Of a stretch of DNA of 64,000 bases, positions 1 to 64,000 are shown piece by piece. This DNA comes from Bigelowiella natans CCMP2755 (lineage: Eukaryota; Protista; Cercozoa), in the NCBI GenBank assembly GCA_000320545.1, contig ADNK01002959.1, positions 106,593 through 170,592 on the forward strand, written 5' to 3'. Within the stretch, counting starts at the first letter, position 1. The number at the start of each line of letters is the position of its first letter. Under the pieces are notes generated by a model. That model saw nothing but the letters and a program-made list of their open reading frames with translations. It was not told the origin of the DNA and did not search any database. The translations under genes were made by a program, and so were the position numbers.

Positions 1-372
1 GTGTGTGTGTGTGTGTGATGGTAATGATCATGATAGCGATGAGCTGATGATACTATTTATTTCGCACACTATCAAGGCACGAATGATTCTTCAAGGTGCT
101 GCTGCGAACGATGGGGAAGTGAGTAGTTTTAACACTAACATAATGGTACGCAGAAGGTCATCGTCGCATGATTGCAGAGGACCTCGCTTATTCCTACATT
201 ATAATTTTTGAAAAATAAGTGTTCACCATTGCGTGATCCCCCTTGGAAATTGAAGATATCACCAATCCACCCTAGGTGGAATGGAAAGAACTAAAATCAA
301 ACGTTGGGGGACCTGTGATTTGGGGCTACCTCCGTCGTCATCCTGATATTCCACGTAATTTTAAGCAGATTT

Positions 373-418
<46 letters not shown>

Positions 419-656
419 TATGAACACGAAGCTGTTGTAAAAAAAAAACCGAACGGACTATGGGAGGGAGGACGTTCATTTAGTAGATTAGAAAGAAGAA
501 AAATCCACGATGGAGATGTTAAAGAGGAAGATGGAGAAGCAACATGACCTATTATATACACTTACCTCTTCAATAAGTAATCTTATAGTTGTCTGTAGAC
601 GTACGTACTACTACGAGACCATCTAACAAAACTACGAGACCATTTAACAAAGTATA

Positions 657-697
<41 letters not shown>

Positions 698-1339
698 AAT
701 GCTTTTTACAGTCGTATTGAGCTGTGGAATCCTTTCTTTGGGCGTTCTGTGGGTGTGGTTACTACAACGTTACTCGGTATTATTCTTCTTCTTATTATTG
801 TTTTTATTTTTGATATTATATGTGTTCTCATTAATAGCAGTATTGCTCTTTTTGTCATCATCTAGCTGTTCTTATCGTCTTCTCCTCGATTTTAGTTGTT
901 GACGATTTCTGTACTGTTTGTTCGTGATCCATTGCTTACTCATAAAAGAACTCGATGATTTCTTCATATCATTAAACCTACTATTTTCCGTTTGTACGTG
1001 CAGAGGGCTACCATTTGGGGAGCTTCTATCGTGAAATGTTTATTCTTCATCTCCTTGAGGTACAGAATAATGATGGATAATTCGAATAAACCCAATACAC
1101 GTGGTGTGAGTAACGATATAAGAAAGTCAATGACACAAATTCAGAACTTGCCTATGAGGAAAGAGCGTAGCTACTACTCTACATCATCATCATCATCATC
1201 ATCATTATTATTATTAGTTGTTGTAGTTATTACCTAATATGTCAGTGTTGTCTACTAGTAGCAATGGTAGTAGGAGAATAGATCCACTGGTGGTAGCACC
1301 GCACAAAATGTAGAATCTCCATAAGCAAATAAATTGTGT

Positions 1340-1392
<53 letters not shown>

Positions 1393-2513
1393 ATTTGTAT
1401 ATAGTGTTTACACACACGCGCACTTGCTTCAGATCATGAAATGTATCATGATGACATTATTTGTTAAACATCGTTTTCATGATGATCACTCATATTTTAT
1501 TCAGCATGAGCTTCAGTGGAATTCTTGGCGGCGTATGCATTCCCATTGTTGTTGCCTTAATTGCTACGATGATGTACGCTTAAGATCACTTTAACATTTG
1601 ATAAAACAAGAAGAATAGAATCTAGTAGTAGTAGTAGTAGTAGTAGTAGTTGTTGTTGTTGTAGTGGGAGTAGCGTAGCATTTGAAAGTAGTAGTAGCAA
1701 CACAATGAAATCATGTTGGAAGACAACTACATAATACTCAATAAAAACTTACAATATATTATATTGTAATTTGATATAAATGCTGTTGTCATCACCATTA
1801 TTTATCGTTGTTTTCATGAAAACCAAATTTGAACAACTAATCGTCGTCATCATCATCGTTGTGATTGATTGCCCTGTCCTCCGACATCATCTTAGATATA
1901 AATACAAAGAAATAAACTATGCTGCGGCATTTCTTCAGCAGGTCAGTGAATAAAACATGATTATAATAAAAACCTGGTAAGTTGGTAGATAGTGTACCAT
2001 TGCATTATCTCTTTGTAGTTGTAGCAGCAGCAGGTAGAACTGTTTTCCTCAATGATCACAAATCAAAGAAGAGGGGAAAGAAGAGAGAGAAAGACAGAAA
2101 GAGAGAGAGAGAGAGGGAGAGAGAGAGAGAGAGTATACTAAATACTGAGTAGTAAGTAGTTTTGATGATGATTACGATGAATTGTACAGTCGTGTGTATG
2201 TTTACGACATCACTGGGGGATTTGGTTTGCTTCACTTGGGGTAATAATTATATTGTTGTTGTTGTTGCCGTGTCGTTGATTCTATGTCCATAAAATTAAT
2301 AGATATTATGTATAATGCTTCATTGTTGATGGTTAGACTACTCAAGTGTGTAATTACATTTCTCAGCAAATAAATGAATGGTCCTCCTCCTCCTCCTCCT
2401 CCTGCTTCCACTCATTTTCACTCCTTAATTGTACCTAATTTAACAATAATGAGCAGGTTCAAGCAGGTTACTGGGTTGTTCTTTTATTCTACATCAAAGC
2501 ACAGGTAGTAGTT

Positions 2514-2546
<33 letters not shown>

Positions 2547-2728
2547 TTACACCTTACTACGACAATTTGATGATGATGATGATGAGGATGATGATTCTTC
2601 ATCTTTGATTGTTGTTGTAGTTTTTTAACACAATCATCCAGTAGTAATATTGTTATTTCCATTTCACTCGAAACCATGCTATTATTCCTCTTCGCATTCA
2701 TATATGCTTTCATTTAGTCTAGAAACAA

Positions 2729-2774
<46 letters not shown>

Positions 2775-2879
2775 TTCTGTAATATTCATAGCAGTAAGTT
2801 AACTCATTTTCTAATCTGCAATGTGTTATCAACATGGTTCAGATGTATCAGAGCAAAAGGAACTATGACCCTTACGGTA

Positions 2880-2928
<49 letters not shown>

Positions 2929-3961
2929 TCATAATCATCATCATCATCATCATCATCATTGAATTATGTTACTACTTTCATTTCTAACGGCGGAGCAATC
3001 ATCATCATCATTGAATTATGTTACTACTTTCATTTCTAACGGCGGAGCAATCATCATCATCATCATTGAATTATGTTACTACTTTCATTTCTAACGGCGG
3101 AGCAATCATCATCATCATTGAATTATGTTACTACTTTCATTTCTAACGGCGGAGCAATCATCATCATCATTGAATTATGTTACTACTTTCATTTCTAACG
3201 GCGGAGCAACCATCCTTATATGATATGCTGTTGTAGTCGTTTCTAACCTCTACTGTTGTTTGCTTGTTTTAAAAAAAGGGAAAACAAAACGCGTCTTATC
3301 TTCCTTGATGCTGGCCTGGATGACCTACTATCTGAAACAAGTAATTGCGAAGAAGAAACTTCATGAAGAATGAAGATGATGAGAAGAATTGATGAGAGAT
3401 GACGTAGTACAAGAGGCATATGAGGAGGAAAATACCTGCTGACGTGTCGTTTGGAACATGATTATTGTTATAGTTGTTATCATTATCATCATCATCATCA
3501 TCATCATCATCATGATCTTAGTTTCACTGTATTATGCTACAACTTCCATATAGCGGTAGCATTGGTGATAGTAGTAGTAATATTAACATGACATTGATGA
3601 GCACATCCTACATCACCAACCGTGACAACAGTAGTAACCAGCTTAAGATCTGCTTCCTACAATTCTTGGCCACTTCATTTCTCGTCGTTTGTGAGAAGAA
3701 TGATAACAATAGTAATAATAAGAATCACAATAATAATACTCCTACGAATACAGCAGGACATGGAAGAGAATTTGATGATAAAGATAATGACGACTGCTAT
3801 CCTGATATAGTTGTATTATACTGATGATTGTCGTTGCTAGGTGAAGTTGATGGTGGCGAGTGTGTCTACAGTCTCCTGGTATTTTCCAACAAATATGACC
3901 ATGGCTAAGGAAGCTTCGAAAATGTAGGTTTACTATCCCCACCACTATCACCATCATTAGC

Positions 3962-3999
<38 letters not shown>

Positions 4000-4204
4000 A
4001 GGCAGTGTTGGCATAGTAGTAGCAGTAGTAATAGTAGCAGTAGTAGTAGTAGTGACTATAGTAGTTGTAAGTGAGTGAGCAAGTAAGTAAGTTGTAGCAA
4101 AAGAAGATTCAAAACAACACAAAAAGTCTTATCATATTCTCATCATTTCCTCCCTTTCTCTCTATGACATATAGCTTTTAAGCAATCCACCCCCTCACCA
4201 TCTG

Positions 4205-4255
<51 letters not shown>

Positions 4256-4587
4256 CCTTTCCTATGTGTGTGTGTGTGTGTGTATGTGTGTGTGTGTAAT
4301 ATCGTGTTGTTCTTCTTATTATCTGATTTATTCTCCGTAAATGTATAATGTGGATGTGTTGTTGTTGTTGTTGTTGTTGTTGTTGTGTGTTTGTAGATTA
4401 ACACATCCATCCATAATAGCTCTGAAATGGGCGATGAGTGCAAGTTTGGGGACTCTTTCTCTGGTAGTAGTAAAGATAATGTATATAATAATAATATAAT
4501 TAGTAGTAGTGGTATTAGTAGTAGAAGTAGTAGTTTTATCAGAAGGTGCTGCTATTTTGTGTGCTCGTGCTATGTACACAATTTAGT

Positions 4588-4632
<45 letters not shown>

Positions 4633-4945
4633 AAGTAATGTACAATAGATATCACCAAAAAGGAACATCATGCACATCCACGTAATCCACATACATAAAC
4701 ACATTAAAAAGAAGACTAACATCTCGAATGAATATCTCCCTACTTACTCAGGGTGGATTATCATTGGCTTTAACGGATTTCTTTTATAAACAAAGTAGTA
4801 TTATCAGCAGCATAGTACATCATCAGTAGGAAATGATAAATAGCAGTAGCAGTGGGAATAGAAGCATACCACATCACTAGGAAATAGGAGGGAGTTCCAA
4901 CTGAAAAGAAGCAATACGAAAATCTTCATAGTAACATAGAGCAGT

Positions 4946-4982
<37 letters not shown>

Positions 4983-5237
4983 GAAACAGCAGCAGCACTG
5001 ACCATTATCAAATGATACCTATTCTTCTAGGCATGGTGAGGCTGTGCCTCTCAACCGCTTGTGGGTGTTTGCAGCAAGTTCTTGGGTATATCATGATCAC
5101 AAGAGAAGAAGAAAAAGAAGAGGAGAATAATGATGATTGACTTAAGATCATGATGATGATGATGATGATGATGATTTACAACGATGGGCTGATGTTTGTA
5201 GAATTTTTAATGGAAATATTGTTCACAAACATACACA

Positions 5238-5284
<47 letters not shown>

Positions 5285-7617
5285 TATACACATACACACA
5301 CATTATAAAATACACTACACTATACACGTACTGCATCATATATAACAGTTAAACTACATGGATTATTATCAATACTTCACAGATGATACTGCTCTGTTAT
5401 CTCCCTTGTAGTAGTAAAGTAGTAGTAAGTAGTAGTAGTATCACCATTATTAGTTATTACCACCTATCGTTATTTCCTACCCACTGACCTTAGAATATAG
5501 CAGAAGAAGCACATAGAGTGTTAACGACTACCTGTTTGTTGAATACTTGTCAGTTTATGCTGCATGCTTTGTGCAAAATCCACACAAGTAGCATCAAGGT
5601 TATAATATCATGGAATTCGATCTAAAAACAAGAGTGTACAACAACATCTCTCACAAATACGAGCAGCAACGATATATTGGATAGATTATGATCCACTAGC
5701 CAAATCAAATATCATGATTTTATATATCATCCCTTCCATCTTAATCTAAATGTCATGTCTTGGTATGTAGATATGCTATCATTGCTCATTCTGTGAGCAG
5801 TAAATCCTTCTTCAGATCTGGTATGACGACTGCTATATCGTTTATACATTTAGTAATAGTTTTGCATGATAATATTCTCATCATCATCATCATCATTCTT
5901 CTAGATGATGGATGGTGCTGATATTTTCTTTTCAAGCGTACAAGAACAACAAAAATTGATGATAACTACCTTCATATATGTAGGATTGAGTGCCAACAGA
6001 ATGTTAAGCAATAGGAAGGTGTTCGCAAATAGCTACTACTCGAAGTTTGTTGTCACCAAAGCCTCTTTTTCTTTGTAGTAGCATACAGGAAACATCCAAT
6101 AATATATCACCATCATCATCATCATCGTTATCATCGTTATAACTACGTGATCAGTAAAAGAAGAGAGCTACGACGTGAGTGTATGTTTTTCTTTAACTAC
6201 ATCATTATCACATTATACTGCTGGCTGCTGATGAGATCTCAACTGCAGATTTCTCTTCCTACCTACTGTGTTATAATATCCAAAAAAAACTGATATTAGT
6301 ATTAAATAATTATAAATGTGCATTTACCAGGTGCAACTTATTGTCTCTCAAGAGTTTGGTAGTAGTCCATATAATACTACGTAAATATCTTTCTCTATGT
6401 CGTAAATCGCTGCTCGATTCGCTGATGATCAGATCTTCCTCCTGTATCCTACTACTACTACTACTACAAGCAAGTGTTGTCGTATAACCCATCGATGCAA
6501 GTATGTACTACTACTACATTAGTAGCAATAATAATAAAAACAATAGTAATGATATCAATAATGCACAGGAGAGACTGTGGTATCGGTCTTTGCTTACAGC
6601 ATGGGTTTGCTGAGCGGCGTTGTGACGTTGATTTGGGTTGATGTTTCCGAGGACTTTGGATCCCTTCCTTTGACATTCTGGTGGTATATAAGAATATTAT
6701 AAAACTACTCATCATCATGCTTTTGAGTTTTTATATAATATGTGAGAAGTTCATAGAGGAAGTTGTTCTTGTCTGATGATTATTGCGACTCGCGTATCAA
6801 TTGTATCATCAAAATGTTGATCTTCATCATCATCATCATCATCATCATCAATCATCATCAATCATCATCAATCATCACAGTATCATATATGTAGTTCCTA
6901 CTCGTGGGCCTGGCAGGCAGTAATCGATGCCTTTTTAGTTATATTTTATCTGGTGACGATTTATTACCCTCTCACCACCCTTACGGTTAGAAGACAACCT
7001 CAAACATAAAGGCATGTTGTATGTTTGTTACATTGCATCATTTTCTTTTTTGATTGGTATTTTCACACAACTGTATTATTGCAATCAACAGAAGTAGTCA
7101 AGGTACAAAACATATAATGATGATTGATGATGATGGAGAGTGGTAATAGTAATAGGATTGAAAAGATTTTAAGTTACTACTACTTCTGCAAATGCAGGTA
7201 TTATCAATTTTGACTGGACAACTTGAGTATAAATCGGCCCCAGTCTTCATGGGATTGTTTGTCGCTGCTCTTGCACATCTTGTATTTTTATTCATGGCAG
7301 AGGTAATTTGAATTTACTCATAACTTATACTTAGTATTGTCATCATAGCCAGCCATGTATGTATTGCTGGAACTGCTACTATTCAACCAGTGATCATCCG
7401 TCTAAGACGACAACACTTTCACTTCAAACATTAGGTAATTCTTGATTCAACAAATGCGATTTTGTTCTGCTACGCAATTGAAACAAACAACACAATGAGA
7501 CCAAAGAATGGGATCAGTTCGGAGAACAACAAGGCAGCAACTAATGGAAGTGAAAACAACACATATCCCACGGTATCTTCCACCAATTTTGTAAATTGCA
7601 TAGGATGTGTACATTCA

Positions 7618-7653
<36 letters not shown>

Positions 7654-7909
7654 TTTGTGTGTAGTATAAAGTGCTGAATACACATGCCCTACTACAAATC
7701 CTTCAAATGAATTACGTATGTTTTCTGCCTGCCAAATTATAAACATTGTTGATATACCTTCCAATCTATAATAACACAGGAGATTATGATGGGTTCTATG
7801 CGAGCTAACGACGAGACGGTAGATTTCGCAAATTTCATTAGAAATGCGAACCCAGGTGTTGCATCCGCTCCATTGTGGGAAGAAACTACAGCATGAAGCT
7901 ATGAGATGA
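1..7909 (+). CDS. Unresolved multi-exon gene, probably a multi-pass membrane protein (5' end outside window), with microsatellite-rich introns
   Basis: AG..GT-bounded open exons on + strand, e.g. ~1003-1058 (GYHLGSFYREMFILHLLE), 6569-~6680 (GETVVSVFAYSMGLLSGVVTLIWVDV), 7198-7302 (VLSILTGQLEYKSAPVFMGLFVAALAHLVFLFMAE). Candidate last exon VLHPLHCGKKLQHEAMR* ends at 7909. Full exon chain not reconstructed. Confidence 0.4.
2948..3209. repeat. Minisatellite, 5 x ~52-55 bp
   Basis: Unit (cat)n-tgaattatgttactactttcatttctaacggcggagcaat repeated head-to-tail, differing essentially only in (cat)n length. Confidence 0.95.
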
Positions 7910-7992
7910 CTGTGATTTGTAGGAAACAAACAACACGGTGTTGTACACGCCGTTATCGACCTGTATCGTACCGTTAGATAAACATGACTAGA

Positions 7993-8049
7993 TGAGACAG
8001 ATCTAATGAATTAATCAAACCTTTTCAATGCTCATCCTAATGTAGCTGT
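7993..8049 (-). mobile_element. Short LINE 3'-tail copy (TA retained)
   Basis: Reverse complement acagctacattaggatgagcattgaaaagg...cattagatctgtctca matches the LINE terminus at 10050-10103. Confidence 0.8.
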
Positions 8050-8167
8050 AGAGCTATGCGTATCGTTCAACATGTAAATGTGCTCGTTGCATTGTTTGCA
8101 CGTCATTCGCTTGCTAGCTCTAGAGCATTATCATCTCCTAATGTAGCTGTGCAACAATATATGTGTA

Positions 8168-8230
<63 letters not shown>

Positions 8231-8274
8231 ATAATAAGTATCTTGGAAATAGACACAGGAATACCACAGCATAC

Positions 8275-8327
<53 letters not shown>

Positions 8328-8337
8328 GATGTATGTG

Positions 8338-8490
8338 TGAGACGGATGTGATGAAATGTTCAAATTTTTTCAATGGTCATACATATGTGTACACATATGC
8401 ATGTACATGTACATGCACATGTATGTGTATGAGATGATCCATGTCTTTCACGACCCCACAAGTGTTGCATGTGGCATCTGCCCATGTGTG
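8338..8490 (-). mobile_element. Inverted, internally deleted 3' fragment of the same LINE family
   Basis: 8338-8380 is the reverse complement of the LINE tail. 8431-8490 encodes (minus strand) [16 protein letters not shown], matching DATCDACGILKDMDHL in the LINE zinc knuckle. Confidence 0.8.
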
Positions 8491-8526
8491 CAGCGCACAT
8501 GCATGCATGTGCACACATGTGCACAT

Positions 8527-10103
8527 CGACGACTGGCTCAGAGATCGCACCGCCAGATTCAGATTTGGCAATGCTCTCTCTGAACACATGAATCTCAAGA
8601 GCGGCGTCCCCGAAGGATCATCTCTCAGCTGTTTCCTGTTCACAACCCATTGCGATGTTTGCGAACAAATTGACAACACAGATTTCCAAACATGCTGTGA
8701 CGACGTCACCCCCTGCAAATTGTTTTCGCCAAACCGATGGGGGAAAATGCAAGATGACATCCAGGCCGACCTGAACCAAATGACGGACTGGTGCATGAAA
8801 TGGCGGATGCGATTCAATGGGGACAAGAGTGGGCACCTCGTCATTGACAAAAGAAACAAAGCCTGCCGACACCAAACCTCCTGGAACATCTCTCTGAATC
8901 TCCAAGGCAAAATGAAAAGAGTCGACAGCGGCAGATGTCTCGGACTGATCTTCGACAACAAACTGACCTTTGAAAAACATGCTCTTGCTTCTCACCTGAG
9001 ATTGCAAAAGAAGCGAAGGTTTTTGTCAAGGTTGTGTTGTTCCAGACACCTTGTGCCGCTAAATGCCAGACTGAAATTTTGCAAATCATGGTTCCTTGCA
9101 TCCAGCAGACACGCAGCTCCAATGTGGAGATCACGAAGAAACATGCGAATGAAACAGATGGATTCCATGGAATCCCAAACCCTGAAACGTGCATTGGGAT
9201 CACCTGGATCCATCTCCAACGACGTTCCCCACGTCCTCACTGGCACGTTGCCACCCCGACATCAAACCAAAGTGCAATGTGCTGAATCATGGTTGCGCAC
9301 TGATGCATGGATCGACACAGGCAGCGGTCCTCAAATGCATGAGGGAACAAATGATTGCAGCAGTTGTGGCTTCATCATTGAAAATCGAAAAATGCCAGGT
9401 GGCACATCGTGGATTGATGTGTCCACAAACACGTGGAACAAGTGTCTTTGTTTCGTCGTCTCAAATCGATCACTGACGATTTGTTAGGTGACGAATTGCC
9501 CACAGTTTTGACGACAACAGAGGCGCTGAAAAAAGAATCAAAAAAACATCACAAGGTGATGAAATCCTGTGCTTTTGCCGAATTGCAGGAGGAATGGTCC
9601 AATGATTCATTGCGAGCTGTGCATCTCAAGAATCTTGGATTCCTTCCGTCATCTTCGATCACCGGCATCAAACTGAAACTTCCAAGTGTCGCTACATCAT
9701 GGATGCGCGCCATCTGTGGTGTCGGCAATCTTGGAAAATTCGTGTTCTCACGTGGACAATGCACAGAGACAGATGCCACGTGCGATGCATGTGGCATCCT
9801 GAAGGACATGGATCATCTCCTGCAATGTCCAACACACAGTCGAGAACAAATCAGATTGCGCAATCAAATGAGCGCAATCATGAATCGCAACGACGACACG
9901 AACCGGCTGACAAATGCTGAAAAGGACTCCAGAACTGCTGCGCGCAGTGCGCGGCAACATCGGTCGCATGAGGACGCTTTCAAATGCATGAAGCACGTGG
10001 TGGCAGAAACCAACAGATGCAACATTGGCGCTGCAGCCGCTGCATTGCACAGCCACATTGGGATGACCATTGAAAAAATTTGATTCTTCATTGCATCCGT
10101 CTC
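8527..10103 (+). mobile_element. 5'-truncated, frameshifted non-LTR retrotransposon (LINE): RT domain plus C-terminal CCHC knuckle; TpA-depleted
   Basis: RT motifs WLRDR, GVPEGSSLS (GVPQGS), CCDD (YADD position), WCMKWRMRFNGDKS, RCLGLIFDNKLTFEKH (KYLG..D.KL.F..H). Second frame 9433-10083 has CDACG...HLLQC. Ends ...catccgtctca. Confidence 0.92.
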
Positions 10104-10818
10104 ATGCATGCATGCATGGATGTTTCCTGTCTACAATTAGCATGATGGACTTTACTTCTCTCATGAACCGACCGACGCCGTAGCGTGCGTTCTACGTGGC
10201 GTTGCCTACGCCTAGACGCTGTTAGCACGACCGCACAGCTGCGTTCAACCTTGCTAGCTTTGCGTGGGCAACGTCTATGTGCATGTATGTAGCTAGCTAG
10301 AACGTACCACGTCGCCCTGTCGCCGGGCGCATTGAACAATTAAACGATAAAACGTAACTATGTAGGTAATAACGCTTGCGGCGCTGATCCCGATCTCATT
10401 GCGTACATTGTCAGGATCGAATCCTGCGCATCGCATGCATGCTCTGTCCTACCCTACTCACATCGCAATTGACAATGTGTGAACTGTGAGCAGGACTAGC
10501 ATCGCAATCGACAATAATGTGTGAACTGTGAGCAGGACTAGAGGAAGGAGTACAAGCGGTCTCAAATCGATCAGTGTACAAGTTAAGCATGTCAGCATGA
10601 CGCGGCTGCACGCTGCACAACTCCTACGTCATTCTGATGTGGCTTCTTCCTTACTGTAGCGACTGTTACTTCCTTTACATTTCAGGAGGCATATGGAGAC
10701 CATCCTGGCATGATCCATTCCTCCCTCATTGTTGCAACTCAGTCAAAAATGCATAAATTAAAGCAGCCATTCTACAGCCATCATTAGGTGCTCACATTGG
10801 GATTTTCTGTAATACAAT

Positions 10819-12166
10819 TTATACGAGGTGCGCTCCAACTGGATAACTGGAGGCACTCAGGATACCACAAATGCCACATACTGTTATTTCGGAAGGACCT
10901 CCCTTGCAGCCGAAACCGTCTTGAGGCGAGCTGTCGGTCTGACAAGATGCCTCTGCCTCGCGGAAGAGCTTAATGTAACCCTGCTCACCCCATGTAGTGC
11001 CCCAGGAGTTGCGCACAAGGTAGTAGTCGTCGCCATTCTCTGTACCATAGCCAACAAGCTGCACTGCGTGGTCAATATCACTTCCGCACTTACCCTTCAT
11101 CACACCACCACCATAAAGCTGCCAGCCAATAGTCCCAGCATCGACACTAATAGCCACAGGGCCAATGGTAGCGATCGCTTCCATGAGTGCAGTGTAGTTG
11201 TTAGTGGGGAGGTCAACTTGACCGGTCACATTTGCAACAGCCTTGATCTTGGAGGTATCACAGGTTCCAGTGCTTCCTTGATAAGGATAATCCTCCTCAG
11301 TCGTAATACCTGCTGATCCGATGTATTGGAAGGCGAGTGGCTGAGTAGAGCCTTGGCAACCGCCAGTGCCTCCACATTCCTCAGGATTTGGTGCGCAAGA
11401 CACAAGCTGCTGCTCGGAAAGGGTCATCAGTTTTCCCGTGGCAATGGCCAAGTGGGACTCCATCGTCTCGGATGAGGAAAATGCCCAACAAGCTAGCAGA
11501 AAAAGTAGAACATGTTAACACAAATCGAAGTACGTAATATATCCATACAATTATCTTTACTACAACGTATGGTGCGCTAATCTACTGAATTCTTACATCC
11601 ACATCCGCCCTGGTTCTTAACCGCGGTAACCACGCCCTTGTCCCTCCAGTCGACGCTGTCAGGCAGTGTAGCCAGAAACTCGTAATTCACAGGAGCAGCA
11701 CGAGCAACCTTGCTGTCTAAGCTCTGCAACTTAGGGTGGCTACGTTGATGGAACCCACGAGTGGAACGGCGAAACTCCTCGGGATGCAAATCAGTAAAGT
11801 CGTTAACCTATATTACAGTCAGAATCTTATCGTATCGCCTGAACGTGTATTATTCCTCATGATCTTCATGATGTACTTACGTGGAGGAAGTAAGAATGAT
11901 CCTCTTTATTGTGGCGGCGAATGATCTCCAAATGGCGTTCAAAGATGCCCTAAACAGATACGGCGGATTAGCACCTTTGAAACAAATTTCGCATTGTGGA
12001 GTAGAGGAACCTTGCGGTAGCCCATCTGTGACTCTGGATATGATTTTTTGAAGTCCACAAGATACTCATCGAAAGAGTAGGGATGTCCATTGGCAAGATC
12101 CTTATGGGAGACCCTGGGGCGTGCCTCAGCTTGGAAGCAGGAGAGGAGGAAGACAAGCGCGAACAT
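10819..12166 (-). CDS. Papain-family (C1A) cathepsin L-like cysteine protease, 4 exons
   Basis: Signal peptide; I29-like propeptide (VNDFTD); PDSVDWR; spliced QGGCG/SCWAF (catalytic Cys); LSEQQLVSC; DHAVQLVGYG (His); RNSWG (Asn); GEQGY. Confidence 0.95.
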
Positions 12167-12665
12167 GGGAGCTACTTCAGATATGAACTAAGATATATGA
12201 AGTTTTTGTGGTACAAATAATTCATTTCAAATTTCACTATTTGGTGTTATTTAGCCATATATTTGTGTTGTTTGCAGGATAATTACTATATTTCTCCTGT
12301 GAAATGTAAACACCAAAAACTCAATACTAAAATATTATGTCGTTTCCACATGAAGATGGTATCCGGAGAATCAATTAATGTGCAGAAATTACCATGTCGT
12401 ATAAGTAATTTCAAGTGCTTTTTTTGCAGATGCAACCCCAACTCCCTGCCTCTATTTTCCGCCAATTCGTCGAGAGTCTCGAGAGGCTCCCGTGTTTTTT
12501 AAGCATCTCGAGGGGTCTCCTGATTTTGGAATCTTGACGATCCTCGTACCCCTTGCCCCCCCTTTTCTTTGGACATTGGTTCTAGAGGTTGGCTCCTGGG
12601 TGTGTGATTCTAGAGAAGGCTTACCGATACAAAATATATCTATACTATCTAGCGCTTTTGCCATA

Positions 12666-14590
12666 ATGGGAAGAGATGGATTAAGTGATGTAAACAAGGA
12701 AGCGAAGGAAGCATCGAAGGCAACGATGTTGAAGCACGTAGAGGCCAAAGCTACTTCGAAAAACCCTCCAAAAATGACTAGGACGGCAACGCTTCCTGCT
12801 TCAAGTTCATCTTACCAAGATGACAGTAATAAAAGCAGCAACAACAGCCAGCAGCAGCAACAACAGCAGCAACAGCATAACAAGCGACTGAGACCCTTCT
12901 CTAGGCCATCTAATCGAAACACACGGCTCAGGCCATCTTTATCGTTTCCTTCTTCGCGTAAAACTAGAAGAATAACGCCAAGAGGAAAGAAAGGGAGAAA
13001 TCAAGATTTGGTATCTGCAGAAGACCTGGGGAAGGCAGACGGAAATAGAAGTGGGGACAACGATGACGACGATGAGAGCGAGATGATCCGTCAATTCGAG
13101 AGAAATATTGTTGCAAAGGTGCTAGTTGTGACATTCTTTTTTGTGTCAGTTCAACATAATTGATTTCAAATCTCATTTACTCTACTATTACAGGAATCAA
13201 GCTGAAATTGTCCTTCATTTTTCTTCTCTCTTCTGATTTATTATCTATTTTACTACTACTTCCTTTTAGGAGGCTAAATCTTCCACCAGTGCAGATTATA
13301 TCAGTAGTTCCGCCTACTCAAGCGAACCTACTAATCCCACTGCTACTGCTAGTGATAATACTAGTGGTTTCAATCACGACGACAAGGTCGTCGGTCCCAA
13401 TGATCAAGAGGGCAGCAACAAAGCGGACTACGGCGAGAGAAAAGAGCAGGTAGTGGTGAAAGTAGTAGTAGTACAAGGGAATCATGGTAATGTTTTTCGT
13501 CATTCTCTGACGTAATATAATAATTATGTTAGATAGAAGGGGATACGTTCGATGGTAACCAGCGGAACAAGATACAACCAGAAGTCAATTGTGTCTTTGC
13601 TTTTTTACATCTGGTAGATAATCTCCCAATGTAGTAGTAGTAGTAGTAGTAGTAGTAGCTAAAAAGGATTGCAGCACTGATAGAATTGAAATGGTGCTCA
13701 CACAAGCACATCTGTCTTTTCGCATTTTTTATTTCAATAAGGGGCAATACTAATACTAAGTATCACTTACACAATGACGCGCTCTTTTATCTTCTATTTC
13801 TCAAAATTGTGATTTAGTAGAGCCATCATCATTTCAGGCTGACCATACATACATACATACATACATACATAATACAACGAACCTCCCTTACAACTATTAC
13901 TACTCCTACTCCTCCTCCTCCTCCTCCTCCTACTACTACTACTACTACTACTACTACAGCGTACAAAGCTGGACTTAGTCCGCATTGTTACTCATGTGAG
14001 AGGCGCTGAGTACAACCCAAAGGTGAGTGGTGTGTTTGGGATCTGATGATCACGAATAATATTATCTTCTTCGTGTTAGAATACTATCTACAAAACATTG
14101 TAAAGTTTTTCTCCATGTGATGAATTACTACAAGCAAATATAATCCAAATTAAAACACAACATTGGTAAGCATCTTGATCACCTGTGTCACTCCTAACAT
14201 GACACTTTAATTATTTCATTACTTTATTATTATTCTATTTGATTGCAACTTCAACTAAGTTAGTAATCATGAACTACAAATATGAAACCATGTTGATCAC
14301 TTTTATTTAACAATAGAGATTTCGTGCCGTCGTAATTCGCCTCCTTAAACCAAAAGCCACTGGCATGATGTAAAAACTAACCAATACTAATTTGTATATC
14401 ATAAGTGATAAGGAGGCCATTTTCTCTCGCCGTTTTTTGAATCATTGTAGCCCGAACTACTTCAAACACATCCAAGCACAAATGGCGCATACAGACACAC
14501 ACACACACACACACACATAATCTGTCGCAATTCCGATAGATATGCCTCTGGAAAGTTGGTGTGCATGGGCGCAAAGAATGAAAAGTAATA

Positions 14591-14626
<36 letters not shown>

Positions 14627-15601
14627 ATATATCTATTTTTCATGAGCCACTTGTTTGGAACTCATGCTTTCTCTGCCTTTTCAGAGCTGCTCATTTCGCG
14701 TGCAAAAAGTTCGTAAGAATACTGCAGAAGGTATTAGCAGGATCATTATTTTTATCATTCAATTTATCGAGGTCGTACCTTCAAAATATATCATCATACA
14801 GTGACTATCATCCGTTTTAGCGATTTTGCTGTATCCAGAGGGCAGACAGAGAGGAACTCTGAATGTAGAGAATAATATATCAATTTCACAGGGATATATT
14901 ATGCTGTTTTTAGGTTGGATATCCCCAAGTAAGATTCGCTCCTTCCCATGAAGAACCATTGATACGGAGCATAATGGCCAAATGCAAGGTTCGTAATAAA
15001 TTAGGTGTTGATACTGTTTAGTGTTCCTTTTCTTGCTCATGATGATGATGGTGATGATGATGATGATGAAGATGATAGTGCTTCTATAACTTTCGTCATT
15101 CACGGGTAATTCGATTACACGTAATAAAATGGTTTTCTTAGGTTGATTTTCCAGTTCGTCTAGAGGACTTAGCTACCACGCACAATGTGAGCATTGCAGT
15201 ATTTCCTACTAATAAAGACTCAACTTTAGACGTTCGTAACGATCTATTTGATCAGGAATTTGTCAGTTTCGAGCCAGAAATATTCCCTGGTCTGATATAT
15301 CGAATGACTGTTCCCAGGTAAGAAGTCGTCATGATGGAGAAGATAGCGGCGTTTTTAATTAAGTTTCGTTGTTTTAGGGTCACAATTTTCGTATTTGTAA
15401 CCGGAACCGTGCTATTAGTCGGAGCCAAAACTCGATCTGAGGTGTCGAAAGTTACGTCCTCGCATGATGTTGATGGCGTACAATCAATATTTAGTGCGTC
15501 AAGTAAATCTTCTTTTTTGTGTTCAGATTCATCGTGCTTTCGACCTACTTTACCCAGTTCTGCTTCAATTTAGGAAAGTTGTTGACGCTGAATTACAATA
15601 G
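12666..15601 (+). CDS. TBP: Divergent TATA-binding-protein-like factor with long low-complexity poly-Q N-terminus; many short exons
   Basis: Spliced core: IQPEVNCVFAF / KLDLVRIVTHVRGAEYNPK / RFRAVVIRLLKPKATGM / IYASGKLVCMGAK / AAHFACKKFVRILQK / VDFPVRLEDL / FEPEIFPGLIYRM / VFVTGTVLLVGAK / AFDLLYPVLLQFRK, stop at 15601. Confidence 0.88.
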
Positions 15602-16449
15602 ATCGAATGTACAAACGACATGAGATTTATCTTAATTTAATGCTGCAGCGAGTGATTCGCAGGATAGCGTAGTCAATGTGGTATTTTCTAATAAACAGCT
15701 GGCTCAGTACATCACACCAAAATTATGAGCATGTTCAGCACTATTGCACAACCTATACCAGTATAAGTATATCTTGCTTTGTCGCTAAGAATTTTTGGAG
15801 TTGTTATAACTACACGATCGAAGCTATGCGCTTCCCGAAGTCCTCCACGCTAGGATGCATCGCATGTATAGTAACCAAGCTACATACGCATAGCTATGTA
15901 CGCATATGGCATGCGCCTTGTATATGAGCTAGATGAGCTTTGATGCATGACGTGCAAGATGAAAACGCGTAAAGCTCTAGACTAGTAAAGCTGTGAAGAG
16001 CTTAGAATTCAATGTCTTAAGCAAGCACCCGGTATCATTAGCTAGTTAGTGCATGCCGGCGCAGCCGTCCGTAGCCATGGCGTTGCGAGGTCGGAGCAAG
16101 CTAGTTAGCTATAGAGAGTGGTGCGTCGCAACAACTAGACAATGATGATCTAGACAACTGAGAGCCATGCCGCCTCTCGCTATAGGGACATATATGTCCA
16201 TATACGTGTAGCCGTCTACGACATGTGTACATCACGTACTTCACATGTACCTATAGCTACACATGTGCCAGATGATAGCGCTCACATGTACAGGTACATG
16301 TGTAGTGGCTTGTTTGGTGCATGTGTGGATATGAACAGAGCATGTGTGTGTGCTTTTTAGTACATGTGGTGTGCATGGGTACATGTGTTCCTTACGCGTA
16401 CACGTATAGGGACATATATGTCCATATATCGCCCATGCCCGTCGCATAG

Positions 16450-16696
16450 AATGCGGCGAACTTGCTGCTTAATTGCCAAAAGGCTTGCTAGCTTGGAGCA
16501 ATTGAAATAGATCATGCAAAATGCATACCATGCGGCTCTGCTAGGTTCTGTGCCCATGTCCGAGCATTGCACAATAGGCACACTGTATATACTGTGAAAC
16601 AAACCAGTACAATTTAAGCGCTGTAGCCGCAGCTTTGCACAGCTACATTAGGATGACAATTGAACAAATTTAACTTATTCGTTACATCCGTCTCAT
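16450..16696 (+). mobile_element. LINE 3' fragment, less mutated copy (5' boundary approximate)
   Basis: 16596-16696 translates ETNQYNLSAVAAALHSYIRMTIEQI*, versus ETNRCNIGAAAAALHSHIGMTIEKI* in the 8.5-10.1 kb LINE. Same catccgtctca terminus. Confidence 0.85.
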
Positions 16697-16779
16697 ATAC
16701 TGTGCCTATAGTCTGCTAATTGCTTGAAAGGAAAGAAGGCGCAATCAATTTAACGATGTTGCACATGTGCAGGAAAACT

Positions 16780-19700
16780 CTAAAGGTAATCTTCATCCTC
16801 AGACGCGAACAGGTTGTCATCAACTTGCAAAATATTAGAATCTTCTTCCCTTGCTGGGGAAATTTCTGCGTCAGTGGAAGTGACGCTATTGTGGCGAGGT
16901 GACAAAGTCATACTGGATTCTGTGACATCTGGGGCACTTTTTCGCCAAAATATGAACGAAACTAAATCGTCAGAAATTGATTGCATCATTATGTCCTATT
17001 AAAACAACAATTTCAATTTCTGCATTGCGGGTGGAGAGTTCTTATACCTCTTCTGATTTTTTCCCCTGCAAAAATTCCCAATCATTCTTGAGATCCATTT
17101 GACGTTTTTTCCTTGCACTTTGTATGAAGTCGTAAGTCTCGCATTTAGTGTTAATGTTCCTGAAATAATACCTTTAGTGAGGATAAGTCGAAACAGAGTA
17201 AAGAGAGAACTACTCACAATGAGAATAGCTTTTTAATGTCGTCTGTCTTAAAGTTGCGCATCACGTCCTTTTCTTCGTCTACAACGGAGGACGAGATCTG
17301 GCGAAAACATGCTAAGTTTTGATTCCTGGTTTAGTATTGTTCCATAGACGATGATGACCTCTTGCTTCGATATCTGCCGTTGAAATATCTTCTCGTCTAT
17401 GGTACCCACAGCTAGTAGTCTATAGATCCAGGTTGTTTTCTTTTGACCATCACGCCAGACTCGTGCCATAGCTTGAAGATCGGTTGCTGGATTCCTATAA
17501 TAAAAACCTCATTTACTTCAACAGTCGTATTAGTGTGGTAGTTATCAGATTGAGGAACCAATCAGGGTCGAATAGTATTAGCCTGCTAGCTCCGATCAGG
17601 TTCAATCCCACGCCACCAGCTTTCGCGGACAAGAGGAAGATGCGCTTGTCGCAATATTGAGAATTGAACTACAAATGATGTTCATCTAAGTTGACAGAAA
17701 TTCGTTTTGCAGAAGGTTTACCTGGTCTACTAAGTCCATGCGAATCGAGCTTTTGGTCTGTCCATCAAGCCTGATTCTTCCATACCCTCTCGAAAAACAG
17801 AGGCGTTCGATGAGCTCGAGGGTTTCTTTGTAATTGCTCACAATAACAACTTTGTCCTTAGATCTTTTCATAATCTAATATGAAAACAAATTAACGAAAT
17901 TTTTCTAGCATGAAAATTCTATTTATCACCTGTAGTAACAACTCGTCGAGGAAAAGAACCTAATATATCGTGAGGAAGGAACCATGACTCTACGATGATT
18001 CAAGTAAATTATAGCTTAGAGTGTAACCTTCCCAGAAAGTTTTTTATCAACTTCGTCAGAGAGATCTGTCGGATATCTTTTGAAAGCATGTCTAATATGC
18101 GGGTCGCAGTTCTCCTTCTCAGAGCGAGCTTTGCAAAACTGGTAGATAAGCTGGGGATGGTTGCAGATTTTCTTCTGGTGATATATTTGTATCATTTTCT
18201 AAAACAACTAGATAGTGCTGAATAAGCCGACCATGATTGTTATGCACTGCAGAGCAGAAGCAGATTTCCCTCCACGATTGAAAACATTGGAACGTAAGAA
18301 TGCATTGTATATATCTGACAATACAAAAGATAAATCATACAGAATAAAGCGAGCAATTTAGAGATACCGATTTGGAGCTCTGTCATGGGAATGAACACTA
18401 CTTGCTCTATCTTAGGTGGAAGAAATTTCTGAAGAATATCCGCGGTGCGCCGAAGCTTCAAAGATAAATATATTAATGAATAATTAATCAAAAAAGTTAG
18501 TTTGAAAGTATCGAGTGACCACAAATTTCGCCGTAATTTTTGTGAGAGCTATTGATCTTGCCTCGCCAGTTTTCTTATCTTCTTCGGAGCAAGTTGCATC
18601 TCTTGATCGGGATATTGGAATATGATACGAGTTCTGCACGCAATGACGTATACATACATACTGTTAGAGCAATATATCCCAATAATTCAATCGTGATGTT
18701 ACCCGGAATGTAGCTGGTGGTCCCAAAGACATGGGGTTGACAAAATCGCACATAGAGTAGAATTCCTGAATGACAAAGTTGAGATGAAGAAGCTCACTTT
18801 GAATAATTAAATTACCATGAGGTTATTTTGGACTGGAGTTCCAGAAAGGATCACCTAATCACAGCAGGAAAAATATAATTTCCTGCATTTCTACCAGATA
18901 TGAAGCGAACCTTCATTGCACATTGCAGAGATGCAAGTGATTGTATAGTCTTGTTGCCCTTGCTATTTTTAAGACGATGCCCTTCGTCACAAATTAGAAC
19001 AGTCTTCTTGCCGCATAGTTTGGTGGTAATTTGATTTGCGTGGCGTCTGCAAGATTAATATTAGATGGTTTATTTTCACTTGAATTTTCGTGTTTGGGGG
19101 ACCGGATCATGTCATATCCGACTATGAGCACGTGTTTCGTAGGGGCCGAAACAAAATCCTGTAGAAGTTGAACATGATTTTCTCCACTCCCGATAACTAC
19201 GGGCGAGAGTTTTGTGGTTCCAATCCATTTCTGTAAACATCAATAATATTATCCCACGTTGTTTGTATCCACAAGATTTTCGTTTGACTAGCCTTAAATT
19301 CATCTTTCCAATTTCCCACTAAGGTTGCCTAATTAAATGGACAGTGTCATACAAAGCCAAGAATTGCCTCTGCTACTTTACCGGACATATAATGATTGCT
19401 TTTTTACAACACGGTGTCCCTTTCGGTCCAGATTTTAACAAAGTCCAGACTAAGCAAATCGCCTAAATGATACCACACTATTATTTTAAATAGAACAATC
19501 AAAGCCAAAAGGCGGACCTGAAGAGTTTTCCCTAAACCCATGGAATCGGCTAGTATGCACCCATGTCCATTCGTTGCGCCTCCAACGAGCGCGTTATACA
19601 TAAATTGGACACCTTCTTTCTGATGAGGTCGAAGGTATCGAGCGAGAGATGGATCGACAACGACAGGAACCTCGCCATCATAGCACCCATCTTCATTTTC

Positions 19701-20662
19701 AAGATATTTTCCTCTATTCAGGATAAAGGCTCCTGGTTCCTATTTAAGCAAAGGTCAGAGAAAAGTTGGTTCAATTCATACCATCAATTTCAACCTTCGG
19801 ATTGTAAGTACTGCATCGAGTTCTACGCTTTCGCTTTGCTCTGCTTCCACAGTTACTGAGATCAAGTGTCCGTGCTTGCTTTGATGCAATCTCCCTCTTT
19901 TTTTTCAACTTCATCGGCCGCCTTGTCAACTTGCAAGGTGCTGCTGTCTCTTCTGCATCAGTCGCGTCAATAAATACTCTCCCAGACAGGAATTCATCCT
20001 CCGATATTGTATTCATGATTTCAATTTCCCAGTTGCCTATACAAACAGATTTATTACTATATCTACTAGTATACACGTAATTAGCGTACCACAGGGAAAC
20101 TGGGATCCAATCGACAACGCATTTAGTCCAGATGCCACACGTTTTGTGATGCATTTATTTGTCTCAGATCTCATTTCTACTGTGTTATTTTTCAGCACTA
20201 AAAAACCGTCTTCCCATGTTTTGTGTTTTTTCCGGGACCTGCGGCCAAAACCAATTTCAATTTAGGTCAAGTTGATGGGGGGATTCGAGAAAACCTTTTC
20301 GCATAAACAATTTTGAAGTAAGATTTCTTAGGCGTTTCGAGGTTCCGAGAAACTGTTTTCTTTGTTATCACATGAGGTCTTTTGAATTTTCGTTTTTTCG
20401 GCTTCACTGGTCGCGATTCTTCATTTAGGATTTGTAAATTTGTATTCTCCCTATCGCTGACTGCTACCGATTCGTTCAATTTCCTTGCATCTTGGTGAAG
20501 CGGAACCTGAGTACTGTGGGAATTCTTTACATTCGCTATCGAGGATGTCGCAACTTCTTCTTCAAGATGTTTCGGACGACGATGATAATCTTTAGGCCTG
20601 ACACTAAGAAGATGCTTGCGCTTTCCTTTTTGCCGAAGGGCTAGGAGCTTTGAGCGTCTCAT
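16780..20662 (-). CDS. RAD54B: RAD54/RAD54B-like SNF2 helicase with many short introns
   Basis: [112 protein letters not shown]-terminal KKHKTWEDG resembles RAD54B, so the paralog call is less certain than the family. Confidence 0.9.
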
Positions 20663-20965
20663 TGTAAATGATCAGAGAGCTTCTTCGATTCTGGACTACG
20701 GAAGAAGCGAAACCAAAAAAATACCTGTTCCCGCGAAAAAATGGAGCATGCGGGATATAGATATATTTGACGCAGATGCGAAATAGCCTTTATTTTAGTT
20801 CTGCATAGTATTAACGCACTCTTAAATCTGATGTACGAGTACTCGTAGATCTATGCTTATTACTGTTTTAGGAGTTGTCGTAAGGTAGTTTTGGTCTTAA
20901 TAAATCTTCTATGTTGATACTACTGTTACTTTTTTTACGAATCTAGATAAATAATATCAGCAACG

Positions 20966-22261
20966 ATGGATTGCTCCGGAATGGCACGATGGGCCTCACT
21001 TGGCCTGACTATTATCACGCTCATCTTCCTTTTTCCAGCCTTTGCAGGTCTGAAAGTAGTAGTAGTAGTAGTAGTAGCAGTAGTAGTTGTAGCACCTACC
21101 AGCACTACTATACTACTACTACTACTACTATATTACTTGTTTTGATATGAATGAAGGTGTGAATGGGGATGTCGCTTACACGGCTTCAAATCTCGAGACC
21201 AATGGCTGCACCATTTTTCGTAATTATGGCTTGCTCTCGTACAAGGTTTAGTAGTGGTGGTGGTGGTGGTGGTGATGGTGAGAGATGTCTATGTGCAATC
21301 TATTACTGCTCTTATGATTTCGCTTTATTCACCGATAGCCTGAATGAAATGTGGTTTTCCCCCCTCGTGTTAGCAATGGGATTCCTGTCAGAAGGGGACG
21401 TACACGATTACTGATTATGACTCCGATGTGTAAGTGAATAAGTGAACAGCACAATCAACTTAAAGAAGGTGAGATAATGATGATGATGATGATGATGATG
21501 ATACTCGTTATTCAGCTGTAACAATGGTAATGGGAAGCTGTGCGGCAAGTGCAATGGTGCTGGGAAAGGCGTCCTTTCGTAAGATGATGATGATATTTCG
21601 TCTCACTTTCCGTTTTACCCATCAGAGGAAATACAACTTTGTTGGAAATTTCATTTGGTGTACTGTTCTGGTGTTGCGAGTGCAGATGTGTTCTATGTAG
21701 ATCGAGTTTGAGTAACATTGCTGCTTTTTTCCAGATTGTCATAATTTCTTTTGATTTATTGGTATTTCTTGCTTTTCAAGCTATTTAGTTTCATTGTTTC
21801 CTTTTGTGGTAGTTTCCTGGTGTTTGCTCTCTTTGGTGTCGTTGCTGCCTTTGGAATCATGGTAGCCTCCTCTAATTCACCTGGCCTGAAGTGTAGCGAT
21901 AGTATGTCTTCAAGCCGTTCTGAATAACCTTCCTCCTGATTTAAAGCAACAACATCATCCCTGATTCATGACCATCTACATCTCCCTTATTAATATGTTA
22001 TCTCTACTGCCACGATGTTGTTCTTCATAGTGTCCATCGTCTTAACAGTAGATGTCGTAGGAAACATGATGATGTGTCACATATTGCACTTGCATAAAGT
22101 CAAAGTAGGAAATATGATGATGCCTACGTAATTGTATCAGTAACAAATTCCCTTTTCGACTCACAGATAATGAATCAACAACGTAGGTTGGAAAATTGTA
22201 TGGGGCTAATCTCTCTCCATTCATCCCAGCTGGGGTACTAGTAGTAGGAGTTGTAGTAGTG

Positions 22262-22300
<39 letters not shown>

Positions 22301-22945
22301 ATAGTTCTGTAAATGATACGGTAGAAGATGAAGGAGCAAAAGCGCCTACTTGGCGTATATGCACATCCGCAACATTCCTTTTTTCTCCATCATATACATA
22401 TATCTTACTATCCTCTATATTATTCCTCTTTCTGTTTCTGCCCAAGCTTCTTTCTCTGTTACTTTTGATTTTATTTGAAGATATTAAGCAAGATCTTTCG
22501 AAGAGAAAGACAATATTCACGTTCTGTTTAAATAATATTGTTTTACTTCTCATGTAAACGCAGCTGCTCTTCGGAGTGAGCTTCTGCATGTTCATAATGT
22601 GGACCGTATGGGCAGGAGGCTGCGACCACTTCGTCAAGGTTGCAATTGTGAAAACATTGTAGTCGTAATCGTTGTCTTTGGTTTTCGCTGGTGACTAAGA
22701 GATTGTTGATAATGTTGTTGCATGTGTATACTTTCTACATTGTATCGATGGATTATACCTTCAAGTAGAGATTACATCTTCTCTTTAAATCATACAAAAT
22801 TATTTATCTCAGGATAAATATCATGGACATTTCATCATCGATCTAGGACCAGGTAGATATGCATATATTTTTGTGCTGCTTCTAAGCATAGGTGGTACCA
22901 GTGTGATACACATACTATTCTCCAAAATCTGTTATGTTAATATGT

Positions 22946-23010
<65 letters not shown>

Positions 23011-23304
23011 TGTGTGTGTATGCAATGCAGCGTGGGCGTTGGCTTTCCTGGCGTTCATCTTCACCCTCACATCTGGGATTATCGAGTTCATGGTTGGCTT
23101 CGGAGTTCTCAGCGATGGTCGCACTATAAATAAAAAGACGAGTAAATGAAATGAGAACATGGCACTCTGTTGTTTAAGATTGTTCAAGATGGACTTGATT
23201 CTAAATTTTCCTATCCATGCATATCAATAGTTAAACAATCTATTACTGTTTTAGGCCGAGGAATGAACTATCAAGCTGCTGAAGACAACCAGCCAAATGC
23301 CTAG
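20966..23304 (+). CDS. Claudin/amastin-like small multi-pass membrane protein, multi-exon
   Basis: MDCSGMARWASLGLTIITLIFLFPAFA (TM); loop with NYGLLSY, QWDSC and LCGKC; further TM exons LLFGVSFCMFIMWTVWAGGC and AWALAFLAFIFTLTSGII; last exon MNYQAAEDNQPNA*. Confidence 0.6.
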
Positions 23305-23832
23305 TCATATGCACAAAATGCATTTCAATCATTGGAGAGATGTGATAGACGTCGACCTCATGACTATTGCCAGGCGTGCATCTAGATACATGCTGTCCCC
23401 TGCCTTGGTCAACCGGATCTTGATGTTTCTAATTTTTTTAGTTTCTATTGATAAACTCTGGATTTGAATCGGTGCATTTTGCCTCAAAACATCAGGAAAT
23501 TTGTTTGTTCTTGAGAAACAAAATGCTGACCCACCTTGCTAACTGTCATCGCACATCATTGCACTCATGGCACAAGATGATTCGCGCCCATGCAGTCACA
23601 TGTTACCACTTTGTGTGATGTTGTGCGTGTCGGTGAGTTCGACGTTGTTCATCAACCGGCGTGCATGATGCACTGAGCCACATGCATGGCAGCATCAGGA
23701 TCCTGTTGCGCATGCATCATGGCCCACGTTGCATTGGCCACGACGCTGGCTAGGCGGGGCGCCTTGCAGTGACGCAATGTGCACAGCGTGGCCCGCCACC
23801 ATCTGCACTGCGATGCAACACCCCCCCAGCTA

Positions 23833-25910
23833 GCCAGCACCGCTGGACCGTCGCAGCCCGTCCAGTCGTTGTTGGTCTCGGAAAAATCGAAAAAACTGTG
23901 ATTTCAGCTTCGGAAAGAAATTCTCGAGACGTGCACGTGCAAAGCTCGAATTTTTGCCCATTGAGCATTGGAATTGGTCTTCCGGATCTCAGACCCATCG
24001 AGGCCAAACCCGGTCACAAATGGGTTTCGCATGTTTGCAGAGCGCTTCAAGGGCATTTTTTGCGTGCAATCCGTCCGCAACCGTCAAAAAACACTTTCTG
24101 AATCGGCGCAATGTCGAAAAAATTCAAAAATTCAAAACCTCAGCTCAAAAACCTCGATTTTTGACCCCTCACTGCACATGGCGCTGCGATGCATGGCGCC
24201 ACGATGCAGCTGCGTCCGCTCAAGTGCGACAAGACACACAAGGCGTGCCAACGGAGCTGCACGTGCGAGCACGCGTGTCGGACGCGCCAGCACGACACTC
24301 CACGTGGGACGACACGGCACAATGAAAAAATCTCCGCGCAGAAGTTTCTCAGAAAGTTCGCACGTGGCGACATGACAAAAGTGAAAAGCTGACAGCTTTT
24401 CACTCAAGTCGCAATTGCAACAATTCAGACACATCTCGACAGAACTCAAAAGTCCAAGTGACACATTGAGATCAGAACTCAACTGCACAAGCAAGTGACC
24501 AAGCACACTCAGAACTCAAACGACCAAGTGACATCAGAACTCAAACGTTCAAGTGACAAAGTGACTCAAGAACCAAGCAACAATGCAACTCGACGACTCG
24601 TGCGACTTCAGTTCTCAACACGAGACCACATTGCACCACGCCCAACGCTGCAACAATCGACAGCTGCACCCGATGCAGAACGAATCGGTTGCATGCGAGG
24701 GCGCACGTTGCTGCAACAATCGACAGCTGCACGTGATGCAGAACGAATCGGTTGCATGCAACAGTCCGTGTGCGTCTCAACTTCAACCCTGCGACACGCG
24801 TGCTTCTGCACACGTGCGCAACACCTCAGGTCCACCACCGCGGCACGCTGACCGATCAGCGTCACCCATTCCGAATCACGCAGCTTGCCTTGACGAAGAG
24901 TTCAAGGACAACAGCCCGGCTGCGGCCGTTCTGCACGCGAATGGTTTCAATGCCGCGTCGCATCATCGCACCGCGCCTGCTGCCATGCAGGCTGAGCAAG
25001 TTCAGACAATCAACAAGGACGTTGACAGCGTGCTGACTCCCACGCAAGCGATGAGTGCACAAACCGAAGGCGCGATGTCACGACGTGCATTGCGGAGAAA
25101 GTTCTCATGATTTTGGTCAGAGGTGCAGCCGACGCGCGTGTGCAATGCGAGCAAGTGAGGACGTGTCCGTTTGCAATGGCACAATGGAACTGGCTTCGTG
25201 GACAGCCGGAAGCGCAATGCTCTGTGTGTCAAAGTTGATCGAGATGTGACGGTTGAAACTTTGAAATTGGGGCATCACTGCCACGTTCAGACGTGCACGC
25301 ACAGCCACGACAGGACACACACGACGTGTCGTGAGTGCAGAGGGGTTTTGACGCATTGGAGACACTGCGCAGCTGGTTTTCGGTCAAAGAGATTGGTCGT
25401 GTGCAAACGCGCGCGCAGAACTTTGGTTCAAAACGCCGAGGCGTGGCGCGCACAAGCGGCGCGTGGTGCGGGGCAGCGCGATCGAGCAGAAGTCGCACCT
25501 CGCGGGGGGGGGGGGGGAATGCGAATGAAAAACATTCAACTGTGCCAAAAGTTTCCACAGGACCCCTGCTTGACATCTGAATCGAGTTTGCGCGAAAAAA
25601 ATGCGTCATTTTTTTTTTTTTCAATTTTCGCAAAGTTGTGACCGGTTTGGCCTGGATGTGGACTGCATTGTCTTGTGCACAAACTTCTTTTCAATTTTTG
25701 GGGTCTTGAAATTTGCTGTGGTTTCACTGTGCACGAGACACCCGCATCTGTGTTCGGACATTGGGAACACGGGGAGCCAGGCAGGCTGGCAGGGTTCCAT
25801 CCGAAAGATCGATTCCAAATGACGGGCAAAATTTCGAACTTTGGTGAGTCTCAAGGCTTTCCACCTAGCTAGCTTTGGTCATTTGAAAATCGAGATTTTT
25901 CGAGTTTTTG
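23833..25910. mobile_element. TpA-free repeat element with long imperfect inverted ends; probably a non-autonomous DNA transposon
   Basis: Left caaagctcgaatttttgccc..ggaattggtcttccggat..aggccaaacccggtcacaa matches reverse complements at ~25637-25840. Interior recurs at ~50 kb. No recognisable transposase. Confidence 0.65.
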
Positions 25911-26298
25911 GGTGCCCACGTTGATTTTTGTGCAGTTTGTCAAAAATGAAAACATGCAGGGCATCGCAGTGCTGTGTGCACATCAGCACGCACATCTGAG
26001 CTTTCGAACTGACATGCGCGAGCGTGCAGACTGCTGTTGCCGGAGGTCAACACGTCACCACCACCGCGTGCAGGCAGCAAAGTTTTCACAACCGCGCCAC
26101 GCGATCTAAACAATGATATTTATGGAAGCATGTCATCGCTAAATCTTCACAACGTAATCACTTTCATAATTTGTTTTAAAATCATTTAACACACAAATAA
26201 AAACTACATCCGACTCATATCTCGGTACACCTGTCCCAAGAAACTGTACTGAGCATTTTTGTAAACTATACAACTACGTTTTGAGCATATGTACACAG

Positions 26299-27819
26299 TT
26301 ATATTGATTCAACTGTACTCCGGCTTCCAAAAAGAGCTTTACGAATTGAAGTGAGGAAGTTCCATTTGTGCTGCTCCTTAGTTGGAGTTGCCAACGAGAC
26401 ACCACCAAATTTTCCATGCTGATCTCTTTTTGCTTTCTGAGTTCGAATAGGTAGAGCCTCAGCAACGAGAGACTTCACAGCCTCATAGATAAACTCGAGT
26501 GTCAAAGTTGGACGATCGCCATTACCTCTCGATGCAGCAGCAAGAACTGTCGATGAAGTCATCGCCTTAGAATCTAGTCCATTAAGCACGTCGAGGACAT
26601 TCTTAAGACGACCATCATACCTCTTTAAAACCCCCCCACTTAATACTCGTCCTGTAGTATCAGGAACATGAGAAAATCGTTGCAATGTTGTCCATGCATA
26701 GTCTATCAGGGCTTCATAAGCATCATCCTCTGAAGTCGTATTATGGGCACTTTTAAGGGTTTCAATAGGGAATTCTTTTAAGATAATGTAACATCTAGCA
26801 ACCAGCCAAGCCCAAATTATTCTCTGCGTCTCTGCATCGGCTTGAGCATAGTCGAGAAGTTTGAATGATCCAGGAAGATCCATATTTTCGAAAGACATTC
26901 CATGCTCTTCAGAAAATCTTAATAGAGTGAGAAATGCTAAGGTGGTGTGTGTTCCATTGACGAGAAGAATTTTCCTTCGAGCATAGTATTCCGCCTGATC
27001 AGTGGTGCTGGTAGTAACGATTGTGGATCCTCCGAAAGGGAGAATATGCATCACAGTATTAGATTCTTCCGATTCAAAATCTGAAGTAAATGTTTCGGCG
27101 TCGGAGGCGAGATGAGAATCCCTCCGACTGTCGCTCTCTTCCGATTCTGTTGTCGTCTCGATAGTAGACGCGCGATCTATCCTTGTAATGGGAGCTTCAA
27201 CCTCTCCTTTCCCCAACAAAGGCGGGAGGACTACAATTTGGCCCTTCCATGGCTCTGCCTTGATTTCTATGTTTCCATCGGGGTTAATGATACGCTGAGA
27301 ACATATTCTATCTACCATGCAAGGAAGTACTGTGACACGGCCATCGAGCTCACGAGCCAGATCTTCAACAGCGGTGTGATCATTCTCGCAAGCATACAAT
27401 TTAGGGGGATTGCTTTGCTTCGGTAAGCGCCCAAGAATTACTTTAATCCCATCAAGACCTTTGTCTAAACTGCATGAAAATGATGTTGCCCGGCGTACAA
27501 CTTCAAGCAAGGCTTTGCCGGTGCTCGCAATGAAGAACGGACCTTGCCCTGCTTTCGCCTTCCCAACATCTTTTCCGTGCAGGAAGTGCATATCTCTCCC
27601 TATGGTTTTGCCATTTACTTTTACCCTGATTCTCTTCACATCGTGTTTCATTAGTTCCTGCCAAGACGAAGACGGGCGCTGTACGATTGCATAGTCTATG
27701 CAATTCGAAGCTTCGATTGCCTCCAAGAGCAATCCAAGTCCCAGTTTTCCAGCTCCGAAGTGGAGATGGAACGAATGGAGATGTGGTGTAGACGATGTAG
27801 AAACTTCACAACGCGGCAT
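26299..27819 (-). CDS. Mannitol-1-phosphate 5-dehydrogenase-like (MtlD family), single exon, 506 aa
   Basis: LHFGAGKLGLG (HFGAGNIGRG Rossmann motif), YACEND, CMVDRIC, RKILLVNGTH (catalytic Lys/Asn region). Confidence 0.8.
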   Translation of the reverse strand: MPRCEVSTSSTPHLHSFHLHFGAGKLGLGLLLEAIEASNCIDYAIVQRPSSSWQELMKHDVKRIRVKVNGKTIGRDMHFLHGKDVGKAKAGQGPFFIASTGKALLEVVRRATSFSCSLDKGLDGIKVILGRLPKQSNPPKLYACENDHTAVEDLARELDGRVTVLPCMVDRICSQRIINPDGNIEIKAEPWKGQIVVLPPLLGKGEVEAPITRIDRASTIETTTESEESDSRRDSHLASDAETFTSDFESEESNTVMHILPFGGSTIVTTSTTDQAEYYARRKILLVNGTHTTLAFLTLLRFSEEHGMSFENMDLPGSFKLLDYAQADAETQRIIWAWLVARCYIILKEFPIETLKSAHNTTSEDDAYEALIDYAWTTLQRFSHVPDTTGRVLSGGVLKRYDGRLKNVLDVLNGLDSKAMTSSTVLAAASRGNGDRPTLTLEFIYEAVKSLVAEALPIRTQKAKRDQHGKFGGVSLATPTKEQHKWNFLTSIRKALFGSRSTVESI

Positions 27820-28363
27820 CAGTGTGGCTTAGATTCGATTTCTCTCAAAAGGTGATGCGGGCGTTTGGTTTTTGGTCGGAAATCTTTCCCTCGGTTTTCT
27901 TTGAGCGGAGTGTGACCCAAGATTTGTGCGAAAAGCAATATAATTTATTACATTTCTTAAGAGAGACAAGTAAAATTTATTGACTCAGGGAAAGAATTCC
28001 ATTGTGATTTATTTTCGGAGAGAAGGATAATTCAGAAAACTATCACGTGAGAAGATTTGTGAATTCCTGCACGTGACTCGTTCAAAAAGTTTTTTAGATA
28101 AAATTCCAGGAATTACCGAATCGTAGTTTTTCGAGAACGATGACAGAACGACCGACGACCGAAACGCAAAAAGTTTTTTTAGATAAAATTACCGAATTGA
28201 TTCCACTTTTTCGAGAAGATGACCGAACTTTGCACCCCCGATAGTCTCCAGAGTTTTGTTGTCGCTATGAAGTTGGAAGTCGAAACCCGGCAGTCGAAAC
28301 CCGGTTAATGCCGGGTATCAATGACGATGAGTCCATTTTTCATACAGGGTAAGGGTAACACAC
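27820..28363. promoter_or_regulatory. Putative bidirectional promoter between divergent genes
   Basis: 544-bp gap containing aaaagttttttagataaaatt twice (~28085 and ~28169, the second with a longer T run), gtcgaaacccgg twice and two CACGTG sites. Function inferred from position only. Confidence 0.3.
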
Positions 28364-29525
28364 ATGGCTGCTACAAGCACATCATCATTAAGCAGCTTGG
28401 TGTTGCTTTGCCTCTCGGCTTCCTTACCGACACATGTCTCCGCAAGGGTTGTTGCATTTACAGGTGGAAAATATGAGGGTTGGGAAACATGGAATTGGAA
28501 CACGATCACAGATCTTGGGTTCTGGACTGCCCCAAACGACGAGATTAGATCTCTAGCAAAGCAAAACAATGTGCGACTCTTCCAAACCGCGCATCTTCCT
28601 GATCGTAAGGAGTGGCTGGATTCCGATAAACGCGCTGCCTTTGCTGCCGAAAAAGCACAGCATGTGGTAAACAGTTCCCTGGATGGTTTGTTCTTCGACT
28701 TTGAAGGGACGGGGCTTGGGAGTAAGGAGAAAGAGGCCTACACGAAGCTCGCCGAGGCAGTTTCGGATGCCCTGCGACCACTGAACGCGAGTATTTTTGT
28801 CTGTGTGGGTGCCAGTCCTTCATATGAATTCAGAAATTATGACTACGCCGGCCTCGCCAATACCTCCGATTTTCTTTTTATCATGGGCTATGACGCTCAT
28901 TTTTGGGACGACTACACATGTGTCACCAAAGGTACGTGCTCTCCCGCTGAAGCTCCGATGAAGGATATTTTAAAGGGAGTAGAAGGCTATGTCAAGGACG
29001 TCAAGAAGGAGAAGCTAGTGCTCGGTTTACCGTGGTACGGACAACGTTATACCGAGGTTCTGCTACCATTCAATCAAGGGCAGATCGATTACAAGGATGT
29101 TCTGGAGAACGTTGTTAACATTACTGGTCGAGTAAAGAAAAGGGAGATGGATAAGACGGCAAAATCCTGGGTATTACATTGCCATGGGGCTTGTATGGAT
29201 GGCAAGAAAGGAGAAGTAATCTGGTACGACGATGCTGAGACCCTGAAGCCTAAATATCAAATCGCGAAGGACCATGGCCTGTTAGGAGTAGGAATGTGGT
29301 ACTTCTACAAGCCCCTACTCATCGCCACTACTAGTTTCCTTTTTTCGATTCTTTCATAACATTTGTAGTCACCACCATTCATATTTCATCGCTGATCGAT
29401 AATTCCTTCTGTGTACGTCAATGTACAGGGCTGTTGACAAGCTTCCGATCCCAAATGGTAGCGATGATCCTTTCAAATCAGAAAGAGAGGCCATGTGGAA
29501 TGCCATAACTAACTGGAACAAGTAG
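28364..29525 (+). CDS. GH18 glycoside hydrolase, di-N-acetylchitobiase-like, one 3' intron
   Basis: Signal peptide; LDGLFFDFEG (DxxxxDxE); FIMGYD; KLVLGLPWYG; IWYDD; GVGMW spliced to AVDKL...AMWNAITNWNK* at 29525. Confidence 0.9.
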
Positions 29526-30099
29526 GTGGGGGCCGAAGAGCCTGGTTTTATGCACTTGGACAATCACATCGCACACTTGATGTAAATATGTCGGTGTACT
29601 CACTTCAGAAATTTCTCTCCCCCCCTCTCTCTCTTTCTCAGAGAGAGACTGCGCATGTGTCGTATTCAATGAAGGCATGTCAAAGTTTGCCATTGTGTTT
29701 CACAGCTATGAAATACAAATGATATCAGCGATGTATGGGCACAATGCTAGGATGATGAAATGAAACTGATGATTTGCTACCAGTCTGGCAAAGGCTCTGC
29801 TCTGCTGCAATGATGTGTTGTGCTGCGATCAATCATCAGATTGCAATGCGAGAATGGGGGCAATGAAGTGTTTTCACAGTTATTACCTCAAGAGGCTAGC
29901 TACATGCACAGAATCATCATCGCCATCCGGCTGGTAGTTCTAGAGCTAGCTAGGCACGCATGTGAAGCTGAATCTGTCAAAAGCAGCCATGTTCACAATG
30001 CAGCAGCCACAAACACTAGAACATGGCAATGATGAGGAATGTCTAGATGCAAACATTGTGTGCAACAAGACAGCCGAGTATAAGTGAGGCGGCAGCTAC

Positions 30100-30767
30100 G
30101 ACGCTCTGCGCTGCATCCACAATGATTGTGTGCCATCAAAGCAGCAACCACAAAGGCTGCTGTATCGTAGTCGCTGCATTGCACAGCTACATTGGGATGG
30201 CCATCATCAAATTTGATTGATTGATTGCATCCATCTCACAGACCAAGTGCGCGTGAAGGCAAGATTGCATGCCGCTGCATTCACCACGGTGTGGAAGGAA
30301 CATCATGCCATCAAAAACTACTTTGACACACTGTTGAAAATAGGACCGCCAAACGGGTGTGCGTGTGTAGCTACAGGATGCCGGTCCTGACTGTCATGCT
30401 GTTTCTCCTTACCATCCAGACAATCTTGGCACGGTGGTCCTCATGGTGGAAAGCAAGTCTAGAAGTCGTGCACCGTGCAGCTGCTTAGGCGCAACAACAT
30501 GATCACAGAAGTGCTGCGGTGAAATAAACAGCATTTTCTGACTGACACTTCCGCCACACCAGTTAACCGGGTGGAAAACGTGCACGATGCTACGTGGACA
30601 TGCACATTGCTGTTCTGATTCATATCACATGTACATGCAGAGGGTAGCAACCGAAGTTTCTGGTCGATGAGTTCATTTAAAGACAACTGCACTTTCAATT
30701 ACGATATTGAACAGCTACATCAGGATGACCATTGAAAAGATTTAATCAACTCATTACATCCGTCTCA
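30100..30767 (+). mobile_element. Two decayed LINE 3' remnants (tails at 30183-30238 and 30711-30767)
   Basis: acagctacattgggatggcc...catccatctca and acagctacatcaggatgaccattgaaaag...catccgtctca. Confidence 0.75.
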
Positions 30768-30866
30768 CTTTCAGTTACTAAAGTAGCGGAATGCAATTTG
30801 CAGATGCTGATCCAATGAATTGTGCACATCATCTCCTACCATGATCGATGTGCAGCACATTCAACG

Positions 30867-31664
30867 TCATGAGGCTTCATTTGGACAACAAAACGACGTA
30901 CTAACATACAGCCATTCTGATTGCCACATCGTCGATGCTGTTGTCGCAATTTCATTCGATGGCATAGCATGTCTGTTATGATCATCGTGGCCTTTGTTGC
31001 TGTTTCTCTCGTGCCTTCTTCTTTGCGCGTAAGATTCTCTCATTTTTCTGCAGCTCTTTAATCGATGGTGGTGCTGGTAGCTCCCCATCTTCCTCCGCCT
31101 TATCCATCGCGTCCTTGCAATTATGACAACGACGAGAAGTAGATTAATGCACAAAACATCGCAATTATGACAACGACGAGAAGTAGATCAATGTGCACAC
31201 GCCATCGCACTCAATATATATTACATCATGCATGCATGCATGCATGTGTGTGAGTGTGTGTGTTTGTGTAGTGACTCTGTGCTAACTACTCGTTGAAGAC
31301 AATATGTGGCAAAACTTGCAGAAGACGAAGGATGAACACCATCACCCAAGTAGAGCATAACTACTATTTCGGGCCGAGACGGCAATTAGTGCTTGATTAA
31401 ACATTTCCTTCCTACCACCTACCCACCTCATGTGCGCGACGATCTTGTTCCTGGATATCTCTCGCATGAGCTACAATTCTCTGAAATGCTTCCCCTGGGT
31501 GAGAGTTGTCGGTAGTGTCATCACTATCATCATCACCATCACCATCATCATCTAGAGCCATATCTGCCCTTCGACGTCGTGAATCATGTTTTTGCATCTT
31601 CCTCTGTTCTGTTTCATGCTTATCAGACAAACCTGTGGTGTGTATCGATGAGGACATAGCGATC

Positions 31665-31697
<33 letters not shown>

Positions 31698-32420
31698 ACA
31701 ATAACAATGCTCTAAGAATTTAGGGAAAAAGTTAAATGAGGTATTCTCATTTCCCATGGTACGTTCCCCTCCCCTTCCCAAGTGTACTACTACATACGTT
31801 TCTTTCGACGCTGCTCCTTCTGCAACCTCTGACATATAACAATGGTACGAACATTATGTGCTTACACACACACACACACAGAGAGACAGACACACACACA
31901 GACAGACAGACAGACACATGCACTACAAATTCTGTTGGTGTTACTCATTTATCTGTTATGTAAGCAAATAAGAAAAGAAGGCTAAATAGGTAAATAGTTA
32001 AACTTCTCCCTACAAACTAACCTAATCACTTCTGTGATATCATGCAATCATCTCATATATTATTAAAGTATACAGGCGCTGCTGCTAAATTTGGCCCCTG
32101 CGTCCACCATTATTCGTATACAGTTGGGAGTGAGTACAGAATCAGAGGCAGGTATTCTTCTTCTTCTTCTTCTTCTTCCTCATCTTCTTCCTCTTAACTA
32201 CGATTCTCACTCTTGCAAATTTGTCGGGATCTTCGTTCTTTAAAACTAGTCTTAGCCTTCTAATTGTTGTATCAGCTTATCATAATTATGATTGCTAAAT
32301 GCTAAGTATTTAGTAATTAATCCATTGCCATTATAGCGTCTATATTATTTAACTGAATTCTTCTTAAACAATTAGGTGAATACAAGCGAAACAGAGACTT
32401 GCAGCAAGCAGAACGAACAT

Positions 32421-32454
<34 letters not shown>

Positions 32455-33648
32455 CAAGTTCTAAAGCTGAATGAACCTTCTTCTGGCAGTATCATCATCA
32501 GCTGAATTGCCTCCCCCTTTTCCCTCTTCTTCTGTCTTCTTTCTTCGTGGAGAAAGAGGTTGTGTGTACGCTATGATCTTTGCATTCTCTTCTTCTTTCC
32601 TTCTCTGATATTGTAATGAAGATTGGTCACATAATCGTGTTGCGTCGAGAAATAGGTGATGGGATATATTATGCTCGTGTTACAGAAACAATAATAAAGT
32701 TTGTTGTTGTTTTTGTTGTTGTTGCTGCTGCTAACGAATCCCAAAATGTAGGTTGGTGTATGAATGTAAACATGTATTATGTGTGTGTGTCCTTCTACAC
32801 AGCTTATGATCAATCAATGAGGAGGGTAGCAGCTGCTGTTACTGCTGTTCAGATGACGATGATAATGACGATGATAATGATGATGATGATAAACAAAGGA
32901 GGAGGTGGTAAAATAGGTATATTTTTTACACTGCTGCAAGCACTACCACCTGTATTCGAAAGACAGGATCGTTATGATCGTCGTTTCTCATCATCACAGG
33001 ATTTCCATCTTCTCTTTCTCCTCCGTTGTCACATAGATCATCATATTCCTGTTTCTTCTTCTTTTCAATATCCTCTGGCTTAATAATATCTTCTTCTTCT
33101 CCAATGAAGTTCCTTTGTCCATTCATCATCAAAGTAGCAGCTATTGCTGTTTTTCCTCCTTGAGATGACGATTCAACTTGAATATGGTCATTTGTCCTTG
33201 CAGTAGTAGTAGTACAATTCTGTTGGGATGGGCAAAACGTGGTCTTATCCGCGGCTTGAGGAGGAGAAGGAGGAGATGTCTTCTTGGCCTTCATATCGGT
33301 AGCAAGAAGGTTGTTATTATTATTATTATTATTGTTGTTGTTGTAGTTATCCTTTGTAGCGGTGGTTGTTGTTGTTCCACGGGTAGGTGCTGGTTTGACT
33401 CGGAGATATCTTGTTATTATCAATTAATAAATAATTCATTAAATAAATGAAACACATAAAGAAGAAGACAGACAGACAGTATAGATAGATGTGAGTCGAT
33501 GAGGAGAAAGAGTAGAGAGCATCATCATCAGCAGCAGCAGTAGCATCAGCAGCAGCAGTAGTAGTAGTAGTAGTAGTAGTAGTAGCAGTGGTGGTGGTAG
33601 TGTGGTAGTCGTAGTATTCCTAGTAGTAGTGGAGTAATATATGTGATG

Positions 33649-33690
<42 letters not shown>

Positions 33691-34462
33691 TCTATTTTGA
33701 TCTCTATCTAAATCTCTTTGTGTACATGCTTTTGCATGTGAGTAGTTTGCTTGATGATGATGACAACAACTTTGCTTTTTTGTTAGATACACCTAGCATC
33801 ATCATCATCATCATCATCATTGTCATCGTCATCATCATCATCATGCTACTTACTTAAGTTGATACTGTAGTGTACGAATATCTTCTCTCGTGTTTTTAAC
33901 ATCGATTGCTAGATCAAACTCATCGTTTCTTGCCGCTGTTGTTTCAATCTTCTCTAAAATATCTCGAAATATCGAGAATGCCCGCTCAAGTTCCTAGGCG
34001 AAGAAAGAAGAAGAAGAAGAAGAAGAAGAAGAAGATGAAGATGATGAAAATGTAAAGATTAGAAAGTGGACACTAAGTGGCTACTTCTACTTCTTCTTCT
34101 TTTTCTCATAAAGTTGTTGTTGTTTGTTGTATATGATAAAGTCGATAATGCTGCTATATTATTGATATGCCTTGTTTTCTTCTTCTTTTTCTTCTTCTTC
34201 CTCTTCTTCACCAGACAAGCAAGTAGTCGGATAATAATAAAAATAATACCTTGGTGTTAATACCGTACACGCCTTCTTCTGCTGTCGCAACAGCTCTAAA
34301 GCGAGGAGGTGGAGAGAATAAGGTGAATACTGCTACCACAGTAGTAGTTATAATTACAGTGGAAAAGAAGAAATATAAGGTTTATAATATAGTATGTATT
34401 GGATTGATTGTCTCAAATCTGTGAGAATAAAGATATAATCCCTATCTATTACTGCCCTTATG

Positions 34463-34506
<44 letters not shown>

Positions 34507-35600
34507 CGTTGGCATAGCTTGATTAGACGTGGAAGCGGAGGAGGAATAGGTATTGCTGCAGTTGTAGTAGTACTATTATTGATAATGCTACCCCTGAAGA
34601 TTGGTGCGTTTATGGCTCTTTGTAGACCTCTATAAAACGAATGAGCAACAAAGAGAATCATTAACATTTTAAATACAACGTCACTTCACGATGATAGGAC
34701 TTGTATGTTTCAATAAATATAATTAAAATCATGTTCGTCGTTTGTTTTCTGCTCAATCGTTGGTATATATTTCTTATTCCTTTCTGATATTCTTTTTCGA
34801 CTACGTGCAAGATGCTTTCATACTTAAATGCAAATGCTGCTGCTGCGGTCGTCATGTAGTGTACTTACTTTAGAAGAGAGCGAGTGGTAGCCAGGCGTTG
34901 GCGACATTCTTGCTGCTGTTTTGGTGATATTATTGACATTGATATCCTCTTCCTAGTAGTGCTCTCTCCCAACTGATGTAGTATCCCAGAGGAAGGAAGA
35001 GATGGAGGAGGGATTCTCTCATCATTGTAGTATCTATTCATGATGCTGCTGCTGCTGCTGCATTTGAGCCATAATTTCGTGTTGGTGCCGTTCATGCTGT
35101 ATATATATATATATATCACGAAATAAGGTTGTTTACTCACAAAAATGGAAGATGCTGAATTATATAATCTCCCAGTAGTGAGTGGGAAATAAGAGAACAT
35201 ACATCGTGTTAGAATGTAATTGTCGTCGTTGGGAAATGAAGCAAGAATTTGAATAATATTTCTATAAAAGATCGCATGGAGAAAGGGGGAGGAGGAGGAG
35301 GAGGAGGAGGAGGAGGAGGAGGAGAAAGGGAGGGAGAGAGATCAAGAACACTGCTTGTTCTCCTCTACTATTATGTAGTAGAGTATCAAAGCGAAGGTGT
35401 AGAACGAGAAAATCAGTATTTATTTATAACTAAAACAACCTTAGCTGCTACTTGTTTATTTGCACCATCATTAATTCATCAAAAACATCATCTTTTATTG
35501 ATGTTATTATCTTTGTTATGAAACCAACACAAAGTAGCACTTCCTTCACACTATAATCGTTATTATCATCATCATCATCCATTATCTTGAAAGAAACCTT

Positions 35601-35637
<37 letters not shown>

Positions 35638-36267
35638 CAATTTGTCAATCTTCGTCTAATCTGATCAGGATCCTCCTCCTCCTCCTCCTCCTCCTCGTCG
35701 TTGTTGAAGGAGGAGAGAGAATTTCTCTTATGCTTCCCCTTTTCCTCCTCCTCCTCCTCCTCCTTCCCTTTCTCCCCATTTGCAGTAGCAATGACTAGTG
35801 CCGGTGCATTCTCCAAGGCAGGTGGAGAGGATTCATCATCATCATCACCATCACTCGATAATATATTATATGATGTTATTCTCCTTCCTTGACTTCCTTG
35901 TCGTCGTTGTGGGTTGTTTCTCCACACCGTAAGAGATCGATTGCATAATTCGCTCAAAAGCAGTACCTAAGAGAAGTAGTATTATCAGGTATTAGATGAT
36001 GACGATAAAAGAAGAACAACTAAGACACACAAACATAAAGAAAAAAGGATATAGAAGATGTGTGTGTGTGTGTGTGTGTGTGTGTGTTCAATACCTGGGC
36101 CGAGGAGATTTGTGGTAATTTTTTATTATTAGGAAGAGAAGATGGCAATCCTAGGTGCTGCAAGTAACGCCTTGATAATTAGGGAGATTATTGAACAGGG
36201 TTATTTGTTAGTGGAATTGATTCGTTTTGTGATGTTGTTTATGTTGTATACGATAGGGTACTACTAC

Positions 36268-36308
<41 letters not shown>

Positions 36309-36510
36309 TACACATACACAAACTGCACCGAAATATAAAGTCGCAGATAGTGAATTCTCCCTGTTTTTCGCAAGTTCTGATAACAGCTTGATACCTATTA
36401 TATAATAAAATATGTGTATGTGTGTGTGTTAACAGCTTGATATCTACTATGTAAAATATGTGTATGTGTGTGTGTTAACAGCTTGATATCTACTATGTAA
36501 AATATGTGTT

Positions 36511-36562
<52 letters not shown>

Positions 36563-37005
36563 CGTTCGATTCTGTTATATTATATATATTAATATATATT
36601 ATTGATGTTATTATTCTTACAAGTTGGTAGGTATGTCCTTGCAATACTCTCTTTGTCGTAACTCCAAGATTGCCGCAGCTTCACGCTGGAAGATAGATAG
36701 ATAGATAAATGACAAGACGTTGTGAACTATATGATATGTAAGAGTAGATAAATGACGAGACGTTGTGAACTATATGATATGTAAGAGGAGTATTTGGTGC
36801 TGCTGCAGCAGCAGTGTGTGCGTACATATATAAATCAATCATTCAATCAATTACACAATGAGAATAAGCCAGCATTGCAGTATTAACTAATAGTACCCCT
36901 TTCCGAGCCCGACAAAGAGATTTAATAGTCTCGTCGTACAAAATCCTAATAGCAGCAAACGACGAGGAAGAGGAGGGGGCAGAACATCATATCATGTGAC
37001 TCCGG

Positions 37006-37041
<36 letters not shown>

Positions 37042-37184
37042 CCGCTACTGCTGACAAAACGATGTTATTGTTTGATATGATAAGGAACAAAAGAAAAGGC
37101 TGAACGTCCTTCCTTCACTCGCTTGGGGGGGGGGGAGGGATGACAACGATAACAATAGCTTGTCACAAGATTTGTGGCTATTTA

Positions 37185-37225
<41 letters not shown>

Positions 37226-38154
37226 GAATATAATATGTGTTTCCTTCCTTGTATTCTTCTTACTTTCTTGCAAGAAACAACATATCCATGATATCGATAT
37301 ATTGCTCACATCATCATCGTCGTCATCATCATCATCATCATCATCATCACTTACACAAGAATACATCCATTTTTGTTAGTGTCCTCTTTTAGTGGTGTTG
37401 TAGTAGCTGCTGCCCTCATGCGAAGTAATAGACGATATGCTGACATATGCCATCTAGTAGTACCAGCAAAACAACACACACCACCACAAAACAGTTATAA
37501 TGCATTAGGTATCCTCCTTTTATTTTTTACACGTTAGTAGTAGTAGTAATAGTTGTAGTACCCTGAGCATGCGAGGCTAAGAATAGCCATTGCATAGGTG
37601 TCTTGAAGTACCTAATCAACAACATATCATCAATAATCTATCAATGAACATCATCTGTAATAAAAATAAATTTATGATTATGCAGCAGCAGTATAGAGGG
37701 GGGGGGGGGGGCAGACACAATGGTGTGATAATAAGTAGTAGAATAATGCTTTTAATTTTTTTTAGTACAAAAGCAGCAGCAGTACCAAGTTGTTTCTTAG
37801 GCGCATTTCTCGTATTCTCCACAGTCCCATCTGTACTCTGTATTATGATCAGTAATTAATAATAGCATGAAGAAGAAGAAAAAAAAGAAGAAGAAATCAC
37901 TGGTAATATCTTCTCATAGATCATCTTCAACAACTATCACATAGTACTCTTACTACCTTCCCCATTGAAACATACGTCTTATACGACGGTTTCTTTTCGC
38001 CTCATCAAATCGCCTTTTGATCATTTATAAGTGAATCAAAACAACAGTTGTTTTCTATCAGTTTTAGTATTATCACAAAGACGCAGACGACGATATAATG
38101 CCAACAGCCTCCAAGCTGTCAATATGGTCATCATCATCAATTTCCCAGCTGCTT

Positions 38155-38190
<36 letters not shown>

Positions 38191-38467
38191 TGCTACAACT
38201 ACAGTAATCGATGAAGATAAATGCATCATAAAATGATAATGATGAACGATGATAATAGGAGCGCAGTGCTCAGTTTCTACTCCTACACACTAAGGATAAT
38301 GTAAGTTGTTTAAATCTGCAATCAGTACTATCAAATCAAACGACAACGACGACGACGACTGAAATGTGTGCATGTATGTTTATCTCTGACCACTCATTTG
38401 CTGTGAAAAGGGTCGTTTTTTCACTCCTTCTTACTAACATCGATTCCTTCCGAGAAAGTGGAACCTG

Positions 38468-38501
<34 letters not shown>

Positions 38502-39019
38502 GTTATTATTATGTATTATAATGAATTATATCGTAGAAAGAGGAGAAGAGAGAGACTACTACAACAACAACAACAACAATTACTACTACTACTACCTCTG
38601 GATCAAAGCCATCTTTAACGTCATCAGCATCTTCTGGGTAACGAACATCTCTCTCCAATTTCCATTCAAAAAGTTTTCTCGCTACTTTGAGCTGTGTTGT
38701 TGATAATACAGTGGTTGGTTACGTCGCATGCTGCTGTTATGTCATCTTTTTGCTTCTTGAGTGAGTAGTTAGTGTTAGTTACATGTAGTAAGAAGTGTAG
38801 CAGTAGCAGTAGCAGTACTAGTAGTAGTAGTAGTAGTAGTAGTTGTTGTTGTTGTATTTGTAGTAGTAATGCTGATAATACTGATGATGATGACCATGAA
38901 ATTCTATAATGATTTCGATAATACTTATGATCATCATCAAATTCAATTACAATTTTGCATGGCGAGCTTCCTTACCTTTCTTCTCTTTTCTTCTTTTAGG
39001 GTGCAAATCTCTTTCCCTT

Positions 39020-39067
<48 letters not shown>

Positions 39068-39372
39068 TTCTCTTCTGCTTCCTTTCGTTACTACTCTACT
39101 ACTACTACTACTACCTCTTCATCAATTGGCTCTCCTATATTGACTTCTTCTTCTTCTTCTTCTTCCAGAGATTGATTGTCCATCTAATACATTGTGTGTA
39201 TTGTATGGCATAAGTAGTAAGAAGACAGCAATAATGATAATAACAACTTTATAATGATGGTGTTGTGCAGCCTTAAAAAACAACTTTATTCAATCATATT
39301 AAAGGTTGGACTACTATGTGGAGAGTAAATACTACTACTACCACTAGGATGGAAGCATGGATGGATATGCCA

Positions 39373-39427
<55 letters not shown>

Positions 39428-39479
39428 GATGGAAGCATGGATGGATATGCCACTGCCATGCAGGGGGCGTGCTTCACAA

Positions 39480-39518
<39 letters not shown>

Positions 39519-39673
39519 TACCTTATTGCTTATGTTTTTGTTGTTGGAAATGCTGCCATCAGAAGGGGGACTGTTCGTTAGAGATATAACTTTGGAGATA
39601 ACGTTGTTGTTATTGTTATCGTTGTTATTCTCATTTGGCTGGGGCGAAAGAACTTGTCGCGGGGAGAAAACCT

Positions 39674-39709
<36 letters not shown>

Positions 39710-39977
39710 AATGATGATGATGACGATGACGATGATCTCATTTTTAAGAAGAGTTGTTTAGTATAATAATAGTATGGTGACTCTCCACTCATTATTCAGC
39801 TAATAATAATAATAACGACGAATAATAGCAAAAACACCACCATCAGTGCTTTTCTTGTCTTGTCAGTTAATCAGTAGCATTAAATGATATTATTAACATT
39901 GAAAGAAACAAAGAAAAAAGGAAAGAAGGTGGATATATGTATGTGAGGAGTAGCAATGCTTAATTAATAATATCATG

Positions 39978-40011
<34 letters not shown>

Positions 40012-40239
40012 CTTCTTGTGCTGCATTTCGTGGTGGATAATGAAGGAATAGGTACACATCTTCAGTCTACACATTACTAATCAACCAACAAAAAAATGAA
40101 TGAAATAACCCCTTTTAATAATAATAAAAAAAATAATAAGAACAATACTAACAATACCTCCTCGAGGGGGGTATCATTCTCATCATCCATGTCCGGTTTT
40201 CGTGGCATCTCGTTACGCTCTTTTGTCACCAAATAGAAA

Positions 40240-40280
<41 letters not shown>

Positions 40281-40394
40281 ATAGTAGAAGGAAGTAAAGG
40301 AATAAGGAGGAGGAGGGAAAATATGTAGAAATTTATTACAATGAAGCATAATAACAACAAGACTGACAAAACAACAACAACTGGATAGATACTA

Positions 40395-40429
<35 letters not shown>

Positions 40430-41453
40430 GCGTCACGTACAACTGCAGCTACTACTACAACAACCAAACCGTTATCATCACCATCGTCACCGTCATCACT
40501 TTTGAAGATCTTTCTTCTTCACCCCATCATTATCATCATCATCATCATCATCATCATCATCGTAGTAGCAGTAGTAGTAATAGTAGTAGTAGTAGCAATT
40601 TTCATCACTCACTTCTTAAGGCATACTCCTTCCCAATTTGAGGTGATTTAAGGTGGTGAAAGCTGCTGCTGTACAAGTCGAGTTTTAGGCGAGAAAGACC
40701 CCAAATGAATTAGTATGAAAAGTAGTACAACATATGTCAAAAACATGATGATTATTAATTATATATAATAACAGCATCAATAGTCAACACACTATTACCT
40801 GTTAATGTTCATATTCAAATGATATGTATCATCATTATTCTCGCCATCATCAATTTTTGATTTTCTGAAACCGCTACTTCTTCTTCTTTTCCCTGAGTCT
40901 TCTTCTCCATCATAACCGTCCAGATGTCTATTTATCATTTAAGTTGTAGAGTATTTCAATTATATAAGAATCATGATATAGGATGATGTAAATTAGTGTG
41001 CAATATCTAACACAGGCATAACAACAACAACAACAACAATAACATCATCAAACATTAACACATATAGTGAATTAATACCCCTCTCTCTGTCTTGCTACTC
41101 CTTTCGTATCATCTTCATCATCACTGCGCTCAGCATCATTATCCTTCACGAAGTCAGTACGTGCCAATGCTTCTTCAATCCTGATGGGTGAGGAGAAGGT
41201 ACATGTAGACGAATAAGAACAATGTGAGAAAAACAATATCATCGTTAAGAACAATGTGAGAAAAACAATATCATCGTTTTAAGCAGCAACAACAACAACA
41301 TCAAACATCTATTCAGCACTAAATCATATATATGTATCTAATTAATAGAGGAGGAGGGTTTTAATAATTATTCGCTGCTCACAATATCTTACTTATCGAG
41401 ATATTCGTCTTTTACTTCATCTCCAGACGGGGCATTTAACAACAACTAATCAT

Positions 41454-41486
<33 letters not shown>

Positions 41487-42273
41487 ATAGTAGTAGTATC
41501 ATCAAAATATGAGAAGAACACTTATAACAAAGGAATTGATGATATGATCAGTTAATAATATTATATTAGAGGGAGAATGAGAAATTACATTAAAGAAGCT
41601 ATGGGATAATAAACCTAATGTACTAGTAGCAGCAGGAAGTAAGTACGTAATACCTCTCGAAAAGAAGGCTGCTTGCCAATGTTCCAATCATGATCTTTTG
41701 CTGCTGCTGCTGCTGCTACAGTGCCGTCGTTATCAACAGCATCATTTCCCTGATCTTTCACCATAATCATCATGTTCTTCTTCTTCTTACTGAGAATCGA
41801 AGAAGATCTTGCATTTATCACATGAGCCTTAATCATACGTGTAGCAAGTGGTAGCAGTAGTAGTATTAGAAGAAGAAGAAGAAGAAGAAGAAGAAGAAAA
41901 ATAAGAGAGGTAATTTTGATGAGACTTTGTCATCATCGTGGTATAGTAGTGAGCAGGTCAGTCAATAATCATGTGAAATTACTGCGATCATCACCCATCA
42001 TCATCATCACCATATTATTAATATTATCATTGTGACGTAGAAGGGGGAACATGAGGAGTAACAATATTGATGATATTGTTGGGAATAAACACACATCTTC
42101 TCTTCAATTGCTTCTTCATTAATCATTAGTTTCTCCTCATGTTCTTCTTCATCTTCTTCTTTTATTTCTTACTTCTACTACCACTACTACTACCACTACT
42201 ACTACTACTACTACTAATGCTACTACTACTACTACAAGTTGTACTAATGCAACTACTTCCAGTTGTACTAATG

Positions 42274-42307
<34 letters not shown>

Positions 42308-43273
42308 CAGTTGTTGTGAGTCAACATCAGAACTACGTATCTTTGCCTCCTCCTCCTCCTCGTAGTTGTAATACTCTTCTTCCTCTTTGTCATCACCATT
42401 ATTCTCTATCCTCCTCCTCCTCCTCCTCCTCCTCCTCCTCCCATCAAAACCATCAGTAACATCATGTTCTCCTGCTGCACCTTTTCCAACTATTACGTCG
42501 TCATGGTGTCTGAATTGCCGTATCTTGTTGTTGTTGTAGATGTTGTTATTGTAGATGTTGCTTGATTGTTTATTGTAGACAAGCAGCCCTATGTCACTTA
42601 GCGAGCTTTCCTTGATGATGTAAGAACAGAATGAAGAAATGAAGATATCAATGCTGCATGATTCGAAAAATAACAACTACGCATTATTGTCTGTATATAT
42701 CTAACGTAAAATAACAACTACGCATTATTGTCTGTATATATCTAATGTAATGATTCGTCATTTTCCCCACAGGATCTCCAATGAAAGTGTGGTGAAAAAG
42801 GAATAAATAAATCAAAGAATAGATGATGAGTATTTTCATTGTCTTAATCAATAGATTGCTATCATCAGTATCATCAGCATCATAATCATCACCTCTTCTA
42901 ATTTCCTAGCGACGACCTCACCCCTATACACTTTTATCCTGCTTTTATTGCTGCTATTGCAGCTCTCAATGTTGCTCAAAATCTTACTAAGGAGAACTTC
43001 AGGAATCTCACTGAAAGAAGAAGAAGAAGAAAAAGGATAATGTTAGTTTTTTACAGTTTGAACGCAGAAAAGAGTAGGAAGTAAGTGCTTTTTCCTTTAT
43101 CATTATTACTATTATTATTATTTTTTTTTTTTTTTAAGCTATTACATTAGTATTTCTATTATTATTATTATTATTAGTAGTAGTAGTAGTATTATTACCA
43201 CCAACCAACAGATGGCAACAACTTACTACGACTACTACTACTCTATGTGCTTGTTGTTTTCTTTCAAGGTCTC

Positions 43274-43322
<49 letters not shown>

Positions 43323-43745
43323 TGAATAATAAATTGCTGCTCCTTCTTCTAATCTCAGATGATGATAATAAGAATTCCTTAGGTTCTCCGTGTACAGGAG
43401 CAGCAGCAGCAGCAGCAGCAGGTGGTAAGGGAGGATGCAGCTCGTCGAGGCAATTTCTTGATAATATTAATATATGAATATTTTTGTGAGTGAATGAATC
43501 ATCTTTTTCATATTATGATGTGTACAGGTAGTATATTTAAACAAGCACTACTACTACCACCACCACCACCACCAACATTGTAATAATCCATAATCCTTTT
43601 CTTCTGTCTTCTACGTACAACTTCTTCCTACTACTACTGCTGCTGCTGCGAGTAATAGCTCTACTGCACTCTTACTAGCTGCTACCATTATTATTCATTT
43701 CAACGACGTGTTACCATCAGCAAGCAAACTGAAGCGTGTGTGGAG

Positions 43746-43783
<38 letters not shown>

Positions 43784-44099
43784 TTACCTAATTATGTGAC
43801 GTTTCTCTGATTCGGTAAGGCTGACATCAACAGCAGCAGCAGCAGCAGTAGCTTTCTCCCCTCCTCCTCCTCTTTGGTTGAATGATAACGATAACGACGG
43901 ACAGGGTATCTCTGGACGTGTGCAAAATATTGTAAAGTTAATTGCAATATGTTGTACATGTGTTAATTTATGTTGTATGTGTGATATGTGTCAAGTATAA
44001 CGAGAGGAGGAGGAGAAGGAGGAGGAGGGGGGGGAAATGTTACTGTTTATCACCAAATCAATCAGGAAATCAAGACAACGTTATAATAATGATGATCCA

Positions 44100-44135
<36 letters not shown>

Positions 44136-44793
44136 ATCTAGTAGTAGTAGTAGTAGTAGTACCTGCACAACGTCGGTGAAGCTCTTTAAGACCCTTGGCG
44201 ACACTACTTGCATCATCATCGTCGTATGCGTAGTCATCATCTTTCTTCTTCTTCTTGTTCTTCTTCTTCTTTCGCCTAAGAACAACGATATTTAGAAATT
44301 CTTAATCAGTGACTACGTGCTGCATGTATATCATCATCATCATCAGCAGCAGCATCATCATCGATCATCTCAATAATAATATACCTACTATCAACATCTC
44401 CTATCTTTTATCATCATGTTACACTACTTCTTTCTTCTACTACTCACCACAATTTCTTTTTCTGCTGCTTTTTGTTCCTAAGTTTCTTCTTCCGTGCCTT
44501 ATCATCATCATCATTATTATTGTTACTATCATTATCATCGTCAAGTTGTTGTTCCTGTTGCGAAGATGATGGTAAGGATGATGATGATGATGATTCAGCA
44601 GAAGGTATCCAGAAGGGTGACGATAGCTGCTGGTTCTTATGATGATGCGAGCCTGATCCCTCCTCCCTATATGCTACTGCTGCTGCTTCTTCTTCCGTAT
44701 CTACACTCTAAGTAGTTTATAAAGATAGATCATAGCAGAGAATATTACCAGTACCAAATTTAGTAATATTGTGCGAGTATCCGTTACGGGTGT

Positions 44794-44830
<37 letters not shown>

Positions 44831-45042
44831 GAAGAAGAAGAAGTAGTAGTAGTAGTAGTAGGAGTGCCAGCCAGTGATGGTGGTGGTGATAATAGCAGAT
44901 AGTAGTAATAGTAGTAGTAGTAGTAGTAATAGTAATAGTAGTAATAGTAGTGTGCATGTCCACTTTGATCCCTCCTCCTCCTCCTCCTCCTCCTCCTTTT
45001 AGTATTACTACTACTATTATCACTAGCTACTAGCTACGAAGA

Positions 45043-45076
<34 letters not shown>

Positions 45077-45093
45077 GCTACTAGCTACGAAGA

Positions 45094-45124
<31 letters not shown>

Positions 45125-45141
45125 GCTACTAGCTACGAAGA

Positions 45142-45175
<34 letters not shown>

Positions 45176-45192
45176 GCTACTAGCTACGAAGA

Positions 45193-45226
<34 letters not shown>

Positions 45227-45772
45227 GCTACTAACTACGGCAAGATTAGTACTCGTAACATATCTTCCCAGTCTGGTTGTAATGTGTCATTTCGGGCCCT
45301 AATAATAATAAGATCTATCATCATCATCATCATCATTAGTATAACCAACTAACCTCCATCGCTCCTCTCGCTCTCTGTGCTTTCTTGTTATAGCATCATC
45401 CTCCTGGAATATGATACCATCTTCTTCCATCGAAGGGTTAGACCTAAGTTCTCATAAGCAGCAGGAGAAGAAGAAGAAGAAGAAGAACAACAACAACAAC
45501 AATGCATTGAAAGTAATAAAACAAGAGAAAAGAAGAGGCACCTATTCAGGGCTGAAAATTACTAGCGATGATGTGCGACATGCCTTCTTTCTCTTTGTAT
45601 TTTTACACGAAGTTAATTATTATTATTACGGTGTTCTCACGAAAGAATGAGGCTTTATCATCCTCATACCCCTGCTACTCATTCCTCCTCCTGCCTGGTT
45701 CTTGATAGAGAGTGATTGGAGAAATCGTTTCACTCCATCCACCCAATTTGAGTATCCTTCAAATGCTTTCAT

Positions 45773-45814
<42 letters not shown>

Positions 45815-46106
45815 TGTCAGTGATATCAGTACACACAAATTGATACATAAACACGCAATGATGATGGTGATGATGATAGTGAATGATGACAATGATAATT
45901 ATGACGATGATGCTAACATATCGGTCAGCTTCTGATAGCATTCAACACAAAGACTTTCTTCCTCTTTCATTCAGTGTGATTTGTTTTAAACAGTATTTAC
46001 TATCGTAAAATCTCTATATTCTATTACGTTGGATTTCCTCAACGCCTGGGTTAAAGCTGCTGCTGCTAGATCCCATAGACTCTAATATTACGATTGGTAA
46101 CGGATG

Positions 46107-46139
<33 letters not shown>

Positions 46140-48412
46140 GTGATGATGATCATCAAGTAGTATTAGCTCATGATGAGAGTAATATTGTTGTAGGTAGGTG
46201 TATCATCTAGTGGTATAATTATCAACATCATGTAGTTTGAAGCTACTAATCTCAAGCATCATCGAATAGATAATAATCGGTTAGTGAATTAGAGAACAAC
46301 ACAATACTATAAGCTACTTAGGACAACAACGATAGTAGATGATAACGTAGAATCATTATAAATTATTATCATCAGGACAACAACGATAGTAGATGATAAC
46401 GTAGAATCATTATAAATTATTATCATCAGGACAACAACGATAGTAGATGATAACGTAGAATCATTATAGATTATTATCATTGTCGCTAGTGACTAAACTT
46501 GAGCCTCCATCAAATTGAACGCCGCTAGCCTCGCTCTCGATGCTATTGAAGAAGAAGAACAAGACACAAAAGACGACGAATACAAATCAAAAAATGTAAA
46601 TACTTCTACTTTTTCACTGTTGCTTTTTATTTATCCATTGCTGTAGTAAACATTATGGCCTTCTCTCGATCTACAATAATCTTCTATTAGAGATTTTAGT
46701 AGAACTTGTAGTCAGTACGACAATATCATCATCTACACATCAACAATATTATTAATCCACTGGCAGCATACCCTTCAGCCTTTGCAACGTCCTTTCTTCG
46801 TTTTCTTCTCTCTCTGGCTAAATCATTCCTACAAATAACAATGAAATTTAGTTAATTTGTTGTTGATGATGAAGATGATATTGCTGATGACGATGTTAGA
46901 TATGGTTTGAGATTATTTTTTAGTATTCGAATATTTAATATGTGGGCATAATTAGTGTTTTTTATTACATATAGCATGGTATCTACCTCCCCCCCCCCCA
47001 ATCTGATGAACTTCCAGTATCCGAGTGGTATTGACGCCGAACGTGCCGTAAATAGGACTATGTAAGTCAAAAATGCAAGCAGATAGTATTAATACTTCTA
47101 GCGTGTTGTGTTTGTTTGTATGCGTTCGAAATTTTAGGTAATTGTTATCATCATCGTCGTCATCGTTAATGCAAAACAGTTTGGTGGTTGGATTGCTCTA
47201 ATCATCGCGTGTTATCGTGACATGATAGTGGTGGATTGCTCTAATCATTGCGTGTCATCGTGACATGATAGTGGCGGTGGTACTAGTCACACACACACAC
47301 ACACACATACACACACACACAAATAATACTCATACACATACACATACACATACACATACAATAACAGTAACAGTAACAAAAACATACAAATACCTGTCTT
47401 CGTTGCTTATAGTTCATTGATCCGTCTACATTCAACTACAGTAACAGATGAGTAATTATATTCTCGCCTTTTCATTTTTACTAAGTTTGGAATTGCTACT
47501 TAGATGGATGTTTCGCAAAAGTCATCATACAGAAGGTCCAGTGAGGACTCAAATTAATTTGTCATACGTAGTAGTAGTTGTAGTTGTAGTAGGTGGTATT
47601 ATTAGTAGGGGCATCACATTACCTCCTCCTCGCTCGCCGTTTGCCCTAATATCTTGTTCGTTGCCTTTGGAGGTAAGCGAGGATTGCTACTATCGGTGCT
47701 ACCCGTCCCCTTAGCGGCGAAGAAAGAATCTTCGTGGGGCTTGTTGTTGTAGTGGTTGTTGTGATAATTGTACAGGTGTTGTTGCTGCTGGTGCTCCTGC
47801 TGTCTATCCGCAGCGCCAAAGTGGATATTACTACTACTGCGTCGTCTGCGCCTCATTCTCATGTCTAGTTGCAGCAGTCTCACATCTCTACTGCTGGTAC
47901 TGCTACTGCTGCTGCTGCTGCTTCTTCCACCGTAACAGCTACTACTACTACTACTCCTACCACTACCACTACCACTACTGCTACGATGACCATCACCACT
48001 ACTACGTCTGCTACCACTGCTGCTATGTTCATCATCCTCTTTCCAGGCCTGTTCCGACTCAATAGTAGTGGAAAGTAGCAACGGAAGGACTAGAATTATC
48101 GCAGCTGCTAGCTTCGCAGCTGCGATTCCACTCTAGGATGTTACAAATAAGGAACATATGTAAAAATGAGGCAGCGGCAACTACGTTGCTTTAGTTTGAG
48201 TTTTACTCCCTCTCTCCTCCAATATCTGGTTATCTTCAGGATGTTAAATAATACCTTCCGATCTGACTGCTGATGATGGCGCATGGTGATCGTGTGCTTT
48301 ATCATTTCCTCCTTGAACTTCAAAATCGACGATTATTCACTTTCGTGAGGAGGGGATAGTAGGGGAAAGTACAAACATTCAGTTCCTTCCCTGCAGCAGC
48401 CATAATGTCCAT
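30867..48412 (-). CDS. Large unresolved multi-exon gene (possibly more than one gene, or partly pseudogenised), low-complexity protein
   Basis: Minus-strand exon-like frames, e.g. MDIMAAAGKELN/FKEEMIKHTITMRHHQQSDRK, RIEEALARTDFVKD, SELCNRSLTVW...DPDQIRRRL, AFQRIVAHARDIQEQDRR. No family motif recognised. Confidence 0.35.
45020..45238. repeat. Minisatellite, ~4 units of gctactagctacgaagaa-(cta)n
   Basis: Direct inspection. Confidence 0.9.
46320..46480. repeat. Minisatellite, 3 x 54 bp
   Basis: ggacaacaacgatagtagatgataacgtagaatcattataaattattatcatca repeated three times. Confidence 0.92.
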
Positions 48413-48987
48413 TCTCGGGGCTAAATCCAAAGGCGATCCATCCATCCATCCCCATCATCTACAAATGATCGTGTACTAGCAATAGTAGTAGCATCCTAGT
48501 AGTAGGGAATGATCGATCAGTATTTGTACCACTAGATCTACTTTCTTAAAGTACTAGTAAGTAGATCCTACTAGGAAAACTTACTAGCAATAGTAGTATC
48601 CTACTAGGTAGTGGGGTTAGTGGGGGAATGATCAGTTTTTGTACCAGTACTTTCCTAAGTACTAGTAAGTAGATCCTACTACTACTAGTTACCTAGCTAT
48701 TCTAGTCGCATCCTTCTTCACTGCCCACCTTGGTAGTAAGTAGTAGTAGTAAGTAGTAGTAGAAATAATAGTGGAAATTACAACAAACAACAAACAACAA
48801 CAGCAACAACAACAATAACAACAATTACAACAATAACATTAACAACAACAACAAAGTAAGAGATAGCACAGTACAAGTAATCTTCCACCCCCATTGTTTC
48901 TTGTGGGCATAGCCAGCAGCAGCAATCTAGCTGTCCGCCACCTTCTAAATAAGTGGATTATTCAACTAATAGGTGCCGTACGTTCTC

Positions 48988-49508
48988 ATGGTGGGATTTG
49001 GATCAAATTCCAATGAGATGATGCAGCGTTTGATGCATTACACGCCACACTGTCTTACCTCGCATTTTATCCCCTCCTGTGTGGCCGGTGGCTTATTCTA
49101 CGGAGTGCAAGACGTCATGCTCGGGGGTGCGAGACCATCCATAGAGGGTTTTGGAAGATATGCGGCCATTATATATACCTATAATGCGCTACAGTGCCCT
49201 CTCGAGGCCATACAGGGACGCAGGAGTATTCTTCACAATGTCGTATCAGGGGGTATCCTAGGTTATGTAGGTAAGTCTTCTTCGTCGTCTTCGTCACCCA
49301 TCACCATCATCGTCATCATTTTCAGTCATCACATAAACTTAATAGTCTCATCACTAATTGCACATTTATCCCGACCACTCTATCACTGTCATGTTGATAC
49401 CCAAATCCTGCGAGATAGGAACGATACGCGCGCATGCGTCTTGTTTCAGGGGTGCTACTCCTACTATAATAGATGCATTATATATGCAAAAAGATATGAG
49501 AAAACAGT

Positions 49509-49564
<56 letters not shown>

Positions 49565-49575
49565 ATCTATCTGTC

Positions 49576-49610
<35 letters not shown>

Positions 49611-49768
49611 ATGTGGTGATAGGTGTTTCCAAAGGTTGGGTTGGTATCCCATTCATTGATTACTCCTTCTTCTATCGCTACCCCCGGATAACACCACCAA
49701 TGGTAGGGGCAGGTATGTACGCAACTATGGCGTATGCTTTTGGGGCTCTTGGAGGTAAAGGATTTTAG
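48988..49768 (+). CDS. Tim17/Tim22/Tim23-family small membrane protein, 2 exons (intron 49271-49622)
   Basis: YNALQCPLEAIQGRRSILHNVVSGGILG resembles the family C.L...RG..D..N...AG...G motif. Clean GT-AG intron joins in frame to VSKGWVG...GALGGKGF*. Confidence 0.7.
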
Positions 49769-49964
49769 GGATTAGCTTAGAGTACGTACAGTGTAACAGT
49801 GACCGCGTTATGTGCACGCAGGCTGGTAGACATATTTTTACTAACATGACGGTCCTGTCACATTGGGCAATTATTGCAAGTCACGATGCACTACTAGACA
49901 CACGCACAGCACAACACAGACATTGCATTCATGTATGCTACTCTAGTACTGCTGGTCGCGCGTG

Positions 49965-50880
49965 TCGCGCCTTCGGTTTGTGCACTCATCACTTGCGTGG
50001 GAGTTGGCATGCTGTCAACGTCCTTGTTGATTGTCTGAACTTGCTTTGCCTGCATGGCAGCAGGCGCGGTGCGATGATGCGACGCGGCATTGAAACCATT
50101 CGCATGCAGAACGGCCGCAGCCGGGCTGTTGTCCTTGAACTCTTCGTCAAGGCAAGCTGCGTGCTTCGGAATGGGTGACGCTGATCGGTCAGCGTGCCGC
50201 GGTGGTGGATCTGAGGTGCTGCGCACGTGTGCAGAAGCACGCGTGTCGCAGGGTTGAAGTTGAGACGCACACGGACTGTTGCATGCAACCGATTCGTTCT
50301 GCATCACGTGCAGCTGTCGATTGTTGCAGCAATGTGCGCCCTCGCATGCAACCGATTCGTTCTGCATCGAGTGCAGCTGTCGATTGTTGCAGCATTGGGC
50401 GTGGTGCAATGTGGTCTCGTGTTGAGAACTGAAGTCGCATGAGTCGTTGAGTTGCATTGTTGTTTGGTCCTTGAGTTGCTTTGTCACTTGAACGTTTGAG
50501 TTCTGATGTCACTTGGTCGTTTGAGTTCTGAGTGCGCTTGGTTGCTTGCTTGTGCAGTTGAGTTCTGATCTCAATGTGTCACTTGGACTTTTGAGTTCTC
50601 ATGAGTTGTGTCTGAATCGTTGTTGCAGGTGCGACGACGCATGGCTTTTCACTTTGCCATGTCGCGATGTGGCTTTTCACGCTGCCGTGTCGCGATGCGC
50701 GAAACTCCTGAGAGACTTCCGCAAAGTGAGTGAGCTTTTCACTTTGCCACATCGCGACACGCTGAGCGCCACTTGGCCGTGTCCAACGTGTGCACTTTTG
50801 CACGCGGCCTTGTCGGGCCAGCACAGGCCAACAGGGGGCTCGTCGTGGTCGGGCGGCAAACTGCATCGTGGCGCCGTGCT
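49965..50880 (-). mobile_element. Second, inverted partial copy of the 24-25 kb element interior; TpA-free
   Basis: Near-identical to 24410-25075 (ORF-track translations nearly match), with patchier similarity back to ~24185. Confidence 0.9.
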
Positions 50881-51771
50881 GGCGTGCGCCACACGCGCGC
50901 ATCGCAACAAACAACAGCGCGCACAATGAAAAGCGCTGTTGTGTGCCAATGTGAGCTCAATGGTTTGGCACGGCTAGATGGGGTACACATCGCACAATGA
51001 CTGTTCACAAGGCTCGTCTCTAGCTACGTGTCAATTTATTTGGCATGTGTCGATCGGTGCGATGCAGCAACCTTGTAGTTGCTAGTGACATGTTACATGT
51101 GCACGCATGGCATGTGCGTAGCTGTGCGTCGTGCGCACGCATCATGCAGTTGATCGATGTGTGCTTGCGTAGCTGCAGGCGTGCACTGGTGCAGTTTGCA
51201 CTGAGTCCAATGTAAAGACCGACGCTACGTGTACTACATACGAGAAGATCGCATGCACAATACAACTATGCGATCAAGGTTATGCAATGCCAGTCGCAAA
51301 GTCAATGACATTTGAATAATAAATTATGTATGTTGAATAAAGTCTCTATCTGCGTTTGTTTATATGTATGAAAAGGATATTGAGAGACAGCGAGCGGAAG
51401 CTAGCAGACAAAGCAAGTAATCCTATGTGAGGCATAATTTTGCTAGCCTCATATGAAGTCATAATTGTGCGTGCCTATACTTATTCCCACGTGTTATACA
51501 AGTATGTTAGCATACTGATGATGATGATGTTTGATAATTCAAAAATATACTTGCCCTGTTGACGGTAACATCAATATAAAATTGCTGAGTCCTTTCGACG
51601 TGACATGTTATCACGTTAGAAAGTCAGTATTCATTCTCAAGTTGTTCGATATTTTAGCGGTTTGTCCTTTTGTATTCATTTCATTTAGGAACAGATTTCC
51701 GTGACTCATCACCAGAGGGGAGGTATGCCGTCGGAACAGAAGCACATGCATACCCATGATATTCGTCATCT

Positions 51772-52636
51772 TTAAGTTACGTTTGAATCCTCCTTGCCAC
51801 CAACCAAAGGGTGCGTGGTTGCATCATTTGGAGGAAATGATGATTCAAACTGGGGCCTTCCGCTATCTGTAGCCCTGGGATTTATAACGTGGTAATAGTG
51901 GTATTCATGAAATTCAGACAAGTTTCAAAAAGCTTATGCTAGTAATAATTAACTTTCATTGAATGCTCCAATGATAACTTGGTAATTAATGTTTCTCACC
52001 CTTGACGACAGAACATTGCGCCAAAATATAAGCCCCCGAGTAGTATAACCTTTTGGGAACACAAATATATTTATGGAACACAAACAAAATACACCCTCAT
52101 ACAAATTTTTATTTTCAAAATTTTGTCTATTTTAGTAAATAACGTAGCACTGCATTTTTACCACAAGGCTAGCGCATATAGCAACTAGATAGTTTCCTTT
52201 CATTTTCAGAATCCTTATTGACATGAATCGCGCAGCAGCTTCCTGGTTGTTGCTACTACTGATAAGAATCAAGTTCTGTGTTTCAGGCCGCCTACAAGGA
52301 CAATGTTCATAGTTAATGAAGAACTCAGATCCAATAACAAAACATGGCTAGCTCACAGTAGAGATATCTCGTCATCTTTACGCAACGGTTTGTCTTCTTC
52401 TGCAGAAATTCTGGAAGGAGATTGAGTTTTAGGTACCTATTTCATAATTTTGAAAGTATTAAATTCGTTCGGAAACCTCCCTTATTCAAAGTAAACACCA
52501 TCGAAATATTCCCGAGAGCTGGTAAGAATTCCTGAACATCTTGCTTGTGAATCTGTTGTTGCTTCGTGTTTTGCAAGGCCACGGAAACTTTACAGTGGAT
52601 CAGCAGCAGTATCGCCGTCACTAGCATGGAAGGCAT
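51772..52636 (-). CDS. Small multi-exon protein with N-terminal signal peptide, unknown function
   Basis: MPSMLVTAILLLIHCKVSVA signal-like start. Later exon-like frames ETQNLILISSSNNQEAAARFMSIRIL, YTRGLIFWRNVLSSR, HVINPRATDSGRPQF...VT*. Confidence 0.45.
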
Positions 52637-53148
52637 AGTGTTCTCCTCCTCCTCCTCCTCCTCCTCCAGTCTAGCTAGAGGGAGGGAATTGTGATATTAG
52701 ACCGTAATCCCGGGCGGGATTCCGACATTATGTTACAAGGTAATACCAACACCTAACTCATGTTGTACACGTTGCTTTCGGAGATCATCCCATCTGAACG
52801 ACATATAAGTTTCTCTGTCGCAAGTACGTATTGGAACGAAAGACCAGAAGATGCTTCAAAGATGCATACTGGGTGATTTGTCCTGGATTTTCTAGTTGAG
52901 ACATGCAGATGACATAATTCTGACAACAACAATCTCATCAGTAGGAGAGAAGGAAAGTAAGTAGGTAGCCATTACCAGTGGCCCCCATTCCTGAAATACA
53001 CTCGTTTGGACATAAGACACAAGATGTTACGCATGCTCAACAACAGAAGACAGAGACTGCTACAGAGGTAATATGTGCTAAACACCACTCCAGACTTGTT
53101 GAATCATGCCTACATGCCTCGCCTGATCGTTCTTCATCCGAATCTAAA

Positions 53149-53552
53149 ATGTTAGAGTTCATCGTAAGACCGCTATCACGTGGGACTGGAGGACTTCTGC
53201 AATCAGAAAGAAAATATCTTTTGAGAAAGGTGTCTTTTTTCCCACTTCAAAGCTCCTCTCTGGGGGTGTGCTACTAATTTCCACAGCAGCCTTCGGGTAT
53301 TTCGGAGTAAATCACAATGCCAAAGCTGCAGAAAGGTGCCTATTCTTGTGCAGACAATGTTCAAACAAGAATCAATATTTCGAGCCTGGTTTAAAGAGGA
53401 TAATACTAATAATATATTTCAGAAAGTTCACATATGCAGAGGCCCGTGACGAGATTTCCAGCAGACTCAAGGAGTTTCGGTATTAGAAGTAGTTAGAAGT
53501 AGTAGTAGCGGTAGTTGTAGACTCAAGGAGTTTCGGTACTAGAAGTAGTTGA

Positions 53553-53600
<48 letters not shown>

Positions 53601-53675
53601 AAGTAGTAACTAATATATCCCTACTAACCCTAGTAGTACACACACGCTCAAGTACAAACACACACACACACACAC

Positions 53676-53716
<41 letters not shown>

Positions 53717-54846
53717 GGTGGTTATAGTTTACCCAAAAGACCACAGAAATGTCATGTCTTTATTCATTCACTGTATTTCATCACTCTGAATGGAAGTGAA
53801 GCTCGAAAGCAAATGCATGATGATGAGGATGAAGGAAATAATGATCATATTCGCAAAATCTAGCATAGACAAAGAAAAACAGGGAGAAAGATACCGAAAA
53901 ATTAAATACGCGGAAAGAGGAAGGGGGGGAAATCCAAACGTATAGAGTCGAGCAAATTAGGACGTAATGTTAATGATCATAATTACTCTATCCCTATATT
54001 TTTAGGTCTACTAATAAAAGTGTAAAGTGGCCAAAGCTAAGGATAAGACAGTCTTCATCACCCTCTAATGACTCCGCTGGAGGCCAACAGCCTCACCACC
54101 AACAAAATCATCATCCCCGCTATATTTTTGAGTTTCAAGTGCAACCAGACGTAGTATGTCGCAACAATCAATTTAGAATTAAGTTCATGAATCCACAATT
54201 TGATCTTGATTTCAATGATAAAATTAAGTTCATGAATCCACAATTTGATCGTTTTTCTCCATTCCACCAACGGATGAATGATTTATGTCATCTGTACAAT
54301 AAAGAAAATCGAGGAGTTACTAGAAAGGATTCTCCAAGATGTTGCTGAACCGATGCAAATTCAAACAGGTTGCTTAGAAGTAATTTGGGTTATTATCGTC
54401 TATATTATCCTTCTTATGAATCGATGATGATGAAGCTTAGTTCACCTATGAGTATTTGATTCTACAAGAGAGTGATTATTAGCTGATCTTTCTGCCCATT
54501 TTGTTTGCCAGGAAGCAACATTGCTACTACTACCACAAAGGGTGCATCATCCTCTTCCTTTCTATATCTCAGCTCTACGGATGGGAGATTCAATGTAGTA
54601 GAATACCAAATGAGGATGATTTGTGTGAATTGTTAGTCTAAGATAATATGTCATCTTATACAAATTACTTTATTGATAGTTGTTGTTGTAATATGCTACG
54701 GATGTGTCTTATCACTACATTATCAGATAATAATGGAGAAGAATAGCTGCAAAATTTACTTCGAGAAACTTGGTCATTATTGTCGTTGATTATATTGTCA
54801 AACGAAGAAAAGATTTGATTATATTGATTAACACGTGAGGGTTCTT

Positions 54847-54881
<35 letters not shown>

Positions 54882-56805
54882 CGACGACGACGACGACGAC
54901 AACAACAGCAAGCGATAGTATCATCATCATTTTGTTATTATTATTAATTATTATTATTATTATTTTTGAACATTGTAGCATTGAATATCTCTTCTTCTTC
55001 TTCTTCTTCTTCTTCTTCTTCTTCCTCTGTAGTTACAGCAAACACTTGGTTGATAAACAACTCCCTCTTCTTATCCCTGCAGCTGTGTGCACTTTTATAA
55101 TTTTCTTCTTAGGGGATACACTATCCATCGGAGAAATTGATACAATTGTAAATTGCTATAAGATATCAAATCAATATGCTGCCAAGGTTTTATAATTATT
55201 GGAACGAGTGATAAAACAAAATGTCAGAATCACTACCACATGATGATGTGTTTATTATCTCAAGTTGTGACAGTCAAAAAAATGATGTCCATCACTATTA
55301 TTGCTATTGTTTGAATTTGTAATCAGGCAAATGAAGAGCTCTCTGAATTAGGGTTGCGTGTTTTCCACGCATCATCATCATCAGAAGGCAATGATTCATC
55401 ATCATCATCATCATCATCATCATCTCTCGGGTGGGATGATATGGCAGGATATGAGTCAGTAAAGCAAGAAATCCAAGCAACAGTCATTCATGCACTCAAG
55501 CACCCAGAGGTAGGTAGTAAGTAAGGAGGAAGAAAAAGATAGATATGAAGAAGAAGAAGAAGAAGAAGAAGAAGAAGAAGAAGAATGGCAATATTCTCTT
55601 ACTTATTCCCATGAGCAGCAACAGAACCATTATTGAGTCGTCGTCATCATCATCATCATCATCATCATCATCACCATCTCTACCTCTTCCTTTCACCTCC
55701 TCCTCCTCCTCCTCCTTCTCCTCCCTTCCCAAGATATACGCAGAAATCGTGTCACAGACACGACACAAACAAGAGTCAAACCAACCTAAGGCTATTCTCT
55801 TTGAAGGACCTCCTGGTAGTAGAATGAAGTGGTTAAATTAGTGTTAATGATGATTATCCACGCAGGAACAAACACATACTAAATGCTATGTATTCTAATT
55901 ACGATATGTACTACGTACGTAGTACTGCCATCGGTCACGAGCTGTGGAATTCATCAATATAACATACCACATTCTACTACTACTACTACTATCGACTGAC
56001 CACACTGTCAACATATGCATAAAAACATCGTACGTATTAAGACGTAGTTCTGCGAGTACATTATCACATAACACATGTCAACCAAAATCAACACCAAAAT
56101 AGTGTCATGTAAGGTCTAAATGCACATCTACATTTGTGTAAGTGTGTTTGAGTGTTGTTCGTGCGTAGTTTATCAAGAAAATCTATTTCCTTCGATATTG
56201 ATTAATGTGATGTATAAACAATCAGGAACAGGGAAAACCACTGTGGCAAGAATTATAGCTAAAGAGATTGATGTATGCTTTCAAACAAGATAGATCATAA
56301 TGATAATGGTGATGATGATGGTGTTGTTCAAATGATCGGGGTCACTTAGTGGTAGTTTGTTGTAGTAGCAGAATAGTGGTACTAGTAGTATTTGTGTTTA
56401 GGCAATAATTTGAAGCATGATAAACAACTGGCCAGATTCCCATTCTTGCTTTCAGAACTCCTTCTTCTTCTTCTTCTTCTTCTTCTTCTTCTTCTTCTAG
56501 GCATGTTGTTCCTACACTCACCAGCATGATAGAAGAAGAAGAAGAAGAAGAAGAAGAAGAAGAAGAAGGAGGAGGAGGAGGCAGTATAATAGATGCTAAC
56601 AGTCGACCTCATTCATTGTATATCAAACCTGTTTTCTAAATTGTTTGTTGTTTGTTCTTCTTTTCAAATAATAAAATGCAAGGTACCTATGGTTTATGTA
56701 CCGGTTGAGTCTATAATGAGCATGTAGTAGTAGTAGTAGTTGAAGTAGTAATAGTAGTAGTATATATATATGAGAGGGGGAGGAGGAAGGATACAGCAGA
56801 TATAC

Positions 56806-56858
<53 letters not shown>

Positions 56859-57371
56859 GGATGAGAAAAAGGAAGGAAGAGGTTTAGAGTTAAGTCAAAG
56901 AAAGGAGATAGAGACCCATTAAGGGGGGGGGGGGGTGTGGCTACATCATATTTGTAGGGTATTATTATTTATTACCGAATTTTAGTGATATTTCTTCTAT
57001 TTTGATTGTATTCATTAATTTCTTATCATGAATTCATACGTTCAGTCGTAATGTGAATGATAACAAGGCTAATTAGATATTAACTATACTGGTATAAGTT
57101 ACTGACGTTGAAATCAGTAATTACTACTACATGCTACTCAGGTATTACGGTGAGAGTGAGAAATTGCTAACGAAGGTGCTAGTAGATGTTTCAATTATTA
57201 AAAAGAATATGATGTAAAGAAGAAGAAGTAAATAAAAAGCAGCAGAAACTTAATTTGGGTATTTAACCACATACAACAGATGTAGGAGATTAAATGGAAT
57301 CACTAGTGCATATTGCTGTTGCGAAATAATAAGTCAAAATTTGTAGAATGCTTGCGAACACACGCATGCTG

Positions 57372-57415
<44 letters not shown>

Positions 57416-57487
57416 AGGTATTTGATACGTGCGAGAAGATTGGAAAATCGATCGTATTTATCGACGAAATAGACAGGTAGTAGCGGT

Positions 57488-57526
<39 letters not shown>

Positions 57527-58030
57527 CATCTAAGGAATAGTAGTAGATTGAACATTATCATCCAAATAGGTCGGTATATCACTTAATGCGACATACATAC
57601 ATACTTACCACAACAAGTTTGTTGTCATCATTTCAATCATTTATTCATTCAGAAATGCTGCTTGCTGTAGTAGTGCAGATGATGATTCTGATAGCGATGA
57701 TGGATGATACCTGCAGCTTGTAAATTAGAAGAAAGATTATATATTTAATCTCCCTCTTCTTCTTCTTCTTCTTCCTCCTCCTCCTCCTCCTTTTTTCCAT
57801 TCCTTCTTATCACACTACTATGGATAGCCTGGCAACATCACGAGGGCCTAACATGCATGAAGCTACTAGACGTATTCTCTCAACGCTTCTGCGTCGAATT
57901 GAAGTATTAAATCACGTGTTATTTGTTCACATATTGAATATGTGGTGATGATGGTGATGATGATGATGACGATGGCAATGAGACTCCCGTTGATGTACGT
58001 AAATTGTAGTTAACTGTTGCGTGTGTATTG

Positions 58031-58077
<47 letters not shown>

Positions 58078-59443
58078 GTGTGTGAAGATTTGATGGCATG
58101 ATGATTGGTTTCTCTTACGTCGTTGTAGATCGATGATAGATCGAGTAGTAGTGATGCTAGCTAGCTAATCCATCACGTTGTATGCTGTAGCAGATTCGTC
58201 AATGAATACTTGAGAATGTGGTGATAATAATAGCGTTACCCCATAACAATTCAACCGTGAATTCCTTCTTCTGCCGCAAAGCAATAATTGTTTTTATTTA
58301 TTTAAATCAATCCCAACAACAACAAACACAATCATAGGGCTTTGAAGAAAAGTCAGGTGTTATAGTGATAGGCGCTACAAATCGAAAGTCAGATCTTGAC
58401 GAGGTAGTAGTAGCACTAGTAACTTTCCTGCTGAATTCTAGAAACCAATATATTGTATGTGAGGGGAGGGATCAAATCACTAAGGACTTCTATGGGATAA
58501 CAACTTATTAACAGCAGCGTTTTTCATCATCATCATCACAAGTACAATCTTGATGCAGGCATCATCAATCATCATTTGAACGACAAAAATACCCTCCTCG
58601 TAGGCCATGCTGTCTCGATTCGACATATCAATTAAATTTGGGCTACCAGATGTCGTAGAAAGAGAAAAAATATTCAAGCTATATGCTAAGCAATTACCTG
58701 AGAAGCAACTGAGACAGTAAGCACGTTTCTTGTAAAATATTAATAATGTAGTAGAGTCAGCACACACACACACACGCACACACATCCATACGTTACAAAG
58801 ATACATTTATACAGTCGCCAAAAATGTATATTAACATAGATACTACATACATGTATACATATATGTGCATGCATACATTTGATTGTCAGAGTTAACGGAG
58901 ATCTGAAATTGCTTTATAGACTCATGAAATTGTCGGTGATATGTTATTTCATTTATTATGTTGTAATTGTAATTACTGACAAACAGACTCGCACGAGGGT
59001 CTGAAGGACTCTCAGGACGCGACATACGCGATCTTTGCGCACATGCAGAGAGAAACTGGGGCACCATTTTAATAGAAAAGGTCCAGTAATAGTCTTCAAA
59101 TCCTACTTCTTGTTGTACTACTACTACTGAAAATTAAACGGATACAAGTAGTATGTTGTGACTGTTGCTTACATTTCCATCTATACTCATATTTAGAAGA
59201 ACAAACACGACACGATTGTAAGACTTTTTTTTGTGATTTACACCATGACAAACTTTTCAGAAAATGGAGAGCAAAAAGGACCATTCAGGGAGTTTGTCGG
59301 GGCTTTTTGCCTCTCCAGATCCAAAAGATTCTAAGCCATTACCAACACCGCCGTTTTCGCAATATCAACAGTCGCTGAAGCTGAGAAGAGACTCAATTCG
59401 GCTTGACGATGGAAATGGCACTTCATCGTTGCACGCAGCTTGA
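53149..59443 (+). CDS. Single-domain AAA+ ATPase, many exons (start uncertain)
   Basis: WDDMAGYESVK, ILFEGPPG/TGKTT (Walker A split by an intron), YYGESEK, IVFIDEID (Walker B), IGATNRKSDLDE/AMLSRFD (second region of homology), LSGRDIRD. Stop at 59443. Confidence 0.9.
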
Positions 59444-59471
59444 TGGATGACTAGAAAAAAAATTCAAAGTA

Positions 59472-60559
59472 CGTCATCAAAACGCATCGAAAATGAATCA
59501 AATTTTGGCAAGCAAAAGATCGGACAGGTCATCACTTGCACGATCATGGCCTGATTGCGCGCACTTGCGCACATTGCAATGATCAGCGCAGTTCACAATT
59601 GTGCAGCCATTCACCCGACTATTTTGGCAACCAACTGCAACATGGAGGCGCGCAAGCCACAGGAAAAACCTCTCCATGTGATGTCGCACCGGAAGCATTC
59701 CTGGATGTGGGTTGGGGTCAGGATTCTGTTCCGGACCGGGGTCGAAGTGACAGTGCGCGCACTTGCGCACAATGCAATGATCAGCGCAGTTCACAATTGT
59801 GCAGCCATTCACCCGACTGTTTTGGCAACCAACTGCAACATGGAGGCGTGCAAACCAGAAAAAAAACTTTTCCCTGTGATGTCGCACGAGATCACTCACG
59901 TGTTCAGGTTCTGTTCTGGACCACGGTGTGCGTCAGGGCAAGGAATTCGGGGCAGGGTTGGGGTCAGGGATTCGGGTCAGGGTCAGGGGTTGGGGTCAGG
60001 GTTGCACATCTTGCCCAAACGTGCAACATCGACACAAAAAGTGAGCCATCTCAAAAACTGGATGGTGTTTTTTGACAATTTTTTGCTCAACGTGCAGCTG
60101 TCATTGCGCACGACTTCAATTTGGCTCAATTGAATTTGATCGTTTGTGGAAATTCTCAATGTGCGGCACGTGGAAACACACAAAATTTCGACATTTTGCT
60201 GCACGTGACCACGCACCAAACGGTCACGCGAAGCAAAGTGCAGACGTTTCGACACTCCTGGACTCGTTTGACCAGTGCTTTCAGCAATCTTCATCACTTT
60301 TTGCTGTGCATGCGCAATTCTGAGCATTTGTGCCAATGGGAAAGTTGTTTTTGATTTTTTTTGAAAAAGTGAAAACTCTGATTTCCCAACTTTGCCAAGT
60401 TTTCAAAGTGCAAAAACTGAGGTGTCTCCTCGACATTTTGTGTTCAAGCCTGACCACTCATTGTGCTGCACGTCAGATGGCTTTCAATCAACAGGTCAGA
60501 GGCCTGTTTCCTGCAGCTCCTGCTGTGCTTGAGCTGGTCAGAACCAAAGTGCGTGAGGG
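59472..60559. repeat. TpA-free repeat block with a ~135-bp direct duplication and degenerate telomere-like hexamers
   Basis: 59555-59690 matches 59755-59890. TCAGGG/TTGGGG units at 59712-59722 and 59933-60003. One TA seen in ~1.09 kb. Confidence 0.8.
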
Positions 60560-60577
60560 TTAGGGTTAGGGTTAGGG
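60560..60577 (+). repeat. Interstitial telomeric repeat (TTAGGG)3
   Basis: gagggTTAGGGTTAGGGTTAGGGggg. Confidence 0.85.
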
Positions 60578-60579
60578 GG

Positions 60580-61080
60580 GGACAACAATGATGTCTTAAA
60601 AAGTGCATTGGGAGGATTTTCATTCACGGATGACAAAATCATGGCTGAACTCGACCCAATTGAAATGTTGAAACACAGTTTTCTGATGAATGTGCGCACT
60701 AGTAACATCACAATTGATGGTGTAACAACCATTAATCATCATGGGTCTAGTTACAAATTTGTGTTCTCATGGAAATGGTTTCAAGAATTTTTCTGAACAC
60801 CATGCCGAAATGATCTTTGGTGAAAAGATGAAGGAAAATGAAACATCGGAATCTTTTGATGTCTGCAGAAGAGGAGGTGAACTTAAAATGCATGGTTCCG
60901 ATGCGTTCAAAGCAATTTGTGCTGAACATGCAAGAAAAAAAGACCAGAGGTTTGAGATGCATCCGAGAATTTTGTTGTGATCAAGATGGCATTATTGTCA
61001 TTGGGACACGGACCATGAAATCCCATTCCATGGATGAATCTAAATGTATGAAAGAAGTAATCTACCCTGTTGATTGAAAT
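60580..61080 (+). pseudogene. Frameshifted coding-like remnant of unknown origin, partly TpA-depleted
   Basis: Three overlapping + frames (60608-60796, 60741-60980, 60838-61077) with protein-like, Met/His/Cys-shifted composition. No motif recognised. Confidence 0.3.
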
Positions 61081-61519
61081 GATACGGAATTCAAAATCCA
61101 AACAGATTCGGAAACGACGTACAGGCTAATGATCGTGCGTACTAGCGTGCTGGGACTGCTCATGCAAGTAGCTCAGCACCCGCCACATTGCAGTTGATGG
61201 CCCGACCGGTGTACATGTTTGCATCTCGGCGCGCGAATCGCGCGAAACAGGTAAATGCTGGGTATCGGAACATGGCAGCGAGGTAGGGTGAGCAGAATGC
61301 TTGACGCCCATGACTAAGCATAATCAACACACGGTGTTGGCAATATCCATACGTGTATACATGTATACATGCATACACGGAGCATATCACTGTAAGATCT
61401 ATGGATCATGCTCTTTCATTTGCTTACTACACCATGCACTGCGACAGCGTTGTGAGGTATGCACACATCTGTATCATCAGATACGTTAGTTACGGTTAGT
61501 GACTCGCATTGATTTGCTT

Positions 61520-64000
61520 CTAATGAGCAGTGTAAGTTGAGGAAGAACTTGCAGCGTTCGGGGCAATACATCCGGGCTCATCCAAGACAGAATCCTCTCC
61601 AGGTTCATCGCTCTCACTGATGCTGTAGTGGCTGATGTCGCCGAACAGAACCGTTCTCCGAAGCTCTCTTTCAAACCTAACATGTTTCGTGCGGGCCGGA
61701 ATTACCAAAAAAAAAAAAGGGGGGGGGGGGGGATGCTTTAAAATTGAATAAAGAAAGGAACGTGAATGAAACCATTGGAAAAAGCTCTGTCGAAAACGAT
61801 CGAATACCTCGTAGTACGGTACCCAGAACTAGCAGCACGCCCGAATTGTAACCGACGACGTGGTGAAGGCGGTTGATACGGAAAGTCTTGTTCTGGGTCT
61901 ATACCAGAATGGAAGGAGATCGATTCAGACGGTAAACGGTCGAGTCTAGCATTTTCTCTACAGGATGCGACATTGAATGAGACAGAAAATTGCGATCCCA
62001 TGGCGTGGGCTCGACGCACTGCAGCCTGACGCTCTCGTTCAGAGCTCACAGCTTCACCATTGATCCGGACGATTGACCATCCAACTCGAACCCCAAGCCT
62101 CTTTCCAGCTGCAGTGACCTCGTCGACTATCCCCCTACTGTCCACGAAGCAGGTGGCTACATCACAGGGAAGAACCATCGTGGTGAGCGCGCGTCCGCCA
62201 TCTGCCCTTGTAATGCTCTGGACTGTTGAAAAAGAGAGCATCGCAATAAGAACGCCCTCAGCTAAAGCTATCGTAAATATCCGCAAAAGTACGTCCTGGC
62301 CGTAGCACATTACGGTGACCTCTAACGCTTCCTGACCGCCTTCCATCCGGCGGCTCCAAGAAATGACTACGAGCAAGAAAGCGCAGCCTAGAATGAGTAC
62401 CCCTGATACCAGAATTCCAACGCCATCTCTCGTTGTCCATTCGTTATTACCGACCGACGATTCGCTGGCGAACCCGTAGAAAGACTCAGATCGTGTGACG
62501 AAATTCGTATTTGTCGATTGAAAGTGCATTCTCATACTCTGAGAACGTTTGAATATCTTCTGTTCTTTCCGTTCGCCACCCGCAACCCAGCCTAGCGATG
62601 CACCGGCGGCCGAACCCGTGTGCGTTACCATGGACGATTGGAACGGAAGGATGCCGGGTTTCGTTTTGACACGATTTGACTTCGCTTCCTTTCCATCCAG
62701 CTTCTTCCCGTCGCCTTTCTCCTCATCGCTATCATCATCATCATCAGCCACCATCTACTTCGTCTTGTTGCTTCTGTGTCTCACCTTGATCGTCTCCATC
62801 ATCGTCGTTTTCAAAATTGTCATCGCCATCGGCTTCGGCTTCAGCTTCATCGTCTTCCATAGCTAAACCATCATGAACATCTTGAGCACAAACCGATGCG
62901 ATGAAGAAAATCCAAGGCAGAGCGGCAGCCAGACCTGATGCTACAAATGGGACGCGAAACTCTTTCGGTGTCGCGCGATGGAACATCACCGATACGACAT
63001 AGGGTACGGGAAATGAAATCAGGCAAGCAACAATGGCCAATGCAGCTGTTCCAGTGAGAAAAAACAGCTTCTGAGAAGTCCCTTCAAGGAGCGCGCACAC
63101 GACGGCGCCATTCATCACGAGAACCAAAAGCACTAGAAGCCTCTTTTGAGAGTTCATGTAGTCTCCAGGGTGCCTGAGCGCAATGGACAGCCACGGGTGA
63201 CGAGTTCGCATGGCTATGGAGCTAGTGCGCATCCATGTGCGACACGAGCCCTTGGCTTCTGTATGAAGGTATCGTGCCGTGGTTTTCAGCCTCCAGAAAT
63301 CCCGTTGAACCTCCTCCTTGAACGCCTCCTTATTCGATCCTCTGCAGTCGGTAAGAGTGGCGGCGCACATTCCGGGGTTTCGATCATACCATCGCAGAAT
63401 GGGGAGAATGAGCAGCGCCGTAGCAAACACCACAACAACCAGCAGCATCATCGGGTTCTTGGAAGGATCAAATGCATCGAGATCGGTAAGATCGTTTGCA
63501 CTGACTGTGTTCACCTCGACGCTGACCGAATCGGTTAGCAGGGTAAATAGGGAGAGATGGGTGCTTTCACATACAGGAGCCCCTTGCTCAATGGTGAGAT
63601 TTAGTCCCCGCTTACTCCAGTGGGTTCCGTTCCAATACGCGCAACCGTAGCGGCTTAGATCCTCATTAGCTGTAGATCTTTTAGCTTCCCAGTTTGGAAC
63701 CGTGAAACGTATAGGACGCGATGTATTTTGGATTTGTATTTCCTGGCTGTCAATGGACCGGACATCTATTTTCAAGATACCATTTTTCGATTCACGGCCC
63801 GCAGGCCAGGTTTCGTAAAACATAGAAGACTTTCCTCCTACGATGGTCGTCAGTCCGAGCTGAAGAACGGATGAACTCGAGCTTGCATTTGGCCCTCCTA
63901 TTGTCCTACCCGATGGCTGGAAAACAACTTTACAGTTTGTGGCTTTCTGTGCTAGTGTAGCATTCTCCAGGCTTGTACTCGCTATCAGTTCCGGACAATC
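61520..64000 (-). CDS. GPS/GAIN-motif polycystin-1/REJ-like multi-pass membrane protein, 5' truncated by window, apparent frameshift at ~62750
   Basis: Frame open from the window end. CAYWNGTHWSKRG...CESTHLSLFTLL is a GPS motif (HL|S). Followed by TM segments, RHPWLSI and a PDZ-like GVRVGWSIVRINGE. Probable last intron ~61678-61807, then FERELRR...TAH*. Confidence 0.75.

What the first reader, a model, noticed from the sequence alone, without database searches (positions are those of the whole stretch)
7993..30767. Six LINE-tail paralogues show TA, TG and CA at the same sites, fixing the direction of change
SEEN: site cat[TA]ggatg is TA at 16649 and 8038 (minus copy), TG at 10059 and 30193, CA at 30721. 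Site t[TA]catccgtctca is TA at 16683 and 30755, TG at 10092, CA in the minus copy (8349-8350). Comparing 16596-16660 with 10005-10070: tac->tgc, gta->gca, tac->cac, ttagg->ttggg. No copy has CG at these sites. INFERENCE: TA is ancestral and each copy mutated independently after insertion. Short copies keep most TAs while the 1.6-kb copy is saturated, which suggests a length dependence like the RIP size threshold.
Basis: partly seen in the sequence, partly recalled or inferred. Interest (0 to 1): 0.8.

Follow-up and report, generated by a model that had tools for sequence, protein, structure and literature searches.

The report
LINE tails record known TpA hypermutation
The six retrotransposon tails differ at TA/TG/CA sites because this alga, almost certainly Bigelowiella natans, turns TA into TG or CA in silenced mobile DNA; a 2026 preprint already showed this process experimentally, and what is added here is evidence that long copies are hit far more often than short ones.

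Summary
All stated bases are present, and among 100 tails listed in contig order neither site ever reads CG.

TA is ancestral. Five near-identical copies with an intact reverse-transcriptase frame keep 43 TA sites. Older long copies, including the window's 1.6-kb copy, have changed 79-93% of those sites to TG or CA, about 1:1. The choice is randomly interleaved along a copy and mostly discordant between copies. All 10 Tyr codons in the window copy now read His or Cys.

Independent change after insertion is only partly right. CA at site 1 is inherited across subfamily S1 and probably in copy D, and F's CA at site 2 matches a multi-copy haplotype.

Length dependence holds as a graded correlation. 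In a genome-wide census of 100 of 111 S1 tails, tail TA sites are lost at 65% on copies of at least about 1 kb, against 15% on copies under about 465 bp. Non-TA divergence is similar in both classes. No sharp RIP-like threshold is seen.

The genome is Bigelowiella natans, judged from Bigna1 gene-model hits. The process is already published (bioRxiv 10.64898/2026.01.13.699255), and this scan has found it before on other DNA of this genome.

The parts
8525..10105 (+). Copy A: 5'-truncated APE-type LINE copy of subfamily S1, covering the C-terminal half of the reverse transcriptase through the 3' tail. It is hypermutated: 40 of 43 ancestral TA sites are changed.
   Evidence: States at the 43 sites: 22 TG, 15 CA, 1 CG, 2 other, 3 TA. 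Non-TA divergence is 4.8%. All 10 Tyr codons now read His (4) or Cys (6).
8431..8488 (-). Short inverted piece of the same LINE at the 5' junction of copy A. It looks like a twin-priming 5' inversion and is also TA-free.
   Evidence: window 8488-8431 matches query positions 1323-1380 on the opposite strand at 79% identity; the TA-free tract starts at 8429.
8429..10132 (.). TA-erased island coinciding with copy A. From 10132 to about 10280 only CTA/TAG-context TAs survive, so the erasure probably leaks about 150 bp into the 3' flank.
   Evidence: TA observed/expected is 0.04, TG+CA 1.68 and CG 0.80.
10056..10104 (+). Tail of copy A holding site 1 (TG, 10059-60), the middle site (tttGatt) and site 2 (TG, 10092-93). 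The ORF stop is at 10081-83.
   Evidence: This haplotype is private within S1: TG at site 1 occurs in 1 of about 31 S1 tails.
10105..10120 (+). 3' microsatellite tail of copy A (tgcatgcatgcatgg). It is read as a (TA)n tail converted into a TG/CA mosaic.
   Evidence: unmutated S1 copies end in tatatata..., and hypermutated ones in tg/ca mosaics.
16597..16696 (+). Copy B: LINE tail of about 100 bp from subfamily S2. TA is kept at both sites and at the other tail TA sites.
   Evidence: It aligns with the S2 copies L040, L044 and L050, which have variable 5' truncation points.
30160..30240 (+). Copy C: short tail fragment of about 80 bp with TG at site 1, TG at site 2 and tttGattGattGatt. It lies inside a partly erased island of about 750 bp (29751-30500).
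   Evidence: In the island 18 of 24 surviving TAs are CTA/TAG, and TG+CA observed/expected is 1.6-1.9.
30706..30767 (+). Copy D: short tail of about 62 bp from subfamily S3, with CA at site 1 and TA at site 2. It matches multi-copy S3 haplotypes, so its CA is probably inherited.
   Evidence: The copies at C737 and C1391 show the same CA, TA, TA states at these sites.
7993..8060 (-). Copy E: degenerate short tail with TA at site 1 (8038-39). Its 3' arm reads ttagatctgtctca.
8338..8389 (-). Copy F: short S2 tail with CA at site 2 (8349-50) and tttGaac. It abuts a (TA)n array. The same haplotype occurs in at least 4 other genomic copies.
   Evidence: The other copies are at C676, C687, C1238 and C3581.
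8165..8330 (.). Intact (TA)n arrays between copies E/F and the erased island. They are not mutated although they lie only 100-250 bp from the island edge. The stretch 8380-8428 is a TA/TG/CA transition zone.
23605..26116 (.). Second erased island inside the finding's range. It consists of two nested non-LINE repeats: an element of about 0.9 kb inserted in one of about 0.76 kb.
   Evidence: There are 5 TAs in 2.5 kb, and no Pfam domain was found. Three copies of the 0.9-kb element have 0 TA and share nearly all TG/CA states, with only 2-3 discordant doublets.

Best explanation
The six sequences are 3' ends of 5'-truncated copies of an APE-type LINE (reverse transcriptase plus an endonuclease/exonuclease/phosphatase-type endonuclease) in the nuclear genome of the chlorarachniophyte Bigelowiella natans. 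Several LINE subfamilies (S1 to S4) share the conserved tail of about 60 bp. The tail ends in catccgtctca followed by a (TA)n-type microsatellite.

The TA/TG/CA trimorphism is the footprint of the host's TpA-specific hypermutation. In targeted blocks of DNA, the A (or equivalently the T) of a TpA is converted on one strand or the other, giving TpG or CpA. TpA is its own complement, so one hit destroys the target on both strands. That is why CpG almost never appears and why each site ends as TG or CA.

Shown here:
- TA is the ancestral state.
- The process is specific to TpA.
- It hits both strands at random along a copy.
- It acts on resident DNA after insertion and after duplication, including non-LINE flank.
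- It reaches near-saturation in discrete islands.
- Mutated states are sometimes passed on to daughter copies.
- Tails on long copies are erased much more often than the same tails on short copies.

Inferred:
- The chemistry is adenine deamination by an ADAT2-like enzyme. This is the preprint's hypothesis.
- Targeting works by nucleation on long silent mobile or foreign DNA with limited spreading, so short isolated tails usually escape.
For: Family and host:
- copy L033 has an open frame of at least 695 aa with the YCDD box.
- relatives carry PF00078 plus PF14529. Two hits are JGI Bigna1 gene models, at 93% and 54% identity.
- the genome is 91.4 Mb. implies about 94.5 Mb.

Direction:
- five copies differ by 0-1 substitutions per 1.5 kb and keep 42-43 of 43 TA sites.
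- Seven older copies have changed 79-93% of those sites to TG or CA (for example 22:15, 15:23, 21:13), with 0-1 CG each. Their non-TA divergence is 2.5-9%.
- Tyr>His/Cys at 10 of 10 codons in the window copy. Other frequent changes are Ile>Met/Thr/Val and Leu>Ser.
- TG/CA concordance between mutated copies is mostly 0.47-0.75. A single TG or CA ancestor cannot produce that.
- 0 CG in 200 site observations.

Specificity:
- A>G by 5' neighbour, strands pooled: TA 39/86 (the ceiling is 43/86), AA 5/252, CA 12/258, GA 2/215.
- Runs tests give z from -1.4 to +1.1, so there are no strand runs.

Action on resident DNA after insertion:
- L006 and L027 share 2.1 kb at 97.3% identity, including about 480 bp and about 580 bp of non-LINE flank.
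- 27 of their 35 differing sites are TA-versus-TG/CA or TG-versus-CA, and 20 of those lie in the flank.

Islands:
-.

Length:
- Searches give a census of 100 of 111 S1 tails. Length is set by markers at about -465 and about -984 bp. The young H2 lineage is excluded.
- Tail sites changed: 17/114 (short), 5/14 (medium), 13/20 (long). Fisher p = 9e-6 for short against long.
- Copies changed at both sites: 1/57 against 4/9, p = 8e-4.
- Non-TA divergence in the last 150 bp is about 1% in both classes.
- The locus sample agrees: 1/19 against 6/13 copies with at least 2 private tail changes, p = 0.01.

Experimental basis:
- In the mutation-accumulation lines, 230 of 231 de novo mutations in the two integrated viral regions are A>G or T>C, all of them at TpA.
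Against: - The base calls therefore rest on the assembly.
- The organism is inferred from Bigna1 hits and from earlier notes of this scan, not from a marker gene.
- The ancestral state was defined from a young lineage, and it carries inherited TG/CA itself in its 3' 650 bp.
- The census sees only two TA sites per tail.
- The census needs an exact 31-base core.
- Some single-change haplotypes may be inherited lineages rather than post-insertion hits: (TA,CA) has 12 copies and (TA,TG) has 6.
- I tallied the census by hand from the listings.
- Age control rests on only 135 bp per copy.
- L018 (at least 1.6 kb, body erased) keeps all six tail TAs and its (TA)n.
- The preprint's main target is single-copy, so repeat length as such cannot be the trigger.
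Confidence: 0.9

Rival explanations
1. CpG decay. The ancestral dinucleotide was CG. Methyl-cytosine deamination gave TG or CA, and a second hit gave TA.
For: TG, CA and TA at one site is the classical CpG-decay series. A few CG-versus-TG/CA differences exist between the duplicates L006 and L027 (5 of 35 sites).
Against: - No CG in 200 site observations.
- Flanking CpGs are conserved in nearly all aligned tails.
- CpG observed/expected is 0.8-1.1 inside the erased islands.
- The intact, near-identical copies carry TA at all 43 sites.
- Tyr codons become His/Cys, not the reverse.
Confidence: 0.01
2. Classical RIP-like C>T mutation. TG or CA is ancestral, and TA is the product of C-to-T changes at CpA/TpG in repeats.
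For: It is repeat-associated and dinucleotide-specific, and the same three dinucleotides are involved. The literature on fungal RIP is large.
Against: - Mutated copies disagree (TG versus CA) at a quarter to a half of sites. They cannot be the unmutated ancestors of one TA state.
- The TA-bearing copies are the ones with an intact ORF and near-zero divergence.
- Erased islands are GC-richer, at 0.48-0.56 against about 0.38.
- De novo mutations go from TA to TG/CA.
Confidence: 0.02
3. Editing during retrotransposition. An ADAR- or APOBEC-like enzyme edits the LINE RNA or cDNA, so the mutated tract equals the inserted segment and nothing happens afterwards.
For: In the window the TA-free tract (8429-10132) matches the inserted LINE. 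It starts within 2 bp of the twin-primed inverted piece at the 5' end, and ends 27 bp past the tail at the 3' end.
Against: - TG and CA are interleaved at random, so both strands were hit many times.
- The duplicates L006 and L027 diverged at TA sites after duplication, mostly in non-LINE flank.
- Non-LINE repeats are erased as well.
- In L018 the erasure stops before the tail.
- The published de novo events occur in resident integrated DNA during vegetative growth.
Confidence: 0.04
4. Pure lineage inheritance. For the two cited sites, the differences among the six tails are all inherited from different master elements and none arose after insertion.
For: - States follow subfamily. S1 is CA at site 1 in about 90% of copies.
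- H2 (TG,CA) has 26 copies.
- F's and D's haplotypes recur in other copies.
- The erased 0.9-kb element copies share nearly all their states.
Against: - Copy A's states (TG at site 1, TG, TG) are private within S1 and sit in a copy with 93% of its TA sites changed.
- Copy C lies in an erased island.
- The master lineages themselves differ by the same TA>TG/CA changes, so the underlying process is the same.
Confidence: 0.1
5. Sequencing or assembly artefact, for example systematic miscalls at a modified TpA.
Against: - Strand-specific miscalls should give TA and CG outcomes as often as TG and CA. CG is about 1%.
- States are shared between duplicates and across lineages.
- Illumina mutation-accumulation data show the process independently.
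Confidence: 0.01

Closest known systems
TpA>TpG/CpA hypermutation of integrated foreign DNA in Bigelowiella natans (Mettrop et al., bioRxiv 10.64898/2026.01.13.699255, 2026)
   Same: Same organism and same TpA-only A:T>G:C signature on either strand. It shows the same regional clustering, with TpA depletion and CpA+TpG enrichment. The preprint already lists reverse-transcriptase, endonuclease-RT and DDE domains as enriched among TpA-depleted CDS.
   Different: The preprint follows one giant-virus (NCLDV) insert and one virophage insert, plus 1-kb window and CDS statistics. It has no copy-by-copy TE analysis, no sequence context beyond TpA, no analysis of inheritance of mutated states and no length analysis. 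Added here:
- site-resolved saturation of LINE copies
- random strand choice along a copy
- divergence of segmental duplicates after duplication
- relative survival of CTA/TAG sites
- a correlation between copy length and erasure
Repeat-induced point mutation (RIP) of Neurospora and other fungi
   Same: A dinucleotide-specific transition hypermutation that inactivates mobile DNA. It produces islands of skewed composition and can leak into flanks. Here there is also a dependence on copy length.
   Different: The direction and chemistry are opposite: C>T at CpA creates TpA in RIP, whereas here TpA is destroyed. The process here acts in vegetative lines and on a single-copy 186-kb insert. The length effect is graded, with no threshold, and a homology requirement is not shown.
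APOBEC3 / ADAR editing of retroelements in animals
   Same: Deaminase-type clustered transitions in retroelement sequence. ADAR prefers a 5' U.
   Different: Those enzymes act on RNA or cDNA intermediates and leave strand-asymmetric clusters with only mild neighbour preference. Here both strands of resident DNA are hit, with 10- to 45-fold TpA specificity and near-saturation.
CpG depletion by 5-methylcytosine deamination
   Same: A self-complementary dinucleotide is lost to TG/CA on either strand.
   Different: The lost dinucleotide is TpA, not CpG. CpG is at normal levels in the islands.

Membership tests
B. natans TpA hypermutation (Mettrop et al. 2026) | Substitutions confined to TpA dinucleotides | tested here: met
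   79-93% of TA sites are changed, against 2.5-9% of other sites. A>G is 39/86 at TA, against 1-5% at AA, CA and GA.
B. natans TpA hypermutation (Mettrop et al. 2026) | Products are TpG and CpA (A>G or T>C on either strand), giving a GC-ward bias | tested here: met
   TG:CA is about 1:1 and CG is 0-1 per copy. Island GC is 0.48-0.56 against about 0.38 in the background.
B. natans TpA hypermutation (Mettrop et al. 2026) | [quoted passage not shown] | tested here: met
   four islands of 1-2.5 kb in the window, with TA observed/expected 0.02-0.05 and TG+CA 1.5-1.7.
B. natans TpA hypermutation (Mettrop et al. 2026) | [quoted passage not shown] | tested here: met
   the LINE ORF hits eukprot jgi/Bigna1 models 76607 (93% identity) and 77403 (54%). 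No marker gene was checked.
B. natans TpA hypermutation (Mettrop et al. 2026) | De novo occurrence during vegetative propagation, in only some lines | not testable with these tools
   This needs mutation-accumulation or population reads.
Fungal RIP | C:G>T:A transitions, mainly CpA>TpA | tested here: not met
   The direction is the reverse.
Fungal RIP | Triggered by sequence duplication above a length threshold | tested here: inconclusive
   Length correlates with erasure: 15%, 36% and 65% of tail sites for copies under 465 bp, 465-984 bp and at least 984 bp. The effect is graded. Erased patches of 150-460 bp exist, and the preprint reports a single-copy target.
CpG methylation decay | Ancestral CpG at the variable sites, with CpG depletion in the affected DNA | tested here: not met
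   0 CG in 200 observations. CpG observed/expected is 0.8-1.1 in the islands.
RNA/cDNA editing of retroelements (ADAR, APOBEC3) | Strand-asymmetric clusters limited to the retrotransposed segment and fixed at insertion | tested here: not met
   random TG/CA interleaving; divergence after duplication, including non-LINE flank; non-LINE repeats are erased.
APE-type non-LTR retrotransposon (LINE) | RT domain with a YxDD box, an APE endonuclease in full-length relatives, variable 5' truncation and a conserved 3' end | tested here: met
   - open frame of at least 695 aa with YCDD.
- P0001 (1158 aa) carries PF00078 plus PF14529.
- variable 5' ends.
- shared tail.
- In the erased window copy RVT_1 scores only 15.3 bits.

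The most novel reading that the evidence does not exclude
The hypermutation machinery is not aimed simply at 'foreign' sequence. Its probability of acting scales with the length of the contiguous mobile-element block. The same two tail TpA sites are changed at 65% on S1 copies of at least about 1 kb, 36% on copies of 465-984 bp and 15% on copies under 465 bp, at equal non-TA divergence. Short tails are erased only in or beside islands. This would point to a step that nucleates on long silent DNA and then spreads (through chromatin or small RNA). The published work has not described any such targeting rule.
Probability: 0.5. Interest if true: 0.55.

Novelty: already known. Interest (0 to 1): 0.38.

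Why it matters
A TpA-specific, GC-ward hypermutation of resident DNA is one of the few RIP-like genome defences known outside fungi. Its enzyme and its targeting rule are both unknown.

This locus adds no new system. It does give clean, site-resolved natural data:
- TA is the substrate.
- Either strand is hit at random.
- One hit immunises the site.
- The process continues after insertion and duplication.
- Erased elements can still be copied.

The correlation with length, and the relative survival of CTA/TAG sites, are concrete and testable clues to how targets are chosen and what the enzyme prefers. They could be checked at once against the published mutation-accumulation data.

Tried and rejected
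I did not try to obtain long stretches another way. Later genome searches were run with loci=0 and short patterns only.
I replaced it with a 35-place pattern.
- My first gap setting (N{18,34}) missed subfamily S1. It was corrected.
- The look-up of encoding contigs for the GH18 ORF found nothing on record.
- Pfam found nothing in ten ORFs of the other three erased islands.
- Literature searches using RIP, TpA and A-to-G terms did not surface the preprint.
- My first matched-site length test used only five young-lineage TA sites and was not significant (p = 0.08). It was replaced by the six-site and census tests.
- A stem between GGATG and CATCC flanking the two sites was considered by eye. It does not extend and shows no covariation, so it was not pursued.
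- An explanation of TA survival by context alone was rejected. The same CtaCA context is mutated at alignment column 245 but kept at columns 1266 and 1635.

Full report
**Observation**

The window holds six copies of a LINE 3' tail of about 60 bp, plus a seventh degenerate one, at the stated places. All cited bases are correct.

Copy A (8525-10105) is the end of a 1.6-kb 5'-truncated LINE. Its ORF stops at 10083, so site 1 is coding: ATT GGG in A, against ATC AGG in most relatives. A short inverted LINE piece (8431-8488) sits at its 5' junction.

The tail is very abundant. The 14-mer GGATGACCATTGAA occurs 813 times in the 91.4-Mb genome and 0 times in the control.

**The wider signal**

The window contains sharp blocks almost free of TA:
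- 8429-10132, with 3 TAs
- 23832-26107
- 49948-50975
- 59621-60561

In these blocks CpG is normal and TG+CA is at 1.5-1.7 times expectation. The first block coincides with copy A.

**Direction of change**

I aligned 25 S1 copies from loci fetched around tail matches.

Five copies (L023, L025, L026, L032, L033) differ by 0-1 substitutions per 1.5 kb. They keep 42-43 of 43 TA sites and an open frame. L033 reads through at least 695 aa, including the YCDD box.

Copy A, L018, L019, L020, L004 and the pair L006/L027 have changed 79-93% of those sites. TG and CA appear in roughly equal numbers, with 0-1 CG per copy. Other sites differ by 2.5-9%.

In copy A all 10 Tyr codons read His or Cys.

The mutated copies disagree with each other on TG versus CA. 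Concordance is mostly 0.47-0.75. Within a copy the choice shows no runs, with z between -1.4 and +1.1.

One TG or CA ancestor cannot give this pattern, and a CG ancestor is excluded. In 100 tails listed in contig order, with both dinucleotides left free:
- site 1: TA 46, CA 44, TG 9, CC 1, CG 0
- site 2: TA 69, CA 21, TG 10, CG 0

The process is specific for A preceded by T. Pooled over strands, A>G is 39/86 at TA (the ceiling is 43/86), against 1-5% at AA, CA and GA.

**Where and when it acts**

L006 and L027 are segmental duplicates. They share 2.1 kb at 97.3% identity: the LINE copy plus about 480 bp and about 580 bp of non-LINE flank.

Of their 35 differing sites, 27 are TA against TG/CA, or TG against CA. 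Twenty of those lie in the flank. So the process works on resident DNA after insertion and after duplication, and it is not confined to the LINE.

The 2.5-kb island at 23.6-26.1 kb is made of two nested non-LINE repeats. Three copies of its 0.9-kb element have no TA at all and share almost every TG/CA state, with only 2-3 discordant doublets. In that family the erased state was inherited.

Inheritance is also seen in the LINE:
- CA at site 1 is fixed in S1.
- The young lineage H2 carries TG (middle site) and CA (site 2) in 26 copies.
- The haplotypes of copies D and F recur elsewhere.

'Independent change after insertion' is therefore true for the bodies of old long copies and for copy A's tail. 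It is not true for several of the cited states.

**What it is**

The LINE ORF hits JGI Bigna1 gene models at 93% and 54% identity. A 1158-aa relative carries RT plus an APE-type endonuclease. The genome is therefore Bigelowiella natans or something extremely close to it.

In mutation-accumulation lines of B. natans:
- 230 of 231 de novo mutations in an integrated giant-virus (NCLDV) region and a virophage region are A>G or T>C, all of them at TpA.
- TpA-depleted CDS are enriched for RT, endonuclease-RT and DDE domains.
- An ADAT2-like deaminase is proposed as the enzyme.

The finding is therefore an instance of a published process. This scan has met it several times on other DNA of this genome. 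The preprint contains no analysis of wider sequence context, of LINE copies or of length.

**Length dependence**

The six copies alone cannot test this. They belong to different subfamilies, and the short copies contain only the tail. The tail's remaining TAs are few and mostly in CTA/TAG contexts.

I first compared six tail TA sites in the fetched S1 copies. Private changes were 4/114 in 19 copies under 700 bp, against 21/48 in 8 old copies of at least 800 bp. Copies with two or more private changes were 1/19 against 6/13 (p = 0.01).

I then made a genome-wide census without fetching sequence:
- A 35-place pattern lists 100 of the 111 S1 tails with their middle-site and site-2 states.
- Two invariant TA-free markers at about -465 bp (46 hits) and about -984 bp (30 hits) give a length class when cross-matched by contig and position.
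- The young H2 lineage was left out.

| Length class | Tail sites changed |
|---|---|
| Under 465 bp | 17/114 (15%) |
| 465-984 bp | 5/14 (36%) |
| At least 984 bp | 13/20 (65%) |

Short against long gives p = 9e-6. Copies changed at both sites are 1/57 against 4/9, with the duplicate pair collapsed (p = 8e-4).

Non-TA divergence from the H1 state (the ancestral S1 tail haplotype, TA at both sites) in the last 150 bp is about 1% in both classes. Age does not obviously explain the difference.

Limits of the census:
- I tallied it by hand.
- It covers two sites per copy.
- It needs an exact core match.
- Some single-change haplotypes may be inherited lineages.

The effect is graded, not a threshold:
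- L018 is at least 1.6 kb with an erased body, yet keeps all six tail TAs and its (TA)n.
- Copy C (about 80 bp) and L003 (about 150 bp) are mutated because they lie in or beside islands.
- Erased patches of 150-460 bp exist.
- The young long copies are untouched, so time is needed as well as length.

**Mechanism**

Shown:
- The substrate is TpA in duplex resident DNA.
- Either strand can be hit.
- One hit removes the target on both strands, which explains the absence of CG.
- Hits accumulate over many rounds until an island is saturated.
- Island edges are sharp on a scale of tens to about 150 bp. At the 5' edge there is intact (TA)n at 8165-8330, a mosaic at 8380-8428 and erased sequence from 8429. 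On the 3' side only CTA/TAG TAs survive out to about 10280.

Inferred:
- The chemistry is adenine deamination. T-directed chemistry would give the same products.
- Targeting nucleates on long silent mobile DNA and spreads only a short way.

**Verdict**

The independence claim is partly right. The length idea is supported as a correlation but not as a RIP-like threshold. The underlying system is already known.

Majority states were used only inside scripts, to count changes in a partial algal LINE.

Noticed in passing
window 8429-10280; family alignment: TAs that survive in erased DNA are mostly in CTA or TAG context. In the four large window islands, 21 of 26 surviving TAs are CTA/TAG, against 40% window-wide. 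In the bodies of hypermutated S1 copies, CTA sites survive at 5/44, against 3/161 for other contexts. This suggests a slower rate when C lies 5' of the T or G lies 3' of the A. The preprint does not analyse context.
   Followed up: partly
window 23605-26116 and 49948-50983; L034:2012-2935: A non-LINE element of about 0.9 kb, nested in another repeat, is completely TA-free in all three copies examined. The copies share nearly all TG/CA states, so either the element was copied after erasure or it is natively TA-free. Its ORFs have no Pfam domain.
   Followed up: partly
L006:1021-3121 vs L027:1019-3104: Five of the 35 differences between the two segmental duplicates are CG against TG/CA. These could be ordinary CpG decay, or rare second hits (TG>CG or CA>CG) by the same process.
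   Followed up: no
window 7990-8430; 3' flanks of loci: LINE tails cluster in and next to (TA)n arrays, and many copies end in tatatata. This suggests either insertion into (TA)n targets or a (TA)n 3' tail. In erased copies this microsatellite is a TG/CA mosaic.
   Followed up: partly
window 8130-8160 (minus strand): A seventh, degenerate tail fragment reads ttgcacagctacattagga... on the minus strand, with TA at site 1 (8139-40).
   Followed up: no
genome-wide census: The young H2 lineage is mostly long: 14 long, 4 medium and 8 short copies. The other S1 tails are mostly short: 10 long, 7 medium and 57 short. The cause could be a different degree of 5' truncation, or long older copies dropping out of the census as they decay.
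   Followed up: no
window 28364-29359 (+) and 62744-63823 (-): There is a single-exon GH18 ORF resembling animal di-N-acetylchitobiase, and an ORF with a weak GPS (GPCR proteolysis site) motif. These at first suggested an animal-like host.
   Followed up: partly
P0003 (jgi/Bigna1/76607): A JGI gene model fuses a kinesin motor domain with sequence 93% identical to this LINE's ORF. This is probably a chimeric gene prediction across a LINE insertion.
   Followed up: no

Follow-up and report, generated by a model that had tools for sequence, protein, structure and literature searches.

LINE copy and its surroundings

The window (the whole 64-kb stretch of DNA of the marine alga Bigelowiella natans that was analysed) contains a copy of a non-LTR retrotransposon (LINE) that has lost nearly all of its TpA dinucleotides. 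The features at and around this copy are as follows.

8430..8524, no strand assigned: TpA-free 5' flank (97 bp), comprising an inverted LINE-related fragment (8431-8488) and CA/TG-rich simple sequence
8525..10105, forward strand: 5'-truncated LINE copy with the 3' half of ORF2 (part of the reverse transcriptase, RT, and the C-terminal zinc knuckle) and a short 3' tail
8693..8704, forward strand: catalytic motif of the RT, YCDD in the intact family but CCDD in this copy through TAC>TGC
9060..9694: span of the three surviving TpA, at 9060 (CTAA), 9485 (TTAG), and 9693 (CTAC), each preceded by C or followed by G
9433..10083, forward strand: second frame, the part of ORF2 that follows a deletion of 1 nt near 9440, ending in TGA here and in TAA in some sister copies
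10106..10131, forward strand: TpA-free 3' flank (26 bp), an (ATGC)n run that is (AT)n in some sister copies
10819..11463, reverse strand: last exon of a host gene for a papain-family protease
16596..16696, forward strand: short (50-100 bp), old LINE 3'-tail fragment with TpA retained, as also at 7992-8049 and 30706-30767

Three TpA were observed between 8432 and 10130 (1,699 bp), where 110.5 were expected from base composition (observed/expected ratio, O/E, of 0.03; Poisson p of ~2e-43, or ~3e-20 with the expectation halved), at the same positions that an earlier note, made from the letters alone, had counted by eye. TG and CA were both raised (O/E of 1.93 and 1.50, respectively), and CG was near normal (O/E of 0.81). 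The TpA O/E across the remainder of the window was ~0.86, and the TpA content of the protease exon, which showed 214/214 identity to JGI Bigna1/50637 of B. natans, was ordinary.

The two LINE frames of the note (348 and 216 aa) were both present and without tyrosine, and they are a single ORF2 split by the 1-nt deletion near 9440. When compared with the family, the window copy was altered at 42 of 45 TpA sites (22 TG, 17 CA, one CG, and two other changes), and the 12 Tyr codons that intact copies have over this span had all become CAY (five) or TGY (seven), which is the codon change that the note had deduced. The amino acid was altered at 30 codons with TA sites, and no stop arose. Most of the proposed tyrosine losses were confirmed, as LFITYY, FYKS, and YAAPIW of the intact copies correspond to LFTTHC, FCKS, and HAAPMW in the window copy. 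The RT active site was wrecked as proposed, with the catalytic YCDD changed to CCDD. The window copy itself scored only 15 bits as an RT; sister copies passed the RVT_1 cut-off. The suggested YADD ancestor of CCDD was correct for the first Cys (TAC>TGC) and incorrect for the second, which is a family trait; the second Cys was dropped as evidence of conversion, being present in the intact copies. RCLG, regarded earlier as a scar of KYLG, is already found in intact copies (KCLG in a wild relative) and was likewise dropped as evidence.

The CA/TG-rich simple sequence in the 5' flank would represent a converted TA-type microsatellite. Five short LINE 3'-tail copies were observed in the window (7992-8049, 8338-8388, 16596-16696, 30167-30238, and 30706-30767), mostly adjoining AT-rich simple sequence; they may belong to a SINE-like family or be copies with extreme truncation at the 5' end.

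Intact and converted copies of the family

The family was surveyed by a DNA search of the genome that gave 1,101 candidate places, of which 40 were scored; the places were ranked by likeness to the converted query, and the proportions of converted copies are hence not genome-wide. The family has at least 40 genome copies, with varied 5' ends and a common 3' end. Conversion was nearly all-or-none for each of the 30 copies fetched, which were bimodal: 16 near-identical copies held 38-46 TpA over the window span (24 in two shorter copies among them), and 14 held 3-11. Intact copies are therefore not equally TA-free. Many of the TpA-rich copies lie within a 1179-aa open frame scoring above the RVT_1 cut-off. 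The intact ORF2, read from about its 46th codon onward, encodes an endonuclease, an RT (YCDD), and a C-terminal zinc knuckle (CxxC..H..C); the 1133 aa read contain 36 Tyr. Its closest relatives carry PF14529 and PF00078. The element is an algal LINE and not a virus.

Among other RT elements, all eight fetched loci included TpA-free stretches. Another, very abundant RT family occupies ~110 genome places with 1659-aa open frames and identical scores; judged from these frames and scores, it is apparently recent and unconverted.

The majority sequence of the near-identical copies was used as the reference for counting. Copies differed at a single reference TpA site, some having TG there and others CA, and the outcomes of converted copies compared pairwise mostly agreed at 0.5-0.7. 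Thus, TA was the ancestral state, and conversion occurred after insertion and largely independently in each copy; the two-way outcomes also exclude RIP acting in the opposite direction. Pooling of 13 converted copies gave 438 TG, 327 CA, and 11 CG double products (11 of 776 conversions), in which the excess of sense-strand TG was slight (p = 0.08 with sites as the unit). Neighbouring sites had like outcomes in 388 of 752 cases compared with 385 after shuffling, and the outcomes were random at each distance tested. This interleaving of TG and CA indicates that no processive, strand-coordinated tract was formed. At TATA sites in the LINE family, TGCA (23) was seen more often than CATG (11), and the central ApT may be favoured, although these numbers are small.

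The change was nearly confined to TpA. In a young converted copy (L003), 60 of 60 TA were changed, compared with 0/196 for AA, 0/155 for GA, and 1/164 for CA (1/515 for other A). In the 3' part of another young copy (L006), 35 of 38 TA and none of 368 other A were changed. The two copies together gave 0/338 for AA, 0/265 for GA, and 1/883 for all other A contexts. A host process that converts TpA to TpG or CpA on both strands to near saturation, as proposed earlier, is supported. As TA is palindromic, A>G is indistinguishable from T>C. The direction, T:A>C:G and not C:G>T:A, is opposite to that of fungal RIP, as had been noted.

Extent and sequence context of conversion

L003 and L006 carried one or two private non-TA differences each, and the unconverted copies carried 0-2; with background changes so alike, age does not decide which copies are converted. 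Tract edges were sharp: the first non-CTAG TpA was found 1-62 bp beyond the 3' end of the element and mostly 3-116 bp beyond the 5' end (405 bp in one nested case), and the last 80 bp of the element often retained TpA. Converted tracts coincided with repeats.

A half-converted copy, young and nearly full-length (L006/L052; G000:C1193:60838-64276), showed a conversion front graded over ORF2 positions 1300-2000. Its first 64 TpA were intact, and conversion rose toward the 3' part (0/29, 0/17, 0/18, 6/20, 16/24, 16/18, and 14/14 converted TpA per 400 bp). This pattern can be read as a 3'-to-5' gradient, the alternatives being an assembly mosaic or a recombinant.

Three further TpA-free tracts of 0.9-2 kb were found in the window (23831-25866, 49947-50975, and 59620-60561), within or coinciding with the following features.

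23604..26107, no strand assigned: second converted tract, in which repeats of two families are nested and one family has inverted-repeat arms; the inner surviving TpA are all CTAG
49947..50975, reverse strand: third converted tract, a copy of 24408-25075 at 95% identity
59470..60561, no strand assigned: fourth converted tract, a 198-bp duplication and telomere-like hexamers (TCAGGG/TTGGGG), adjoined by intact TTAGGG at 60560-60575

The repeat at 23996-25900 and 49947-50975 looks non-coding and has inverted-repeat arms and an inserted second family; each of these families has at least 15-30 genome relatives. Of the interstitial telomere-like repeats (59700-60575), those inside the tract have TCAGGG or TTGGGG in place of TTAGGG, and those just outside it are unchanged.

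The context of surviving TpA was counted in 32 kb of TpA-poor tracts outside the LINE family, relative to the density outside the tracts. Retention was 0.52 for CTAG, 0.03-0.09 for TpA with one or two G/C flanks, and mostly 0.01 for A/T-flanked TpA (0.04 for TTAA). CTAA yielded 41 TG and 37 CA, which ruled out a single-flank rule whereby one strand would be blocked by a C on the 5' side or a G on the 3' side. Since neither CTAA nor TTAG showed strand skew, the sparing of CTAG requires both flanks, which points to duplex reading or palindrome protection.

Stray conversions in young copies (26 events, several common to copies) all lay past position 2200, with 0 in 1,610 before it. The final 700 bp of intact copies was already without TpA except for five CTA/TAG sites, and in young copies two positions there were TG in some and CA in others. 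The LINE stop codon likewise varied among TAA, TGA, and CAA-derived forms. We infer that partly converted elements kept being copied while selection preserved TpA in the RT core, the alternative being gene conversion between copies.

A sister LINE family (75% aa identity) was found in six marine metagenome contigs, and its cluster holds a B. natans gene model. These contigs (L063 and L066-L070) carry full-length ORF1 and ORF2 with TA/TG and TA/CA polymorphisms. Of 18 variable positions in the sister LINE, 10 were TA/TG or TA/CA and clustered, while TpA makes up 8.4% of sites (p = 4e-7), and its 3' part was TpA-poor too. Judged from these sequences and the presumed host of the marine contigs, the process seems to be active in nature and not a culture effect. 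LINE relatives at a greater distance (55% and 39% aa identity) had no TpA-free part. A 26-kb locus of Amorphochlora amoebiformis (L061) showed no TpA-free tract and, having no recognised element, is uninformative; its introns are extremely (TA)n-rich, with TpA O/E of up to 1.9.

Relation to reported TpA hypermutation and candidate mechanisms

The earlier note knew of no description of such a system; TpA hypermutation in the same species had, however, been reported by Mettrop et al. (bioRxiv 10.64898/2026.01.13.699255). According to the main text of this preprint, 231 of 302 nuclear single-base mutations in mutation-accumulation lines of B. natans fell in two integrated viral regions, nearly all of them TpA>TpG/CpA, at ~1000 times the background rate and in some lines only. 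The main target was a single-copy 186-kb viral insert that mutated during clonal culture, and de novo mutations were confirmed by Sanger sequencing. RT, endonuclease-RT, and DDE domains were enriched in low-TpA coding sequences, and "potentially transposable elements" were suspected as targets. The process was likened to RIP, and an ADAT2 homologue was proposed (candidate Bn78255).

The species, the change, its presence on both strands, and its localisation are the same in that system as described and in our tract, where neighbouring DNA is normal and the change lies on foreign-derived DNA. The window LINE is a further target of this hypermutation, and it is almost certain that the tract is a B. 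natans LINE copy hit after insertion by the hypermutator of Mettrop et al. In the preprint's main text, transposon targets were inferred from composition, whereas copies were compared directly here; all-or-none conversion, edges, the gradient, CTAG sparing, and wild samples, all reported here, do not appear in that main text. A conversion rate of ~1.1e-5 per TpA per generation was computed from the counts of Mettrop et al. At this rate, 90% conversion would take ~2e5 generations, during which 0.2 background changes would arise in 3.1 kb, and such quick saturation of a switched-on copy fits the bimodal family.

Each TpA undergoes conversion a single time, on one strand or the other and regardless of neighbouring sites, and nearly none remain in the end, with CTAG resisting. 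The element is disabled by missense changes, including that of the RT catalytic Tyr, and no premature stop was found. In the mechanism that we propose, the process would be turned on copy by copy in a domain usually ending ~100 bp or less from the element ends, and conversion could spread as a gradient from the 3' part toward the 5' part, reaching saturation in ~2e5 generations. A TadA/ADAT-fold deaminase would make inosine from the A of 5'-TA in DNA, with G fixed by replication, and would be recruited by the chromatin state of foreign or silent DNA and not by homology pairing.

For the chemistry, a chromatin-recruited deamination of this kind at 5'-TA is the reading that we would favour, with some reservation. 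A family search, which gave places only, found TadA-like deaminase (MafB19-deam) matches at six genome places. The engineered TadA8e adenine base editor produces genome-wide off-target A>G/T>C changes in DNA with TA preferred (PMC13225742), resembling the present change and differing in being artificial and of looser context. Given this spectrum and the six TadA-like places, a TadA-fold deaminase is the best guess. Against the particular model of the preprint, the amphioxus ADAT2 on which its candidate is based, a TadA-fold enzyme able to deaminate A in DNA, prefers GAA and also attacks C at TCG (PMC10354150), neither of which was seen in the B. natans LINE copies (GA, 0/265). APOBEC3 and ADAR hyperediting is similarly a defence by deamination of selfish nucleic acid; it is single-stranded, strand-coordinated, and directed at cDNA or RNA, whereas the B. 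natans process targets DNA resident in the chromosome and chooses strands at random. The sparing of CTAG on both flanks is not simply predicted by a single-strand enzyme.

This sparing, which suggests duplex reading, suits the strongest competitor. In that model, with the targeting unchanged, an enzyme would mark either base of TpA in duplex DNA for silencing (the T by oxidation or the A by modification), and mutation would follow as a by-product when the mark miscodes or decays, without a dedicated mutator. The decay of 5mCpG is likewise symmetric, non-processive, domain-wide, and dinucleotide-specific, and the nearly absolute dinucleotide specificity seen here would be explained in the same way. 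However, Tet_JBP, MT-A70, and N6_N4_Mtase matches were absent from the genome (weak negatives in an intron-rich genome, two of them without a positive control), and the rate given in the preprint, 1000-fold above background, is far beyond passive decay. We consider the marking explanation unlikely but worth retaining. An intron-free, full-length cytosine methyltransferase domain (262 bits) was observed in a 649-aa frame of bacterial- or viral-looking layout (G000:C1391:110667-111599); it might bear on CTAG sparing.

The earlier note had proposed that repeated DNA is recognised as such. In RIP-like homology sensing, duplicates would be recognised by pairing and both copies mutated. The coincidence of converted tracts with repeats, mostly ending within ~100 bp of the element ends, the escape of 50-100 bp fragments, and the earlier conversion of the 3' part, which has the most copies, would be expected from such sensing. 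The main target in the preprint was nevertheless single-copy DNA mutating in clonal culture, so that repetition is not necessary, and 16 copies of >99% identity were largely spared, with identities above 99.5% among the spared copies, so that it is not sufficient. The ~110 same-scoring places of the abundant RT family, with their long open frames, also look unconverted. Homology sensing is thus improbable, and the targeting would be better explained by a chromatin state that foreign or silent DNA takes on locus by locus. Fungal RIP (RID/DIM-2) shares dinucleotide-specific, two-strand transitions that disable transposons and end near repeat ends; it differs in changing C to T (CpA>TpA), needing duplicated DNA and a sexual cycle, and creating stops, whereas the B. 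natans process spares identical duplicates, reaches single-copy DNA, and yields no stops. A single RdRP gene was found, and no Piwi or PAZ match was obtained in an insensitive, exon-wise search of the genome; such searches being weak, small RNAs may still guide the targeting.

Error-prone repair synthesis by a Y-family polymerase, also suggested earlier as a Pol-eta-like patch, would account for the context in part, as Pol eta favours A>G errors at TA above other contexts. Where TA was 92-100% converted, however, AA was never changed (0/338), the remaining A contexts gave 1/545, and strand-coordinated runs were absent (388/752 against 385 shuffled), which leaves this explanation very improbable. 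ADAR prefers a 5' U, and editing of LINE RNA ahead of reverse transcription could give the slight sense-strand TG excess; we nevertheless give it hardly any credence, because within each copy TG and CA are randomly interleaved, conversion also affects flanks, telomere-like repeats, and a non-RT repeat, a single A_deamin gene was found, and the change arose in chromosomal DNA according to the preprint. The TA-poor last 700 bp of intact copies and of the wild relative would suit a composition intrinsic to the element, RIP of opposite polarity (CpA>TpA) acting on TA-rich copies, or an assembly artefact. Such explanations are equally negligible, since the conserved Tyr and long open ORFs belong to the TA-rich copies, TG and CA alternate at single sites, wild assemblies carry the same polymorphism, and the preprint describes Sanger-validated de novo mutations.

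To our knowledge, no natural TA-specific DNA adenine deaminase has been established. Our literature search for other systems changing A to G at TpA returned RIP papers only, and a search for 6mA, 5mC, or Argonaute in Bigelowiella found none. The broadest reading is put forward tentatively, as a doubtful proposition taken as a whole: B. natans would possess, as a natural enzyme, a DNA adenine deaminase specific for TA (or else a marking enzyme), which would read the duplex and skip CTAG. It would be turned on locus by locus as a chromatin state spreads, with neither homology pairing nor Argonaute involved. It would work in wild ocean populations and drive a ratchet that strips active LINEs of TpA from the 3' end wherever the protein tolerates it.

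Priority for the phenomenon of TpA hypermutation belongs to the 2026 preprint (bioRxiv 10.64898/2026.01.13.699255). The LINE family turns its tentative "potentially transposable elements" into a copy-by-copy record and adds constraints on the mechanism, namely all-or-none copies of equal age, edges within ~100 bp, and the presence of the signature in wild material. The CTAG context rule has to be matched by any enzyme put forward, and the half-converted copy on contig C1193 is the best place to seek an intermediate. The process represents a eukaryotic genome defence running in the opposite direction to RIP, and a natural TA-specific DNA adenine mutator would be of interest for research on genome evolution and base editing.
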